In this document: one piece after another, positions 1 through 64,000 of the stretch | Layout of the letters: every line of letters starts with the position of its first letter | Position numbering within the stretch: position 1 is the stretch's first letter | Assembly (NCBI RefSeq): GCF_052425735.1 | Contig: NC_135761.1 | Coordinates: forward strand, 8,246,001-8,310,000 | Reading direction: 5' to 3' | Source: Oculina patagonica | Lineage: Eukaryota | Length of the DNA stretch: 64,000 nucleotides | Notes under the pieces: model-generated | Seen by the model: the letters and a program-made list of their open reading frames with translations, nothing else | What the model was told of the DNA's origin: nothing | Database searches by the model: none | Made by a program: the position numbers and the translations under genes

Positions 1-346
1 TTAAGGCACCATCGATTTTTTTCGGTATTCAACGGAATCGAAAACCGTCAATTCAAAACATTGGCTTGATTAGCGAAGATAAGCAAACATTTGAATGCAA
101 TTGCAAGACATTTGTGCCGGACAAGTATATTTCTTAACTGTTCCGAAGATTTTTCTTTAACTTGATATATCCACCGAGACAATCCCCGACAATTTACGAA
201 GATATCACGAGCAGCTTAAAACGGCTTCTCACGCCAGTAGTTTCGGTTAAGGTCCCTTGAAAGCTTCCGAATAACCCCCCAGACTGCCATTCCGCGCTAT
301 TGAAAGGCAAAGAGTGCGGACTGGGACTGTGGATAGGGAACCATTA

Positions 347-521
347 CAGTCAACTCTCGCCTTGCGGACACCCCGCTATTGCGGACACTCGCTATAACGG
401 ACAAAATCCACATCCCTGGCGAAAGAGGTTTGACTGGAAATGACTCCCGCAAATACGGACTCTCGCTATAACGGACACTAAACGACGCACCGAGCGTGTC
501 CGCTATAACGAGAGTTGACTG
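347..521. mobile_element. Tc1/mariner (pogo/Tigger-type) MITE
   Basis: TIR CAGTCAACTCTCG / CGAGAGTTGACTG with TA on both sides (345-346, 522-523). The paralogous site near 32155 lacks the insert. Confidence 0.85.
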
Positions 522-942
522 TAATGGAAAAACCTTTCCCAGGCCACCGCTGTCACAACCTCTCCTTCCCTTTTCTCTCTTTTACAACGTTTTTTTTTGT
601 TTTTCGTTTTGCTATGGGAGCCTCTGCGAGGAAGGGAGGTCCGAATGACGTTTTTGTGCCCAAGAAAGAGCTAGGAAATGGTCACTCCAAATGCAGTCAT
701 GAGCCCCATTAGAAGCAAGTTTACTGCATCCCTTTCTTTACTGCATTACCCCTTCTAAGCCTTGAACGACTGAGCAGACAAAGACGAAACAAATGCGTTA
801 TATCAGTCTTTTTTAATGGAATTTATTTTGCCATTACACCATTCCAGCACCATAAACACAAATCTACAAGTGAGACTTTTTAAAGGCAGACACTTTTCCG
901 TTTGCCTTTTGCCGCTCTATAACATCCAAACAGATTGTAATT

Positions 943-1932
943 TTAACTCTCCTGGGGAGGCTCCACTTCTTCTATGATGATCCTGCTCACGGACTTAAAG
1001 CCGGTATATGCGTCCCCTCGCGTGTAACCCTCACAGGAACCCACATTGAGCCCCACCTTTACAGGACCCTTGTTGATCCCTGGGCAGTAACCCTCAATGG
1101 TTGCTGTACGGATGATGTTCCATTTGCCTTCAGAGTAAACCGCCGTGTCGATTGGTATGGAGCACTCGGCACCGTTAAATGTGAAGAACCATCGGTTACA
1201 GCTAGCTTCTGAAAAGACGCGCATGTTTCCCTGATAAACAACTCGGAGATACGTTCTGTATCTCTGCTTTTCAAAGGCGCATTCCTAATCAGAAAATAAA
1301 ACACACTTATCAACAACAACAACAAGCTTTATTTGCACGACTATAAATACATACAGTATTGCAAAAACATAAAATTTAACTAAAGAGAGAAAATAAAGTC
1401 TACTGATGTATGTATGTAAAGCGAAACTTATAACAATCATAATCATGAAATAGGAAAAAAATGCAATTACGTATGTGTTACTAACATCACTTTTATTCCA
1501 TAGAAGATTATTTCGTAAAGATAAGCATAATGAAAGGTGATATTTATATTTGTTCCCTGGGCGGTTAGTATTTTGCAGTAAGGACGATTAAGATCAAATC
1601 AAGGTTTTTTGGACACAATGTAGATAATTTTTTTTCAATAAAATTGAAAACTTTGTAAAGCTTTATCCAGCTTTTTGGTGAGTAAAACAACGGTCAACGG
1701 GAGCAACGAGACGCGAGAAGAGACATCTTTCTCTTTCCTTTTCACGCTATGTACAATTTAAAGTTTGAAGAACGCTTACACATATTTTGCCTTCGTCGAC
1801 GTCGCTGCTCAGACTTTTCCAAAAACACTGTTTCCAGTTTGATATCTTCCGGGCTTTAGCGCTGTGGATAAACTTCAGCTGAAGAATCACCAGGAAATTC
1901 AGGCAAAGAACCAAATAAATCACCCTCGGCAT
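943..1932 (-). CDS. CTHRC1: CTHRC1-like secreted protein, collagen-less (gene A), 164 aa
   Basis: Exon 1932-1780 (signal peptide + NWKQCFW..DEGKIC, donor GTAAGC) joins exon 1284-943 (acceptor TTAG) in frame. The second exon reads [48 protein letters not shown], matching the CTHRC1 C-terminal domain. No Gly-X-Y repeat. Confidence 0.85.
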
Positions 1933-4029
1933 GACGCTTTAACACTGTCTTTCAACGGAGTATAGTCTAAAAGAGAAGCATAATGGCCACGCTTTAGAAA
2001 CTTGCGTCACAGTGAAAGATGCGATTTAAAGCATTTCGGTTTAATTTTTTCCTACTTTATGATGCGTTTGCTAATAAAACATGGCTTTTTTGAGCTGTAA
2101 GCCCTGTGTTCAGCTTCAAAATGTCAGCAAATCTTTTGAACGGAATGAGAAGAAAAGCAATGCAAATCAAATAAAGTGAAAAGGGGCGTTCCTCTCGGCG
2201 AGGGCAAGAAGGATGGTTGTTGGAAATTGAAGGTTCGTGAATACTGGGAATGTAAAAGTCTATGTTAAATTCTCGTAGGCAAAAAAGCCGGCAAAAGAAA
2301 ATAATTCCAGAAAATCAAAAACTAACTACGTAATAATTCCAGAAACGATCAAAAACCACATTAAAGGGTGCTATATAACTTACCTTGTTCACGGGCCGCT
2401 TCCAAGTGTGAAGTTAGTGTACCTTACTGTAGTGCTAAATAATGAAAAAAAATAATGCATACGGGTATTCGAGGTGTATTTTTGCTCAACATGTCAAGAA
2501 TAACCTGCAAACCGTCATTCAAACTTATCATTTATTAGCTTGCCTAAAAGGTCCGCTAAAAGCTTATATGAGGTGTTTCTAAGAAGCGATACAGGTCTTT
2601 TGTAGGAATGTAAACGATCATTAAGCTGAAAGCTTCAATTCTTTGCACTAAAGGAAATGGTTTTTATACTGACACAGAATCCTCGTTAGCTATTTTCGCA
2701 TCGTTCTATAACATTGCAATCACGTAGATCATCTTACACGTTCAACTGTATTATACTCTGCACAGACCGGCATTAGCTACATTTTCTTTTGATATAAAGA
2801 TACGTAACCCCGGAAAAACCGGTTAATCCGGAATTCAAATGGAACTGTGAAAGGTATCCCGGTGGAATTTTTTTTGGAAAATAAGGTAACACCTTCCAAA
2901 GTATTACCTTTTTCCCGTTTCTCGCGGAATGATCGGAAATTTCTGTACCCTTTGCTAAAACCATGCAGACTGTTCGTTCACAGACAAGGTCGAAAATTGA
3001 ACCAAGGAACACTAAAATTTACCCGATGAGTCGTTTCAAATTAATCCAAAATTCTTGTGAAGTGGAGATAAAGAACGTTTCTTCTCAAGCGGCAAGAGTT
3101 TTTCCCTTGAACTTTCTCCATGGAGTCTCCAAAAAGACGGAAGATAAAATCGAAAAGTTTCACCCTCGATCGCCTTTTTTGTGACCCAAACTTGTCGTGG
3201 TGTTGTCAGAATGGAATATTCAAAAGGAACAGTTTTTTGGTTCCGTACTGTACTGTTCCATTTGTCGAAAAAACTCTCATCGAAAGTTCCATGTAAATGA
3301 TAAGCTCTCTGCATTCGCTGGTGTAAAACTGTATAATCCCCTAGGGTAGAGCTTGCTCTCAATCCATGATCGTCACAGTGGGGTGGGGGGGGGGGGGGAG
3401 GGGGGGGGGGGAACAAAAGAGACACTATTTCAAAGTTAAAAGAAAACAACGGCCGCGGCCACAAATGCCATGGAATTCGTAAAATATACGCGCGTATTAT
3501 CTGTAAGAAATGGAATTTTCAAAAGTAAAGGCTTCTTTCAGAACTGTGTCATTTGTCGAAAAGTTATCACCGAAAATTCCTTGTAAATGATAAGCTCTCC
3601 TTATTCCCTTGTTTAAAGCTGTATATAGTCCCTTAGCGGTAAGCCTGCTCTAAATCCATAAATGTCGCAACGAGGTACTTCTAAGAATCAAACGAGACAC
3701 TATCTTAAGATTAATGAAAGATAAGAGAACACGAAAGGCCGCGGCCACAAATTAATTAGATTCACACTTCTATTACATGCCGGATCGTGCAATTCGTCTT
3801 TAGTATATTATCGATATACTATCTCGCAGTTAAAAAAAATCTTTAAAACAACCGCGACTGCAATATGCGGTCCAATACAGAAAAGATATTGGACCGGCAA
3901 TGGGGCAATTTTATTGGTTGATTTTAGTTATTTACCCTTGACTAAAATTAGTCGTGCAATTAGATAACATGGTCGAATATTGACGGGGTTTCACTGTAAA
4001 CTGTTTCCACGATACAAGAAACCTCTTTA

Positions 4030-4462
4030 AGGCTGCTTCTCATTGCTTCTCATATAATCGCCCCGATCGTTTCTTTCATATCGCTTCTGTCACTTCAAAA
4101 AGTTTTCTTGCGATTAGGGCGATTATATGAGAACATTACTCAAACGATTGCTAACGTCTGCGGCGATTGGGGCTATCACGATCGCTAGGATCGCCCGTGT
4201 TCTATTCTTCTAGCTTCTCTTTCCTTTCTTCGCCGTAGAACTGCAATAACTGAGAAAATAGGAGACCACGAGTCTTGCTCTTTCAGTGAAGGCTGCAATT
4301 GTGTTGGATCTAGGTCTTCGCTCTTATCATGCGATCGAGACGATCATATGAGAACTCCCGAACGCTTCCAATCGCTTCGATCGCCTACGATCGTCCCAGT
4401 ATTAATTTTGCAAACGATCGATACGATTAAAACAATCGGGGCGATCATATGAGAACCAGGCT
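4030..4462. mobile_element. PIF/Harbinger-like MITE (copy shared with 16832-17443)
   Basis: Ends AGGCTGCTTCTCAT / ATATGAGAACCAGGCT, with internal CGATCG-rich repeats. An inverted copy lies in the right arm. Confidence 0.6.
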
Positions 4463-4980
4463 TTGGGGATCCTCGGCAGCCATGCGAATCTTTAACATGA
4501 TCCAGTCGGATCTCAACATTTTTTTGAAAGAGTCCGAATGGTTTCGGTAAATAATGAAACGCGAAAATAAAAGGTATTAGAGCAGGTCCTCTCGCGAAAT
4601 GATCTGAAAAAAAAAAACTGTTGCTGCCTGCCGTTCAACTAAGGTCAGATTGCAGCAGCGTATTCACAGGTGTGCAGGGGGAAGGAAAGGGACAAAGCCC
4701 ATGCAAGAATGGTTGTTAAAGAGAAGGCTGGCCGTGGGGAGGGGTGTGTGTGGATATTTTTGGCTCCTCGGATCACGTTTTAAGCATAAAAAGAGGATGG
4801 GGCCCGGCACTGTTTAGGATGGATTGAAATGGATTGAAATCAGCGCTTTGTATTAATAGCAATGTGAGTGCTTGACACTAAGATTCATTGCTTTGCTGTG
4901 TTTATTTCATCATCGTTAATCTACAACTAAGACAAACAGCACAAAAACATTCCGACCAAGAGAGTCTGATTTTAATCGTG

Positions 4981-7962
4981 CTAGTACTGAGGTGGATCTA
5001 CTTCTTCCACAATGATCCTGCTGACGGAGTTCCAGCCAGTGTATGCGTTCCCTCGCTTAGTACCACCAGCGCAGGAACCCACATTGATTGCTACTTTGAC
5101 CGTTCCCTTAGAGATCCCTGGGCAGTAGCCCTCGATGGTAGCCGCGCGAAAGATGTTCCACGCGCCACCGGAGTAAACCACCGTGTCGATTGGCATGGAG
5201 CACTCGGCACCGTTAAATGTGAAGAACCATCGATTACAGCTAGCTGCTGTAAAGACCCGCATGTTTCCCTGGTAAACAACTCGGAGGTGAGTATTGCTGT
5301 TCCTCTTGACAAATGAGCACTCCTGATAGGAAATTCAAAAAAATCTATATTGATATCTCTTTGTCTTGAAACAAATTGTTCTCGACAATTAAATTTCTCT
5401 GTTTGGGAAGGGCACTTGAACCTAAATCATCTCTTGCGATTTTGCGCATTGTTTTCGCAAAACAAGTCAATTATTCATTCAATGAATTTGCAAATCACAT
5501 ATTTTTAAAAACGAGACGAGCCATTTGAATAAAACAGGAATCAAGCAAGTAGTTTAATTTTTATTTGGTCACTCGTTCAAAAAAAGATTGTCATAGAAGA
5601 AAGTCAGTGAATGGACAATTGGAGCGCTGTACTTAAAGGAGCGATAAAGAAAACTACGATGCATATTAGCTAGAACAGCAATCTGAAGGTTTTAAGCGAA
5701 TTGTTGAAAGTAGAGCAAAATGTGAAAAAGTCTGCCCGACGTATTCAATTTTAAGGTCATAGCCTCGCGTGTGCGTGACTTATAATTCTATCACCGATTT
5801 GAGGGTGGGGTTCTCTTAAACGCACATTTTAACTTGTGATGGATGTAACAGATGTATGTGGCACTGTAAATCGGATGTAAATGTCAAAAATGGTTTGAAG
5901 TTGACCCCCTTTAAGGGAGACGGGGTCCTACTTGAATTTGAATGAAATTTTAAGAGGTTTAAAGAAGGGGTAGAAGAAAAAAGATTTTTTGGAACACCAC
6001 CGGAGAGTTGACCTCCACGCAAGAGCACTTCAGGTTGCCAGGGGACTGTTTTTGTGTCCATCTACTACTTTTTAACTTTAAATTCCAGTTTAAAACCACA
6101 TTAAATCTTCAATTTTTCCTATTTCTCTCAATTTTACTAATCCTTTGTGAAAAAACTATTTCCTTTCAAACATCCCCAAAAATCACCCAAAAATTTACAA
6201 AACATCCCAAAACATAGCTAGATTCATGCAATGAGCGATGGGTTTTTGGATTGCTTGACACGCGAACGAGATATCTCCGTTAAACCCCGGCATGTTAAGC
6301 GGCGGAAAAACGGTCTTCGGGTGTACCCCCGCCTTAATAGCTTCAGTAGGCTAGTAAAGCAGTTTGTAACAAAACTAGATCATTATTTTAGGAGCCTGTT
6401 AAGTTTCCATGGATGTCATTATGTCTTTCGGAATTTGACTTTTCCAAGGTGTGATAGTGCCCCTTTAACTGGCTAGGCTCGCTTTGAAATATATCTATAT
6501 AATTGGCACTTACAGATATTTTTCCGTTGTCCAGGTCACTGTTTACGTTCTTCCAAGCACACTGTTTCCAGTTTGATATTCCTGAGCTTCCGGGAACTCC
6601 CGTTATTCCCGGGTCTCCTTGAGCTCCCTTATAGCCGACATCGCCCCTGTCTCCCTTCGGTCCTTGCAGGCCGTGATTTCCTGGGTTTCCTGGATTCCCT
6701 GGAATTCCGTGGCTTCCTGGGATCCCTGGGTTACCGGGAATACATCCACAGGTCTCACACTGCGATGGATTCTAAAACGTGTAATTGCACCTTGTAAACT
6801 TGTGCTAATAATGTCTAAGGAATTCAGATGCCTTATCTCGAAGGTGTTATGTTTTATTTCAAAATCAAACAACTCTACAATTGCATTTCATCGTAATGGT
6901 CGCCGTACACTAAACTTTAGGGGAATTTATCCCTTTCCTTTGTCTTCAAATGAAACTAAGCCTATTAAAACGGCTTGAAAAAAATGATAGCTGTAAGATG
7001 TACCACGACCAATCATGGCTTTTGTAAATGTTTGCCGAGTACGAAGAAAGAAACAATTTGCGCGTTTATTTGATTCAGTTGTGTAGCGTTTTTGACCACT
7101 GGATATTTAGAAAGTCAGTCTAGCATACCCGTATAAAATATCGATGATAGAGCGATACTGTGATGAGTAAAACCCGAGAACAAAAGACACGAAATCATGC
7201 AAAACAGTGCCAAATGCCGTTAAAGGGACTGTGTCAATGCTAAGTTAAGTTTATTTTATTACGTTTTGCCAAATACTCGCTATGAAACTTTTAAGTTTCA
7301 TAGCGAGTATTTGGCAAAAAAGAGTATTTCTTTGCAAACATTAAAATGTTTGCAAAGAAATTACTTCTATGGATCTAAATGACAAAACATAGCTTCATTG
7401 CAACTAAATGTGTCTCCGAGGCGTTAAAAACACTGTTCCGCCCAACAATATTCCAAAAACCCATATCGAAATCCATTTCAATCTTCGTCGCTTTTGAAAA
7501 TCCGTACCTTTTTTTGTATTTGGTGTGTTATTGGAATGTTCGTTCACTGTTGTAAGAGGCTATTTTTACATTCAACGAAATTGATGGTCATTTCCCATGC
7601 TTAAATTTAGCTAAACTCCGTGACACAGTCCCTTTAAGTCACGATGACTGCTTTTGGCTCTACTCCTGACTGGATGAAAACGCAACGTGTTTACGCCTTG
7701 ATTCTTTTGAGCTAATGTTACACGAGTTTTGGAGCCATTCACAGATTTCTTCGATATCAATTAAAAAAACCCTCTGCAACAACAAGATCGCCATAAAATC
7801 AATGTGTCGACACGAAAATTTGCATGAGTATTTCAGCACTGAGATGATACATACCTGACCAGGTGGCCCCTTTGGTTTCATTGCTTTAGCGCTGGAAATC
7901 AACTGCAGCTGTAGAATCACCAGAAAATTCAGGCAAAGAACCAAATAAATCGCCAAGGACAT
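4981..7962 (-). CDS. CTHRC1: CTHRC1-like collagen triple helix repeat protein (gene B), 235 aa
   Basis: Exons 7962-7855 (signal peptide), 6771-6514 ([10 protein letters not shown] + 18 Gly-X-Y + NWKQCAW..NGKIS) and 5322-4981 (C-terminal domain). All introns GT-AG, phase 0. Confidence 0.9.
7224..7633. mobile_element. Kolobok-type MITE in gene B intron 1
   Basis: TIR AGGGACTGTGTCA / TGACACAGTCCCT, flanked by TTAA at 7220-7223 and 7634-7637. Confidence 0.75.
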
Positions 7963-8054
7963 GACGCTTGAACGTTGTCTTCAACGGAGTAGAATTTTCA
8001 CCGACAGACACAAAGGTGCGAGATGTGATCAACTTTGATTTAAGTGCACTCCCC

Positions 8055-8062
8055 TTTATATA
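8055..8062 (-). promoter_or_regulatory. TATA box of gene B
   Basis: CCTATATAAAGGGG about 100 bp upstream of the ATG, identical in genes C and D. Confidence 0.7.
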
Positions 8063-8864
8063 GGAACATTGAGGCAGGCAGACGTTCTTCTTTTCTTCTT
8101 TCAATAAGTTAAGAACATTTAATTAGGTTTTGCTTATCTAAAGTGGTCAGCCTTGCGGCCATGAAGAATAATCTCTTTGACCTTTTAACAAAACTCCGTT
8201 TAGATATAAATCGTGCCAAGATGTTGAGCCATACGTGATACTAGCCGACATGCTTTAATTTGAAATGTTTAAAAACTGTATAGCACCCTTATCTTCAGGT
8301 AGTCAGTTGTAAATTGGTTTTTATTCTAGCGCTGAAAATGTTGTAAGTCTCACTGCTGTCCCTTTAAAAAAAACAATCCCACCCTATTCAGATCTATTCA
8401 AGCACAGCAAAAGTAATAATTTTAAAATCGCTTCACCCCGTTCCAGTCTGATGAAGTTAGAACTTAAAATTGCCAGCAAGAAGGGCCAAAAATTGTTTAG
8501 TCTTCCTAAAATGATGTATGATGTATGTAGCTTGTGAATAGGCGAGCATTTCTGTGACTGCTTTTGGAAAAGAAGATTCTAGTTTATAAAATTTTATGCT
8601 GAAATAAGACTAATCCCATCACCCCGGCATGCATCGGAAACACTCTGCACCCCGTCAAACATAACTAAAAGTTTATCTGATCTCTTCATGACAGAAATTA
8701 TAGCCAAACTGGTGATTAGATCACCGCTTTGTCCTGATTAAAAACAAACTCTTAAGTTTTAGAAAGTCAAAACCAGAATAACAAACAATTTTCGGCCTTT
8801 CTTGGTGGCAATTTCAAGTTCTAACACCGCCAGACTGTAACGGGGTGAAGCGATGTATTACACT

Positions 8865-9459
8865 TAGGGCTTTCCACAAGTTGCTCGGCAACTTTTTGGC
8901 AACTTTTCAGGATTCGAGCAACTTTTTCCCCTTCGAGCAACTTTTTTCCTCTCGAGCAACTTGTTGCATTTTGAGCAATTTCCAGACCGAAGATCTCCGA
9001 AGGTTACCCGAGTGTTGCTCAAAGGCAATACGAACGTTTCCGAAGATTTACGAAGTTTGCCGAAGACTTCCGAGGAACATCTGAAGACGTTTCAACTTTC
9101 TGCTCTTTCTGCATTAAAACATTACATAACTCGTCAGCAAACATGACGTTATCGATATCTTCACGATTTTTCTCAGTCAAAGAAATCCTTGTTATTTAAC
9201 AAATTTTCCCCTTAATATGTTAAATTGCTGTAAAATTGTATAAAACTGCTTAGAAATCTTACCCTCAAAGGGAAATTAGCATATATTTAGAGAAATTATC
9301 TTGATTAAAAGCAGCGTTTTGGAATTTTTGGAGCAACTTTCGAGCAACTTTTGTTATCAGAAGCAACTTTTTGGGATTTTTGGAGCAACTTTTGAGCAAC
9401 TTTTTGAGAAATTACGGGCAACTTTTTGGGAAATCTCGAGCAACTTGTGGAAAGCCCTA
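8865..9459. mobile_element. hAT-type MITE in the spacer between divergent genes B and C
   Basis: TIR TAGGGCTTTCCACAAGTTGCTC / GAGCAACTTGTGGAAAGCCCTA, 8-bp TSD ATTACACT (8857-8864, 9460-9467), and subterminal GAGCAACTTT repeats. Confidence 0.85.
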
Positions 9460-10270
9460 ATTACACTTGGGGCTGGAATACCCGGGGGGAAATACTGAAA
9501 AATATCAGTAGACGGGGAGGCTCCATCTCGAGGTCCAAACCCTTACTATTTTGCTTAATGACATTTTCCCTAATCTTTCCGTTGTATCCTCCAACTCGTA
9601 AAATCCCTACCCTCCATATGCCTACAGCCTGCAAAAGGTGCCCCTTTTGGGCGGAGCTTCCCCGTATAGTCCACTATACTGAGTACCCCCAGCCCCCAGC
9701 TAGAATAAAGTGGGGGTGTTTCAGTTAGAACCGTTAGAACCGAGCCGAACTAGCCAGCCCCAAAATTCAGGTTATTAGAAATCCCCGCCCCGGCCTGATG
9801 GAAAATCATTCAACTTCTATATAAATATAAAGAATCTGAGGAAACTAGTTTTAAAGCTGACAAAAAGACTTGTCAACGTAATAGAACCGTTATAGTTTAA
9901 AATGGGCACAATTAGAACCTTTTTTTTTCTAGCGCTGAAAATGTTGTCCATACGTTCTGAAACGTCCGTCCGTTTCGGGACAGCAGTCCCGAGGTGTTTG
10001 TACTTTACAACACTTTCAGCGCTAGAAAAAAAATTGCAACTCAAGGTAAGGATGCTACACAGTTTTTTAAACATTTCAAATTTATACGTGTCGGCTAGTA
10101 TCACGTATGGCCCAAGATCTTGGCATGACCTATATCTAAACGGAATTTTGTGTTAAGGTCAAAGAGATTATTCTTTATCATATCGCAAAGCTGTCCACTT
10201 GAGATAAGAAAAACCTAATTAAATGTTCTTAACTTTTTGAAAGAAGAACGACTGCCTGCCTCAATGTTCC

Positions 10271-10278
10271 TATATAAA
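10271..10278 (+). promoter_or_regulatory. TATA box of gene C
   Basis: CCTATATAAAGGGG upstream of ATG 10387, conserved in B and D. Confidence 0.7.
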
Positions 10279-10386
10279 GGGGAGTGCACTTCAATCAAAG
10301 TAAACCTGGACCAGATTTCGCACCTTTGTGTCTGTCGGTGAAAATTTCAGAAATTTTACTCCGTTGGAAGACAACGTTCAAGCGTC

Positions 10387-13300
10387 ATGTCCTTGGCGAT
10401 TTATTTGGTTCTTTGCCTGAATTTTCTGGTGATTCTACAGCTGCAGTTCATTTCCAGTGCTATAGCAATGAAACCAAAGGGGCCATCTGGCCAGGTATGT
10501 CTCACCTCAATGCTGAAATACTCATAAAAATTTTCGTGCCATTACACAGTGATTTTTTGGCGATCTTATTGTTGCAGAGCTTTTCTTTCAATTGACATCG
10601 AAGAAATCTGTGAATGGCTCCAAAACTCGTGTAACATTAGCTCTAAAGAATCAAGGCGTAAACACGTTGCGTTTTCATCCAGTCAGGAGTACAGCCAAAA
10701 GCAGTCATCGTGACTTCTGTGTCACGGATGTTAGCTAAATTTAAGCATGGAAAATGACCATCAATTTCGTTGAAATATAAAAATAACCTCTTAAAACAGT
10801 GAAGGAACATTCCAATAAAAAACCAAATACAAAAGAAGGTACGGATGGCCAAAAGCGACGAAGATTGAAACGGATTTCGATATGGATTTTTGAAATATTG
10901 TTCAGCTAAACAGTTTTCAAAGTTAATCTCGTTTCCTTATAACTTTAAAATTAGTTATAACGCCCGGGAGACACATTTGGTTGCAATGAAGCTATGTTTT
11001 GTCATTTAGATCCAGAGAAGTAATTTCTTTGCAAACATTAAGTTTCATAGCGAGTATTTGGCAAAACGTAATTAATAAAATAAACTTAACTTAGCATTGA
11101 CACAGTCCCTTTAACGGCATTTGGCACTGTTTTGCATGATTTCGTGTCTTTTGTTCTAGGGTTTTACTCATCACAGTATCGCTCTATCATCGATATTTTA
11201 TACGAGTACTAGTATGCTAGACTGACTTTCTAAATATCAAGTGGTCAAAAACGCTACACAGTCAGCTTAATCAAATAAACGCGCAAATTCAATGTTCCTT
11301 TCTTCGTACTCGGCAAACATTGCGGACAAAAGCCACGATCTAGGTCGTGGTACATCTTACAGCTAGTTAAGGGCAAGGGGACTCATATCATTTTATCTAG
11401 CCGTTTTAAACCGTTGCATTTCAAGACAAAGGAAAGGAATAAATTCCCCTGAAGTTTAAGTGTACGGCGACCATTATGATGAAATGCAATTGTAGAGTTG
11501 TTTGATTTTGAAATAAAACCTAACACCTTCTAGATAAGGCATCTGAATTCCTTAGACATTATTAGCACAAATTTACAAGGTGCATTTACACGTTTTAGAA
11601 TCCATCGCAGTGTGAGACCTGTGGATGTATTCCCGGTAACCCAGGGATCCCAGGAAGCCACGGAACTCCAGGGAATCCAGGAAACCCAGGAAATCACGGT
11701 CTGCAAGGACCGAAGGGAGACAAGGGCGAGGTCGGCTATAAGGTTGCTCGAGGAGAACCGGGATTTACGGGAGTTCCCGGACACTCAGGAACATCAAACT
11801 GGAAACAGTGTGCTTGGAAGAACGTAAACAGTGACCTGGACAACGGAAAAATATCTGTAAGTGCCAATTATCTAGATATATTTCAAAGCGAGCCTAGCCA
11901 GTTAAAGGGGCACTATCACTACTTGGAAAAGTCAAACTCCAAAAGACATAATGACATCCATGGAAACCTAACAGACTCCTAAAAACAATGATCTAGTTTT
12001 GTTACAAACTGCTATACTAGTCCACTGAAGCTATTAAGGCGGGGATACACCTGAAGGCAGTTTTTCCGCCGCTTAACATGCCGGGGTTTAACGGAGATAC
12101 TGATCTCGTTCGCGTGTCAAGCAATCTAAACACCCTTCGCTCATTGCATGGGTTAAGTACAAACCATTTCTGACATTTACATCCGATTTACCGTGCCAGA
12201 TACATCCGTTACATCTATCACAAGTTATTAAAATGTGGGCTTTATTGGACCTTCTCTGACCGGGGGGGAGGGCACATAGGGGGGGGGGGCTATGTAACTT
12301 CCAGAATATTGAAGCAATCACAATAAACCTATAGGATGTATAGTATGTCCAAACATCTTTCTTTTGGTATACGTCAAGTGGGATTATGACGTCACATCAC
12401 GTGACAATTACATCATGATGTCAAAACAGCCACCATCTTGGATCCGCCACCTTGGATTTCAAAATTCTTCCATAATGCCAGAAAATCACCCAAAATTACT
12501 GCAAAGTACACGAAATCAATAAAACTGTGCTTAAAAACCGTAAAAAGGTAAAAATTAATTGCATTTAAGTTAATTTTCATTAAAAGAAATACGAAAATTA
12601 CAAATATGGGAAAACATGCCTATCAAAATGCCATTGCCATGGTGATGTCAAGTTCCTGACACAACATCCTATCCTACCAAATTATTCCCAGATAAATTTT
12701 AAATAAACTCACAAAGTTTGGCAGGGTTTGGTTGAATCTTGAAAAAGTTATAAGCGTTCAAAGTCAGCGCGGGCCTCAAAAGCACCCCCCCCCCCCGGTC
12801 TGAATAGGGTTAAGAGAACCCCCCACCCTCAAATGGGTGATAGTATCATAAGTCACGCACACGCAAAGCCATGACCTTAAAATTGAATAAGTTGGGCAGA
12901 CCTGTTCCCATCGTGCTCTTTTGTCTTGGAAAAATCGCTAAAAAATTTGCTCTACTTCCGTCAACAATTCTCTCTCAGTTAGTTCTTCCACAACCTCGAA
13001 CTGATTATCTCGAGAAAAGTTTTTCGTACAGCGGAGCTCAGTTGTGGAACAACTTACCTATAGACCTAAGACAAGCATCTTCACTTGCCGATTTCAAATC
13101 TAAATTAAGTCGGCACAGTTTAAAGTAATATCTAAATTTTAAGTAAATTTTAGACACGGCCTCCATGAAAAGCAGACTTTTCTTTTGTTATTTGAATTTG
13201 TTGTTATTAAATTTTTGTAGTTAGTTAGATAGGTAGATAGTCCAGTAACTTAATTGACTGATGGAAAAATCGTGTATAAATAAAGTTATCTTATCTTATC

Positions 13301-14518
13301 TTATCTTAAAACCTTCAGATTGGTGTTCTAGCTTATATGCATCGTAATTTTCTTTATCGCTCCTTTAAGTACAGCCCTCCAATTGTCCATTCTTTCTTTC
13401 TTTGTACAAGTGACCCAATAAAAATCAAACTTACTTGCTTGATTCCTGTTCTATTCAAATGGCTCTTCTCGTTTTTAAAAATATGTGACCTGCAAATTCA
13501 TTGAATGATTAATTGATTTGTTTTGCGAAAACAATGCTCAAAATCGCGAGAGATGATTCAGGTTCAAGTGCCCTTCCCAAACCGAGAAATTTAATTGTCG
13601 AGAACAGTTCGTTACAAGACAAAGATATATCAATATAAATAGAGGATAATACATGGTTGCGCGGAGATATGAAATTTATCTTGGAGTGCTGAAATCGATA
13701 TCTCACTCGATCGCCGCGCTCACTCGTGAAATATCGATTTGAACACGAGAAGAAAAATTTTATATCTCCAAGCAACCATGTATTATTTTGTTTATTATAT
13801 AAACCTACTAATTACGAGATTTTTAAAGATTTTCCGAAGATTTCCAACGATTTTCCGAAGGTTTCCGAAGATTTTCAAAATGTTGTTCGAAGATCTTACG
13901 AATGTTTCCGAACATTCTCCGAATTTTTCCGAAAATTTCCGAAGATTGCCGAAGATTGCCGAGGAAGATCCAAAGATGTTTCGACTTAATATCGATAAAC
14001 TTTGCTTTATTGAGCATTGAAACATGGCAAACTCTGCGAGCTGATCGGTCAAAAATGATATCACACATGTGTGGATATCATTTTTATCCACACGTGTGAT
14101 ACTATTTTTATTGACTTGCTACCACTCGCTATACCACTGCAGTTTATATAATATATATTATTTTTGAATTTCCTACCAGGAGTGCTCATTTGTCAAGAAG
14201 AACAGCAATACGCACCTCCGAGTTGTTTACCAGGGAAACATGCGGATCCTTACCGGAGGTACCTGTAACCGATGGTTCTTCACATTTAACGGTGCCGAGT
14301 GCTCCATGCCAATCGACACGGCGGTTTTCTCTGGTGAATCTGCGAACATCATTCGCACGGCTTCCATCGAGGGCTACTGTCCAGGAATCTCCAGAGGCAG
14401 AGTAAAGGTGGCGCTCAATGTAGGTTCCTGTCCAAGCATCAGGCGAGGGAACGCATACACTAGCTGGAACTCCGTCAGCAGGATCATTGTGGAAGAAGTG
14501 GATCCACCTCAGTCCTAG
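10387..14518 (+). CDS. CTHRC1: CTHRC1-like collagen triple helix repeat protein (gene C), 234 aa
   Basis: Exons 10387-10494, 11599-11856 (collagen with one Gly->Val) and 14180-14518. GT-AG, phase 0, open frame. Confidence 0.88.
10717..11110. mobile_element. Kolobok-type MITE in gene C intron 1 (same insertion as 7224-7633)
   Basis: Right TIR TGACACAGTCCCT+TTAA is intact. The left TIR has lost its outer bases. Flanks match those in gene B. Confidence 0.7.
12241..12809. mobile_element. piggyBac-like MITE, gene C-specific
   Basis: Ends CCCCCCGGTCTGAATAGGG+TTAA, left end degenerate. Genes B (~5815) and D (~25680) show the empty TTAA site. Confidence 0.6.
12973..13305 (+). mobile_element. 5'-truncated CR1/L2-group LINE, 3' fragment
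   Basis: Peptide LVLPQPRTDYLEKSFSYSGAQLWNNLPIDLRQASSLADFKSKL is typical of the CR1/L2 ORF2 C-terminus. It is followed by AATAAA and a (TTATC)4 tail. Absent from gene B intron 2. Confidence 0.75.
13635..14158. mobile_element. Non-autonomous element with internal TTCCGAAGA-type tandem repeats (family uncertain)
   Basis: An insertion relative to gene B just upstream of exon 3. It has a palindromic 5' part and a 9-11 bp tandem array at 13830-13965. Confidence 0.6.
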
Positions 14519-14868
14519 CACAATTAGAATCAGAATCTCTTCAAGTGTTTTTAAAAGGCGATGATGCTTTTTGTCTTAATTAGTTGTAGATTAGAGATGA
14601 TTAAATAAACACAGCTGTGAAGAGAGATTATAAAAGAAGAACAGTGAATTTTAGTGGTAAGCTCTCACGTTGCTATGCAAAGCGTTGATTTCAACCCTTT
14701 CCAAGCCATCTTAAACTATCTAAGCTGTGACCCAATCCTCTTTTTTGCTGAAAACGCGAGCCGAGGGTCTCGAATCCCTCCCCCTTCTCTTTCGAGCCAT
14801 TTTTAGGCTTTTTCCCCTTTCCGTCCCCTTGCACACCTCTGGATCCGGTGCAATCTGACCTTACTAAT

Positions 14869-16317
14869 AACAGTAAAAGTGAGTCCGCTATGCGAACATG
14901 TGTGGACTTTCATTTGAATAAAAGTTGACATTATGAATTAATCAATGAGTTACTGTAGCAGTCAACAACTTCAAGTTTCAAATCGAGTAATTCGAGATAC
15001 AAGGCGAAAAAACAAAGAACTTGTCAATCAATTTATTATTTACAAGACTGTTGGAAGAACAAAGTGTACTATTACTTGTCTTGTGTACTACGCTTCAAGA
15101 AACAAACGTTACCATTGCCCCCGGCTGGGCCATTGCCGCTTGGGATGTCACGCAATGTGAAGGAGCGTGGTGTGACCCTTTGTCACGTCGTTCACGACAA
15201 ATGCCTTTTTTCATGCAAATAAAAACCTAGAATCCTACAAGAACAGCAGTTATTAGACCAAAAGCCTTTCCTTACCGCTAGCAAGATAGGATACTATTTT
15301 CATTAAAAAAAGAAATGTTGCGTGGAGCATGTGAACTGTCTCGCATCGCTTGTTTACACAACCCTTACTTTTTGTGTAAAGCTTGTGTAAACAACTCATC
15401 GAAAAACTTATTTTCTTTCAATGAGTTCTTTTTTAACCTTTTTGGAATAAGAACTTTTCAATAAGCTTTCACAAATAATTTCTTAGTAGCTTGCGTAGAA
15501 AGGCGGAGAAATATATTTTTCTGTTTACGAAATATTCACTTGAAGTCGGTGTTTTGAGAGGCGGCGAAGGACGTTATTTGAACCGACAATTAAATTATTT
15601 TGTCGCACGGTTTGGATATATGCATATTCTACGGTTCGATGTTATTTTTATTCTTTTCATGACAATGTTAAGTTCAGTTCTGAATTCGACATCGGTCTTT
15701 TGTTAAATATACTACTTGAGAGAAATGGAGCTGGTGAATTATATCCCGGAGTCCAAGACAAGTAAAACAACATGATCAGCGAACTTGTTTTGATACAACT
15801 CGTTGTGCATTCATTGTGTTTGGCAAAGCTGAAATAAATAATAACCAGACATTTGATTCGCTTTAATATGCGAATCAAAAATGCTCAAGCCGCACAGAGA
15901 AACAAAAACTGTGGAAAGTGAGTCAAAAGTGTGAAAAACAAGAAACGTGACCTATGACCGCAGTTGTTCAGCTCATTAGATATGAAGATTTCAGCCGTCG
16001 TGATTGTTATTTCACTTTTCATCTACGCCACCGCTGCCTTTGAAGTTGTTCCTTGATGTATATTTTCAAGCCACCACACGTTCTTCGAAAGATGTGTCAA
16101 AAAAGGCTTCTAGATTCAAGAATAAAGTGCGACTTACTCGATACTGATCGAATTTCTGGGTTTACTGCCTTGGCTGCCAATCTCACCGAAACTTCGGATT
16201 CTCCGATCACTGTCGAAAACTTCCGAAAGCACTATCCCGAGTTATCACGGAAAGTGACCCCCCAATCGGAAAAAACTGCATGACAACAATGTGTAGACTT
16301 TAAAGTCCACACAAAAA
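14869..16317 (-). mobile_element. Helentron/Helitron2-type non-autonomous element (HINE-like)
   Basis: Subterminal IR TGTGTGGACTTT (14899-14910) / AAAGTCCACACA (16302-16313), terminal palindrome 16290-16313, small stem-loop GTCCGC-TAT-GCGAAC (14883-14897), no TSD. Empty site downstream of gene D (~27530). Confidence 0.6.
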
Positions 16318-16831
16318 TGATACCCTCGAGAAGATGTTCACTTTGATTTTTCGTGACGTCTTCAAAATTAAATTATGTCGGGGAGCTAGTCGGATTGCAA
16401 GTGTTCGAAATTCCTTCGGCTTTAGATATTTGGAAAACTAACGGACCCTATTACAAGGCAGACAGCAACAGTTTGTTTTTATTACATCATTTCGCGAGAG
16501 GACCTGCTCTAATACCTTTTATTTTTGCGTTTCGTTCAAGATTCACAAACATTAAACAGGCGAAATCAAAAAGTTTTCAAAGACTAGGTAAATATTGCAC
16601 AGAATTCCCCCAGATATTTTAAGCGATCACTTTTGCAAGGAACACAGTTCACGAACTGTTGGCCACACTAAATTTGGATGACAGATTCTTGAATCAGAAA
16701 GTTCAACGTTGCCTTTACTCACACTCCTTGAACAAAAAGTTATTTACCGAAACCATTTAGGCTCTTACACAAAAATGTTGAGATCCGAGTTGATCAGGTT
16801 GAAGATTCGCATGGCTGCCGAGGATACCCAA

Positions 16832-17443
16832 AGTCTGGTTCTCATATGATTGCCCCGATCGTTTCGATCGTTTGCAAAATTAATACTGAGACGATCGTAG
16901 GCAATCGAAGCGATTGGAAGCGTTCGGGAGATTTCATACGATCGTCCCGATCGCCTGATAAGAGCGAAGACCTAGATCCAAGACAATTGCAGCCTTCAAT
17001 GAAAGAGCAAGACTCGTAGCCTCCTATCTTCTCAGTTATAAATTACTTATTGCAGTTTTATGGCGAAGAAAGGAAAGAGAAGCTACCTTATAATAGGAAA
17101 TTAACGACACATGTTATTAACGCGAATTTCAAAAATTCGCGTTAGTTTTGTTGATGTAAACACATTTACTATAAGCATTTAACCAGAACTTTTCTTAAAT
17201 TCGCGTTAATTTTATACGCGTAAATTTTGTTCACGTTGTTAAAATGCTTCGTTATATTCCTATAATAAGGTAGAGGAATAAAACACGAGCGATCCAAGCA
17301 ATCCTGTTCGCCCCAATCGCCGCAGACGTTAGTGATCCTCTGTGTAATGTTCTCATATAATCACCCCGGTTAATACAAGAAAACGTTTTGAAGTGACAGA
17401 AGCGATAGAAACACGATTGGGGTGTTTATATGAGAACAAGGCT
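16832..17443. mobile_element. PIF/Harbinger-like MITE with nested Tc1-type MITE (17086-17270)
   Basis: Ends AGTCTGGTTCTCATAT / ATATGAGAACAAGGCT. The nested element CCTTATAATAGGAA..TTCCTATAATAAGG has a TA TSD and is absent from the left-arm copy (~4211). Confidence 0.7.
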
Positions 17444-19652
17444 TAAAGGGGGTGTCTTGTATCGTGGAAACAGTTTACAGTGAAGCCCCGTCAATATTCG
17501 ACCATCTTATTGCACGACTAATTTTAGTCAAAGGTCCAATAACTAAAATCAACCAATGAAATTGTTCCATTGCCGGTCCAATATTTTTATGTATTGAACC
17601 GCATATTGCAGTCGTGGTTGTTTTATAGATTATTTTTTTAACTGCGAGATATATATTAAAGAAGAATATTACACGATCCGGTATGTAATAGAAGTGTGAA
17701 ACTAATTAATTTGTGGCCGCGGCCGTTTGTTTTCTTTAATAAATTTTTGAGAGTCTCGTTTGATTCTTAAAAGTACCTCATTGCGACATTTATGGGTTTA
17801 GAGCAGCCTTTTCGCGAGGGGACTATATACAGCTTTATACCAGAAAATAAGGAGAGCTGATCATTTGCATGGAATTTTCGGTGAGTTCTTTTCGCGGCAA
17901 ATGGCACAGTTCTGAAAGGTGCTGTTACTTTTGAAAATTCCATTTCTTACAGATAATACGCGCGTACTTTTTACGAATTCCGTGGCATTTGTGGCCGCGG
18001 CTGTTCGTTTTCTTTTAATTTTGAAATAGTGTCTCGTTAGTGTCTCGTTAGTGTCTCCTGGGATAGCTTCCACAGTGCCATTTAAATTCCGGATTAATCG
18101 GTTTTTCCGAAAAAAATATGTAACCGGATTACGGTACCTTTATACAAACCGAGAATGTGGCTAGTGTAGATGTGTTCAGAGGAAAAATACAGCGGAATGT
18201 ATAAGATGATCCAGGTGATTGCAATGTTATAGAACGATGTGAAAATAGCTAACGTGGATTCTATGTCAGTATAAAAACTATTTTCCTTTCGTGCAAAGAA
18301 GCTTTCAGGTTAATGATCGTTTACATTCCTACAAAATACCTGTATCGTTTCTTAGACACACCTCATTTAAGCTTTTAGCGGACCTTTTAGGCAAGCTAAT
18401 ATGTGATACGTTTGATAAACGGTTTGGCGATTCTTGGCATGTGGAGCAAAAATACCTCAAATAACCCTGAGGATTTCTAACTACAAGCTACAAGGAAATA
18501 CACAAAAGTGAAATAAACAGTTCTGACATCAACCTAGTAACCACATAACCACATTCTGCTAAAGAGTCTTTTGACCAGCCTCTCGTCCCCAGCGTAGCCC
18601 CAGCGTCTACTTCTTGTCCCCAGCGTAGCTTGTCCCTTTTAGCCAGCGGGGCTTTTGAACGAGCCACTTTCTTTGCTCTGGGGACAAATGATTTGAATGG
18701 CTAGATTTTAACAAACTGATTTAAATCCCTTTTTTATAAGAAAATTTGAAACAGCTAATTAATTATTGGCTAGATTTCAAAATCCTTTTGTTAAAAACTA
18801 TCCAGTCAAATCATTAATTCGTCCCCAGAACCACTTGTTCTTCGTGCAAAGGCCTCGCCGGCTAAGAGGGACAAGCGGCTCAGGGGACGAGAATGAACGA
18901 ACCTAGTAACCACGCTTCTCATTCCCCTCAGAATTTGAGACGACGCCAAGTAGCGATGTCGTGAAGTTTAAGAAAACACCTTGGGATTAGGCTGGCTGTT
19001 TGTTAACAGGTCTTTCTTTTTCCCTCTTCCATACTTTTTGCATTCTCGAATTTATTTCTCGAACATATTTTTTCCAGTAATGTGAGATTTTGAATAGAAA
19101 TTCTGTGAGGTATCCGTGATCAAGAGTAAATTGCATCACCGGCCGAAAAGAGATTTGAGTGCGTAGATAAAATACATCTCAAGTAGCTAAGATAAATCCA
19201 TTGAGGAAAGCGGCCAATATAGTTTGATTAGAGTCTTTGTATTGCGTACGTTTACTGAAGAGATGCACTTACGGGAGGCGGTATTTGTACTTTCATCTAA
19301 ATTAAATGTTGTAAAGACCATTCATTTCCCTTCTTCTTTTTTAGAAGGTACAGCAGTCCCGAGACTTTGGACTTTGCAACATTTTCAGCGCTAGGAAAAA
19401 CTCAATTTGCAACACACTACCTCAGAATAAGGGTGCTACGTAATTTTACGTAGCTGACATCAGTTATATTTAAACATGCAGGCTAGTTTCACGAATGGTC
19501 CAACAGCTTGGCATGATCTTGTCTACACGGAATTTTGTTTAAAGGTCAAAAAGTTTATTCTTCGTGGCGTCGCAAGGCTGTCCACTTTAGATAAGCAAAA
19601 CGTAAATAGATGTTCTTATGGAAAAAAGCACGTCTGCCTGCCTCACTTTTCC

Positions 19653-19660
19653 TATATAAA
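19653..19660 (+). promoter_or_regulatory. TATA box of gene D
   Basis: CCTATATAAAGGGG 100 bp upstream of ATG 19753. Confidence 0.7.
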
Positions 19661-19752
19661 GGGGAGTGCACTTCAATCAAAGAGAGCCTGGTCGCAGCCT
19701 TCGTGTCAATCGGTGAAAATTTTACTCCGTTGGAAGACAACGTTCAAGCGTC

Positions 19753-22700
19753 ATGTCCTTGGCGATTTATTTGGTTCTTTGCCTGAATTTTCTGGTGATT
19801 CTACAGCTGCAGTTGATTTCCGGCGCTATAGCAGTGACACCAAAGGGGCCACCTGGTCAGGTATGTATCATACCAGTGCTGAACAACAAATTAAACATGA
19901 TACCTCCCGGTATCTGGGAGGCCATGGGTTTAATTCCCGTCGGGGATTCAGATTTTTTTTTCTTTGTCCCACACTCGTGTCATGTTGAACAATTTCTTCA
20001 CTATATATCACCAAGCTTAAAATTTACCATCTTTATTATTTACAACAAATTAAACATGGTTTTTAAATACGTTAACACTCGTGCAAATTGCTTTGCTCTG
20101 TGAATTGCTCCAAGAATCGTGTAACATCAGCTCTAAGTGATCAAGGTGTACACAGGCTTCAGGACTTGACGGCATTTGGCACTGGTTTGCATGATTTCGT
20201 GTCTTTTGCTCTCGGGCTTAATATCACTTATCACAGTATCGCCCTATCGATCAAAGATCATCAAAGAGATTTTATACCAAGTGGTCGAGAACGCTGCAGC
20301 TTAAAATGAACGTGCAAATTGTCAGGCTTTTTTCGCACTCGGGAAACATTTTTATAACATAGCTAGCAGAGCCGCGCAATCAAATTCAGTATACGTAAGC
20401 GTGCTCAAAATCCCGATGGAGCACGCTGATGACGTAATCGACGAGCGAAAATCTCACTGAGTAAAGCTCATACGCTGCGGGTGTTTTGCTAAAGCGATGA
20501 CATATTATCTTCGGAATATGAAAAGTGAATCCTTTCAATATTTTCCCAAGGATACGAACTACAAGGTAAGCTGTTTCTTATTACCAGACGGAGAGCGAAA
20601 GAGAAAATAAATTCGATTTTGCCGTCAAAGTTGTTTGTGTGCTTTCCTTCATTCAAACAACAACAACTAACGTGCGAGTCTCGAAGGACGAAAATCATTT
20701 TTTCACTGCCCTAACGTGGAAGAATGGGCCAACCATGAGTGACAACAGCTCGATGGCACTAAAAACTAGCTGCCTGACGAAAGTTTTCGCGTTTTAAGCA
20801 TTACACCAAAGCGTCTACGGCTCTGTTGTGATTTTGCCGCTCGGGAAAAATTAAAACTTCATCGGGCGCTTCATTCAACTACCGTTTACAAAAATGTTTA
20901 TTTACATCAATTACAAATAAAATCGGTCCACAAAAATACTTAAAACTAAGCATGGAACCGAATTCTTTGACTCTTTTAACCCTTGGAATCTGTTCGGCTG
21001 TTCGAGGTTGTTTTGTTTTAATTTTCTTCCACGCGGGAGTAAACATTTTAATTTTAATTCAGCGAAAACTTGTTTCAGAATCAACAGCAGTATTTGCTGT
21101 TTTTGTCATTTTTTTTCTTCGCTCTGCCACCGTATAAACTTAAATTAGTCAATTTATCAGCCATTTGACACAAACTGCTCCAATCGTGTAAACTTGTACA
21201 TGTGTAATTTATTACTCGACCGCTAAGTTTACGTTCTCACACTGCACACAATAAACAGTTTTTTTTCCGCGGCCGGTTTTGATGCACAATTCCACCGGCA
21301 ATGTTATAAAACAATTGGTTCATGCTTTTAGCTGTGCTCCATCGAGTTATGGAGCACTTGGGAAGTTTGGAGAGCACTCAAGAAGCTAGAGTTGCCCTCG
21401 GCTATCGCCTCGGGCAACTCTTCCGCTTCTTTCGTGCTCTCCAAACTTCCCGCGTGCTCCATAACTCGATGGAGCACGCTAAAGCATGAACCAATTGTTA
21501 ACGAAAGCCCTGATCTAGGTCGTGGTACACCTTATATAGCTAGTTAAGGACTAAGGGACTTATTTTTCTACCAGTTTTAATAAGTTTGGCTACCTTTCAA
21601 TTATTCAAGTCAAAAGAAAGGGATAAATGAAATGAAATGATACGAAAGATAAGAGCCAAATTAAGTTAAATGATATTACCGTTTCACTGAAATCTGTATT
21701 TGTTACCTGATGTACACTGTAAAGGTGGATTTCCACTGTCGCGTTTTTGTTGACGCACGTTAACGTACGTAAAAATTGTAAACGTACGTATAAATGAAAT
21801 TTTACGCGCGTAATTACGTGCGTCGAATTTACGTTGTCCAATTTCCAATGTCACGTTTTTTTCTTGGTATTTACGTACGTTACACGCACGTTTACGCAAG
21901 TAGCGATCGCGAGTGTTTTCAAAAAAGTTGAACTGAGCTCAACTTTTTTCGCGGCTGTCTGCGGTTACGCAGCGATTTACCCAATCATACTTTTGGATTT
22001 TGTCACATGACACCACTTACCATGTGGAAAACCATTATGTTTTAAATTGCCGTCGATTTACATAGAAAAACATTCAGATGTAGAAGCACTTCTCATCGAA
22101 AAAGTCCAAACATTTCCAGCAATAATCTATAGAACTGACTACAGAACCAAATTACACGAACGCAATAGTATAAGAAAACGCCTGGCGTCAGGTCACGGGC
22201 TTTCAACCGGCAATCCGGGAAGGTCGCCTAAAATCTTTTTTTACTTGATGGTGTCTTTCGGAAGTGCCTCTTGGTCATATTCACGCATTTTTTTTTTACT
22301 AGCGTGTGGTACAAAGTGTTTTCATGGCAGCCATGTTGGAAGAGTCAAACAACAAGATATTTGCATAAAAATGTTAATGATTTTTTTCCCAAAGGAAAAA
22401 CAATTCATTGTTTCACTCCTCCAATATGGCCGCCAATAACACACTCTATTCGCCAACTTGATAATTCAGGATGGCGGGCATTTACGTCCGTTCAACGCAC
22501 GTAAAAAAAACGCTTTTTACTACTTTTTTCGCGACAGTGGAAATTTGCCTACGTATCTTTTATTACGCACGTTTTACGTACGTAAATATTTACGCGTCAG
22601 TGGAAATCCACCTTAACTCTGTAAGGACAAGGAAATAAATCCCGACAAATAAAAGAAAGTTTTGATAAGGGGTAAACATAAGCTTAATAAGTAAAACTCA

Positions 22701-24271
22701 CAAATTTTAACGTTTGTTATACTGGGACGAACAACAACCATTATTATACATTAGAATTACTTTGAAACATGTGATTGGTCGAGAGTATTCAGTCAATATT
22801 CAGTAGCGTGTGAACTCGACATGATAATCCAATATCTGCAGCAGATATTGGGTTATCATGTCGAGTTCAAAGTCCGCCTCGTTTCCAAGCCCCTCGTCCG
22901 TGTAGTGCTGTCAAACTTTTGAAAATATGGCTGAGCGATTCGCCTCCGTTTCCGAAGAGGAATTGAAAGTTTTGATCGAGAATAAAGATTGTAAAAACAC
23001 CAAGAGAACAATAAAAGCAAGTGTAAAAATTCTGAATGATTATTTGAGAGAGAAGAACCTGGAGGAACCACAAGATAAAACCGCTTTGGCCAATGTTCTG
23101 ACGAAGTTTTACGCCGGCGCAAGAAAAAGTGATGGCAAATTGTTTGGAAAGGTATAATAAAACAATTATTGAATTTGGTTTTCGCATGGTATCGTGAATT
23201 ATCAAAACCTCGTGTCTGTGTTATCTGCCTCAGCCTTCGGCTTCGGCAGATAACACAGACCTCGGTTTTGATAATTCACGATATCATGCTCAATCTCATC
23301 CAATAATTGCTTAATATCGTTCCGATCACAAATTCTCCGCCACTCCAGTCTCTCCTTGTTAACAAGTTGCTGTTTGCCTAGGATATTTTTAATCAAAAAG
23401 GCGACCATTACTTTTTGGCATCGAAAGAAAACTATTTGTTTGTCTCACGTCAGGAGGAGCATGACAGAAGGATTCGTCTGAACAGTTCTTCCTTTTCCAT
23501 GCAATATCTGAATTTTTTTCGAATTGAACGTTCTACGTCCTTATTCTTTAACATCGAAGTTATAACTTCGTTTTCTGTTTTACAGCCGTCTGAACGAAGA
23601 CGTCAAAAAGGAGAGACAGCGGGCTTTACGTGCCGTCGCCTCACGTGCTTCAGTGAAATTTATCATTTTTGTTCGCATATAAACGGCGCATTTGCTTGTC
23701 TCGCTTTTGAACAACTGCAAATTATTTTTACTTTTTGAATAGTACTACATATTTGTATACCCCTTATTTTTATTTTCTATCTAATTTGTCGCGATTTATT
23801 TCCTTGTCCTTACGTTGTACACAGAATACATCAGGCAACAGATGCGGATTTCAGTGGAACGGTAATATCATTTAACTTAATTTGGCTCTTATCTTTAATA
23901 TCATTTCGCCATTTCGTGTTTTTATTATAAACACGCCCGCCAACCATTATGATGAAATACTGTACGCTTGGAGAGTTGCTTGATATTTTGAGATAAAAAA
24001 ACAAGGCCTCTAAATTCCTCACAAGTGAGGAATAATTTTTCTTTCTTTTAAATTAGATTAGATTTTAGATTCACAGATGTATAGCTACTATGTAGAGAAA
24101 CTGTGTATTCTCTATTTTCCAATTGCCCATAATACACTTTGTTTGCCCCCAAATTTTGCATAAACTATTGTTTTCAAATTCTCTTGGGAGGACTGCATAT
24201 TTCCAAAACAATAGTTTATGCAAAATTTGGGGGGCAAACAAAGTGCATTATGGGCAATTGGAAAATAGAGA

Positions 24272-24324
<53 letters not shown>

Positions 24325-24933
24325 AAATGTCGTATGGTTTTAAAATTGCTTGTTTCAGAATCCATCGCAGTGTGTGGCTAGTGGATGTGTTCCGGGAACT
24401 CCAGGGATCCCAGGCAGCCAAGGAACTCCAGGGAATCCAGGAATCCCTGGAAATCCAGGAAATCACGGCATGCCAGGACCGAAGGGAGACAGGGGCGAGA
24501 TTGGCTTTAAGGGAAGTGTAGGAAGCCCGGGAATTATGGGACCTCCCGGGAGCCCAGGAACATCAAACTGGAAACAATGCGCTTGGAAGAACGTAAACAG
24601 TGACCTGGACAACGGAAAAATATCTGTAAGTGCCAACTATCTAGATATATTTTAGAGCGAGCCTAGCGAATCAATAAAAGGGTCACTACGCATCACTACT
24701 TCTTAAACAATTGTATAGTATGTATGTAATTATACATCGACGCCAGATACCGTTAGTAATGTAATTTATACAACAGTAAATAATGTAACTGTATTGTAAT
24801 CGTATTGTCATATTAGCAACCATGTTTTTGTAAACAAAGTTTTTGTTTTGTATGTGTGTGTGTGTACTGAAATGAATTATAAAAAAAAATCACTACTTTT
24901 AAAAGTCAAACGCCAAGAGACATAATAACATCC

Positions 24934-24967
<34 letters not shown>

Positions 24968-27202
24968 TAATGATGATGATGATGATGATGATGATGATAC
25001 TAAACGAATCTTTAAACAGGATTAAACCATCAGTACTTGAAAGGACTGTTATCATAGGGGTCCTGTGAGATTTAAAAGATTTGAAAAAAATTAAAAAAGT
25101 TAAAACTACAAAAACACTTTAAAAATTTAAAAAGCCTAACCAACATGGGAAAAACATATAAAAATATAAAAAAAACATTTAAAAATTTACAAATAAAAAA
25201 AATGGCCCCTAAAAATAATTGCCAAAAATGGGTCCTTAAAATAATGATCTAGTTTTATTACAAATTGCTATGCTAGTCCACTGAAGAGGCCGTTTTTCCG
25301 CCGCTTATGGATTTTTACGGAAATATCTCGTTCGCGTTTCATGCAATCCATGCAGAAACCTTTCGCTCATTAGATTAAGCTTTTGGACGTTTTGTAAATG
25401 TTTGGGTGATTTTTGGTGGTGCTGAAGGAATTTTTTTTTTCAAAAAAGAAAAAGGATTCGTTAAATTGAGAGAAATAGGGAATAATGCAGATTTAATGTA
25501 GTTTTGAAATTGGAATTTGCAGTTAAAAATTAGTAGATGAACACCAAACGGTCCCCTGACAACCTAGGATGCTCTTGCGTGGAGGTCAACTGTCAGATGG
25601 TTTTCCAAAAATAATAATTTACATCCGATTTACAGTGCCAGATACATCCATTACATCCGTCACAAGTTGAAATGTGCGTTTAAGAGAACCCCAAAACAAA
25701 TCATTAGTTAAACCAGTTGCTTGATTCCTTTTCTATTGAAATGGTTTTCAATCACGTATTTAAAAATATGTGATCTGCATATTCATTGAATGATTAATTG
25801 ACTTGTTTTGCGAAAACAATGCTCAAAATCTCGAGAAATGATTTAGTATCAAGTGCCCTTCTCACATTGAGAAGTTTAATTGTTGAGAACAATTTGTTAC
25901 AAGACAAAGATATATCAGTATTTAGAATATACTAAACGGCAGTGGACAGCGTTTTTTGGCGCGCGCTGATTGGCTACGCAAATTCCGAATATCCTTTGTC
26001 ATTAAAAACTAGCAATGGAATACAGTCAACTCTCTCTCAACGGACACCTCTGTAAGACGGACACCTCCATAAGACGGACACCTGGTGATGGTTCCTGCTG
26101 TTTTTCAGTCATTTAACTGTAACCAAACTCCCTATAAGACGGACACCTCTCTAAGACGGACAACGGACACTTTGAAATCATTAACGGACACTTGAGAAGT
26201 GTTTTTTTTTTAATGTTTTATTACGGAAAATACTGCCAAACTTCGCAAAGTTAGTCCGCGCCCTAAAGATACGTGTATACCAAGCTTACTAACCACAAAC
26301 AATGACGCTTTAACGGATTACTTTTTTGCTTACGTATATGGACACTAAAGAGGTCATTCTCCACTTACAGTATTACAGTTTGTAGAAGCTCTCAATTTTT
26401 ACTTTAAAAAGCAAACACGGTCCTTTTATTATTTTTTTTAGTCTTGTTGCAGTTAGCAAAGGTTTGTTGCACTGTGCAAAGGTTTAGCTTTATTATCTCA
26501 AAATTACTGGTGTCATGTTACCTCGACTCTCTACAGAGCGGACACCTCTCTAAGACGGACAGCTGCGGGCCGGTCCCGAAGGTGTCCGTCTTAGAGAGAG
26601 TTGACTGTATTGAAATTCCGGCGTTTTGATTGGTCAACAGGCAATGGTACATGAGCTCATATACCATTGACCACAAATTTTGTAGCCGATACGCGTCAAT
26701 GAAAATAGCTGAGGAGCTCAAATATTGCAATTATTTGGGCGTTTTTAATAAAACAATTATTTCACTCGCGCTTGTTGGATATGAGAACGTTATAGCCAAC
26801 TAGCCACTTTCTCAGACACTTTCACTGTGAATAGCTGTTAAATATTATTTTGGAATTTCTTATCAGGAGTGCTCATTTGTCAAGAAGAACAGCAATACCC
26901 ACCTCCGAGTTGTTTACCAGGGAAACATGCGGGTCTATACAGCAAATACCTGCAACCGATGGTTCTTCACATTTAACGGTGCCGAGTGCTCCATGCCAAT
27001 CGACACGGCGGTTTACTCCGGTGGCGCGTGGAACATCATTCGCGCGGCTACCATCGAGGGTTACTGCCCAGGCATCTCCAGGAGTACAGTCAAGGTGGCG
27101 CTGAATGTTGGTTCCTGTGCTGGTTACACCCGAGGGAACGCATACACTGGCTGGAACTCCGTCAGCAGGATCATTGTAGAAGAAGTGGATCCACCCCAGT
27201 AG
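19753..27202 (+). CDS. CTHRC1: CTHRC1-like collagen triple helix repeat protein (gene D), 236 aa
   Basis: Exons 19753-19860, 24359-24625 ([10 protein letters not shown] + 19 Gly-X-Y + NWKQCAW..NGKIS) and 26867-27202. GT-AG, phase 0. Confidence 0.9.
20352..21500. mobile_element. Gene D-specific insertion ending in a ~190-bp palindrome (possibly a Crypton-associated non-autonomous element)
   Basis: Interrupts sequence that is contiguous in B/C intron 1. 21310-21500 is an imperfect palindrome (AACAATTGGTTCATGCTTT..AAAGCATGAACCAATTGTT). Confidence 0.6.
21723..22613 (+). mobile_element. PIF/Harbinger deletion derivative with MADF/Myb-like remnant
   Basis: TIR AGGTGGATTTCCACTG / CAGTGGAAATCCACCT with 3-bp TAA TSD. 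Internal peptide [23 protein letters not shown] (ORF 22047) resembles a MADF N-terminus. Confidence 0.75.
22927..23157 (+). pseudogene. Crypton tyrosine-recombinase transposon, N-terminal fragment
   Basis: [53 protein letters not shown] resembles the N-terminal region of Crypton/DUF3504-family proteins. It is truncated by a palindromic element at ~23157-23310. Confidence 0.65.
24107..24273. mobile_element. Palindromic MITE
   Basis: Arms of ~60 bp: ATTCTCTATTTTCCAATTGCCCATAAT.. / ..ATTATGGGCAATTGGAAAATAGAGAAT. Confidence 0.75.
24272..24323. repeat. (ATT)n microsatellite
   Basis: About 17 perfect ATT units, 35 bp upstream of gene D exon 2. Confidence 0.95.
24934..24998. repeat. Compound (TAA)n(TGA)n microsatellite
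   Basis: Direct reading. Confidence 0.9.
26023..26607. mobile_element. Tc1/mariner-type MITE nested in another insertion (~25925-26840)
   Basis: TIR CAGTCAACTCTCTCT / AGAGAGAGTTGACTG, TA TSD, internal AAGACGGACAC repeats. Confidence 0.85.
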
Positions 27203-28435
27203 TAGCACGCCGGTTAAAATCAGAATCTCTTCGAGCTAGTGTTCAAGTTTTGAAAACAGATCGTCTTGTTTGTCTTACGGTAGCTGTAGATTAGAGATGA
27301 TTAAATAAACACAGCTGTGAAAAGAGATTATAATAGAAAAACAGTGAATTTTAGTGTCAAGCTCTCACGTTGCTATGCAAAGCTTTGATTTCGACCCCTC
27401 AAGTTCTGAATCAATCCTCTTTTTATGCTGAAATCGCGAGCCGAGGAGCCGAAAATCGAGCCACTTGTCGGTTTTGTCCCCTTTCCATCCCGTTGCGCAC
27501 CTCTGGATGCGCTGCAACCTGACCTTACTTACAATGATACTCGCAAAAAGACGTTTACTTTGATTTTTCATGATGTCTCCAAAATCAGAATATATCGGGG
27601 AGCTAATCGGATTGCAAGTAACGTACCCTCGATCTCGGCTGAGACGACTAACGACAACGAATAGGGAGAAATTATAGAAATTATTACTGTTTCGGTTTAT
27701 TTCCGTGACGTTAGACCTCACCACAACTGGTATTGTGAAAAATTTTATTATTCTAACATGATACAAGCAGTCGTAAGTCAGATCTTAAGGCTAGCTTCGT
27801 CCTTCTGTTCATTTTCACTGCCTTTTGTTTAGCGACGTTGTCGTTATTTTCGTAGTTTGGGCTTATATCAGTACAAAGTCTTTTTTAAACCCATGTCCCA
27901 TATTTAGTGGGAAATATCTGGAAGCTTAACAGACGCATCCCCCCTCCCCCACCCTCTTTCTTCTCAACTTGCGCTCTCTATAAGTTATGTACCCAGTTGT
28001 GCATCTAGGCATAGGTAACAGATCTTTTGTGTTTTCACATCATCTCGCAAGAGGACCTGTTTTAATACTTTTTATTGTCGCGGCTCTTTTATTTGTCAAC
28101 GTCACAGTTTCGTTAAAGATTCGTAAAAATTAAACAGGCGAGTTCAAAAAGTTTTCAAAGACAAGGTAAATATTGCCCAGAATTCACCAATATATTTTAA
28201 GCGGTCGATCACTTTTGCGAACTTTTGGCCACACTAAATTTGGATGACAGATTCTTGAATCAGAAAGTTCAACGTTACCTTTAGTCACACTTCTTAAACA
28301 AAAAGATATTTACCAAAACCATTCGAGCTCTTATACAAAAATATCGAGGGATGATCAGGTTGAAGATTCACATGGCTGCTAAATCTCGTGTCTCTTATTG
28401 TGAGGACAGTATACAGTGAAACAAGAACGCTTTGA

Positions 28436-28995
28436 ACAAGAATCCCGCTCAACTCTTTATTTGTTGCGAAGACGCGAACTAAAGCTTTGAACATGAAATA
28501 CCGCAGGTAACTATTTGTTGCGAAGACGCGAACTAAAGCTATGAACATGAAATACCGTTTAACTTGTTCTTCGTTGTGAAGACGCGAACTAAAGCATTGA
28601 GCATGAAATCCATGAAAAACCGCTAAACTTTTTATTCGTTGTTAAGACGCGAACGTAACTAAAGCATTAAGCATGAAATACCGCTTAACTCTTTATTTGT
28701 TGCGAAGACGCAAACTAAAGCTTTGAACATGACATACCGCTTAACTCTTTATTCGTTGCGAAGATGCGAGCTATTAAAAGTATTGAACATGAAGTACCGC
28801 TTAACTTTTTATTCGTTGTGAAGACACGAAACGGCGCTTTGAAAATGAAATCCCGCTTAACTTTTTATTTGTTGGGAAGACGCGAACTAAAGCATTGAAC
28901 ATAAAATACCGCATAACTCTTGAACATGAAATACTGCTTAACTTTTTGTTTGTTACGAAGACGCGAACTAAAGCTATGAAAATGAAATCGCACTA
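28436..28995. repeat. Minisatellite, ~56-62 bp unit, about 9-10 copies
   Basis: Approximate consensus CCGCTTAACTCTTTATTTGTTGCGAAGACGCGAACTAAAGCTTTGAACATGAAATA. Confidence 0.9.
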
Positions 28996-30803
28996 ACTAT
29001 ATATTAAAATACTTGGAATGCGAACCACATGGTAGCTTTTACTTTTGATTACAACATTTGCCCTCCAGTCACCCGAGATTAACTATTTGCACCGAGCAAA
29101 ATATACCAGTACCACCTCCCCTGGGTTAAATTTATTAAATCTTCGGTCTTCCCGATCGTTCAAATCTCCCGCTCGTATGGTAATTAAAACTTTTTAAAAC
29201 TCCCGCGTGTATTTAGAAGCTGTTACCGCCATTGTTCAAAAATGGCCATATAGGGTCATTTTAAGGTCGTAAAACAAAGCCTATTGTTATCAAAGTTGAG
29301 CCACTTTTCTTGATACGATGGTGTCTCGTTTGCGCCCATTGAAACGCTCATGGATTGAGAGCAAGCTCGCCGCTAGGAGAATATACAGTTTTACACCAGG
29401 GGATGCGGAGAGCTTATCATTTACATGGAACTATCGGTGAGAATTTTTCGACAAATGGAACAGTCCATCACGTGAACGGAACAAAAAGAAGCTGTTCCTT
29501 TCAAAAATTCCATTCTGATAGCACCGCGAGAGCTTGGCTTACAAAAAAACGGCGATCGAGGGTAAAACTCTTCTATTTTACCTTCCGTCTTCATGAAGAC
29601 TTGGAGAAAGTTTAAGGAAAACATTCTTGCCGCTTGAGAAGAAACGTTCTTTATCTACGCTCCACTAGAATCTTGAATTAATTTGAATCGATTCATCGGG
29701 TAAATTTTAGTGTTTTTTTGGTTCAATTTTCGACCTTGCTCTGTTTACTAACAGTCTGCATGTTTTTAGCAAATGGTACAAAAAATTTCCGGTCACTCCG
29801 GGAAAAACGGGAAAAAGGTGTAACCTTATTTTCCGAAAAAAAATCCACCGGGATACCTTTCACAGGGGTTCTATTTGAATTCCGGAATAATCGGCCGTTT
29901 TTCCGAACAAATTATGTTACGGGGTATTGACACCGTTACTGATATAGTAAACCGATAATGTGGCTAATGTCGGTCTGTTCAGAGAATAGTACAGCTGAAA
30001 GTATAAGATTGAACATGTCATAGGACGATGTGAAAATAGCAAACGTGGTTTTTATATCTGTGTCAGTATAAAAACCATTTTCCTTTCGTGCAATTCGAAG
30101 AAGCTTTCAGCTTAATGGTCGTTTACATTCTTACATAAGACCTGTGTCGCTTCTTAGAAACACCTCATTTAAGCTTTTAATGGACCTTTTAGGCAAGCTA
30201 ATATATAATAAGTTTGATTGACGGTTTGGTGATTCTTGGCGTGTTGAGCAAAACTCAACTTCAAATACCCCTGAGCATTTTGTTTTTTCATTATTTAGCA
30301 CTACAGCAAGATACAATAACTTCACACTCGAAAGCGGCCCGTGAACAAGGTAATGTAGTTTTTGATCGTTTCTGGATTTACTACGTACGTAGTTATTTTT
30401 TCTGGAGGTTTTTTCTTTTGCCGGCTTTTTTGCCAACGAGAATTTAACATAGAACTTTTGCTTTCTCAGTATTCACGAACCTTCAATTTCCAACAACCAT
30501 CCTTCCTTGCCCTCGCCGGAAGGAACGCCCTAAATCCTTTAATTTGATTTGCATTGCTTTTCTTCTCATTCCGTGCAAAATATTTGTTGACATTTTGAAG
30601 AACTTTGTACAAAGCTTAAATACAACTAAAAACCGGACATTTTGGACATAACTATACCATGTTTTATTAGCAAACGCATCAAAAAGTAGGAAAAAACTAA
30701 TCCTAAATGCTTTAAACCGCATTTTCAAACGCAAGTTTCCTAAGTGTGGCCATTATGTTTCTCTTTTAGACTATACTCCGTTGAAAGACAGTGTTAAAGC
30801 GTC

Positions 30804-31723
30804 ATGTCGAGGGCGATTTTTTCTGTTCTTTGCCTGACTTTCCTGGTGATTCTTCAGCTGCAGTTTATCCACAGCGCTAAAGCCCGGAAGATATCAAAAT
30901 GGAAACAGTGTTTTTGGAAAAGTCTGAGCAGCGACGTCGACGAAGGCAAAATATGCGTAAGCGTTCTTCCAGCTTTACATTGTACATAGCTTGTTATTAT
31001 GAAAGGAAGGAGAAAGAGGTCGCCCCTCGCGTCTCGTTTTTCTCGTTGACCGTTCTTTTAGTCACCAAAAAAAAAAACTCCCGTCCAATGTTTCCAAAAT
31101 TAATAAACATAATTCGGCAAAACTTGCTCTACTGTAATGGTCCGTACTGCAAAATACCAACCTTCCATCATGCTTATCTTTACGAAATGATCGAATGAAT
31201 CGAATCTATCGAATGAAAGTGATGTAACACATACGTTATTACTTTTTTTCTATTACATGATAATTATGATTGTCATAAGTTTCGCTTTAGTAAAGTTTTA
31301 TGCTTTTGCAATACTGTATGTATTTATAGTCGTACAAATAAAGCTTGTTGTTGTTGTTGTTAATAAGTGTGTTTTATTTTCCGATTAGGAATGCGCCTTT
31401 GAAAAGCAGAGAAACAAGACCTACCTCCGAGTTGTTTACCAGGGAAACATGATTCAGAAGCTAGCTGTAACCGATGGTTCTTCACATTGAACGGCGCCGA
31501 GTGCTCCGTACCAATCGACACGGCGGTTTACTCTGAAGGCAAATGGAACATCATCCGTACAGCAACCATTGAGGGTTACTGCCCAGGAATCAACAAGGGC
31601 CCTGTAAAGGTGGGGCTCAATGTGGGTTCCTGTGAGGGTTACACGCGAGGGGACGCATATACCGGCTTTAAGTCCGTGAGCAGGATCATCATAGAAGAAG
31701 TGGAGCCTCCCCAGGAGAGTTAA
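30804..31723 (+). pseudogene. CTHRC1: CTHRC1-like collagen-less gene E, frameshifted
   Basis: Exons 30804-30956 and 31389-31723, close paralog of gene A. After ATG 31449, CGCGTCTTT is replaced by AT (net -7 nt), giving TGA at 31488-31490. Confidence 0.8.
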
Positions 31724-33477
31724 AATCACAATCTGTTTGGGTGTTATAGAGCGGCAAAAGGCAAACGGAAAAGTGTCTGCCTTTAAAAATTCTCAATTGT
31801 AGATTTGTGAAAATGGTGCTGGAATGGTGTAAAGGCGAAATAAATGCAATAAATAAAAGACTGATATAACGCATTAGTGTGATCTTTGTCTGCTCAGTTT
31901 TTCAAGGTTTAGAAGATGTATTGGCCGGTATGCAAGCAAGAGAAGCAGTAAACTTGCATCTAATGAGACTCCTGTCTGTATTTAGAGGACCATTTCCTTC
32001 CCTTTTGAGGTACAAAATTGTCATTTGGACTTCTTATCCTCGCAGAGGCTCCTATAGCAGAAAAAGCAAAACAAAAAACAAAAACAATACATTGTAAAAG
32101 AGAGAGAAGGGTGGGGGAGGTTGTCAGAGCGGTGGCCTGGGAAAGGTTTTTCCATCTATTGTTCCCTATCTCCAGTCCCACTCCGAAGTCGTCACCTTTC
32201 ATTAGCGTGAAATGGCAGTCTGGGGGCTATTCGGAAGCTACTCGCAAGAAGCCGTTTTAAGCTGCTCGTGATCTCTTAGTAAAAAATTTTCGTGGATTGT
32301 CTCGGTGGATATATCAAGTTAAAGAAAACTATTTGGCATATATTTGTCTTCCACAAATGTCTTACAATTCTTACAAATGCATCCAAATGTTAACTTATCT
32401 TCGTTAATCAAGCCAATATTTTAAATCGACAGTTTTCAATCAACATACTCTTTTGCCGTTTTATACGGAACAAATCGATTGCGCCTTAAATAGGTGAAAT
32501 AGGTGATCTGTACGCTAGCTTATTACTTACTTAAAAGGAATGGAAGGCTTTGAATACTAATAATCTCAGAAAAGATTAGAAAATAATCTCTTTTAAGAGA
32601 GAGTAGTTTATATTATTTTTTTATTTTATTTTTGCTTTGTCAACTGACATGAACTCTTTGGTTTGAAAATTAGTGTGGGACTGTCAAATGATTTTCGCTT
32701 GAGCCACTTTGCTGAAACCATTGGAAATATGCTTTCACAGATTAACATCTGACGGTGGATTCCTAATAGAGGCAGCCTCGTATCTAAGAAATTGTAGTTT
32801 TTACACCAGAGCATAACTCCGGCTTCTGAGCATAAAAATGGCCTATCTTGTGACATTTGCACTTTAACATTTCTTAAGTACAAAAAATTGGGAGGGGACG
32901 CTATCGGGGGAATTAAAGTGTGAAAGCATAATTACAATTGTTCACTGACTTTTCTTCCCTGACGCCGGCGTATCTATAGAAAACATTTCACTGTGGCTTT
33001 TACAACATCTTACTTAACACCGACAGATGAGTTTGATTGACATGATTGATTCTTGCTTGAACGTTCCCCTAGTATGTCGATTCTATCATTTTTATAAGTT
33101 ATATATTTTAGCATCTTTCTGGCTAGCTTAGGAAGTTGGTTAGTAATTCAGTGTTACGAATTTTTGGTATTGACTGAGTCACTCAATCTTTTAGGTTGGA
33201 CCACCGTGAGAGAATTGATTTTTCGCATTACTTGAGCTCAATAGATCGGCAAGGCACATCCGCTAATATTAACTTATCCGAAGTGCAAAACTAGCTTCGA
33301 AAGGTATTGTTTTGCTGCTTCACAAACATATATACCAACTAAACTAAACTTATTTTATACTTTCAGTATTTTTCCCTTCATGAAGCTAACTTCACTTCAA
33401 ATACAAGACTTACAAGGATCTTGCATTTAGGTCTGTATGAACCTGTATGTGATACTGTTTAACTTTGCTGGAAGATC

Positions 33478-35055
33478 ATGTCGAGGGCAATTTATTTGGT
33501 CCTTTTCCTGAGTTTCCTGGTGATTGTACAGTTGGTCCACAGCGCTAAGCTGAGAAAGCGACTGCAAGGCGCGGTAGGTATCAGTACAAAGAATTAATTC
33601 CACTGACACCTAAATTAAATAATTCAGTTTTCTGCCTGCTCTGAACCTCTAACTATACTAAATTTTAATATTTTTCCGCAACAAGGACGACAAAACACCG
33701 GTTGGAAAGCACAGACGCGCCAGGGGATTAAACTGGAAACAGTGTTCTTGGAATAACCTAAACAGTGAAGTGAACGACGGGAAAATATGTGTAAGAGCTA
33801 TTCATTACAGAACTATGTGTTTGTGAAACGAATGTTCAGTCAGATGAATCCTAAACCTACCTATTGAACTGCTCCTTCGACAAATTTGATTGATTTAAGC
33901 GTGCATGATTCAAGCCGTCTTCTCTGGTCGCTTTAACTCCCGAAGCAAGAAGATGATCGAAATTCAGGCTAGATTGATCGAGACCACGAAACGAGAACAT
34001 AGAAGTGAAACCACTTCTGCTTTAGTGGCGAATTTCTTGGTCTTTGTGATACATTTTAAATTTAGCTATTACATAATTTACACCAGAAAAACTTGAGAAA
34101 ATCTCTAGCTTAAACGTGTAAATTCAAGTTTAACATTTACAGACGTTTCTTGGGTATGGTGGCTTCCCTTAAAAAGAATAAGAAAAAAAAAACGCAATAC
34201 TTTTACCTCGGATGTAGACGCTTTCGGTCGATCCTTCAACACGCGTGTGAGAAATTTTTTTTCTGGTACCCAGCTAGTTTTTGTCTCTCACTGCTATACA
34301 AAGGACACATAAGACTGAAAAAATTCGAAAACATATAAGGAAAGTTTAAGGTAAACTCACCAATATTTAGATTTAAGCAAGCCTAAAAGCGGAGCTCCCA
34401 ATTTGATTTTCCCTGGAGTTTACGATGTGTCCATTCTGATAAATATGCGGCCCGGGTGCAAGACAAATTTAAATCGCTCATGGTTAAAATATATAATAAT
34501 CTTGAGGCAGAACAACTCATGTTACTAAAAATTAAGAGTTAATTCTCTGCTTTCTAATAATAGAAAATAGTTTCAAGATCCCCTTGAATATAATTCGTGG
34601 ACAAATATTCCCGTCTCTCCCGTTTCTTGCGCGAAGTTGTTTCTTTCATCGGTTGCTTGCGTACGCAAATCAGAATTTAAAATTTAAACTCACTATAAAA
34701 ACTGGTTATATATTTTTAATTTCTGCTTTAGGAATGTTCATTTGACAAAGATTGGAGCGAAACACATCTCCATGTTGAATATAAAGGAAACATGAAGGTA
34801 TTGACAGAATCCGCCTGTAACCGATGGTTCTTTACAATCAACGGCGTCGAGTGCTCCGCACCAGTTGACACGACGGTTTACTCTCAGGGCAAAACTATTT
34901 TTGAGGGATACTGCTCAGGAATAAACAAGGGTCCTGTTAAAGTGGAGCTCAATGTGGGTTCCTGTACTGGTTACACGAGAGGGGACGTGCACACTGGCTG
35001 GAACTCCGTGAGCAGGATCATCGTGGAAGAAGTAGAACCACCCAAGGAAACTTAG
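33478..35055 (+). CDS. CTHRC1: CTHRC1-like collagen-less secreted protein (gene F), ~174 aa
   Basis: Exons 33478-33573 (signal peptide, donor GTAGGT), 33686-33790 (DDKTPVGKHRRARGLNWKQCSW..DGKIC, AAG acceptor) and 34732-35055 (C-terminal domain with a 6-aa in-frame deletion). Confidence 0.78.
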
Positions 35056-37085
35056 AAGTACAATCTCTTTGGTTCTGTTTGCGTGTTCTGGGGACATGTT
35101 TCAAAAGGAAAAATTGTCTGGCTTTTAACAGTCTCAAAAGTAGTAGATACTGTAAAATAAATTAATGCCATTCTTAAGAGACTATTGTAATGCAGCAGTA
35201 TGATTTTGTTTTGTTTGTTCAAGTTTTAAAATGGTGCTGGAATACTAAACAAAACTCGTGTTTGTTGTTGTGATAGTGATTAGCCAAGTTACTTCCGGTT
35301 CCAGACTGCGCGCGGTTTCGAGTTTGCAGTCCCTAGGCCCCTGCACATTTCAGATCGCTTTTAGTTGCACATAATAAACTTAGTGTGTGTGGTTCTAGAC
35401 TAGTACAAGACCAATCCTTCTGTATCTGTGCTGTGACAGTCTGCTAGCCCTTACACGCGTATTAAAGTACCAGACCCCTTCGGGGGAGGGGACTCCCATA
35501 TAAAAAGGACGGTGATGTTCGTTGTGTCGCTTCGGGGTGTTAATTACGAATTTGGGTCTCTCAAAAACACAGCAAATGCAAAAGAGGGTAACAGATGGCC
35601 AAAAGTGACGAAGATTGAAACCGATGTCATATGGGTTTTTGAAATATTGTTAGGATGAACACTTTTCAAAGTTAGTCTCGTTTGTTTGTGTCTTTAAATT
35701 ATAATGCACATGTGGTTGTTATGGTTTTATTAGGTCTGCGCTTCTGATTACCACTGGCACTCTGACCGTCGCTAGTGAAAAGCAGCCTTAGGCATTTACG
35801 TTAACATTTTATTGTAAGAAAGCAAGAGGCCTCTTCTCAAAGATTTATCAACGTTAAGTTTTTTTATTCAAGCGTTAATTCGTTTAACAGCACCTTGATT
35901 ATAACTCATACTCCTAATTTTTTAACTCATCTTATTCTTTCACTATTGTCTCAACCACAAACGCAGATAATTAAACATTCAATTTCAACACCTATTCACT
36001 CACCAATCCCAAACAGCAACACAACCCGGACCTGACTAGCCCCAGACCCTATTCAATATTTGTAAAAAGGCGGTGAAAAGCTGGGAAGAAATGACATATT
36101 CAAAATAGTAAGGGCGTCCGGGAATGCTGGTAACGTCTCCCTTTCGATTCGATAATTGTCTGCAAATCCTTCCATAAAGCCTTTGGGAGCGAGTCCACAT
36201 TAAAAGTTCGTTCACAGGCCCTTTCGAGTGTCACTGATGATTTTGTCAGTTTCTAGATATTTTTACGTATAGATTTTTTTATCGATAGCTCAAACATTGC
36301 TTACAAAAATATTTCTCAATCTAATCAGAATGGACAGAACGTGTATGTAACAGATGAAAAGCGTTGTAAGTATAAAATGTACAAAGCAGTTCATATAAGT
36401 GTATGAATGAAACCCGTCTCTGCATTGGATGTGTGCCAGAAGAATGAATCGTTCGAACGAATGTTATTGAAAAAGTAGATGTCAGATACATGTCTAGTTA
36501 AAGATGAATTCCAGTCCATACTGCGCAATCTCGGCTGCAATGTTTATGCGAGCCCACCACGAAGGAATGTTTACAAGCAAAACTAAAAATTCCACGACAA
36601 ACTTACGTTTTTCTTCATTATCAACGCCAGATATCCTTGCAGAACAAATAATAACGAGTAAAAGAACCTTGACGCTATTTCAAACCGACGTTTTAGCTCA
36701 TCGGAAGTCCTTGAACGAAACGAACTGTAATGGCGGACTAAAAAACTTCATGTATGCTGTCACCGAAGTGTAACGTTTCAACGAATTCAAAACAAAAACG
36801 AAAACAAACCCCGAGTCTGCGCAGTACGGACTGGAAATCAGCTTTAACTAGGTTTAACAAAATGAAAGTCAGCAACATAAAACTAAAAGATTATTATTTC
36901 ACATATATAGTTCAAGTAAGCTCTTGTATTTTCATTGTGCCAATTTTGAAGTCGACAGACAGCTGGAAAACGTCTATGAAGTAAACAATTTTAAACCGTG
37001 TTTAACAAAACAGCTTTAAAACGTGTTTTAGCTTTGGTGTGAGTGGGATATACCGGTAAGTTGAAACTACGTTTTAGTTTCGTAT

Positions 37086-39760
37086 TCAGTCTGTAGCGCA
37101 CAGTACTTCTTCATAGTATTCGTTAAACTTGGGAGGTAAAAGGTCGAAGTCCTCACTGAAGTCCTTCCAGGTTCTTGTTGATGACCTGCATGGCCCATTC
37201 AAACCTAAAACAACACGAATTGGATTAGCTAACTGAATTAGCTGTTAATGAAAGAACAGTTTTTTCAAGAAAAGTCCTAAAACTACTTGAGTTTGAATGT
37301 TACAACTGAAATTCTGTCACAAGTGACATATTCAAGAAGGGTTGAAAAAGTGTTTTACCATGGCTAGTTTTCGGCGGGAAACAAGCTTTGTCAGACTCGA
37401 CTGATTGTGGCGGGATAAAATGAAAATTGCTACCTACCTTGATTTTCTGACCAGAAATTTTCTAAAGCGAATATCACTTCAATCTCTCGGTTTTGACGTT
37501 TTAACATCTCAGTCTGTCGAGAAAAGATAACAACATGAAATGTAAACACGAGTCAAAAGATAGAACACAAAAAATAATCTCTGAAAAACAGATTTTTCAG
37601 ATTTTTATTATTTCACACTATTTACCAACATTTTTCACTATCACACACTATTTACAGAAAATTCATTGAAATAAGGAAAATAAAACAAGAATAAAGCCAA
37701 AATAAAATGTGCTCAGTGACCAAAGAAGCATATGCTATCGTGTTGGTTACTGACACGTTAAAAAAAACAGACAAGACACATCAATTAATAGAAACAATAG
37801 AAAAAGGAAGTAAAATGTGAATAACAAAAGTATGCGAAATAAACAAGTTACCATAAATGATCTAATAAACGCCCTCTCTCAAAAAAAACGCCTCGTATCT
37901 AATAAACACCCCCTCTAATAAACGCCCCGTGCCTAATAGACGCCCCCCTAAGGATCGCCTTGAAAACCAAGAAAACGCTCAATAGATTAACTTAGATTGA
38001 CTTGGACATCGATGCCAACATCGTTGACCCTCACAAACTCTGTTTTCTATTCTTACTCTGTGAGCAAACTACGCAAGCTTTTGTTTACCTGACGTTGTTA
38101 CAGTAAAAATGTAATAAACGGCTCTCTCTAATAAATGCCTCATATCTATTTAACGCCTCCCTCAGGACTCCTAAAATCATATAGACGCCCCGGGCGTCTA
38201 TTAGATCATTTACGGTAAATAAATAAATCATAATTAAGCTATATACAGAATACAGAGAAAACAACAATGAGTATCCAGGTCACGGATACTTAGCATACAG
38301 AACAGATTACTTTCATAACAGATTGTACACTAGCAAAATATACTTTTTTAATTACCTTGAGTCTGTTGAACTTGTTTAGAATCTTTTCCACTTCAAGCTT
38401 AATGGATAAAGGTTGCTCCTTTTCTGTTCTCATTTGCTAGAAAACAAAATTTGTACGTAAATACACTGGAATTGCGATCTCTCGAACCTCCAAGGGAAAC
38501 GAAAATTGCTTCGAGAAATTGGGAGTACAATTGCAGTGTTTGACTGAGGGGGGAGGGGGGGGAATCACTTTTGGTTAGAACAAATAAGGGTTGGAGAAAT
38601 CACAGGTAGCCCAAGCTCCTAAAGGAGCCGTCAACATATAGACCACATATGACATTGCCTAATAACATTATTATAAGGGTTTGTATGGGAATTTACGGAT
38701 CGTAGAAAATAATTCAAAATAGAGGAAAAATATTTGATAAAATTGACTTACCTATCCTCTTCTTTGCATATCTTGCGATTTGAAGCCATTTCAGTGGGAT
38801 TTAGGAAACCAGCGAACCTAAATCCCACTGAAATGGCTTCAAATCGCCCCCAAACGACATAGAAACACAAGATATGCATAGAAGAGGATAGGTAAGTCAA
38901 TTTTATGGAATATTTTTCATCTATTTTGAATTATTTTTTACGATCGGTAAATTCCCATACAAACCCTTATAATAATGTTATTACGCAATGTCATATGTGG
39001 TCTTTATGTTGACGGCTCCTTTAGGAGCTTGGGCTACCTGTGGAGAAATCAGGATTTCACTGTAACCTTTTTTTTACACATGATAATATAAAAATCTCAG
39101 TAAAATGTCTTTTATTTGTTTGAGATTTTTAAATTAAAGGAATGAGGAAGAGGGGTGGGACAGAGAGAAAGGACGGCTTGTGCAAAATAGATGTACCTTC
39201 ATCCCAGGAGCTCGCATTTGTGAAGAAATTACAGTGCATACACTGTACGGTACTTGATATCCAGCCGACTTACGGGCACAGTTTCCAAACAGGCGAACCA
39301 GCTCTTGTTCTAGGGTCATGCGCAGTTTAACCTAATGAATAGAGAAAAAAAAATTAAACAGAGGACTTACATTTTGCAACCAAGAAATAGAAGTAGGTAC
39401 ATTGTTTTTCATAAATTAGCAACTTTCTGGAGAATTCTGATTATCCACTACATTGAGGTAGCCCATTATAATTAATTATAAATACTACAGAAGAAAACAA
39501 TAACCCTGACTTTTACTGACATGTAACCCTAATAGTCAAGTTTTCTTAAGGCCATGTCACACGAGGCAATTTTCCTTGCTTAGTGCAACTTGCAACACTG
39601 AACATTACAAGTTGCAGGGAGGGTGTCACACTCGGAATTTTCTTGCACAAACTTAAAATGCACCTGCAGGAAAAAAATTCTCTTGATATGTAATAGTAAT
39701 TGGACTGAGTGGAGTACAATTCAGGGAGTAATTGGGCAAGTCATTTTGAAATCTTACTCT

Positions 39761-39795
<35 letters not shown>

Positions 39796-42700
39796 GTCGT
39801 GTCAATAACAAAATTTGAGGTTAGGAAATCTTTAGGAACCTTTTCTGTTAGAAAAAGTCAAAGGTAAATTCAATTGACAACAAAAAAGTTGAAAAACAGC
39901 AAGAAAAAACCCATTCAAATGCGTGTGATTGATGCACAGATGGTGTAGGTGTCCAATTACAGGTATCCAATTTGAAGTTGCTCAAATTGGATACCTGTAA
40001 TTGGACACCCACGTGATTGCGCGCCGATTAGGTGACAAATAGGCGTGCGCAGAACCAATCAAAATCGAGAATTTTGTTATAGATATGATTATACCTGTAA
40101 GCGAAGGACAAGCTCTGATTGGCTCATTTTAACAAAAAAAAAAAATGTGCTGCAAGTTGCAACTGACATGCCAAACGCAGCAACTTGCCCCTCAATGTTG
40201 CAAAAGGTAGAGAAAAGCCTACTTTTTTTGCAACTCGCCAACGTAACATTTTGTCGTATTGCAGGTTGCAAAATTGGGGTGTTAGACGTGAATTATTTTC
40301 GCCAACTGGCAATGCAATGTTTATCGCATAAGCATTTCCTGTTGTAAGGAACATTGCCTCATGTAACATGGCTTTTAGGGATTACAAGGCATTAAATGCA
40401 ACTCAGTCCACAAAATAAAGAAAGCTATGTCACCTTTTCTGTGTCATGTTGAGAGATCAGCTTCTCCAACTGGTTTATTTGTGCTGGATTCTGAAGGATG
40501 TGAAAGAAGAAAATACAAGTTGGCCAGTTAATTTGTTACACGTTGAGTTTCTCTTCGGCTTCAACTATGTGTATGTTTTTAGTAGATTATTGTGTATCTT
40601 TTCTTTTTTTATCTGAGTCGTTTCTAAATAGACTAACCAATGCATTGCTTCTTTATTGCACTTTGTTGATGCAACAACTTTCGAACAAGTTTTTGTTTTG
40701 GACATTCCAGTGCTAAAACAAGAAAGGCAACCAGGAATGCCATGCAACATGCCCAATGCAAAGGTCAAAGAAAAGAGCTTGGGACACGCAAAAAAGTCTT
40801 TTAGTGTCTCATTTTTGTTTTCCTCACTTCAAGCATCTCCCTGCCTCCCTGCCTGCCTTAATGTCATGGGTGAACAATCAGATGTTGATTGGTGTTATGT
40901 TACCCTTGAATACAGAGCGCAATGCTACAGGTGATAACTTTACCTGCCTACCAACCCCTACCTAACTATACCGACCTACCTAGCTAGAACCTAGCTACCT
41001 ACCGACCTACTTACCTACGAACCTACAGGTACCTACACATACATGTACAGGTGTACATACCTACAGTACCTATGATTTGAACAGACCCTTTTACCAACAG
41101 TGACTCACCTCATTTGAAGAATTTGATCTACTCTCGCTGTTTTTGCTGTTTATTAGGAAATCTTCATAACCAGGAATGCTAATTGGTATGGATGACATGC
41201 TGTACCTGTATTTAGGTAGATATGACCTCCAGGTTGGGTGTGATATGTGACTTGTACATTCTTCTGTTCTCAAGCTTTGATTGTTCTCACTTTTACTAAT
41301 GTCAGAAGATCTTGTCGACGACCTTTTCCTTCTGCCAGACTTGCCACCTCTTTCAGACACACCACTATCCTTCTTCTTTTCATTTCTTGGCTTGATTTTT
41401 GTGAAATTTATTTGTGGCTGTTGTTCAGCACAGTTTGTTACATCAGTATTTACTTCTTCTGCAAAAACTTTGGTGTGATCTTCTTTACACTCCATTCTCT
41501 TTAGGAGAGAAGAACCATCAGATGGGTGACCTTCTTGATAATTGTAAAAACTTGAGGAAGTCTCCATTGGGTCAGGTTTTTGAGGCACGTCCACATTGAC
41601 AAATTCATTTGACAATGTTTTACCACTATGCGGTTTGTCATTTTTTAATTGACTGTTATTGCATTTGTTAAGGTCTGTTTTATTACAAGACACTTGCACA
41701 TCAACCTTTTGGCTAGTTTCCAAGTATGAAGATATCTGAATCATTGCCTTGTCAAGACACTCATTTAATTTTTCTGGTCTGACTGTGTCTTCCTCACTCT
41801 CTGATGTCACAGTCACACCAGGTTTATGGACTGGCAAGGTTTTTGCATGTACTTGCTGGAGATCTTCGGCAACAGGTCCCTCTATGCTGTTTGGATAAGT
41901 TGGCACTGAAGTAAACTCCATGTTAAGGTTTTTAACATGATCCTCAGAGACAGCAGCTTCATTTGCTTTGTTGACAACTTCAGTTTTTCCATTGAGTTGC
42001 AACTCGTCAGAACTTACACCATCACAAGGTGGTTCCTGAAAATGCCAAGCTTCATAATCTTGTTTAGCCTGTACTTTGTTATTATTTTCTACAACTTCCT
42101 TAGACAACAATCTTGTACCGATAGCTTCCCTTTCTTTGCTAACTTCTATTTCATTAGTAAACTGGTAAGCATTTCCAGGAAAGCCATACACTGCTGGAAA
42201 ACTTTGTAAACACAAATCTTGTTTGTCAATATGATTGTTTCCATTGACTCCAAAATTTTCCTGTGGATTTATATACACTTTGACTTCTTGAGAACCTTGG
42301 AATGAATGCCCTTGTGGGAAAGAGGTCTTCGCATCTATGACTTGATCAAATCTTTCATCATATGAGCTTCTCTGAATGTAAGAACTATTTACACCATTGA
42401 TTTTCACTTCTGGCAAGTTGAAGTTGGGGTGACTGTACTCAGGGTTTGGGTGTGAGTTTTGAGGCTCAATTGAATAGTAGTCTCTTGATTTTTCTTCTGG
42501 AATCAACAGGCTCAGAACTGCTTCAGACCTTGCTAAGTCTGATGCACTGTAGTTTTGAGATGTTTGTAGCTTAGAATCTGCTCCATTATCCAAGAGAAAC
42601 TTTACAACCTGTTAAAGGAAAAAGGATGCTTTCATTAACAAAGAATGGAACTAGCAGTTTTCAAACCTTCAGTGCATGTGGGAGTACAACTGTATTTAGT

Positions 42701-45700
42701 GTATGTCGCAGTTGAAATTTGCTCTTTGTTTGAAATTGATTTTTTGTTGAACTGATTCAAAAAAATTTACAATGTAAGAATATTCTTTTAAAACTGAATT
42801 AAATAAGGAAATATTTCCACCAAATGATAAGAAAAACAACTCCATGCACTGTTTTCAATAATATTATGTATACCATGTTATCTAGCAAACAGACCTAGAA
42901 AACATTTTTTTTTGGTTTTGTGTTGCTCCAAATAAAACATACCACCCTTAAAAAAAAGATTTGGGGGTTTAACGTCCTTCCCCCCCCCCCCCAAAAAAAA
43001 AAAAAAAACCTTCCCCTCAGAATTTCCAATGGCCCTTCTTGGGGTGGGTATACAGATATTTCCTGAAACCACACAAAAAGTTATGTCCAATTTTCAATTT
43101 TTTGTATGTTTCTAATGTGGCATTTCTTTCACATGACAGCACAAAAGATCACTTTTTCTGCTAGAAGATACAAAATGTAATTTCTCCAGATTCCATTTAT
43201 TGGAAAAGTCAGGACAATTACTCAAGTTTTCCAAAAGTTGGCATGCATTGAGTTGACAGCTTATATAATTTTCATACAAGTCTATCGAGAATTCTGCCAG
43301 TTACAATATTATAAAACTTGAAACTCTAACTAACTTAAACTCATGAAAAAAATAGTACAAACCTTGACATGATCATTAATAACAGCATCATGCAATGGAG
43401 TAATATCTTCATAACCTAGACTATTAACATCGGCACCAGACCACACTAATTCTTGAACAATGCTGAGGTTGCCATAGTTACAGGCTTCATGGAGGGGTGT
43501 CCAACCTTAAAAATGTAATTCTCACTCAATTAGTAATGCTGACTCTACATGTAACTATGAAACGTATGTTACTTTTTCATGTATCATACTATGGTCCCAT
43601 TAAATATAACACCTCAGTAATAAAAGTTTTGAGATGTTCTTCCATACATTGACGTACATTGTACATGTATGCAAATTATTCAGCACTTTCAAAAGTCTTT
43701 TCTTGCTGTAATAATAATTATATTGTTATCTTCAGCACCCTTGGGTTAGATAAGTTCCTAGCATGCAGATGACATCAACAGAGGGTGTAGAGTCTGCATT
43801 TGAGCTTAGTGGCCCACAGGCCAATTCTGTATGGGATGCTAGTCCACTGCATGGGTACACCCCAGAACACGACAAAATGACCCCAGGACTGCTTAATCAA
43901 GAGCCCCATACACTAACCATTAGGCCACTGTGCTTCTCACAGAGATGACATCAATGGTACAATGTAGGTACAGTAACGCTCAGAAATAAGAGGACATCAC
44001 ATACACAGCTTACATGCCTATATACGCATACATACCCATACGCATACTCACCAGCATTATCCTTAGCATTAACTAAAGCTCCAGCTTTTATCAGTGCAAC
44101 AACATCCTCCAAATCCCCTCTTATGGCTGCCACATGTAGTGCAGTTTCTCCACGTTCATTCCTCTTTCGGATACGAGCCTCAATGAGATTGTCCTTGCTC
44201 GTGTCTTTCTTAGCTGCTCTGTTGGTAATTACAGGCAAATCATCGTTGCTGCTGGACTCAGAGTCTTGTCTCGCCTCCTTCGCTGTTACTTCAAGAAGAT
44301 ATTGCAGCTGCTGACGCTCTGTTAAAGGAAAATGAGGCCTGGAACCATCTGGTGGCCTTGGGGTTAGAGTGGCAGCATTTGGAATTTTTGGGCCAGCATG
44401 TCTCTTAGCTTCAAAAAAAAAAATTGAATTAACTATGCAAATCAATAATTTGATGAAGCCAGGTTGGTCCCATACTATATCTTATGGGACTCATATGGTT
44501 TCCTACATGTACATGAGGCTTCATCACATGTACACATGTAGACATACAATGTAATCTACCTGCATAAGTAATTTGGTTTCCTAATACATCCAGAACAAGC
44601 AGATTTTCCTGTCGGGCAAGTGATTTTCCTTGCTCACTCATGCAACTCACTTAGTCAACCATGCAACTGTCTTGGGCAAGCAAAATTGAGAGATGCTTGC
44701 CTCATGGGAAAACTGGAATTCACATTTTTGAGCCCTGTACATGTAGATCATACATTAGTTTATGAAGTCAATACAAAAATTATAAGATACCTTTATTAAT
44801 GTGAAGATTTTGTCCACTCTGCAGAAAAAGCTTTCTTTTTGATACAAGTTTCCCTGATTTCTTTTTATATGATGATTCCTAGATAAAAGAAAAATGTAAT
44901 GATAAATTTCTTACAAGTCCCAGGAGCTAATTTAAGTAAGGGGCTCTGACACATTTCTGATGTACATGTATCAAATTATCCCTGACCAAGCTGCTCACCA
45001 TGTATTGTTGTCATTGTCTTTTTTTGCATACCTTAACTTTAATGGTAAATAAACACTGCTACTACTGAAAAAGATTAAGTCGGAATTGAAAGACAAAGTT
45101 AACTTAAAAAAATTGGCCAGGGTTTTCGAGGTGCACCATCCATAACATGCTTTATTGAAAGTAAAGGCTGGTAACCATAGGATCAAAGGTGGTAAAACAG
45201 GGCTCTTAATTTATTGATCACAAACATAAGCAGAATTTTTGACCTGTGATTCTGAAATAATTGTCTTCTTTCCACTGGAATCATATGGAAATTTTGGGAA
45301 CCAGCTAGAAAAATGGTGACAGGGATTTTCAAAATCCAAAAAATAATAGTTACAGTAACTGGTTTTGCTACAAATGAAAAAATATTCAAATTACAGAGCT
45401 TGATTTGTAAATTAGATGCTGTAATGTATGTGAGATGTATGTAGGTATGTTGAGTTGCGTATAAAGTGATTTAAGTAAGTGAGTTGAGCACATGGCCACC
45501 TTTGAGCAGTTGTTAGCTTTTTTTGTCACGCTGCTCCTCTCGTTAATACTGTCAGTTAAAATGCCAACAAAGAAGTGTTCCATAATTTTCTTGATATTGA
45601 CCAGCTTCTTGATGGTGGTATCCTGGACACTGAGCTAATTAGTAAATAAACACCTTTAGGCAGCTAGTATATTGGAGGATAATGCCCAAGGCTGAAAGAT

Positions 45701-48700
45701 TGTCAAAAAATGAACAATTGGCCGAGAAGCATAGCTTCGAGGGAAACTGTGAAATTTTGAGGACAATCTTTCAACCAAGGGTATTATCCTCCAATATACC
45801 AGCAAGCCAGAAAGGGGTTTATTTATTTTATAACCCCCCCATCAATTTCAACAACATGCTTTATCGCCAGTAAATTTATAGGAAAAAAACCTACGTAATA
45901 AACCCAGCGCAACTGTGGTTGAAACAAATGTAAGTTGATTGGTTTACGTGATTTTTTAACTCTGTGATTTCATTAAAAGTTAGAATTAAATAAGGTGACT
46001 TCATTCGTTTGTTTTGTGCTTGCCTACAAAATCAGGCGACGGATATCAATTCGGACGGGATATATTCGTTGATACCCGCCGTCCAATTTTGTCCAATAAG
46101 GGGGCACAAAAATTAATTATTAGTGGGTTATAAACATGTAAATTTGTAGAGCATTCTAGATAAGTTTTTAAGGCAGGGTGTCATCAAGGAATTTCACAAC
46201 AGGTCAATTGCCACTGCTCCTACTAAATCATTTGAAATTACATGTACTGTATCTACTAATTTGGCAGGTCAGGTAGCTGACCTTGTTGGGTTTTTCTATA
46301 GAAAGAAGCCACAAGCTACTGCCCCTCGGATGGGATATTGCTAGTCCAATGCAGGGGCACCTTTCCCTTAGGCTAACAGTTCCCCATTAGAATTCAAACT
46401 AACAACACAAAACAAACGATGCAATACAAAAATCTAAAGTGTGCAGGCAGAACTACATGTAGCTGGGTCTTGATATTACATGCAGTCCTCATAGAAGAGA
46501 TTGATGGCTAATATTTTCCCAATGCAACGGGTAGCCTGACGGTCTTGTTGGCTTTTACTTACTTAGGCCCATCGCTCCAGGTGGAGCATAGGCCATTGAC
46601 AACAGCTCGCCAGCGAGCTCGAACTTGGGCTTTCCGCACAACATCTTGCCAAGCGAAACCCATAAACTTTAGCTCTGCTTCCGTGTCGCGACGCCAGCTG
46701 TTTTTGGGGCGACCTCTCCTTCTTTTTCCCTGGGGGTTCCAAGTCAAGGACTGGCGCGTGATGTTGCTTGGTTCTTTCCGCAGGGTATGGCCAATCCAGC
46801 CCCATTTTCTCTTTAGAATCTGCCTGCCAATTGGTTCTTGATCTCCTCGCTGCCACAGCTCCTCGTTGCGAATTTTCTCAGGCCACTAAATGTTAAAGAT
46901 ACGTCTCAGGCAACTGTTTATGAATGTTTGGATCTTCTGTAGTGCCTTTTTTGTGCGTCTCCACGTCTCTGAACCATTGAGGAGAACCGATTTAACATTA
47001 GAATTGAAAATGCGAAGCTTGGTTTCAGTCCTGATTTCCTTGGACTTCCAGATGTTTTTGAGCATGTTAAATGCTGCCCTTGCCTTGCCAATTCTTGCTC
47101 CTACATCTACATCCGTACCTCCACCCTTGTCAATAACACTGCCAAGGTATGTGAACGAGTCCACCTCCTCTAGCTGCTCTCCTTCTACTGTGATTGGATT
47201 CTCATTGATGGTGTTGATCCTCATGACCTTTGATTTATCCCTGTTGATCTTTAAACCAGCTCTTTCTGATGTTGCTGCCAATCCGGTGGTCTTACCCTGC
47301 ATCTGGTCATGGCTATGTGAAAGGAGAGCCAGATCATCAGCGAAGTCTAAGTCCTCCAGCTGTGTCCAAGGGGTCCACTGAATCCCATTCTTCTTTCCCT
47401 TGGTGGTGGTTCTCATAATCCAGTCTATAACAAGAAGAAACATGAAAGGTGATAGTAAGCATCCTTGTCGGACACCAGTCCTGACGTTGAAGCAATCTGA
47501 GAGCTGGCCCCTATGCACCACTCTGCATGACATTCCCTCATAAGTTCGCTGAATGAGTGTTATGATCTTTTCTGGTATGCCATAGTGTTTCAGCAACTTC
47601 CACAGTGTTTCTCTATCCACACTATCAAAGGCCTTCTCATAATCAATAAAGTTGACGTAAAGAGCCGAGTTCCACTCCAGGGATTGCTCCACTATTGTGC
47701 GAAGAGTGGCAATATGGTCTGTGCATGACCTGTCCTGTCTAAAGCCAGCTTGCTGGTCTCGTAGTTGGTTATCAACTGCTGCTTTCATTCGTTCTAAAAG
47801 AATTCTGTTTAGGACTTTGCCTGGAACTGATAAAAGCGTGATTCCCCTGTAGTTACTACAGACCCTCAAGTCTCCTTTCTTTGGTAGTTTAATGAGAAGC
47901 CCTTCTTTCCAGTCCTTTGGAATCTCTTCCTCCTCCCAGATGTTTTCGAATAGCCTGTACAGAATTTCAGTGGAAGTGCCTATGTCAACCTTGAGAGCTT
48001 CTGCAGGAACACTATCTGTCCCAGCTGCCTTACCATTCTTCAGTGCCTGGATTGCCTTTCTTATCTCCAGCCGTGGTTTAGCACAATTAATAGACAGCTC
48101 TGACTCTACTGGTGGTATATCCGGGGGGTCTTCTGGGCCCGGTCTATTTAGGAGCGCGCTGAAATGCTCCACCCATCTCTTTAGCTGTTCGCCTGTTGAT
48201 GTCAATGTTTTCCCCTGCTTGTCTTTAATTGGCTTGTCCGTTACTTGGTATCTAGCAGCGAGCCTCTTAGTTGTGTTGTAGAGCTCCTTCATGTTCCCCC
48301 GTGCTGCTGCTTCCTCCGCCTGCCTGGCTAGGTTGTCGATGTGGTTCCTCTCTGTATCTCTCTTTATACTCCTCCTCACCTCCTTGTGGGCCCTTGTGTA
48401 CTGTTGCTGTGCTGCTGCCTTACTTGCTCTTGTTCTACACGTGTTCAAAATTGCCTTCTTCGTCTTGCGCTCTTGGATCTTATGAAGAGTTCCAGCTGTC
48501 ATCCAGTCCTTATGTTGGGTTGTTTTCCTGCCAACAGTCTCCTCACATGTCTCAGTCCACATCTTCCTTGTCTGCTGCCACTTCTCTTCAAGCAACGCGT
48601 TTTCATCATCATAAAGCTGCTGGAGCACCTGGTACCTGTTGGCGAGGTTGATCTTGAACTTATCTGCAGTCTCCTTGTCTCTCAACAGGTCCACATTATA

Positions 48701-50893
48701 CTTTGTTCTAGTGGTGGTAGAAGGTGGTTTACATCGCTTTAGACGTAGCTTGAGAGTTGCCAAAACCATATGATGGTCTGATGCTGCATCTGCTCCTCTT
48801 TTGACTCTCACATCCTGTAAAGACCGCCTGAACCTCTGACATATACACACATGGTCGATCTGGTTTTCGGTCACGTGGTCGGGTGATCTCCACGTTGCTT
48901 TATGGATGCGCCTGTGTTCGAAAACACTGCCTCCAATGACTAGGTTGTTTTGTGCACAGAACTCTGCAAACTGTTCTCCGTTTTCGTTCATCCTTCCAAG
49001 CCCATGCCTGCCCATGACCCGCTCATACCCCGTGTTGTCAGCTCCTACCTTTGCATTCAGATCTCCCATGAGTATAGTGACATCCTTATCTCCTTGTTTG
49101 TTAACTACACTCTGCAGTTGGTCATAGAATTCTTCCTTCTTTTCATCTTCAGCATCATTTGTAGGTGCATAGCACTGTATGATGTTAATACTGATGTCTT
49201 TCTTCTTGGTGGCAAATCTGGCCGTGATAATCCGTGGACTGACCGCTTCCCAGCTGATGAGTGCTCGTTGTGCTTCCTTGGCTAGCATGATTGCCACGCC
49301 CTCTGCGTGTGGTGCACCCTCGTCCTCATGTCCAGAATATAACACTGTCTGACCTGATAATAATTGCAACTGCCCTGATTGATTCCACCGCGTCTCACAG
49401 AGACCTAGCAGCGATACCTTGTAGCTCTCCATTTCCTTTGCCACCTGTGCTGCTTTCCCTGCTTCAAACATGGTTCGTATGTTCCAGGTGGCTATTTTGG
49501 TTATTCTCTTGGGAGTAAGAAGGGGAGTCGGCAACATAGCTTCCGAACGGTTTTCACTGCATCGCGTCATACTCCCTTGATTGAAGGGTCCCTCCTCTCC
49601 CAAGTCTTGCTGCCTTGAAGTTGTTGTCAATGTTTCCGTAACAAGTACTTTTTACTCTCCGGGTCACAGAGGCACGCAAGCCCCCCCCCCCCCCCCCCCA
49701 CCTCGGCAAGGTAGGATACATGGGGGAGTGGTCTTGTTGGCACGTGAGGTTAATTCCTAGCGGTAAAGCTGTGAGTCTAGGGTGGGAAGGTCTGAGGGAC
49801 CCCCCTTCCTTGCATGTCTCTTGGTTAACCAGAGCCTGCTACGTAGGCTGTGCAAAGGGCTAACATTATCCCAGAACAAGCCTGTTATAATAATACACTT
49901 ATCACACAACTTTGTGATTGAATATGAATAATATATTTTGATATAACCCTCCAAGACCATTTTAGTTGCCATAGCAACTAAAATTTTGGAGCTGGCCACT
50001 AAATTGAAACCGAAGTCGCCCGCCTGGTGACCAAAACTGAGGAAAAGGATTGAAAGCGTGAGCTTAATTTAGCAACTAAAATTTTTCACTGGCGACCAAA
50101 CTTGAGCAGTTGGTGGCCAAATGGCTAGTAAGGACAAAAATAAACTTGGAGGGTTGTGCTATAACATATTGATCCTCTTGGTTGTCTTTCTCATATCATT
50201 TACTATTCTTGTTGGCCAAGTGCTTTCTGTGACAACATGACAGGCAGATCAGCTATTGAAACTAAAAATTTCAGTTTTTACGAGACATGTCCATGTATTA
50301 ATTAGAAAATCTTTTCATTATTATAATAATATTGTACCTATAATCGCTAAAATTAAAGCTATAAAGTTCTATAAACATTTCAGAAACACAATAAACAATG
50401 AAAGCCTTGCACGCAACCAGCTGTTGCATAAATTTTTAGAATTTCAGTGTTTTGAGCTTTAGATATTACAATTTACTTCCTAGCAACACGCGAACAAAGC
50501 GCTTTCTGTTGCCTTCGGCACAGATTCGCAAAATGAAAGCGAAATTTTAAACAGAACTACAAATCATCGGTGTTTCGTACCGCAAAAGAATAAAACCGCT
50601 CTACCAACAATTTCACGCTTGCGATATTTTAACCTATTGATCTTGTAAAATTGATTATAGAACGCAAATGAGTTCAAGTAATTTAAAAGCAGCTTAACAT
50701 ACTGAAGTTAATATTAAAATAAAACACAGTCACATAAGCTTACTTTATGCGGCGTGTCTGGATCTCTATCCGAGTCGATTGGGTCTATGGGAGTGATATG
50801 TAAAGGGATTGTTTCTGTCAATGTTGTGTTGCTGGGAGTCTTCGGAGATGCGTTTGATCCGCACAGAGTTTTTGCCATCCTTTGTGCGGCCAT
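37086..50893 (-). CDS. ANKRD11/ANKRD12-like ankyrin repeat protein, ~900 aa
   Basis: Phase-consistent GT-AG exons 50893-50744, 44878-44791, 44408-44052, 43505-43363, 42608-41109, 40490-40434, 39331-39197, 38436-38356, 37513-37438, 37204-37086, with a possible in-frame upstream exon 51148-51032. Motifs PLTERQQL, RNERGETALHVAAIRGD..GWTPLHEAC..TPLHDAV, EQELVRLFGNCARKSAGYQVPYSVCT and SEDFDLLP match the ANKRD11/12 termini. Confidence 0.8.
37851..38215. mobile_element. Tc1/mariner-type MITE
   Basis: TIR CCATAAATGATCTAATA / TATTAGATCATTTACGG, TA TSD, TAATAAACGCC repeats. Confidence 0.75.
38602..39041. mobile_element. Fold-back DNA transposon (MULE- or P/Galileo-like) nested in a Tc1-type MITE (~38465-39062)
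   Basis: TIRs of ~170 bp plus a perfect inner 31-bp stem (38775-38805 / 38817-38847). Flanked by direct repeat TGGAGAAATCA, so the TSD is 7, 9 or 11 bp depending on the terminus chosen. Confidence 0.85.
39549..40374. mobile_element. PIF/Harbinger-like MITE with nested repeat
   Basis: TIR AGGCCATGTCACACGAGGCAAT / ATTGCCTCATGTAACATGGCTT, TTA on both sides. Confidence 0.65.
46553..49729 (-). mobile_element. Full-length RTE-clade non-LTR retrotransposon (APE endonuclease + reverse transcriptase)
   Basis: ORF 49630-46886 has ATWNIRT, ETRW, YAPT, GDLNA, IDH and SDH (APE) plus QAGFR, DYEKAFDSV, GVRQGCLLSP and FADD (RT). The frame continues past TAG 46886-46888 to 46559 (PQGKRRRGRPK). (TAAG)n tail and perfect 12-bp TSD GGTCTTGTTGGC (46541-46552, 49730-49741). 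Confidence 0.95.
49945..50155. mobile_element. Short MITE
   Basis: TIR AACCCTCCAAG / CTTGGAGGGTT, internal GCAACTAAAATT / GGCGACCAAA repeats. Confidence 0.55.
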
Positions 50894-51149
50894 ATTCTGC
50901 GGAAAATCAATTGCAAGAAAATCGGTTGTATAAAACTTCTTACCAGCTGTTTATGAAACATAATGCGTAAAACATGCAAATTTGTTACTACTCGAAAGTT
51001 AATATACTAAGCTTATAACAAACGCGGTTACCTTTTCATCGGCAAACATAAACATGCTCTTGCAAAACAAGCTCACTTCGCGATGTTCTTTTGAATTCGT
51101 AAACAATGGGTTACTAGCTTTCGAGAACAGATAAAAGTACATCGGCATA

Positions 51150-52157
51150 AACGTTAAACTTTCAATTCTCATTGATCTTTAGACCTTGTCTGCTTCCTGA
51201 TCCAAATATTCGGTCACTGTTCATGAATATGCCCGGAAAATTATGCAAGGCTAAAACAAGCTGAAAGAAACTGATCGCGCAATTGACCAGATAAATTCAG
51301 ACGCGAATCGAATAGGCCCGAACGTAAACTAATTCGCTTAAATTCCGGTTGAAATATCGCTTTTACCTGGTGGGTTGTGCATGAACTCGTTTTCCTTGAA
51401 TTTCTGTACCTCAGAGGCTCTTGTGGCGAAAAGTTGATGATTGATCAAAGAACGCGTCTTTGCGAAGTTTCCTTCTTTGTTCGCTTTCAAGATTATGATT
51501 CCCGCCAAAATACCGCATCCGGGAACCATTCGTGATTGTTTTGCTGGCTAATGAAATTGCTGGCTCAAAATACAAGTAACGCAAGACTGGACTAACATGC
51601 GATCAAAATTTTTAGCGGAGAAGCCGCGAAAGTAATGTGATGGAGAAATCGGAGAGGCGTTCATACAAAAAAATAATAAAAAAAAAAACAATCGGCTTGC
51701 GGAGCGAACATAGCACGGTTTCACTAGGATCTCGCTCCCCAGAACGCGCATGGCTCGGTCCGCTCTACGATTTTCTTTTTTTTTTCTCCTTGCCCTTGTT
51801 ATACGCTCGGATAAGCAGTCTCTTCCTTGGCCTAACGCACTCATGCTCAACATAACGAGTTCAGACGAAGGTTGTGTTTTAGAAAAACTCGCCGCGAAAT
51901 TGATAATCACTACTCTTATTTCCATTCACTCTTTTCCCGAATTTCACTTTCTTTTATTCCTTAATCAGCTGTCAATCATGCCAGACGCCATTCCATAAAT
52001 TTCTCTCAGCACTTTTAATTAAAATGTTATTATGTGACGTCACGCAATTTGTAATAATTACCCAACGGGATTACCGATTGTTCGATCACATCGCATACGC
52101 GCGCACGTGAAAACTTGGGTCGTGTTAATTTTTCTTTATCTTCTCGGCATTTATACC
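51150..52157. promoter_or_regulatory. Divergent promoter region between the ANKRD11/12-like gene and COTL1
   Basis: Head-to-head genes. CRE palindrome GTGACGTCAC at 52034-52043 and E-box CACGTG at 52104-52109. Confidence 0.5.
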
Positions 52158-55100
52158 ATGGCGGCCATCGATAAAGACGCTATGGCAAAAGCTTACCTTG
52201 AAGTTCGGGACGATAAAGTGGAAACCAACTGGTAAGTAAAAATTTTTTTGTCCGTTTACACACAGACGCCGGTATAAAACAAATATCACATTGCAAGGTT
52301 GCGGCAATAAGGTGACTCGTTCATCATATCGCAGTCTCGAGGGGTGGAGACGCTTTAAAAAGTCACTCAAAAACATAAGTAACTTCTACATATATTAAGT
52401 TATTCTGAAACGATTATTTGAAGAATATAAGTGATTATGTAAGAAGTGAATTTCGAGAGGGTTATTTGAGAACTTTGTTCGGGCAGATCATGTATTTTAA
52501 TACGCCGAAGGTTCTCTTAAAAGATTGAAATCTCAGCGAGAGAATATTGCGGAAACAGTTTATTATATTGTTCGTTGAATGGGTTGTTTAAATATCTGAC
52601 GAGTATTAAATTAGGAATCCGTTTTTGTGATAATTTTGCATAGCAAATCCGAAAAATTGTTTGTAGAAATATTTAACTGGAAAGTCCATTATCAACTTCT
52701 AAGTTATTTATTTAGTAGCAGTAGTATATTTGTTTTCGCACCTCTTAGCAGGGGGCTTGGTAAGGTTATTTTAGGCGTATCTTTTCCAACCCGCCGCAAA
52801 ATTCCCGGCTTGTCAAAAATGCTGTGTAATAAGCTAAAATCAAGACAGATTTGAAATATAATTCGTACGTGGCAGGTTCGAGAAATTAAGGCAGGAAATT
52901 AAACGCGCAAACGCGCACAATATTGTGTTGGAGAATAGGCGCTAGGAAATGTTTTTAAAATATTTTTATTTAACTTGAAACATAACTCCATAAAAAGCAA
53001 TGATAAAATAAATGTGTTAGACCAGGAGCCCATTAAAATCCTGGGTGGACGTATTACTCCAACATCGCCACATTTCCTTCCTATAAATTATTTGACCTTA
53101 TTTGTCCTCGCTGACTGTCTTCGGAATTAATTGGATCTCACTTAGTCTGCGGCGCTAGGCTTATCTATATCATCTATGGCTAATACCCGAGCAGTCCCTC
53201 GGGTCTTTGTCCCAAGACAAGAAGCACGCTAGACTTCAATCGTCCCCAGTAGTCCCTTGTGAAAAAAAAAATGAGTCAGAAATGGATGACGAAATGACGA
53301 GGAGAGGAAGGCAGAACGTGGGTGGGGATCTTTAAAGGTGCTACGTCACGGACAACGCATCTGCAAAAAAAATGGCAATTTTTTTCAAGTTTGTCCTTCC
53401 CAATCTGTCTCAATCTTCGTCAGTGTTTTTCTACATTAGAAAACTATTATTTTAAGGATTCCCTCAATTTGAGAGTAATCAGAAAAACATAGGACCTCCC
53501 CCACCTCTCGTAGGCGATTCCAAATTTATTTTAGTTGTCAACTACGGTGTACGATGAGTATCATGCGTTAAAATCTTGAAAAGTTACATGAAATCTTGAA
53601 AAGTTACAAAAAATCTTGAAAAGTTACATAAAATCTTGAAAAACACGAAAAAATCTTATACCAAAAAAATAAATAAATCACTATACCGGGGTTTTGTTCG
53701 TCTGCAACGCAGGCTATTAGGCCACCGCGCCTCCCACAAATCATCGATATAGTCCTCGATAAATACCGTCCAAATTCTAGTCCATCCCATTCAGGGAGGA
53801 GTAGCAATACTCCTAGTCGCTTTATGCTACGGAAACCGGGATAAGCTCTGGCTGTATGGGCCTCTTGGCTCGGACACAGACTTTACCTTACCTTATATCG
53901 AGGATTTTGTACATAAGTCCCGCTGCAACGCAGGCTAGGGTTCGATTGTATTAAAATATTGATGTTGCTTTTTACGGTTATTTACGTTACTGTTTCTTCA
54001 ATGTCAGGGCTGTTTTCAAATACGACGACAAGACCATCGTTCACATCGCGTCAGGGACGGACTACCAAGAATTTCTATCTCATTTTGGTGGTTAGTATAT
54101 TTACATGCAATATTTCAATTAGACGCAGTATTCTGTAGCTTCTAAAACGCTCACTAGAAAGTCTACGAGATATAAATTACAGTCCAATCTCTCTTAATGT
54201 ACACCTCTATTAGACGGACACCTGATGTTGGTCTCATCCCTGTCCTTTTTCAGTCATTTTAAGACGGACTCCTCTCACAGACGGATTGGAGTCGGTCCCA
54301 ACGCTGCCCGTCTTAGAAAGAGTTGACTGAAGTTACTGGTTTTTCCTTCGTTCTTCGATACCCGGGGGGGGGGGGGGACTTCTTTATAAAAGGCACGGGG
54401 ATGCCCGTCGGAAAATTTGAATTCAACCCCTGAAGAAGACCAATTTGGGCGTGGTTCAAGCCTTTCTGACCCCTAAAAGATACCACATTTTATGCCTTAT
54501 CGAGAGGAAGTCGTGGTCCATAAACACGCAAAAGAAAAAGAACTTGGCATATACCGTAAAATTCCGATTATAAGCCCTGGGCTTATACAGATTCGTAAGG
54601 GGTTTTGTGTGGGCTTATAAGCGGAGGGGCTTATATCCGGGAGGACTTATAAGGGGAATTAAAAAAAAACGTTTCGAAACGACCCACGGGAGTGTTGATC
54701 AAAATACGTTTTTTAAAAACGCATAATAAAGCAACATTTAGCCCTGTTCAGTACTGTCATCCGGCAGAGGGGGCCTTATATCCGGGAGGGCTTATAATCG
54801 AATGTATTTTTGTTTCCAGGTAGATGAGCCTATAACCGGAGGGGCTTATAAGCGGGGGTGGGGGGGGGGGGGGGCTTATAACCGGAATTTTACGGTATCC
54901 CGCCATCTTAACCTCACGCCTGGTCAATAAACCATATACCACATTACAATTGTAAGCTTTTCTTTAAACACGAAAAATATTGAACTTTGTCTCAACAGAG
55001 GCTGACCGCGCCTATGGATTTGTCCGCATTGAAACTGGTGACGAGCTAAGCAAACGAGCCAAGTTTGCTTTCATAACGTGGATCGGCGAAAGTGTTTCAT

Positions 55101-56067
55101 CGATGAACAAGGCAAAAGTCAGTACAGACAAGTCTGCTGTTAAACAAGTAATCCAGGTAAGATTTTAGTAAAAAAATAATAATAAAGTTATGACTGTAAC
55201 TGACTCAGACCTATATAATGTTGAACTCCCCCGCGTTGTGCGTTAGACTCCCAAAAATAGAACAAAACTACCAAAGACCTGCCTTTCAATATTCTGAAAA
55301 AAAAGGCTTCTCTTTTCTGCGCGCCTTCAACTCTCCCCCCGCCCGATCGACCCTAAAAATTACACAATGAGGACTTAGCTGTGAAGAGATCCGCGGAGTT
55401 TCTCTTGTTGGTCATCGCTTGCGCGCGAAAAATGAATTCAAAACTGAGCAGGAACCAATTAAGATATTCTGCAAAGGATTTCATCTAGCAATGGAGTTAT
55501 ATGATATTCGCATAGAGTTAGAGTTAAAACGACTTCCAAAATCCTGAATTCAAGATTTTGGAAGGCCATAATCCTGAATTCAAGACTTGGAAGGCCAAAA
55601 TCCAAAATCTTGAATTCAAGATTTTGGAAGCTAACTCTAACTCCACGCCATAACTTTATAAAAACAACTCTAAGAATTACTGTCCCCTCTGTAAAGCTTT
55701 GGTAATAGGATCGTCTAAACTGCCTAGTTATGCATTGTCACAAATCGATTACGGACACACCGGACCCTGTTAAAGTCATTTTGATAAATTTGAGTAGGGG
55801 GATGCACCCCCCAGGAGAGGAGGGGGGCCGCAGGCGCTTGGCTTGGAGTACGATGGGGGCCCCCACGTTTCAAAACGCTCCGCCGCCTCTGCCTCTGATA
55901 ATTGTTTAAGGCTCTCAGATTCCTCTCCAATTAACCTGTATTTCGTGCTTTGGTTGCAGAATTTTGCAGCGGAAATCTTGACGAGTGACAAGGATGAACT
56001 CGAACTTAATCATGTAAAGGCGCTTCTCGTGAAGGCTGGAGGAGCAAACTATGGCGTCGGAAAATAA
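52158..56067 (+). CDS. COTL1: Coactosin-like protein (ADF-H domain), 140 aa
   Basis: Exons 52158-52231, 54008-54090, 54999-55156 and 55960-56067. Reads MAAIDKD..VRDD..W.VFKYD..TGDELSKRAKFAFITWIG..AKVSTDK..QNFA.E..KAGGANY. Confidence 0.95.
53571..53642. repeat. Short tandem repeat, ~20-bp unit x4
   Basis: AAATCTTGAAAAGTTACA repeated. Confidence 0.8.
54180..54329. mobile_element. Degenerate Tc1/mariner-type MITE (CAGTCAACTC family)
   Basis: CAGTCCAATCTC..GAGTTGACTG, similar to 26023-26607. Confidence 0.6.
54554..54895. mobile_element. Tc1/mariner-type MITE
   Basis: TIR CCGTAAAATTCCG / CGGAATTTTACGG, TA TSD, GGGCTTATA repeats. Confidence 0.85.
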
Positions 56068-56789
56068 CTTGTAGCCTGCACTAAAATAATTAAACGCAAG
56101 TTTCTTCCTTGATCGCTTGCGATGTTCTCTTTATTGTACAATTTTTTTTTTCCATTATATAATCAGGAAAGCAGTGCTTTATATTATCATAATGATGAAA
56201 ATAAAACCGTGAACAGAACTACAAAAGAAAATCCAGCCAGTCCAAATCTCATTGTCCGTATTCATCTGTAAGTTCCTTGTGAGGAAGAATAAAGTCTAGT
56301 ACAATATTGAAGAAGTTCTTTCGGGTTTTGTTATTTAATTAGGCCTGGTACACTTTACCGTTTTCCGTGGCAGAATACAGTTTTTATACTACAGTATAGC
56401 CGACATAACAGTTACCGTCTTTGTATATACATGTATATCACAATACTTGACACTTTCGACTTTAATTGTCCTAGCAGTATACAGGACGTATATGTCAGAT
56501 ATAAACCAAGTAAATGACCACGAGCCTCCTGTACTGAGCTCTGTGGTTAGAACATCGGACCAGTGTGCGGTGCGGAATGTCAGAGGTGTTTCTTACATAC
56601 AGTTATTTACTACATTTATTTAACTTATTGCATACATACATTTGGGCCTTATGCGCCACATCGCGAAAAGAGGTCATTCGTTCGTTCGTTGGTTCGTTCA
56701 GTCAGACGGCACATTGAGCGAGTCAGTCATTCAGACAAGATCAATACGTCGGTATTAAAGTCGGCCAGTCAAACAGACGGTCAATTATA

Positions 56790-56921
56790 TTAGTCAGTCA
56801 GTCAGTCAGTCGGTCAATTCAGTCTGGGCAGTCAGTCAGTCAGTCAGTCAGTTGGTCAGTCACATAGTCAATTGATCGAGTAAATCATTGAGTCAGATAG
56901 TCATTTGAGTTAGTCAGTCAG
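56790..56921. repeat. Degenerate (CAGT)n microsatellite
   Basis: Direct reading. It overlaps the last codons of the upstream minus-strand gene. Confidence 0.8.
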
Positions 56922-59900
56922 TCCATTGTGGCGTTCAGCCGGTCGGCCGTTAATTCGCATATTCTCGCAATATTCAGAAAGATGATCAGATCCAATTCGT
57001 GTAGCTTCGGAATCATATGATACTCCAACGTGTGAGCGTTCCTGCTTCCGATTTCTTTCGTAAGATCTACCAATGTCAGCATTTTCTTTGGGAGATAACA
57101 AGGGCGTGGTCAACTCGTCATTCCCGTGGGACCTGGATCGACCAATTTTTGTATGCATAATAAGGAAATGAAGAAACACGTGGATTAGGAATCCCAGGTA
57201 CATTGGCGGGCCTGCCTCGTGAAGCAGCTTCAAGCTCGGTTCTTTGATCTCACATCTACAAAAACAAATAAGGGCAATTTTAGGTGAGTGTGTGATGTTG
57301 TCAGGAATTAGTTGTGGAAGTACTTTAAGGGGCACTGTCACCAGTTTTACTTAAAAAACTCAAGAGCCCAAAGACATATGGAAACTACAAATCAGTAGTA
57401 GTCCAATTTTGTTAAAAATCACCGTGCAAGTGAACTAAAGCGATTAACAAGTGATATTATTGTGATGCCATCAGGAACTTTAGATCTCAACTTGAAAAAA
57501 TCGGGCTGAATTTTTCAAGTTTTGTCCTTGTGGACTGGAAAAAAACACCCAAAAAAGTTATTATGGCTCCCATCTTCCTTCGACAATAATTTGCTTTATT
57601 CCTCGCGAGCGAGCGCGAGCGCGGGGGAATTTTGTCCCTCAAGGGCCAGGGGGAGAAATCTGTGGAGTACGGGGAGCTTGGTGTATGGGGAAATGACGTC
57701 ACACGGCCGCGCGCTGGTGGCCGGGCCGACCGATCTCGGGAGAGGGCAGGGGCGAATCCGGCTGTCTTTCTTATGTGGGTCGAATCCTGAGCCTCTTCCT
57801 CGGATACCACTGATTTCCACTCCCCCACGCCACAGGCGGCCATCGAGGGGCGGGGGAGGGCGATCCCGCCGTTCGTTCTCGCCCGAAATGCCAATGCGAA
57901 ATCCAATGGAGAGAGCCGCGCTCCCAACGCACCTCACGAACAGAAAGAGCGCCACAAGGGGAGACCCGGAACGAGGGGTCGCGGCCATGCCGACAGGCAA
58001 CTCACCGGTAAACCGGTATCCCCTAGACCCCCCCCCCCCCCAACCCAGAGCCGCGAGGCCCGCGAGTCACGTATTACTAGTATCTCCATCTTGAAGTACT
58101 AAGTGCATTTCGTGTACGAGAAGACCTATTCGCCAATCAATTTTAGTACTTTTTTTACCGAAAAGCATTATTTTAAATTCCCCGTGACAGTGTCCCTTTA
58201 ACGACCAGTCCACGACATACTACTTGGACCTCTTTAGAGCCACGTCATGAGTATAGGAATTTTCTGGTTGAATTTCTGACGTATCTCTCGCTGGAAAGAA
58301 CTGTATGCTTGAAATGGGAAGCAAGTTGCTATTTTCCTGTCAGAACAACATCTCAGCCTCGGTTTAAATTAGACAACAAAGTTTTCAATTTAACTGCGCT
58401 TGCTCGGCGTTTGCTTTCTATTTACTTCAACTCGTTGATGATTGCGTGACTAAGTGAGTGACAAGGCCGGTTGAGTGCGTGACGGGGCACTATATATGCA
58501 GTTAGCTAGTTGCAGTCAACTCCTTTCTTGCGGACACCTCGCTATTACGAACACCACAGTATTACGGACAGGAGAGGAGTTGACGTCCTGGTGAATACTG
58601 AAAATAACCCTCGCTGATACTTTATCTATACGGACACCAAATTGTTGTCCCGAAGGTACAGGTGTCCGTTTTCGCGGGAGTTGACTGCATTAGAAAGAAT
58701 ATTTAACCTACCAACCTGATTTTTCTGTCAAGTGGACCGATATACTGGTCAATCAAACATGCAGAAAAATGAGCCAGTATTCCGAGCATCAAAACTGGCA
58801 CAAGAAAGTGATTGATCTTGATGTCTGGGTTTCTAAAAGGTAAGGCACGTGCATTCACTTGTAAGAACAAAACCATCAAGAACACCGTTGTGAGCCCGCG
58901 AGCTGCCACCTCTGGGCCAGCCCACCCTGAGCCTACCCAGTCGGGATTGTGCTGAGTAAATGCCCAGAATTCTGCGAGAGCCGCGTCGATCATCAAACAA
59001 GCAAAACCAACAGCGCCCAAGCAGCAAACCTGAAATAAAAAGTAAATAACTAATGGTATAAAAGCAGGGTAGCCTGTTGCAGGCGTTCGGTTAGTTGGTT
59101 TGTGCGGCGCGGAGAACAGCATGAACAGCGAGTGAAAAAAAAAACTACAACGATTTTTCTTTCGCCCCAAGCCCCTCGCCATTTTTTCCACTCGCCATTC
59201 TTCGTGCTAATCCTGTACACCTTTTCGCGCTGCTCTGCATGCTCACCAATTAAACGAACGAATGGAACTCAAATCAGGTCGAGACGTAATCTTCGAAATG
59301 AAAATGAAATAATATATATCCACGTTCTCATAGAACTTGACTCCTATTGTCCGTAAAAAATCAAAGCTGTTTCGATTTTTGCAAATCGGTCTGTTCCATG
59401 AGGTTTTTTTAGTTTTAACCGTACGCGTACTATTGTTTTCTTCTTAGTCTGCATGGAATAATTTTCAAACCAAAGTCGGGTGAACGCAATATTGATCTGA
59501 TTATTATGTAATGTACTTTAATGTTGGTGAGGTGCGTGTGAGAGAAAACACGAACTGAAGGAAATTTAATTTGATTTTTTAAGTTTCGCGCCGTTAATCT
59601 TATCGCGAGCCACACCCGAGAAGCTAAGGATACGAGGTTAAGGGCCTGCCGGACAATTTTTCTCGCAATGTACTTACCATAATTTTAACATTCATCGACT
59701 CTTTATCCCTCTTGTTAAAGTCCAGCCTGTTCTTGAGCAGAAGAGCTATCCCCGACCCAATAATACAGATCGAGATAAGGAAAGTAGCCGTAGCGCGTAT
59801 ACAGACAGGAAAATGCAGTTTTGGCACATACTGGACTGCGCAGAAGAAGGGGGCGAGAAAACATGAAAAACCAACCATGAACCCGACGTTCCTGCGCTGG

Positions 59901-60832
59901 CGATCTGAAGAAGCCATTGTTAGATCTACTCTCCTGCTTGTTTCATCATTTCCAACATTATCAGCCGCTTCAGCGCCGCCGTCTGTTTCGTGGTGAATTT
60001 GAATTGAGTGCTCAAGAAATAGCAGCGAGCACAAGAGACGAAAATCGATCATAAGTGCTTTGTACATTGCTTCCAACACATCGAACCAGCCACCGTACAC
60101 TGCTCTCGCCCTGTTCAAATAGAAGTCACTTTCAACGTTCACTTGTGTGTCCACCCACTGGATAAAGTTGAAAAACGCCAGTATCTTGAAATAAAACTGC
60201 GCGTTTTCTCGGTAAGATTCGCTCGCCTTTGTGTTTCTTAGCCAGATGTATACCCCAGCCTGAATGAACTTTTGAACGATGAATATCACGTCGTCGGTCA
60301 ATAACAACACCCACAAATCCTCTTGCATTTGCGGTGTTTCGTTCTTGGACGCTTCAGCTCCCAACACGAGCATCAGCTCAGTTATATTTAGGGGGATCGT
60401 AATCATCGTGACGACCAAACCCATGGACGGCTCGTGCTCGCCAAGGGTGCGTAGAGTTGGTGAACTGGTTGGCTTCGTAAAGAAACGAACCGCGCCTAAC
60501 AGAACGAAAACGATTCCAACCATAAAGGCAGAGACGATGCGGTGATACAACATGATTGTCTTATTGTTGGACGTGTTCAGCACGTTCACAGAGACCATTA
60601 TCGCTCCAATAAGGAAGAGAACGAAAATTGCTTGCGATGAGATGACTTTGACCAAAGGTTTGAAGCAAACACTCAGAGCACTTAATAACAGGACGGTTAA
60701 GTAAAAGAAGGCTGAAAATGACGCCGTGATGACTTGAGAAGCGAAAACCGTGGCGTCAAGATCATGCTTGCTGTAGTTCGCACAGCTGTCGTGAATAAAA
60801 TTGCTTACTGGGTGCCAAGGCTTGGAATTCAT
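56910..60832 (-). CDS. Multipass membrane protein, distantly otopetrin (OTOP proton channel)-like, 604 aa
   Basis: Phase-consistent exons 60832-59678, 59029-58716 and 57255-56910, with about 12 hydrophobic segments in two halves. Segments VQKFIQ, LAFFNFIQWV..YGGWF..ALMIDFRL and PMYLGFLIH recall otopetrin half-domain motifs. The gene model is firmer than the family call. Confidence 0.6.
57328..58197. mobile_element. Kolobok-type non-autonomous element with GC-rich interior
   Basis: TIR AGGGGCACTGTCAC / GTGACAGTGTCCCT, flanks TTTA / TTAA. Confidence 0.7.
58513..58687. mobile_element. Tc1/mariner-type MITE (CAGTCAACTC family)
   Basis: TIR CAGTCAACTCC / GGAGTTGACTG, interior similar to 347-521. 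Confidence 0.7.
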
Positions 60833-61197
60833 GTTGACTAGACGCTTTGAAATTGAATAGAAATCTGAAGTTTCGATTGAATCTTGTCGGGGTTTTAACC
60901 GGTTGTAAATTAAAATATTTGGTGCTTTAAGAGGAGTGGAGAGTGAGTTGCTTTAAGTGTCGAGTATCTTAAAGAGGTGAATCGCTTAAAGGGTTTTTGC
61001 CTTCATTTAAATAGTGAAAAAACTGTTAAGTTCGTTAACCCATGCGGAGGCACGTATCAATGTTATTTCATTTTTACGTGGTTGATTCATAGTACAACTG
61101 CCTGTTTATACTCGCGGAGTCATGTATCATGAGTGTTTGATAGTACAACATTGTGTATACATGGCTCTTTTTGGATCCCCAGGGGGGGGGGGTCTTT

Positions 61198-61228
<31 letters not shown>

Positions 61229-62573
61229 GGGCTTTTTTAAAAAAAAAAAAAAAAATATTTTAAAAAAAATTTATTAAAATATGTGGATGGAACGTGACTG
61301 ATAAACAGTAGCAATCAACAATTTAGCGCCGAGTTGGCATGAATCCATTCCCTGGAGATATTCATAACGCCATATACCGCGTGAGATGAAAATTTTCAGG
61401 TGTTTATTTTTGCAATTGGATGGGATGACATTTTTGCGATTGATTTCCTACAGGGAACTGTTTTTGTACCCTTGTCCCAGAGATTTCCTCTTTTTTGATC
61501 TGGAAAAGATAAGAAAGAACGGTCTAGAAGAGGCGAGCTGTCAACGGTGCTTAAGAAACGTAGAATAACTTATACCAAAATATAATCACAATGCAAACAC
61601 GAGAGGGAGTTTGGGAGAATTCGAAATGTATGTTTTGCGATATGCAATATCAATTTTCAGTCGGGACGGAAGCAACTGGGCGCATGGGCCATGGAGACTG
61701 TGGTCATGTGGAGAATGAGGGGAATGGGAACTGGGACATGCAAGAACGGAACCACTTACCGCCCTGGCCAACCCTGAATTTTCTTCGCTGCCTTTATGGA
61801 TGTCTCTCCTTTGAAAGAAAATAGACCCCAGAACGAGGTTATAGACTGCAACAACGAAGGAAAAGAATCACGCCAGGAAACATTATGTTAAAGTGTATTT
61901 ATTTACTACTTAATATACCGCGAATGCCTTTTGAACACTTCGTTAAATGTACACACCAACTTAATTTAATGTTTCTACAATAATATACTTGGTGGTTGCT
62001 TGCTTTATCGTTACGAAAATATGTACAAATTTATACGTTCTTTTAAGGAAATTTTCCTCGAACTCATGTTTTTTTCTTTTATCAAGTTTGCGTTGTACAA
62101 AATAATTCAAATTTAAAAAAGACAAATATAAAAACATACAAAAATATATACTGAAAATAACAAAAACAAAAATATATATACTACTAATAATATATACTTA
62201 AAATAACTAATAATATATACTAAAAATAACATTAAAAAATTTCTATACTACTACTAATAATATATACTAAAAATAACTAATAATATATACCAAAATAACA
62301 TACAAAAAATATACTTGGCTTTGAAAAATTCACAAATGGACAAAGCACTCAATAAAGCGTCTCTTTGAAATTTAGCTAACTATTAAATACACGCGATTGG
62401 CATTTAGTATAAGAATATAACTGAAAAAAATGTGTTTTTTATAGTTAAAAAAAATTATGCTGTTTGCATTGTTATCATATTCAATTAATTTTTACTGGTA
62501 GAAAACGCACCAGTACAAATATCTTTAAATAAAATATACAAAATTTTATACATCTTTGAGCGGTAGATCCAAG

Positions 62574-62702
62574 GGTGGATAGCGCTATCCACCGGATAAA
62601 TCACTATCCAGTGGATAGCGTAGTTTGTTTTGTCAACACTTATCCACTGGATAGTGATTTATCCGGTGGATAACGTTATCCATCCTTGGAACAACTGGGG
62701 CC
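62574..62702. mobile_element. Palindromic MITE (GGATAGCGCTATCC type), left end truncated
   Basis: GTGGATAGCGCTATCCACCGGATAAATCACTATCCAGTGGATA is mirrored. Ends AACAACTGGGGCC. Confidence 0.7.
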
Positions 62703-62951
62703 GGAAGTGTGACGAAGAACTTGGGGTCGCATTTGTTACGTCACATCCAAATGTTGTCTTTGTAAACTTTGGCCACTCATGTTGTAACAACACAATTAAG
62801 CCTCGGGCGAGTACAGCGTCCTTTCATAGCTCTAGGCCGCTTTCGGCTTTCCTCAGGTTTGCATTATCACACTCAGATTACGACCCTTTACATTTAAAAT
62901 AATTTATTTTTAAGAAATAGTACGGTTAATAAAATGTGAATATTGAGACAT

Positions 62952-63401
62952 CTAGAACACTTCCCAGCTTTTCGGCTTTTTGGCCTCTTTCTTGGGCTTG
63001 AAGGTCAGGTCGTGTTGTCTGACTCGCTCTCGCGCCCGCTCTAGTTCAGCGATGGTCAGCGGATGGTCCAGAATGGTTCGAATGAGCTTGGCAAAGAACG
63101 GTATGTAGGACATAAAGCCAATAAAATCGATAAATCCTGCAAAACGAAAGAAAGAAAAAGAAATGAAGCGCATTGTTTGTTTACAAATCTGAACGTATTG
63201 AGAAATGCAAATGTGTTATCACGTGTTAAGCACGCGCCGTTTAGTGGACTTACCAAACTCATCACGTGCTCCTTCAAGCACCTCCTTAGCCGTCTGAAGG
63301 TCCGCCCCTATTTCCGTTTCCATGGCAGCAGACACCATAACTAGCAGCTCACCAGCATCCAGTCTATTGTCGTCATCTTCATCGATTGTTTTGAACATTT
63401 C
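62952..63401 (-). CDS. EF-hand protein, last two exons (5' part not resolved, probably outside the window)
   Basis: Exon 63401-63254 (EMFKTIDEDDDNRLDAGEL, EF loop D-x-D-x-D-N-x-L-D-x-x-E) and exon 63136-62952 (GFIDFIGFMSYIP..stop). GT-AG, phase 1. Confidence 0.7.
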
Positions 63402-64000
63402 CTTCAAAGAACGTACAATAAACCACTTATTAGGCGAAAGGATAAGTATTCGTGTGAATGTCTACAGTTCACCAGTGAAAAGAGCCTAATGAGCTGCAAG
63501 TCCCCTAAAGGCCCTCCCGTCTATTTAAGTACATTATTTTAGATGTTCTGCCTCTTTTGTCTAGCTGCTCAGCTCTGAGTTTTATCATTTTTCTTATCGA
63601 TCCACCTCTACGTCGGCGATGTTGGTTGATCTCAGTTTTATACCAGTAGTTCTACTAGTTGATTACTAGTAAATAATGGGGTTAGGGATAAGGGATCAAT
63701 ATTTAAAAAAATAGTGGTTCACCCAACGTTCCACGGGAAAGTGGAAGGGGGGACAGCAAATCCAGAGGCGAGAGCAAACAGTGAGGAGTAAAAAATAAAA
63801 TAAAATAAAAAAATGAGACAGAGGAGGGGGAATAGAGAAGTAGGGGAGGGTAGAGGATGGGGGGGGGGGGGGAGAACAAGGGAAGGGAGGTGCACCACTA
63901 TTAACCTAGAATAAAAAAAAAAAGTGAAACTAACTAGTAAAATAAAAAATTAACTGAGATCAAAAATTAACTGCAACAGCGACGTGTACCCTTGCCACTC

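Follow-up and report, generated by a model that had tools for sequence, protein, structure and literature searches.

A tandem cluster of stalked and stalk-less CTHRC1-like genes in the coral Oculina patagonica

Introduction

In one stretch of an Oculina patagonica chromosome, genes for CTHRC1-like proteins with a collagen stalk lie next to relatives that have the same C-terminal head and no stalk. Do the two kinds of gene form pairs that are kept, and work, together, or are they two lineages of a tandem cluster that came to be neighbours by duplication?

To our knowledge, CTHRC1 has been studied almost only in vertebrates, where it is a single gene, and we know of no stalk-less secreted paralogue there. 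The vertebrate protein has roles in Wnt/PCP and TGF-beta signalling, and its N-terminal propeptide is reportedly removed by proteolysis. Upregulation of CTHRC1-like genes has been reported for the branch tips of Acropora and the pedal disc of Exaiptasia, and a Nematostella regeneration screen recovered such genes. The expansion of the family in cnidarians, asserted in a preliminary description of the present DNA, is published: tandem Cthrc1 duplicates lie on one scaffold in Clytia, Nematostella and Acropora digitifera, and corals have up to 31 copies (Leclere et al., 2020; PMC7058181). The same work defines metazoan Cthrc1 by collagen repeats (CTHR) plus head, lists heads without a stalk only from choanoflagellates, dinoflagellates and bacteria, and models the head as C1q-like.

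Results

The window, by which we mean the whole stretch of 64,000 nt of chromosome CM126638.1 that was analysed, holds six genes with a CTHRC1_C domain (PF25815), A to F (Table 1). Motif and tblastn searches located all six heads, four of which were scanned with the PF25815 profile (E 1e-25 to 1e-31); the profile matches the final exons of A, D and F at E 5e-25 to 9e-31, the end of D exon 2 aligns with profile positions 3-26, and the heads of B, C and E are 80-90% identical to that of D by tblastn. Every intron is of the GT..AG type. An intron near the 5' end of the head-coding region is present in all six genes, in phase 0, with the break after GKI(S/C) and the restart at EC(S/A)F, and it has the same position in genes of other corals (loci L003, L007 and L008). 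Read from the sequence, each N-terminus consists of M, 2-4 residues and a hydrophobic stretch, about 16 residues long, that ends in HSA or SSA; residues 3-23 of A form a helix in the AF2 model. The six paralogs that had been proposed at the outset are thus real, with a common head and a hydrophobic N-terminal exon, and the annotated lengths match our gene models.

Table 1. Coordinates of the CTHRC1-like genes, promoter elements and cassette segments, numbered from the first letter of the window.
Feature	Position	Strand	Exons or matches	Remarks
A half of cassette	524..3382		inverted match to 29335-32155 (E half)	80.6% identity
Gene A	943..1932	-	exon 1 1780-1932; exon 2 943-1284 incl. stop	short, A-type, intact, 164 aa; identical to P0206 = ACROYT_G011856 / XP_078368311 and XP_078368312
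B part of cassette	4640..8346		inverted match to 10005-14863 (C); also matches D (24344-27529)	76-87% identity (C)
Gene B	4981..7962	-	7855-7962, 6514-6771, 4981-5322	long, 235 aa
TATATAA box of B	8056..8062	-		100 nt 5' of ATG
TATATAA box of C	10271..10277			
Gene C	10387..14518	+	10387-10494, 11599-11856, 14180-14518	long, 234 aa; P0209 = ACROYT_G011858
Spacer copy 3' of C	16316..18476	+		homologous to B-A and D-E spacers
TATATAA box of D	19653..19659			
Gene D	19753..27202	+	19753-19860, 24359-24625, 26867-27202	long, 236 aa; P0207 = ACROYT_G011859
Gene E	30804..31723	+	exon 1 30804-30956; exon 2 from 31389	short, A-type, broken; annotated 84 aa
Gene F	33478..35055	+	33478-33573, 33686-33790, 34732-35055	short, F-type, intact, 174 aa; P0004 = ACROYT_G011861

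The genes fall into two classes. The long class (B, C and D) carries CxxCGC or CxxxGC, then 18-19 Gly-X-Y triplets, GKIS and RGN; runs of at least five triplets occur at three sites only in the entire window, namely exon 2 of these three genes, and PF01391 (collagen) is found on the class with E 2e-11. B, which is annotated with PF01391 and PF25815, has a CETCGC knot, 18 triplets, GKIS and KRGN; C has 18 triplets, its triple helix being interrupted by one Gly->Val change (GYK-VAR-GEP); D has a CVASGC knot, 19 triplets, GKIS and TRGN, and an intron 1 of 4.5 kb. All three are Cthrc1 by the collagen-repeat definition of Leclere et al. (2020), and A, E and F are not. These short genes have zero triplets, a basic linker, GKIC and RGD, as first described, but they are not a uniform class, E being frameshifted and two architectures being present. 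A and E have two exons and no linker exon, so that the putative signal peptide abuts the head (A exon 1 codes for this peptide, KARKIS and the start of the head, and terminates in GKIC). F has three exons, with KHRRAR in the linker directly before the head; the head lacks 6 aa through a deletion, and GKIC and TRGD are present. In E, exon 2 has lost a net 7 nt between 31451 and 31457, which shifts its frame and splits the CTHRC1_C domain, the head resuming in another frame up to 31720; the 84-aa product is all that the GenBank annotation contains. A collagen exon hidden in the short genes was sought: A and E have no intron at the place and intron 1 of F measures 112 nt. With no triplets and no room for such an exon, A, E and F are CTHRC1_C-domain proteins rather than Cthrc1 in the strict sense.

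One residue separates the classes without exception, also outside O. patagonica: 8/8 short genes have Cys after GKI/GSI, all long genes have Ser, and Cys stands at this column in 2 of 50 members of the CTHRC1 family. Judged from these alignments, the GKIC cysteine is a seventh, unpaired cysteine of the stalk-less lineage that none of its stalked relatives has. Four F-type genes share a further motif, RRxR, 1-2 residues before LNWKQC (HRRAR-GL-NWKQC in F, HRRAR-AL in L007, YRRER-VL in L003 and YRRPR-SL in L008), which is probably a furin-type cleavage site releasing the bare head; A and E have no such motif. The tripeptide RGD is kept in A, E, F and all three A-type orthologues. It is not conserved as an integrin ligand would be, eight F-type orthologues having GGD; Asp at this site is the majority state of the family (29/50), the Arg site is variable (6/50), and GD also occurs in some long-type genes. 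In the AF2 model these three residues sit within a short, tight and confidently predicted turn that belongs to the best-conserved motif, rather than within a long flexible loop. Overall, the head of A is about 75% identical to that of D, and F has about 64% identity with the long heads.

The AF2 model of A (pLDDT 94) is an all-beta jelly roll of about nine strands, for which Foldseek returned, with probability 1.0 and TM 0.5-0.6, the C-terminal domain of Pgp3, the N-terminal lectin of BC2L-C, EDA-A1 and ExsFA/BxpB. The first three, TNF-like domains, are among the best matches with a solved structure. The model thus points to a TNF/C1q-like jelly roll. A sequence search of the PDB with the head-only protein gave no match. 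The match of the long protein to the 'spindlefibril/axialfibril' entries 8zxl/9ius (1.7e-60) was set aside, as it covers the collagen repeats only and the head alone matches nothing.

The classes also differ upstream. In B, C and D, TATATAA lies between 100 and 116 nt upstream of the ATG, and there is no TATA within 250 nt of the ATGs of the short genes. The long genes of L003, L009 and L010 have the element CTATATAAAG as well, at -85 to -116, and the presence of TATA in long genes with its absence near short ATGs holds across four species. The full set of long-class features given in the preliminary description, proximal TATA included, was recovered in B, C and D, and its class distinctions extend to other corals. 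Upstream of the ATGs of A and E is an acceptor-like TTTTAG, its end 35 nt from the ATG; it is retained in L007, so that the true A-type promoter may sit farther 5' and a 'TATA-less' A-type is not proven. As far as they can be read from the DNA, the differing promoter classes argue against simple co-regulation of long and short genes.

On the same strand, the orders are B->A and D->E->F, and self-BLAST reveals one cassette in three copies of 76-87% DNA identity. It had been claimed that each long gene is followed by a short gene in the same orientation, or by the remnant of one. The order holds for B->A and D->E, but E is broken, and what follows C is a copy of the spacer with no exon: its homology stops about 530 nt short of the expected short-gene ATG, and tblastn found no short-gene exon between 14600 and 19700. 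The end of this homology may be a duplication breakpoint rather than the trace of a deleted gene. Intact short partners are thus present in one cassette of three here. Between A and E, identity is 98% in the 3' part of the last exon and 80% in the flanks, a difference suggestive of local gene conversion. For a mosaic or gene-conversion origin of the A-type, segment-wise dS is noisy and not decisive, A-D being lower than A-F only in codons 20-60 (0.39 vs 0.89). At the end of the cluster, F adjoins a conserved ankyrin-repeat gene.

Relatives were found in sequences of other corals that include GCA_044670265.1, SRR31575926, ERZ25067879 and ERZ25067546. Same-strand neighbours, long->short or short->short, occur in four other assemblies. 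L003 has a long gene followed by an F-type gene, both intact; L005 has the last exon of B, alone of that long gene on its contig, followed by A (97.5% DNA identity to the window); L007 has an A-type gene followed by an F-type gene, both intact; and in L009 a long gene precedes the remnant of a short gene that is mostly deleted. The short partner has been lost or broken at least three times. An intact three-exon F-type gene is present in L008, and the F-type last exon in at least eight other coral sequences. Long genes have no short neighbour, as far as the contigs reach, in L004 (Desmophyllum), L006 (a Tara scaffold) and L010; for L006 and L010 this absence is weak evidence, because the contigs are short or cut at the end.

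In the tree, the local family is one clade (100/97), and the A-type and F-type group together (86/84). A grouping of the A-type with the long genes was not rejected by the AU test (p-AU 0.39), so the tree does not decide between a single loss of the stalk and independent losses. dN/dS is 0.13-0.54 among A-type orthologues, 0.29-0.39 among F-type orthologues and 0.16-0.28 for long-gene heads, values by which both classes are under purifying selection. Elsewhere on the same chromosome, the collagen-less CTHRC1-like P0028 is solitary, with no CTHRC1-like neighbour within 10 kb, and looks damaged, a stop replacing a conserved cysteine. Full-length A and F queries recovered no spliced short-gene transcript of any species from the protein collections, and the spliced-looking contigs that they found came from long genes only (P0208, P0210-P0212). 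The sole hint of expression of A is that its protein sequence stands under two RefSeq accessions. CTHRC1 is unmentioned in the Oculina skeletal proteome paper.

Discussion

We read this locus as a birth-and-death tandem cluster in which a stalked lineage lies beside an old stalk-less sublineage, both with TNF/C1q-like heads and without obligate pairing, and we put the probability of this reading at about 0.7. The stalked lineage (B, C and D) combines a putative signal peptide, cysteine knot, a stalk of 18-19 triplets and the head, under a conserved TATA-box promoter, and the stalk-less lineage consists of putative signal peptide and head only. Of its two forms, the F-type has kept intron 1 and a short pro-region ending in RRxR, where furin would probably cut to free the bare head, and the A-type (A and E) has lost that intron and the linker, bringing the signal peptide against the head. 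Segmental duplication, partly inverted, of a unit of long plus A-type gene gave B->A, C->(none) and D->E, after which the copies decayed independently. Heads of the TNF/C1q type nucleate trimer assembly; Pgp3, BC2L-C and proteins of the EDA-A1 type, relatives by fold, trimerise through the head alone, and furin-released heads are known in TNF ligands such as EDA. We infer that the short proteins are secreted as trimers of heads only and act alone, diffusing freely outside the higher-order assemblies of the stalked form, and the extra GKIC cysteine may stand in for the lost N-terminal knot as an inter-chain link. The short heads may compete with the stalked form for the same ligand without being its obligate partners.

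The preliminary description went further and proposed a paired secreted system, its head-only protein serving as an antagonist of the multivalent form, as a decoy or as a bridge to integrins. On this view long and short genes would be a two-component module that selection keeps together, with RGD as the integrin contact. The case for it is made by the same-strand adjacency of the classes in at least three other assemblies, by purifying selection on both, by the conservation of a class-specific promoter type and cysteine, and by the RGD of all three A-type orthologues. However, adjacency is the default result of tandem duplication and needs no selection, the pair is intact in one cassette of three, the short gene of L009 is mostly gone, and three loci have the long gene alone as far as their contigs reach, a pattern that does not support the pair as a functional unit. 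The different promoter classes are at odds with simple co-regulation, and the integrin bridge has against it the GGD of F-type orthologues, the family-wide Asp next to a variable Arg site, and the tight turn in the model. We consider such a module unlikely. It is very unlikely, in our judgement, that short heads act as chain terminators, joining stalked chains in mixed trimers that cut valency or stalk-driven oligomerisation and are locked by the extra cysteine. The identity of about 75% between the A and D heads, the unpaired cysteine of the short class and the head-driven trimers of the fold relatives would suit mixed trimers, but F is more distant (about 64% identity to the long heads, and a 6-aa deletion in the head), loss of the partner is tolerated, and different promoters make co-translation in one cell uncertain.

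If short genes were instead non-functional truncated by-products of duplication, with class features that reflect shared ancestry only, one would point to the frameshift of E, the deletion in L009 and the solitary P0028 with its premature stop. This explanation is highly improbable given that undamaged A-type and F-type genes with canonical splicing signals occur in three to four species, short-gene dN/dS resembles that of the long genes, RRxR and the extra cysteine are conserved, and the F-type last exon recurs in eight or more other coral sequences. A bolder version, which we regard as quite unlikely, would have the stalk-less lineage of robust corals supply a soluble protein that competes with the linked stalked form or acts as its chain terminator. 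That protein would be freed by furin (F-type) or secreted directly (A-type) and locked by the additional cysteine, with a promoter of another class as the switch. Such an arrangement, if true, would amount to agonist and antagonist encoded by linked genes within a matrix or Wnt-modulating family, and antagonism between the two forms would have consequences for how coral tissue grows, repairs itself and attaches.

The present result is the description of a gene-family variant, not of a new mechanism. B, C and D fit the published cnidarian Cthrc1 fully, with putative signal peptide, short stalk of variable length, conserved head, head intron and tandem copies (PMC7058181). What appears new relative to that survey, from the comparison of gene sequences, is a stalk-less metazoan sublineage that is conserved in several corals, adjoins stalked genes and is set apart by its promoter type, by an additional cysteine and, in the F-type, by RRxR. 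Vertebrate CTHRC1 shares the PF25815 head and the collagen stalk and is secreted as a trimer, as the coral stalked form may be; it differs in being a single copy with 12 triplets beside FZD6 (PMC7058181). The likeness to the C1q/TNF superfamily lies in the jelly-roll head and, putatively, in trimers with or without a collagen stalk, although the trimer is known for C1q/TNF and our prediction is of a monomer fold, the CTHRC1-like head has no sequence similarity to C1q or TNF domains, and TM is only 0.5-0.6. That superfamily has stalked members (C1q, collagens VIII/X, adiponectin) as well as stalk-less ones (cerebellins, TNF ligands). A stalk-less sublineage that is conserved would amount to a natural experiment on the contribution of the collagen stalk, and small head-only proteins would be simple reagents with which to find the ligand of the CTHRC1 head.

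Other collagen-less CTHRC1-like proteins exist in Actinia tenebrosa (XP_031563571, XP_031574724), Montipora capricornis (XP_068748771), Dendronephthya gigantea (isoform X2) and Oculina itself (XP_078345573, XP_078345574). Like the short class, they combine a putative signal peptide with a short linker, Cys-rich or basic, and a PF25815 head, and have no triplets; they differ in belonging to other subfamilies and in having no extra GKIC cysteine. Among the family representatives with a recognisable head start, triplets are absent in about one third.

Results

The six paralogs of the cluster do fall into two classes with linked features, as the preliminary description had it, because the motif scan, Pfam, tblastn, the splice sites and the TATA positions agree. 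A six-frame motif scan of the window yields six CNRWFFT heads and six GKI(S/C) exon ends, and runs of at least five Gly-X-Y triplets in three places only. With D's exons 1 to 3 as queries, tblastn placed every exon of all six genes, and all splice sites are GT..AG. In Pfam, the last exons of A, D and F match PF25815 (CTHRC1_C, the head domain; E 5e-25 to 9e-31) and exon 2 of D matches PF01391 (Collagen; E 2e-11). Models A to F correspond to GenBank products of 164, 235, 234, 236, 84 and 174 aa. The A protein is identical to ACROYT_G011856 and to XP_078368311 and XP_078368312, two RefSeq accessions that may be transcript variants; the F protein is identical in sequence to ACROYT_G011861 (Oculina patagonica), and the two lie on chromosome CM126638.1 (GCA_052425735.1), of which the window covers ~8,246,001-8,310,000.

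The long genes, B (-), C (+) and D (+), are ordinary members of the known family, with three exons each: a 36-aa signal exon ending in KGPPGQ; an exon ending in GKIS that encodes a Cys knot (CETCGC or CVASGC), 18-19 triplets and the head's first 20 residues; and an exon encoding the remainder of the head, with RGN. The TATATAA of B is at -100 relative to the ATG, that of C at -116 and that of D at -100, and the triple helix of C is interrupted by a Gly->Val change. At 4.5 kb, intron 1 of D is longer than those of B and C (1.1 kb), and both introns of D contain long microsatellites of (ATT)n/(TAA)n type.

The short genes A, E and F lack triplets, carry GKIC and RGD, have no TATA within 250 nt of their ATGs, and are shown to be capable of encoding no more than a signal peptide and a head. 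The class is nevertheless not uniform: in A and E, with two exons, the signal peptide runs directly into KARKIS-NWKQC, whereas F consists of three exons, its intron 1 measures 112 nt, and its basic linker of 15 residues ends in KHRRAR-GL-NWKQC. D is followed by a same-strand short gene, as described, but E is broken: a net 7-nt deletion relative to A, immediately behind ...YQGNM, puts the rest of the head in another frame, and only an 84-aa product is annotated. In A-type genes (A, E and orthologues) an acceptor-like TTTTAG or TTTCAG, kept on a Logan contig (L007), ends 35 nt before the ATG, so the TATA difference between the classes needs caution; a non-coding upstream 5'UTR exon, and hence a more distant promoter, is likely.

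Positions of features in and around the cluster (window coordinates unless another locus is named)
Feature	Position (strand)	Detail
A with upstream region	524-3382	matches E 29335-32155, 80.6% identity (self-BLAST)
B	4640-8346	matches C 10005-14863, 76-87% identity (self-BLAST)
A last exon, 3' part	946-1209	matches E 31457-31720
Spacer homology downstream of C	16316-18476	
Acceptor-like polypyrimidine tract and AG, A	1967-1978 (-)	
Acceptor-like polypyrimidine tract and AG, E	30758-30769 (+)	
Microsatellite, D intron 1	24255-24320	just upstream of exon 2
Microsatellite, D intron 2	24900-25000	
Tandem repeat array, D-E spacer	28426-29005	unit ~110-290 nt, 71-75% identity
Ankyrin-repeat gene with LINE-type element	37086-45055 (-), 46886-49630 (-)	just after F
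Single-exon ORF	59624-60832 (-)	402 aa
MatE-family transporter gene	L001:12818-18778	421 aa
F-type gene downstream of the long gene, reduced to its last ~35 codons	L009:6715-7460	ENA ERZ25067546
P0028 (ACROYT_G012741)	L011:12196-12215	~8.9 Mb downstream, same chromosome

The two classes recur in other corals. On an ENA contig (L003) an intact three-exon F-type gene (F and its orthologues) lies in the same orientation 1.1 kb downstream of a long gene; in GCA_044670265.1 (L005), 97.5% identical to window positions 1-5393, the last exon of B precedes an intact A; and L007 carries an intact two-exon A-type gene (88% at the amino-acid level to A), then an intact F-type gene (88% to F), an order matching E->F of the window. 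A Tara scaffold (L008) has an intact three-exon F-type gene, and at least eight further coral sequences contain an F-type last exon. ENA ERZ25067546, collinear with L003, keeps the long gene and only the end of the F-type gene, ~2.6 kb of L003 sequence being replaced by 0.66 kb; in Desmophyllum (L004), another Tara scaffold (L006) and an ENA metagenome scaffold (L010) the short neighbour of a long gene is absent from the DNA covered. As judged from these sequences, the classes and their adjacency are real outside the Oculina genome, with exceptions.

Several markers travel with the classes. After GKI or GSI, 8/8 short genes have Cys and every long gene has Ser, and Cys occupies the GKI(S/C) column in only two of 50 family members. 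Short proteins end in a (K/Q)E(S/T/N/I) tail, found on no long one; in four species, long genes carry CTATATAAAG at -85 to -116, and no short gene compared has a TATA within 250 nt of its ATG. RGD does not hold as a marker of the short class: it is kept in the three A-type genes, but F-type orthologues have GGD, and LGD, RGD or QGD occurs in some long-type genes. The tripeptide lies within the family's most conserved motif, in a short turn. Its first position is variable, with Arg only one among many residues there (6/50 in the family alignment), and Gly before the Asp is common (26/50). Because Asp is the family majority there (29/50) and the Arg site is variable, the Asn of the long genes is the departure, and RGD looks incidental.

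Self-BLAST of the window reveals three copies of one unit: besides the matches in the table, B and C both match D, and the B-A spacer matches those downstream of C and D. dS is 0.18-0.23 among B, C and D and 0.05-0.14 for A versus E. Toward its 3' end, the last exon is 98% identical between A and E (5 differences in 264 nt), against ~80% for the flanking cassette, which suggests local gene conversion between intact A and frameshifted E. The supposed remnant of a short gene after C turned out to be spacer DNA, tblastn detecting no short-gene exon fragment downstream of C. The stretch homologous to the B-A and D-E spacers stops ~530 nt before the expected ATG, and ~860 nt of unrelated DNA separate it from the upstream region of D. 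Since B and C form a head-to-head inverted pair, this edge may be a breakpoint of the inverted duplication, and C may never have had a short partner. The D-E spacer contains a tandem repeat array absent from the B-A spacer.

Discussion

Overall, the original observation is largely right, and the classes are real and conserved. Cnidarian Cthrc1 expansions and tandem clusters are known, including in Acropora digitifera, with 4-54 triplets, a conserved intron in the head and, in corals, as many as 31 copies (Leclere et al., 2020; PMC7058181). That work defined metazoan Cthrc1 as stalk plus head and reported stalk-less heads only outside animals, whereas the Oculina short genes are stalk-less heads within animals. 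Stalk-less 'CTHRC1-like' proteins already exist in public annotation (Actinia, Montipora, Dendronephthya, other Oculina loci), and of the family representatives whose head start is recognisable, about one third lack triplets. What is new is that a linked stalk-less sublineage is conserved and has markers of its own.

NG86 estimates of dN/dS are 0.13-0.54 among A-type and 0.29-0.39 among F-type orthologues, so that the short genes, where intact, are on these ratios constrained coding genes rather than debris. Among B, C and D, values are 0.16-0.28 for the heads and 0.78-0.99 for the signal-plus-collagen part. In a tree of the head including other CTHRC1-like subfamilies, the local family forms one clade (support 100/97) and A-type groups with F-type (86/84). 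Placing A-type with the long genes, which implies two independent stalk losses, is not rejected by the AU test (p-AU 0.39); moreover, the junction of A (...KIS-NWKQC) is closer to the long ...G(I/T)S-NWKQC than to the ...RGL-NWKQC of F, and the last ~30 nt of the A 5'UTR align with those of long genes. A-type may thus have arisen either by further deletion in an F-like ancestor or by a fresh deletion in a long gene.

An AF2 model of A, built from a 50-sequence alignment, is an all-beta domain (pLDDT 94) whose best solved matches in Foldseek are TNF-like jelly rolls (probability 1.0, TM 0.5-0.6): the Chlamydia Pgp3 C-terminal domain, the BC2L-C N-terminal lectin, EDA-A1 and Bacillus ExsFA/BxpB. 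These proteins trimerise through the head alone, and short heads, too, would trimerise without a stalk. A sequence search found no solved CTHRC1 head structure; our model agrees with the published C1q-like model of the Cthrc1 head (PMC7058181). Short heads have seven cysteines, and long heads six plus a two- or three-Cys knot; the extra cysteine might provide the inter-chain link formerly given by the lost knot. F-type genes of four species keep an RRxR placed one or two residues upstream of the head, and F-type products would be pro-proteins cut by a furin-type convertase, while A-type heads would be released by signal peptidase alone.

The idea of a paired system with a decoy or integrin-bridging short form is unproven and partly contradicted. 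The classes are indeed linked, but adjacency is the default product of tandem duplication, RGD appears incidental, and the repeated loss of the short partner (E frameshifted, C without one, most of the copy in L009 deleted) argues against an obligate pair. The short form may compete with the stalked form, mix with it or ignore it.

A solitary collagen-less CTHRC1-like gene, P0028, has a stop codon at the family's nearly invariant Cys (EC.F), which the annotated model avoids by using a different acceptor; P0028 is probably a copy in decay. The MatE-family transporter gene lies just before the window start, flanking the A side of the cluster. The ankyrin-repeat gene at the other end is syntenic, since one also follows a CTHRC1-like gene in L004 and L006; beside or inside it lies a LINE-type element (914-aa ORF, endonuclease and reverse transcriptase), and annotation merges the two into one 1829-aa product. 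Further along, the 402-aa ORF has several hydrophobic stretches and is possibly a multi-pass membrane protein.

Follow-up and report, generated by a model that had tools for sequence, protein, structure and literature searches.

The window examined here, a stretch of 64,000 nucleotides on a chromosome-scale contig (C4) of the coral Oculina patagonica, contains six tandem genes of the CTHRC1 family, in which a conserved head, predicted to fold as a jelly roll, carries three short and variable tip loops. Throughout this family the tip loops change faster than the remainder of the head, and codon models in sister clades favor a class of sites under selection for change within the same three loops, while the loops of the window's own copies evolve at about the neutral rate. 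We regard as evenly balanced the prospects of the reading in which this cluster, with its conserved head and freely changing tip, corresponds to a germline repertoire of heads that contact ligand through that tip.

The tandem gene cluster

A tblastn search with the head exon of gene D as query located head copies at 952-1224 (A) and 4987-5262 (B) on the minus strand, and at 14240-14512 (C), 26927-27202 (D), 31463-31714 (E) and 34792-35046 (F) on the plus strand. An initial annotation of this DNA had described a locus at 4981-35055 with five paralogs (A, B, C, D and F); all five are real, but gene A falls outside that interval and a sixth copy, E, had been omitted. The head exon begins 60 nt upstream of the ATG used in that annotation, at cag|GAGTGC. 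The gene models are as follows.

943-1932, minus strand: gene A, two exons, from tblastn with the P0156 exons and in-frame translation; GTAAGC donor
1780-1932, minus strand: gene A exon encoding the signal peptide and the first strand of the head, lacking Gly-X-Y repeats
943-1284, minus strand: gene A head exon; the product, of about 164 aa, is a CTHRC1_C protein without a stalk
4981-7962, minus strand: gene B; exon 1 (7855-7962) signal peptide, with a CAG|GTATGT donor after it
6514-6771, minus strand: gene B exon 2, collagen Gly-X-Y repeats and NWKQC strand
4981-5322, minus strand: gene B exon 3, head
10387-14518, plus strand: gene C, annotated as P0158 (ACROYT_G011858, 234 aa); exons 10387-10494, 11599-11856 and 14180-14518
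19753-27202, plus strand: gene D, annotated as P0156 (ACROYT_G011859, 236 aa); three exons match P0156 at 100%
19753-19860, 24359-24625 (collagen) and 26867-27202 (head), plus strand: gene D exons
30804-31723, plus strand: copy E, stalk-less like A; head exon 31389-31723 frameshifted after YQGNM
33478-35055, plus strand: gene F; exon 1 (33478-33573) signal peptide; head exon 34732-35055
about 33686-33790, plus strand: gene F, putative exon 2, basic linker and NWKQC strand, no Gly-X-Y

In B, C and D, exon 1 encodes a hydrophobic leader and exon 2 approximately 19 Gly-X-Y repeats (Pfam Collagen, E=1.7e-11), and these three genes display the layout of CTHRC1 itself (a signal peptide, a short collagen repeat and a C-terminal head); A, E and F harbor no Gly-X-Y and depart from that layout. 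The frameshift in E corresponds to an 8-nt deletion relative to A, and the copy is either a pseudogene or an assembly error. The GT..AG joint 24625>26867 of gene D is present in RNA-like contigs, which were considered as proof of its expression and rejected, since their letters and first exon are those of a chromosome-7 twin; that first exon is absent from the window and is found on contig C7. The contigs probably stem from the twin.

The window is a small part of a much larger family. At least 150 CTHRC1-type head exons were scored in the genome (all at E<=1.4e-24, from 257 candidates), and these are clustered on contigs C1, C3, C4, C10 and C14. A C-x-x-C-C motif in loop 1, preceding RW, is kept in seven of 10 clades and in 118 of 146 copies; the loop carries only one cysteine in clades 1 (that of the window), 2 and 3, and three or more in the other seven clades. 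The loss of the motif is a subfamily trait, and not grounds for exclusion from the CTHRC1 family.

Predicted head fold and position of the loops

Against the Pfam profile PF25815 (CTHRC1_C), whose gathering score is 27 bits, the head exon of D scores 135.2 (E=2.4e-39), and the start of that profile runs on into exon 2 (26.7 bits, just below the 27-bit cut-off). At E<=1 only CTHRC1_C and Collagen were reported for D, with no match to a C1q or TNF profile, and a sequence search of the PDB gave no match at E<=10. The head is confidently predicted as a TNF/C1q-like jelly roll (AF2 pLDDT 94.5), and its model agrees with that of human CTHRC1 (Q96CG8) at a TM of 0.90 and an rmsd of 1.3 A over 141 residues with 47% identity, both structures being predictions. 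Structural matches were found to the Pgp3 C-terminal domain (Z 12.5), the TNF-like lectin PLTL (12.2) and BclA (10-11), and to collagen VIII NC1 (9.4) and C1q (9.3), with the C1q, NC1, Caprin-2 C1q and EDA-A1 domains spanning 9.3-10.0. On these models the head belongs to the jelly-roll beta-sandwich of TNF/C1q type.

The three segments that were initially described as hypervariable correspond to the C-D, E-F and G-H loops in this fold, bracketed exactly by the AF2 strands of D. All 15 loop strings were recovered exactly as quoted, together with the insertion in B and the deletion in F, and the motifs CNRWFFT.NG.ECS, EGYC.GI and SVSRII.EEV are indeed invariant in every copy.

26930-26950, plus strand: D loop 1, RVYTANT (C-D loop proper, YTANT)
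27014-27040, plus strand: D loop 2, YSGGAWNII (E-F loop proper, SGGAWN)
27116-27136, plus strand: D loop 3, CAGYTRG (G-H loop proper, CAGYTRGN)
14243-14263, plus strand: C loop 1, RILTGGT
14327-14353, plus strand: C loop 2, FSGESANII
14429-14449, plus strand: C loop 3, CPSIRRG
5239-5259, minus strand: B loop 1, RVFTAAS
5149-5175, minus strand: B loop 2, YSGGAWNIF
5050-5073, minus strand: B loop 3, CAGGTKRG, 1-aa insertion
1201-1221, minus strand: A loop 1, RVFSEAS
1111-1137, minus strand: A loop 2, YSEGKWNII
1015-1035, minus strand: A loop 3, CEGYTRG
34795-34815, plus strand: F loop 1, KVLTESA
34879-34893, plus strand: F loop 2, YSQGK, 6-aa deletion
34963-34983, plus strand: F loop 3, CTGYTRG

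The suggestion that these loops form one surface fits their predicted placement, in which all three would sit at the apex of the head, opposite the stalk and away from both termini; this geometry is drawn from strand parity and the contact list of a predicted homotrimer rather than from mapped coordinates. That homotrimer was predicted for the head of a paralog that is not a window protein (P0027:136-279), with a score of 0.94 against 0.27 for the best control, a value that the predictor's prior exposure to C1q and TNF trimers may explain; among proteins of solved structure, 21 of 30 that pair copies of one chain attain the mark for this score, and none of 23 that are single chains. The runs agreed in at least 98% of contacts, with a partner pLDDT of at least 90. 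In the predicted trimer, residues 3-11, 98 and 140-144 group at one end, to which strand F descends from loop 2. A trimer is the most likely predicted state of the head. No aromatic enrichment was found in the tip loops, and their composition therefore offers no hint of a sugar site.

Distribution of variation among the local copies

Among A, B, C, D and F, variation affects 20 of the 24 loop columns and 37 of the 89 remaining ones (Fisher p=2.3e-4). The loop windows were picked post hoc, and a permutation that lets chance choose its own best three windows is not significant for all five local paralogs (P=0.23), because the differences in A and F are spread over the entire length. In the close trio B, C and D, 14 of 23 variable columns fall inside the 23 loop columns (P=0.003 in the same permutation), and it is for this trio that the clustering initially attributed to all five paralogs holds. 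As an independent replication, columns that vary more in the window clade also tend to have a higher within-clade entropy in the remaining clades (Spearman 0.59, p=1e-11). Two additional variable stretches, VKKNSNTH and PGISRST, were absent from the initial annotation, and both are base loops.

Rates of change and the case for relaxed constraint

The principal alternative to a repertoire of binding tips is relaxed constraint only, in which redundant copies and exposed tip loops tolerate any residue and the fold permits change in the absence of selection for specificity; we consider this possible, though distinctly less probable than an even chance. Family-wide, dN/dS is 0.51 in the tip loops, 0.19 in the base loops and 0.20 in the strands, and the corresponding entropies are 2.37, 1.34 and 1.08 bits. 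The base loops are as constrained as the strands, so that being a loop is insufficient for fast change, which argues against a merely permissive fold. Open frames point in the same direction, being kept in 146 of 150 head exons with loop indels in frame, while the four pseudogenes among the 150, and one of six copies in the window, would be expected of redundant genes.

Site models were fitted to eight clades (clade 4, with six genes, was left out) using a codon-likelihood code of our own, whose branch-length scale is 1.00 on IQ-TREE's M0 tree. M2a was preferred over M1a in seven of the eight, the window clade being the exception, with 2dlnL of 46.8 (clade 10), 37.7 (clade 7), 34.4 (clade 6), 25.4 (clade 2), 24.8 (clade 8), 23.3 (clade 3) and 7.0 (clade 9). 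The selected class in these seven clades has an omega of 2.6-4 at 1-13% of sites (in clade 6, a single runaway site), and of the 31 sites whose posterior exceeds 0.95, 24 fall within the three loops (Fisher p=9e-11), which speaks against relaxed constraint. So does the tip-loop dN/dS of clade 3, which is 1.65 in a tree-free test (bootstrap 0.96-3.02, P(<=1)=0.037).

Other tests are weaker, and these favor relaxed constraint. Averaged over the loops, dN/dS stays under 1 for the majority of clades. Upon cross-validation, columns chosen as selected elsewhere yield an omega of 0.33-1.09 in the held-out clade. FEL identifies two to three positive sites in the two largest clades (10 and 7), at about chance level, and about 10 in clade 3; for most clades neither FEL nor the cross-validated pairwise tests indicate an omega above 1.

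Relaxed constraint is a plausible account of the window's own clade. There the tip-loop dN/dS is about 1.0-1.3 (1.06-1.28; bootstrap 0.67-2.58), indistinguishable from 1, and the base loops reach 0.89 as well. The best fit places 42% of sites at omega=1 with no class above it, M2a gains nothing over M1a with seven sequences (2dlnL=0) and little with 15 (1.46), and the comparison of M7 with M8 that had initially been recommended gives only p=0.03. The tip loops of the window copies evolve at about the neutral rate, so that these tests do not demonstrate selection for change in the six genes. A dN/dS of 1 or below in loops dispersed over the structure had been named beforehand as the signature of relaxed constraint alone; in this clade the rate comes close to that value, and the loops are predicted to lie together at the apex. 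The proposal of a diversified binding face draws on the polarized rates of the tip loops and on the site models of sister clades, but not on selection in the window clade, and binding would follow by inference.

Possible exchange between paralogs and possible subunit assortment

A second alternative, which we consider improbable, is that gene conversion or unequal exchange, combined with alignment error in indel-rich loops, has generated both the apparent hypervariability and the omega>1 signals as a side effect. In its favor, a gene on chromosome 7 (L004) has a mosaic structure, with a collagen exon 95% like that of D and a head exon only about 80% alike. Synonymous divergence is also raised in the loops (0.30, versus 0.22-0.25 elsewhere), which could reflect misalignment or inter-paralog exchange, and 27-48% of site pairs (about 40%) fail the four-gamete test, so that single-tree site models may be inflated. 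Of seven clades subjected to a PHI-like recombination test, however, clade 8 alone gives a significant result (P=0.0015), the M2a signals survive removal of all gapped columns, and the clustering is seen in the ungapped comparison of B, C and D.

It is equally improbable, in our estimation, that loop variation forms a chain-assortment code, governing which paralogs co-assemble as homo- or heterotrimers rather than external ligand specificity, even though NC1 and C1q heads direct chain assortment in collagens VIII/X and C1q A/B/C, mixing would in principle be open to the many paralogs that lie together, the three of six copies that have no collagen stalk would rest on the head alone for assembly, and loop 2 and the start of loop 3 adjoin the three-fold axis and the neighboring subunit (the predicted interface holds residues 81-82 and 86-87, flanking loop 2, and 116-118, at the start of loop 3): loop 1 and the centers of loops 2 and 3 lie outside that interface, the strands that build it are strongly conserved, and paralog co-expression is without support.

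Comparison with known systems

Lineage-specific duplications of Cthrc1 in anthozoans, with up to 31 copies in corals, have been described by Leclere et al. (2020, PMC7058181), who report a highly conserved head, predicted as a C1q-like beta-sandwich able to trimerise, and do not mention positive selection. The window genes resemble CTHRC1 in their signal peptide, short Gly-X-Y stalk and CTHRC1_C head (that of D being as close to the human model as noted above), and differ from it in the number of head exons in this genome (at least 150, versus up to 31) and in the stalk-less state of three of six copies; the loss of C-x-x-C-C further sets their clade apart from most family members.

The expanded C1q-domain-containing (C1qDC) lectins of bivalves provide a close parallel, with hundreds of tandem duplicates encoding secreted jelly-roll heads (Gerdol et al. 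2019, PMC6835236; review PMC10672478). Purifying selection acts there on the fold and subunit contacts, accompanied by episodic positive selection at 4-11 sites per cluster (5-10% of sites) that are partly common to clusters and enriched in a gap-rich region, and the diversification has been proposed to widen the range of recognized microbial patterns (PMC6835236; PMC10672478). Common to both families are a large tandem expansion and a constrained fold, and in seven of the eight coral clades tested, though not in that of the window, site-model signals are likewise localized; the coral family differs in being cnidarian, of CTHRC1_C type (with no C1q hit) and built on eight main strands rather than ten, and whereas binding has been shown for some bivalve proteins, the coral members are known here from sequence and models.

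The best structural matches are bacterial TNF-like trimers (the Pgp3 C-terminal domain, PLTL, the BC2L-C N-terminal domain and BclA; Z 10-12.5, rmsd 2.2-2.9 A, 114-123 residues). All four, including Pgp3 from Chlamydia, are trimers, and two are glycan-binding lectins. Their identity to the coral head is only 8-18%, which gives no evidence of common descent, and a shared fold demonstrates no function.

As in the CDRs of antigen receptors (immunoglobulins, T-cell receptors and lamprey VLRs), the variation, indels among it, is concentrated in several short loops that a conserved beta scaffold supports. The label 'CDR-like' that was initially applied is nevertheless overstated: the variation is germline and lies between paralogs, with one inherited sequence per gene, no rearranging segments, a different fold and oligomeric state, and no evidence in these genes for somatic mutation or templated conversion. 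Read data on one stretch likewise gave no sign of somatic loop change, each variant being a separate germline gene.

Proposed mechanism and significance

Under the germline-repertoire reading, the locus would be a tandem birth-and-death cluster, and a small sample of the family of at least 150 copies, in which: (i) strands, base loops and the subunit interface would be held by purifying selection; (ii) the tip loops would change after each duplication by point substitution and small in-frame indels; and (iii) the outcome would be a set of inherited heads that share one scaffold and differ in their tips. As proposed for the C1qDC lectins of bivalves, the tip would most likely be the ligand-contacting face, and the paralogs would recognize different extracellular targets (glycans, matrix or microbial surfaces). 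A literature search for microbial or glycan ligand binding by these proteins found no experimental data. A broader version, in which the entire family of at least 150 genes is a recognition repertoire whose trimeric heads discriminate microbial, symbiont or allogeneic surfaces through their tip loops, as an independent counterpart of bivalve C1qDC and snail FREP, with A and F as soluble variants, is more doubtful, and we rate it slightly below relaxed constraint.

CTHRC1 has been studied almost solely as a single, slow-evolving vertebrate gene, in connection with Wnt/planar-polarity signaling, collagen deposition and cancer. The coral family is at least five times larger than the maximum of 31 copies in the one comparative paper found (PMC7058181). 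At amino-acid-changing sites, one face of its head evolves approximately 2.5 times as fast as the remainder, which points to a second use of the fold, as a diversifiable binding module. To our knowledge, corals have no adaptive immunity and rely on distinguishing symbionts from pathogens, and O. patagonica serves as a classic model for bleaching induced by Vibrio. Should the tips prove to bind microbial or glycan ligands, these proteins would constitute a new class of candidate pattern-recognition molecules in corals. Between them, B, C and D form a natural loop-swap series on a nearly identical scaffold, and the binding idea is therefore open to direct test.

Gene content and architecture

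The initial annotation had listed five paralogs in the window; a tblastn search with one head open reading frame as the query recovered those five (A, B, C, D and F) together with a sixth, E, that had been left out, and the interval originally assigned to the array, 4981-35055, does not take in gene A. All copies open the head exon at cag/GAGTGC ('ECSF...'), 60 nt before the ATG that the initial annotation had used. That exon corresponds to CTHRC1_C (Pfam profile PF25815, E=2.4e-39), and exon 2 is a match to Pfam Collagen. Genes B, C and D each consist of three exons, encoding a signal peptide, a collagen segment and the head, with approximately 19 Gly-X-Y repeats in the collagen exon followed, at its end, by the first head strand ('[20 protein letters not shown]'). 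The annotated 236-aa protein P0156 (ACROYT_G011859) is the product of gene D, being 100% identical to the three window exons, and P0158 (ACROYT_G011858) is the product of gene C. The remaining copies lack a Gly-X-Y collagen stalk:

943-1932, gene A
30804-31723, copy E
33478-35055, gene F

In A and E, 'NWKQC...' directly follows the signal peptide with no collagen between, and in F a short basic linker takes the place of collagen; since the signal peptide almost abuts the head in all three, any trimer would need the head alone. Copy E is out of frame, with an 8-nt deletion after 'YQGNM'.

Genes B and C are arranged head to head. For B, C and D, the first exon is embedded in a longer conserved block, at 7660-7962 (-), 10284-10595 (+) and 19476-20103 (+) respectively, where overlapping open reading frames ('[18 protein letters not shown]...') are also found; promoter and first exon seem to have been duplicated together, as one unit. 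A (TTA)n-type microsatellite occupies 24263-24331, just upstream of D's collagen exon.

Variability of the head in the window and across the genome

The sequence strings originally quoted for three variable loops of the head, the two indels reported within them and the three motifs described as invariant were all exact. Across the five listed paralogs (A, B, C, D and F), variation affects 20 of 24 loop columns and 37 of 89 others (p=2.3e-4). Because the loop windows had been picked after looking, a permutation was used in which columns were shuffled and chance was allowed its best three windows. The claim that differences cluster in the loops held in that test for B, C and D (P=0.003), and failed for all five paralogs (P=0.23); only among the close paralogs do the differences cluster, A and F differing everywhere. 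Two further variable stretches, 'VKKNSNTH' and 'PGISRST', were missing from the original list.

From 257 candidates in the 529-Mb assembly, a search identified 150 or more head exons, each with E<=1.4e-24, approximately five times the published coral maximum of 31 Cthrc1 copies (Leclere et al. 2020, PMC7058181). Of the 150 retrieved, 146 are open and 4 contain stops. Clusters are found at:

C1, 8.1-9.2 Mb
C4 (the contig of the window), 16.4-23.6 Mb
C10, 12.8-13.1 Mb
C3, 29.9 Mb
C14, C5 and C7, further clusters

The head exons sort into 10 clades, the window copies belonging to clade 1. Entropy in loops 1, 2 and 3 was 2.16, 2.70 and 1.85 bits, versus 1.11 elsewhere, and the variability of each column in the window clade correlated with within-clade entropy elsewhere (Spearman 0.59, p=1e-11), which together indicate that the same three segments vary throughout the family. 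In loop 1 (residues 23-30 of the D head exon), a C-x-x-C-C motif is kept in 7 of 10 clades, and the other three (the window clade, 2 and 3) contain one cysteine there. The searched literature contained no report of hypervariable loops or positive selection in CTHRC1, or of a family this large. The closest foreign relative of gene D, from another coral (L161; ENA assembly ERZ25067872), is about 90% identical; it is without head-exon residues 24-38 in frame order and looks broken there.

Fold of the head and position of the loops

Solved structures yielded no sequence match to the head. An AF2 model of the D head (pLDDT 94.5) superimposed on the AlphaFold model of human CTHRC1, both of them predicted, with TM 0.90, rmsd 1.3 A and 47% identity. 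A model of a paralog head (pLDDT 94.6) found structural matches among trimeric TNF/C1q-type jelly rolls: the Pgp3 C-terminal domain (Z 12.5), the lectin PLTL (12.2), BclA (10-11), EDA-A1 (10.0), collagen VIII NC1 (9.4) and C1q (9.3). These predicted matches agree with earlier modelling of the Cthrc1 head as C1q-like and trimer-compatible (Leclere et al. 2020, PMC7058181).

Strands in the D model span residues 11-17, 26-35, 41-52, 58-65, 75-79, 86-96, 102-112, 121-123 and 128-136, and the three variable segments are true loops, as originally proposed, forming the C-D, E-F and G-H connections. The head has eight main antiparallel strands and its two termini share one end, which puts these loops and the A-B loop at the opposite end; from this strand order and from the predicted trimer contacts given below, we infer that the three variable loops lie at the apex of the head.

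Rates and tests of selection

Nei-Gojobori counts over independent sister pairs gave dN/dS in the loops of 0.24-0.49 for most clades, 1.06 for the window clade and 1.42 for clade 3, with 0.14-0.36 for the scaffold. When the head was divided by structure, tip loops had a family-wide value of 0.51, against 0.19 in base loops and 0.20 in strands; one end of the head is accelerated, not loops in general. The highest tip-loop values belong to the window clade and clade 3, both with a single cysteine in loop 1. Synonymous divergence was somewhat higher in the loops. Site models were fitted with a purpose-written codon-likelihood program (branch-length scale 1.00 relative to IQ-TREE M0).

Site-model comparison by clade (M1a versus M2a, 2dlnL)
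Clade 10 (32 genes): 46.8
Clade 7 (31 genes): 37.7
Clade 6 (11 genes): 34.4, one extreme site
Clade 2 (7 genes): 25.4
Clade 8 (11 genes): 24.8
Clade 3 (14 genes): 23.3
Clade 9 (25 genes): 7.0
Window clade (7 genes): 0.0

Site models, which had been suggested at the outset, favoured a class with omega above 1 in seven of the eight clades compared here by M1a versus M2a, and not in the window clade. The selected class had omega 2.6-4.2 at 3-13% of sites (in clade 6, one runaway site, <1%); 24 of 31 sites with posterior >0.95 fall inside the three loops (p=9e-11), the tests stayed significant without any gapped column, and M7 versus M8 gave 30.3 in clade 3. Further checks gave weaker results. When columns selected in other clades were evaluated in a held-out clade, omega was 0.33-1.09. 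FEL detected about ten sites in clade 3, and about as many as chance would give in clades 10 and 7. In a tree-free bootstrap, tip-loop omega came to 1.65 for clade 3 (0.96-3.02, P=0.037) and to 1.28 for the window clade (0.67-2.58). When seven relatives were added from other corals, the window clade (15 sequences in all) had a non-significant M1a/M2a statistic of 1.46, and 6.99 for M7/M8 (p=0.03, with an omega of 1.75 at 8% of sites).

Interpretation of the variable tip

The family most likely represents a birth-and-death multigene family of secreted trimeric heads, in which the tip would serve as a diversifying contact surface. A parallel is offered by bivalve C1qDC lectins, likewise tandemly expanded, in each cluster of which 4-11 localised sites on a conserved jelly roll show episodic positive selection (Gerdol et al. 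2019, PMC6835236). 'CDR-like', the term originally applied, suits the loops on their scaffold as a description, and not as a mechanism. For the window's six genes themselves, whose clade of seven has a loop dN/dS near 1 and no gain of M2a over M1a, the data do not distinguish a diversifying tip from simple relaxed constraint on its loops.

Loops 2 and 3 might conceivably act in chain assortment. A paralog head from outside the window (P0027:136-279) received a homotrimer score of 0.94 (best control 0.27), on a scale calibrated with two-copy assemblies and mostly microbial proteins, and the score may reflect the predictor's familiarity with C1q/TNF trimers. Of 30 proteins solved as pairs of one chain, 21 attained that mark; of 23 solved as single chains, none did. 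Homotrimer runs had at least 98% contact agreement and pLDDT of at least 90. In the predicted trimer, contacts at residues 3-11, 98 and 140-144 are grouped at the base, strand F runs on the three-fold axis from loop 2 down to the base, and the neighbouring subunit is contacted by residues flanking loop 2 and by the first part of loop 3; loop 1 is outside the interface.

Possible recombination, and transcripts

Gene conversion may possibly have inflated both the variability and the selection signals. The four-gamete test was failed by 27-48% of site pairs, a PHI-like test was significant in clade 8 only, and two relatives of gene D on chromosome 7 were compared with window 24106-28681:

G000:C7:1503289-1513695, L002 and L004

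L002 is gene D's twin, matching it at 96.8% identity across 3.3 kb, an intron included; the adjacent L004 is an exon-scale mosaic, with a collagen exon 95% like that of D and a head exon approximately 80% like it. The four-gamete failures, the clade 8 signal and this mosaic together imply that recombination may inflate single-tree tests.

A GT..AG joint, 24625>26867, was present at high depth in RNA-like contigs of two runs, which confirms that splice. Those contigs depart from D at roughly 3% of positions, their loop 1 is the 'TAAT' form of L002, and their first exon is located at C7:1491319 only; the chromosome-7 twin of D seems to be the expressed copy. Relatives from other corals are present as uninterrupted transcript contigs. 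Within intron 2 of gene D (25851-26850), RNA-like contig word depth reached 2000-3800, most likely reflecting a transcribed repeat. Elsewhere in the window, an intact 914-aa open reading frame of a non-LTR retrotransposon (46886-49630, -), with an endonuclease/exonuclease/phosphatase domain and a reverse transcriptase (RVT_1, E=2e-34), sits in a GC-rich stretch with strong AT skew.
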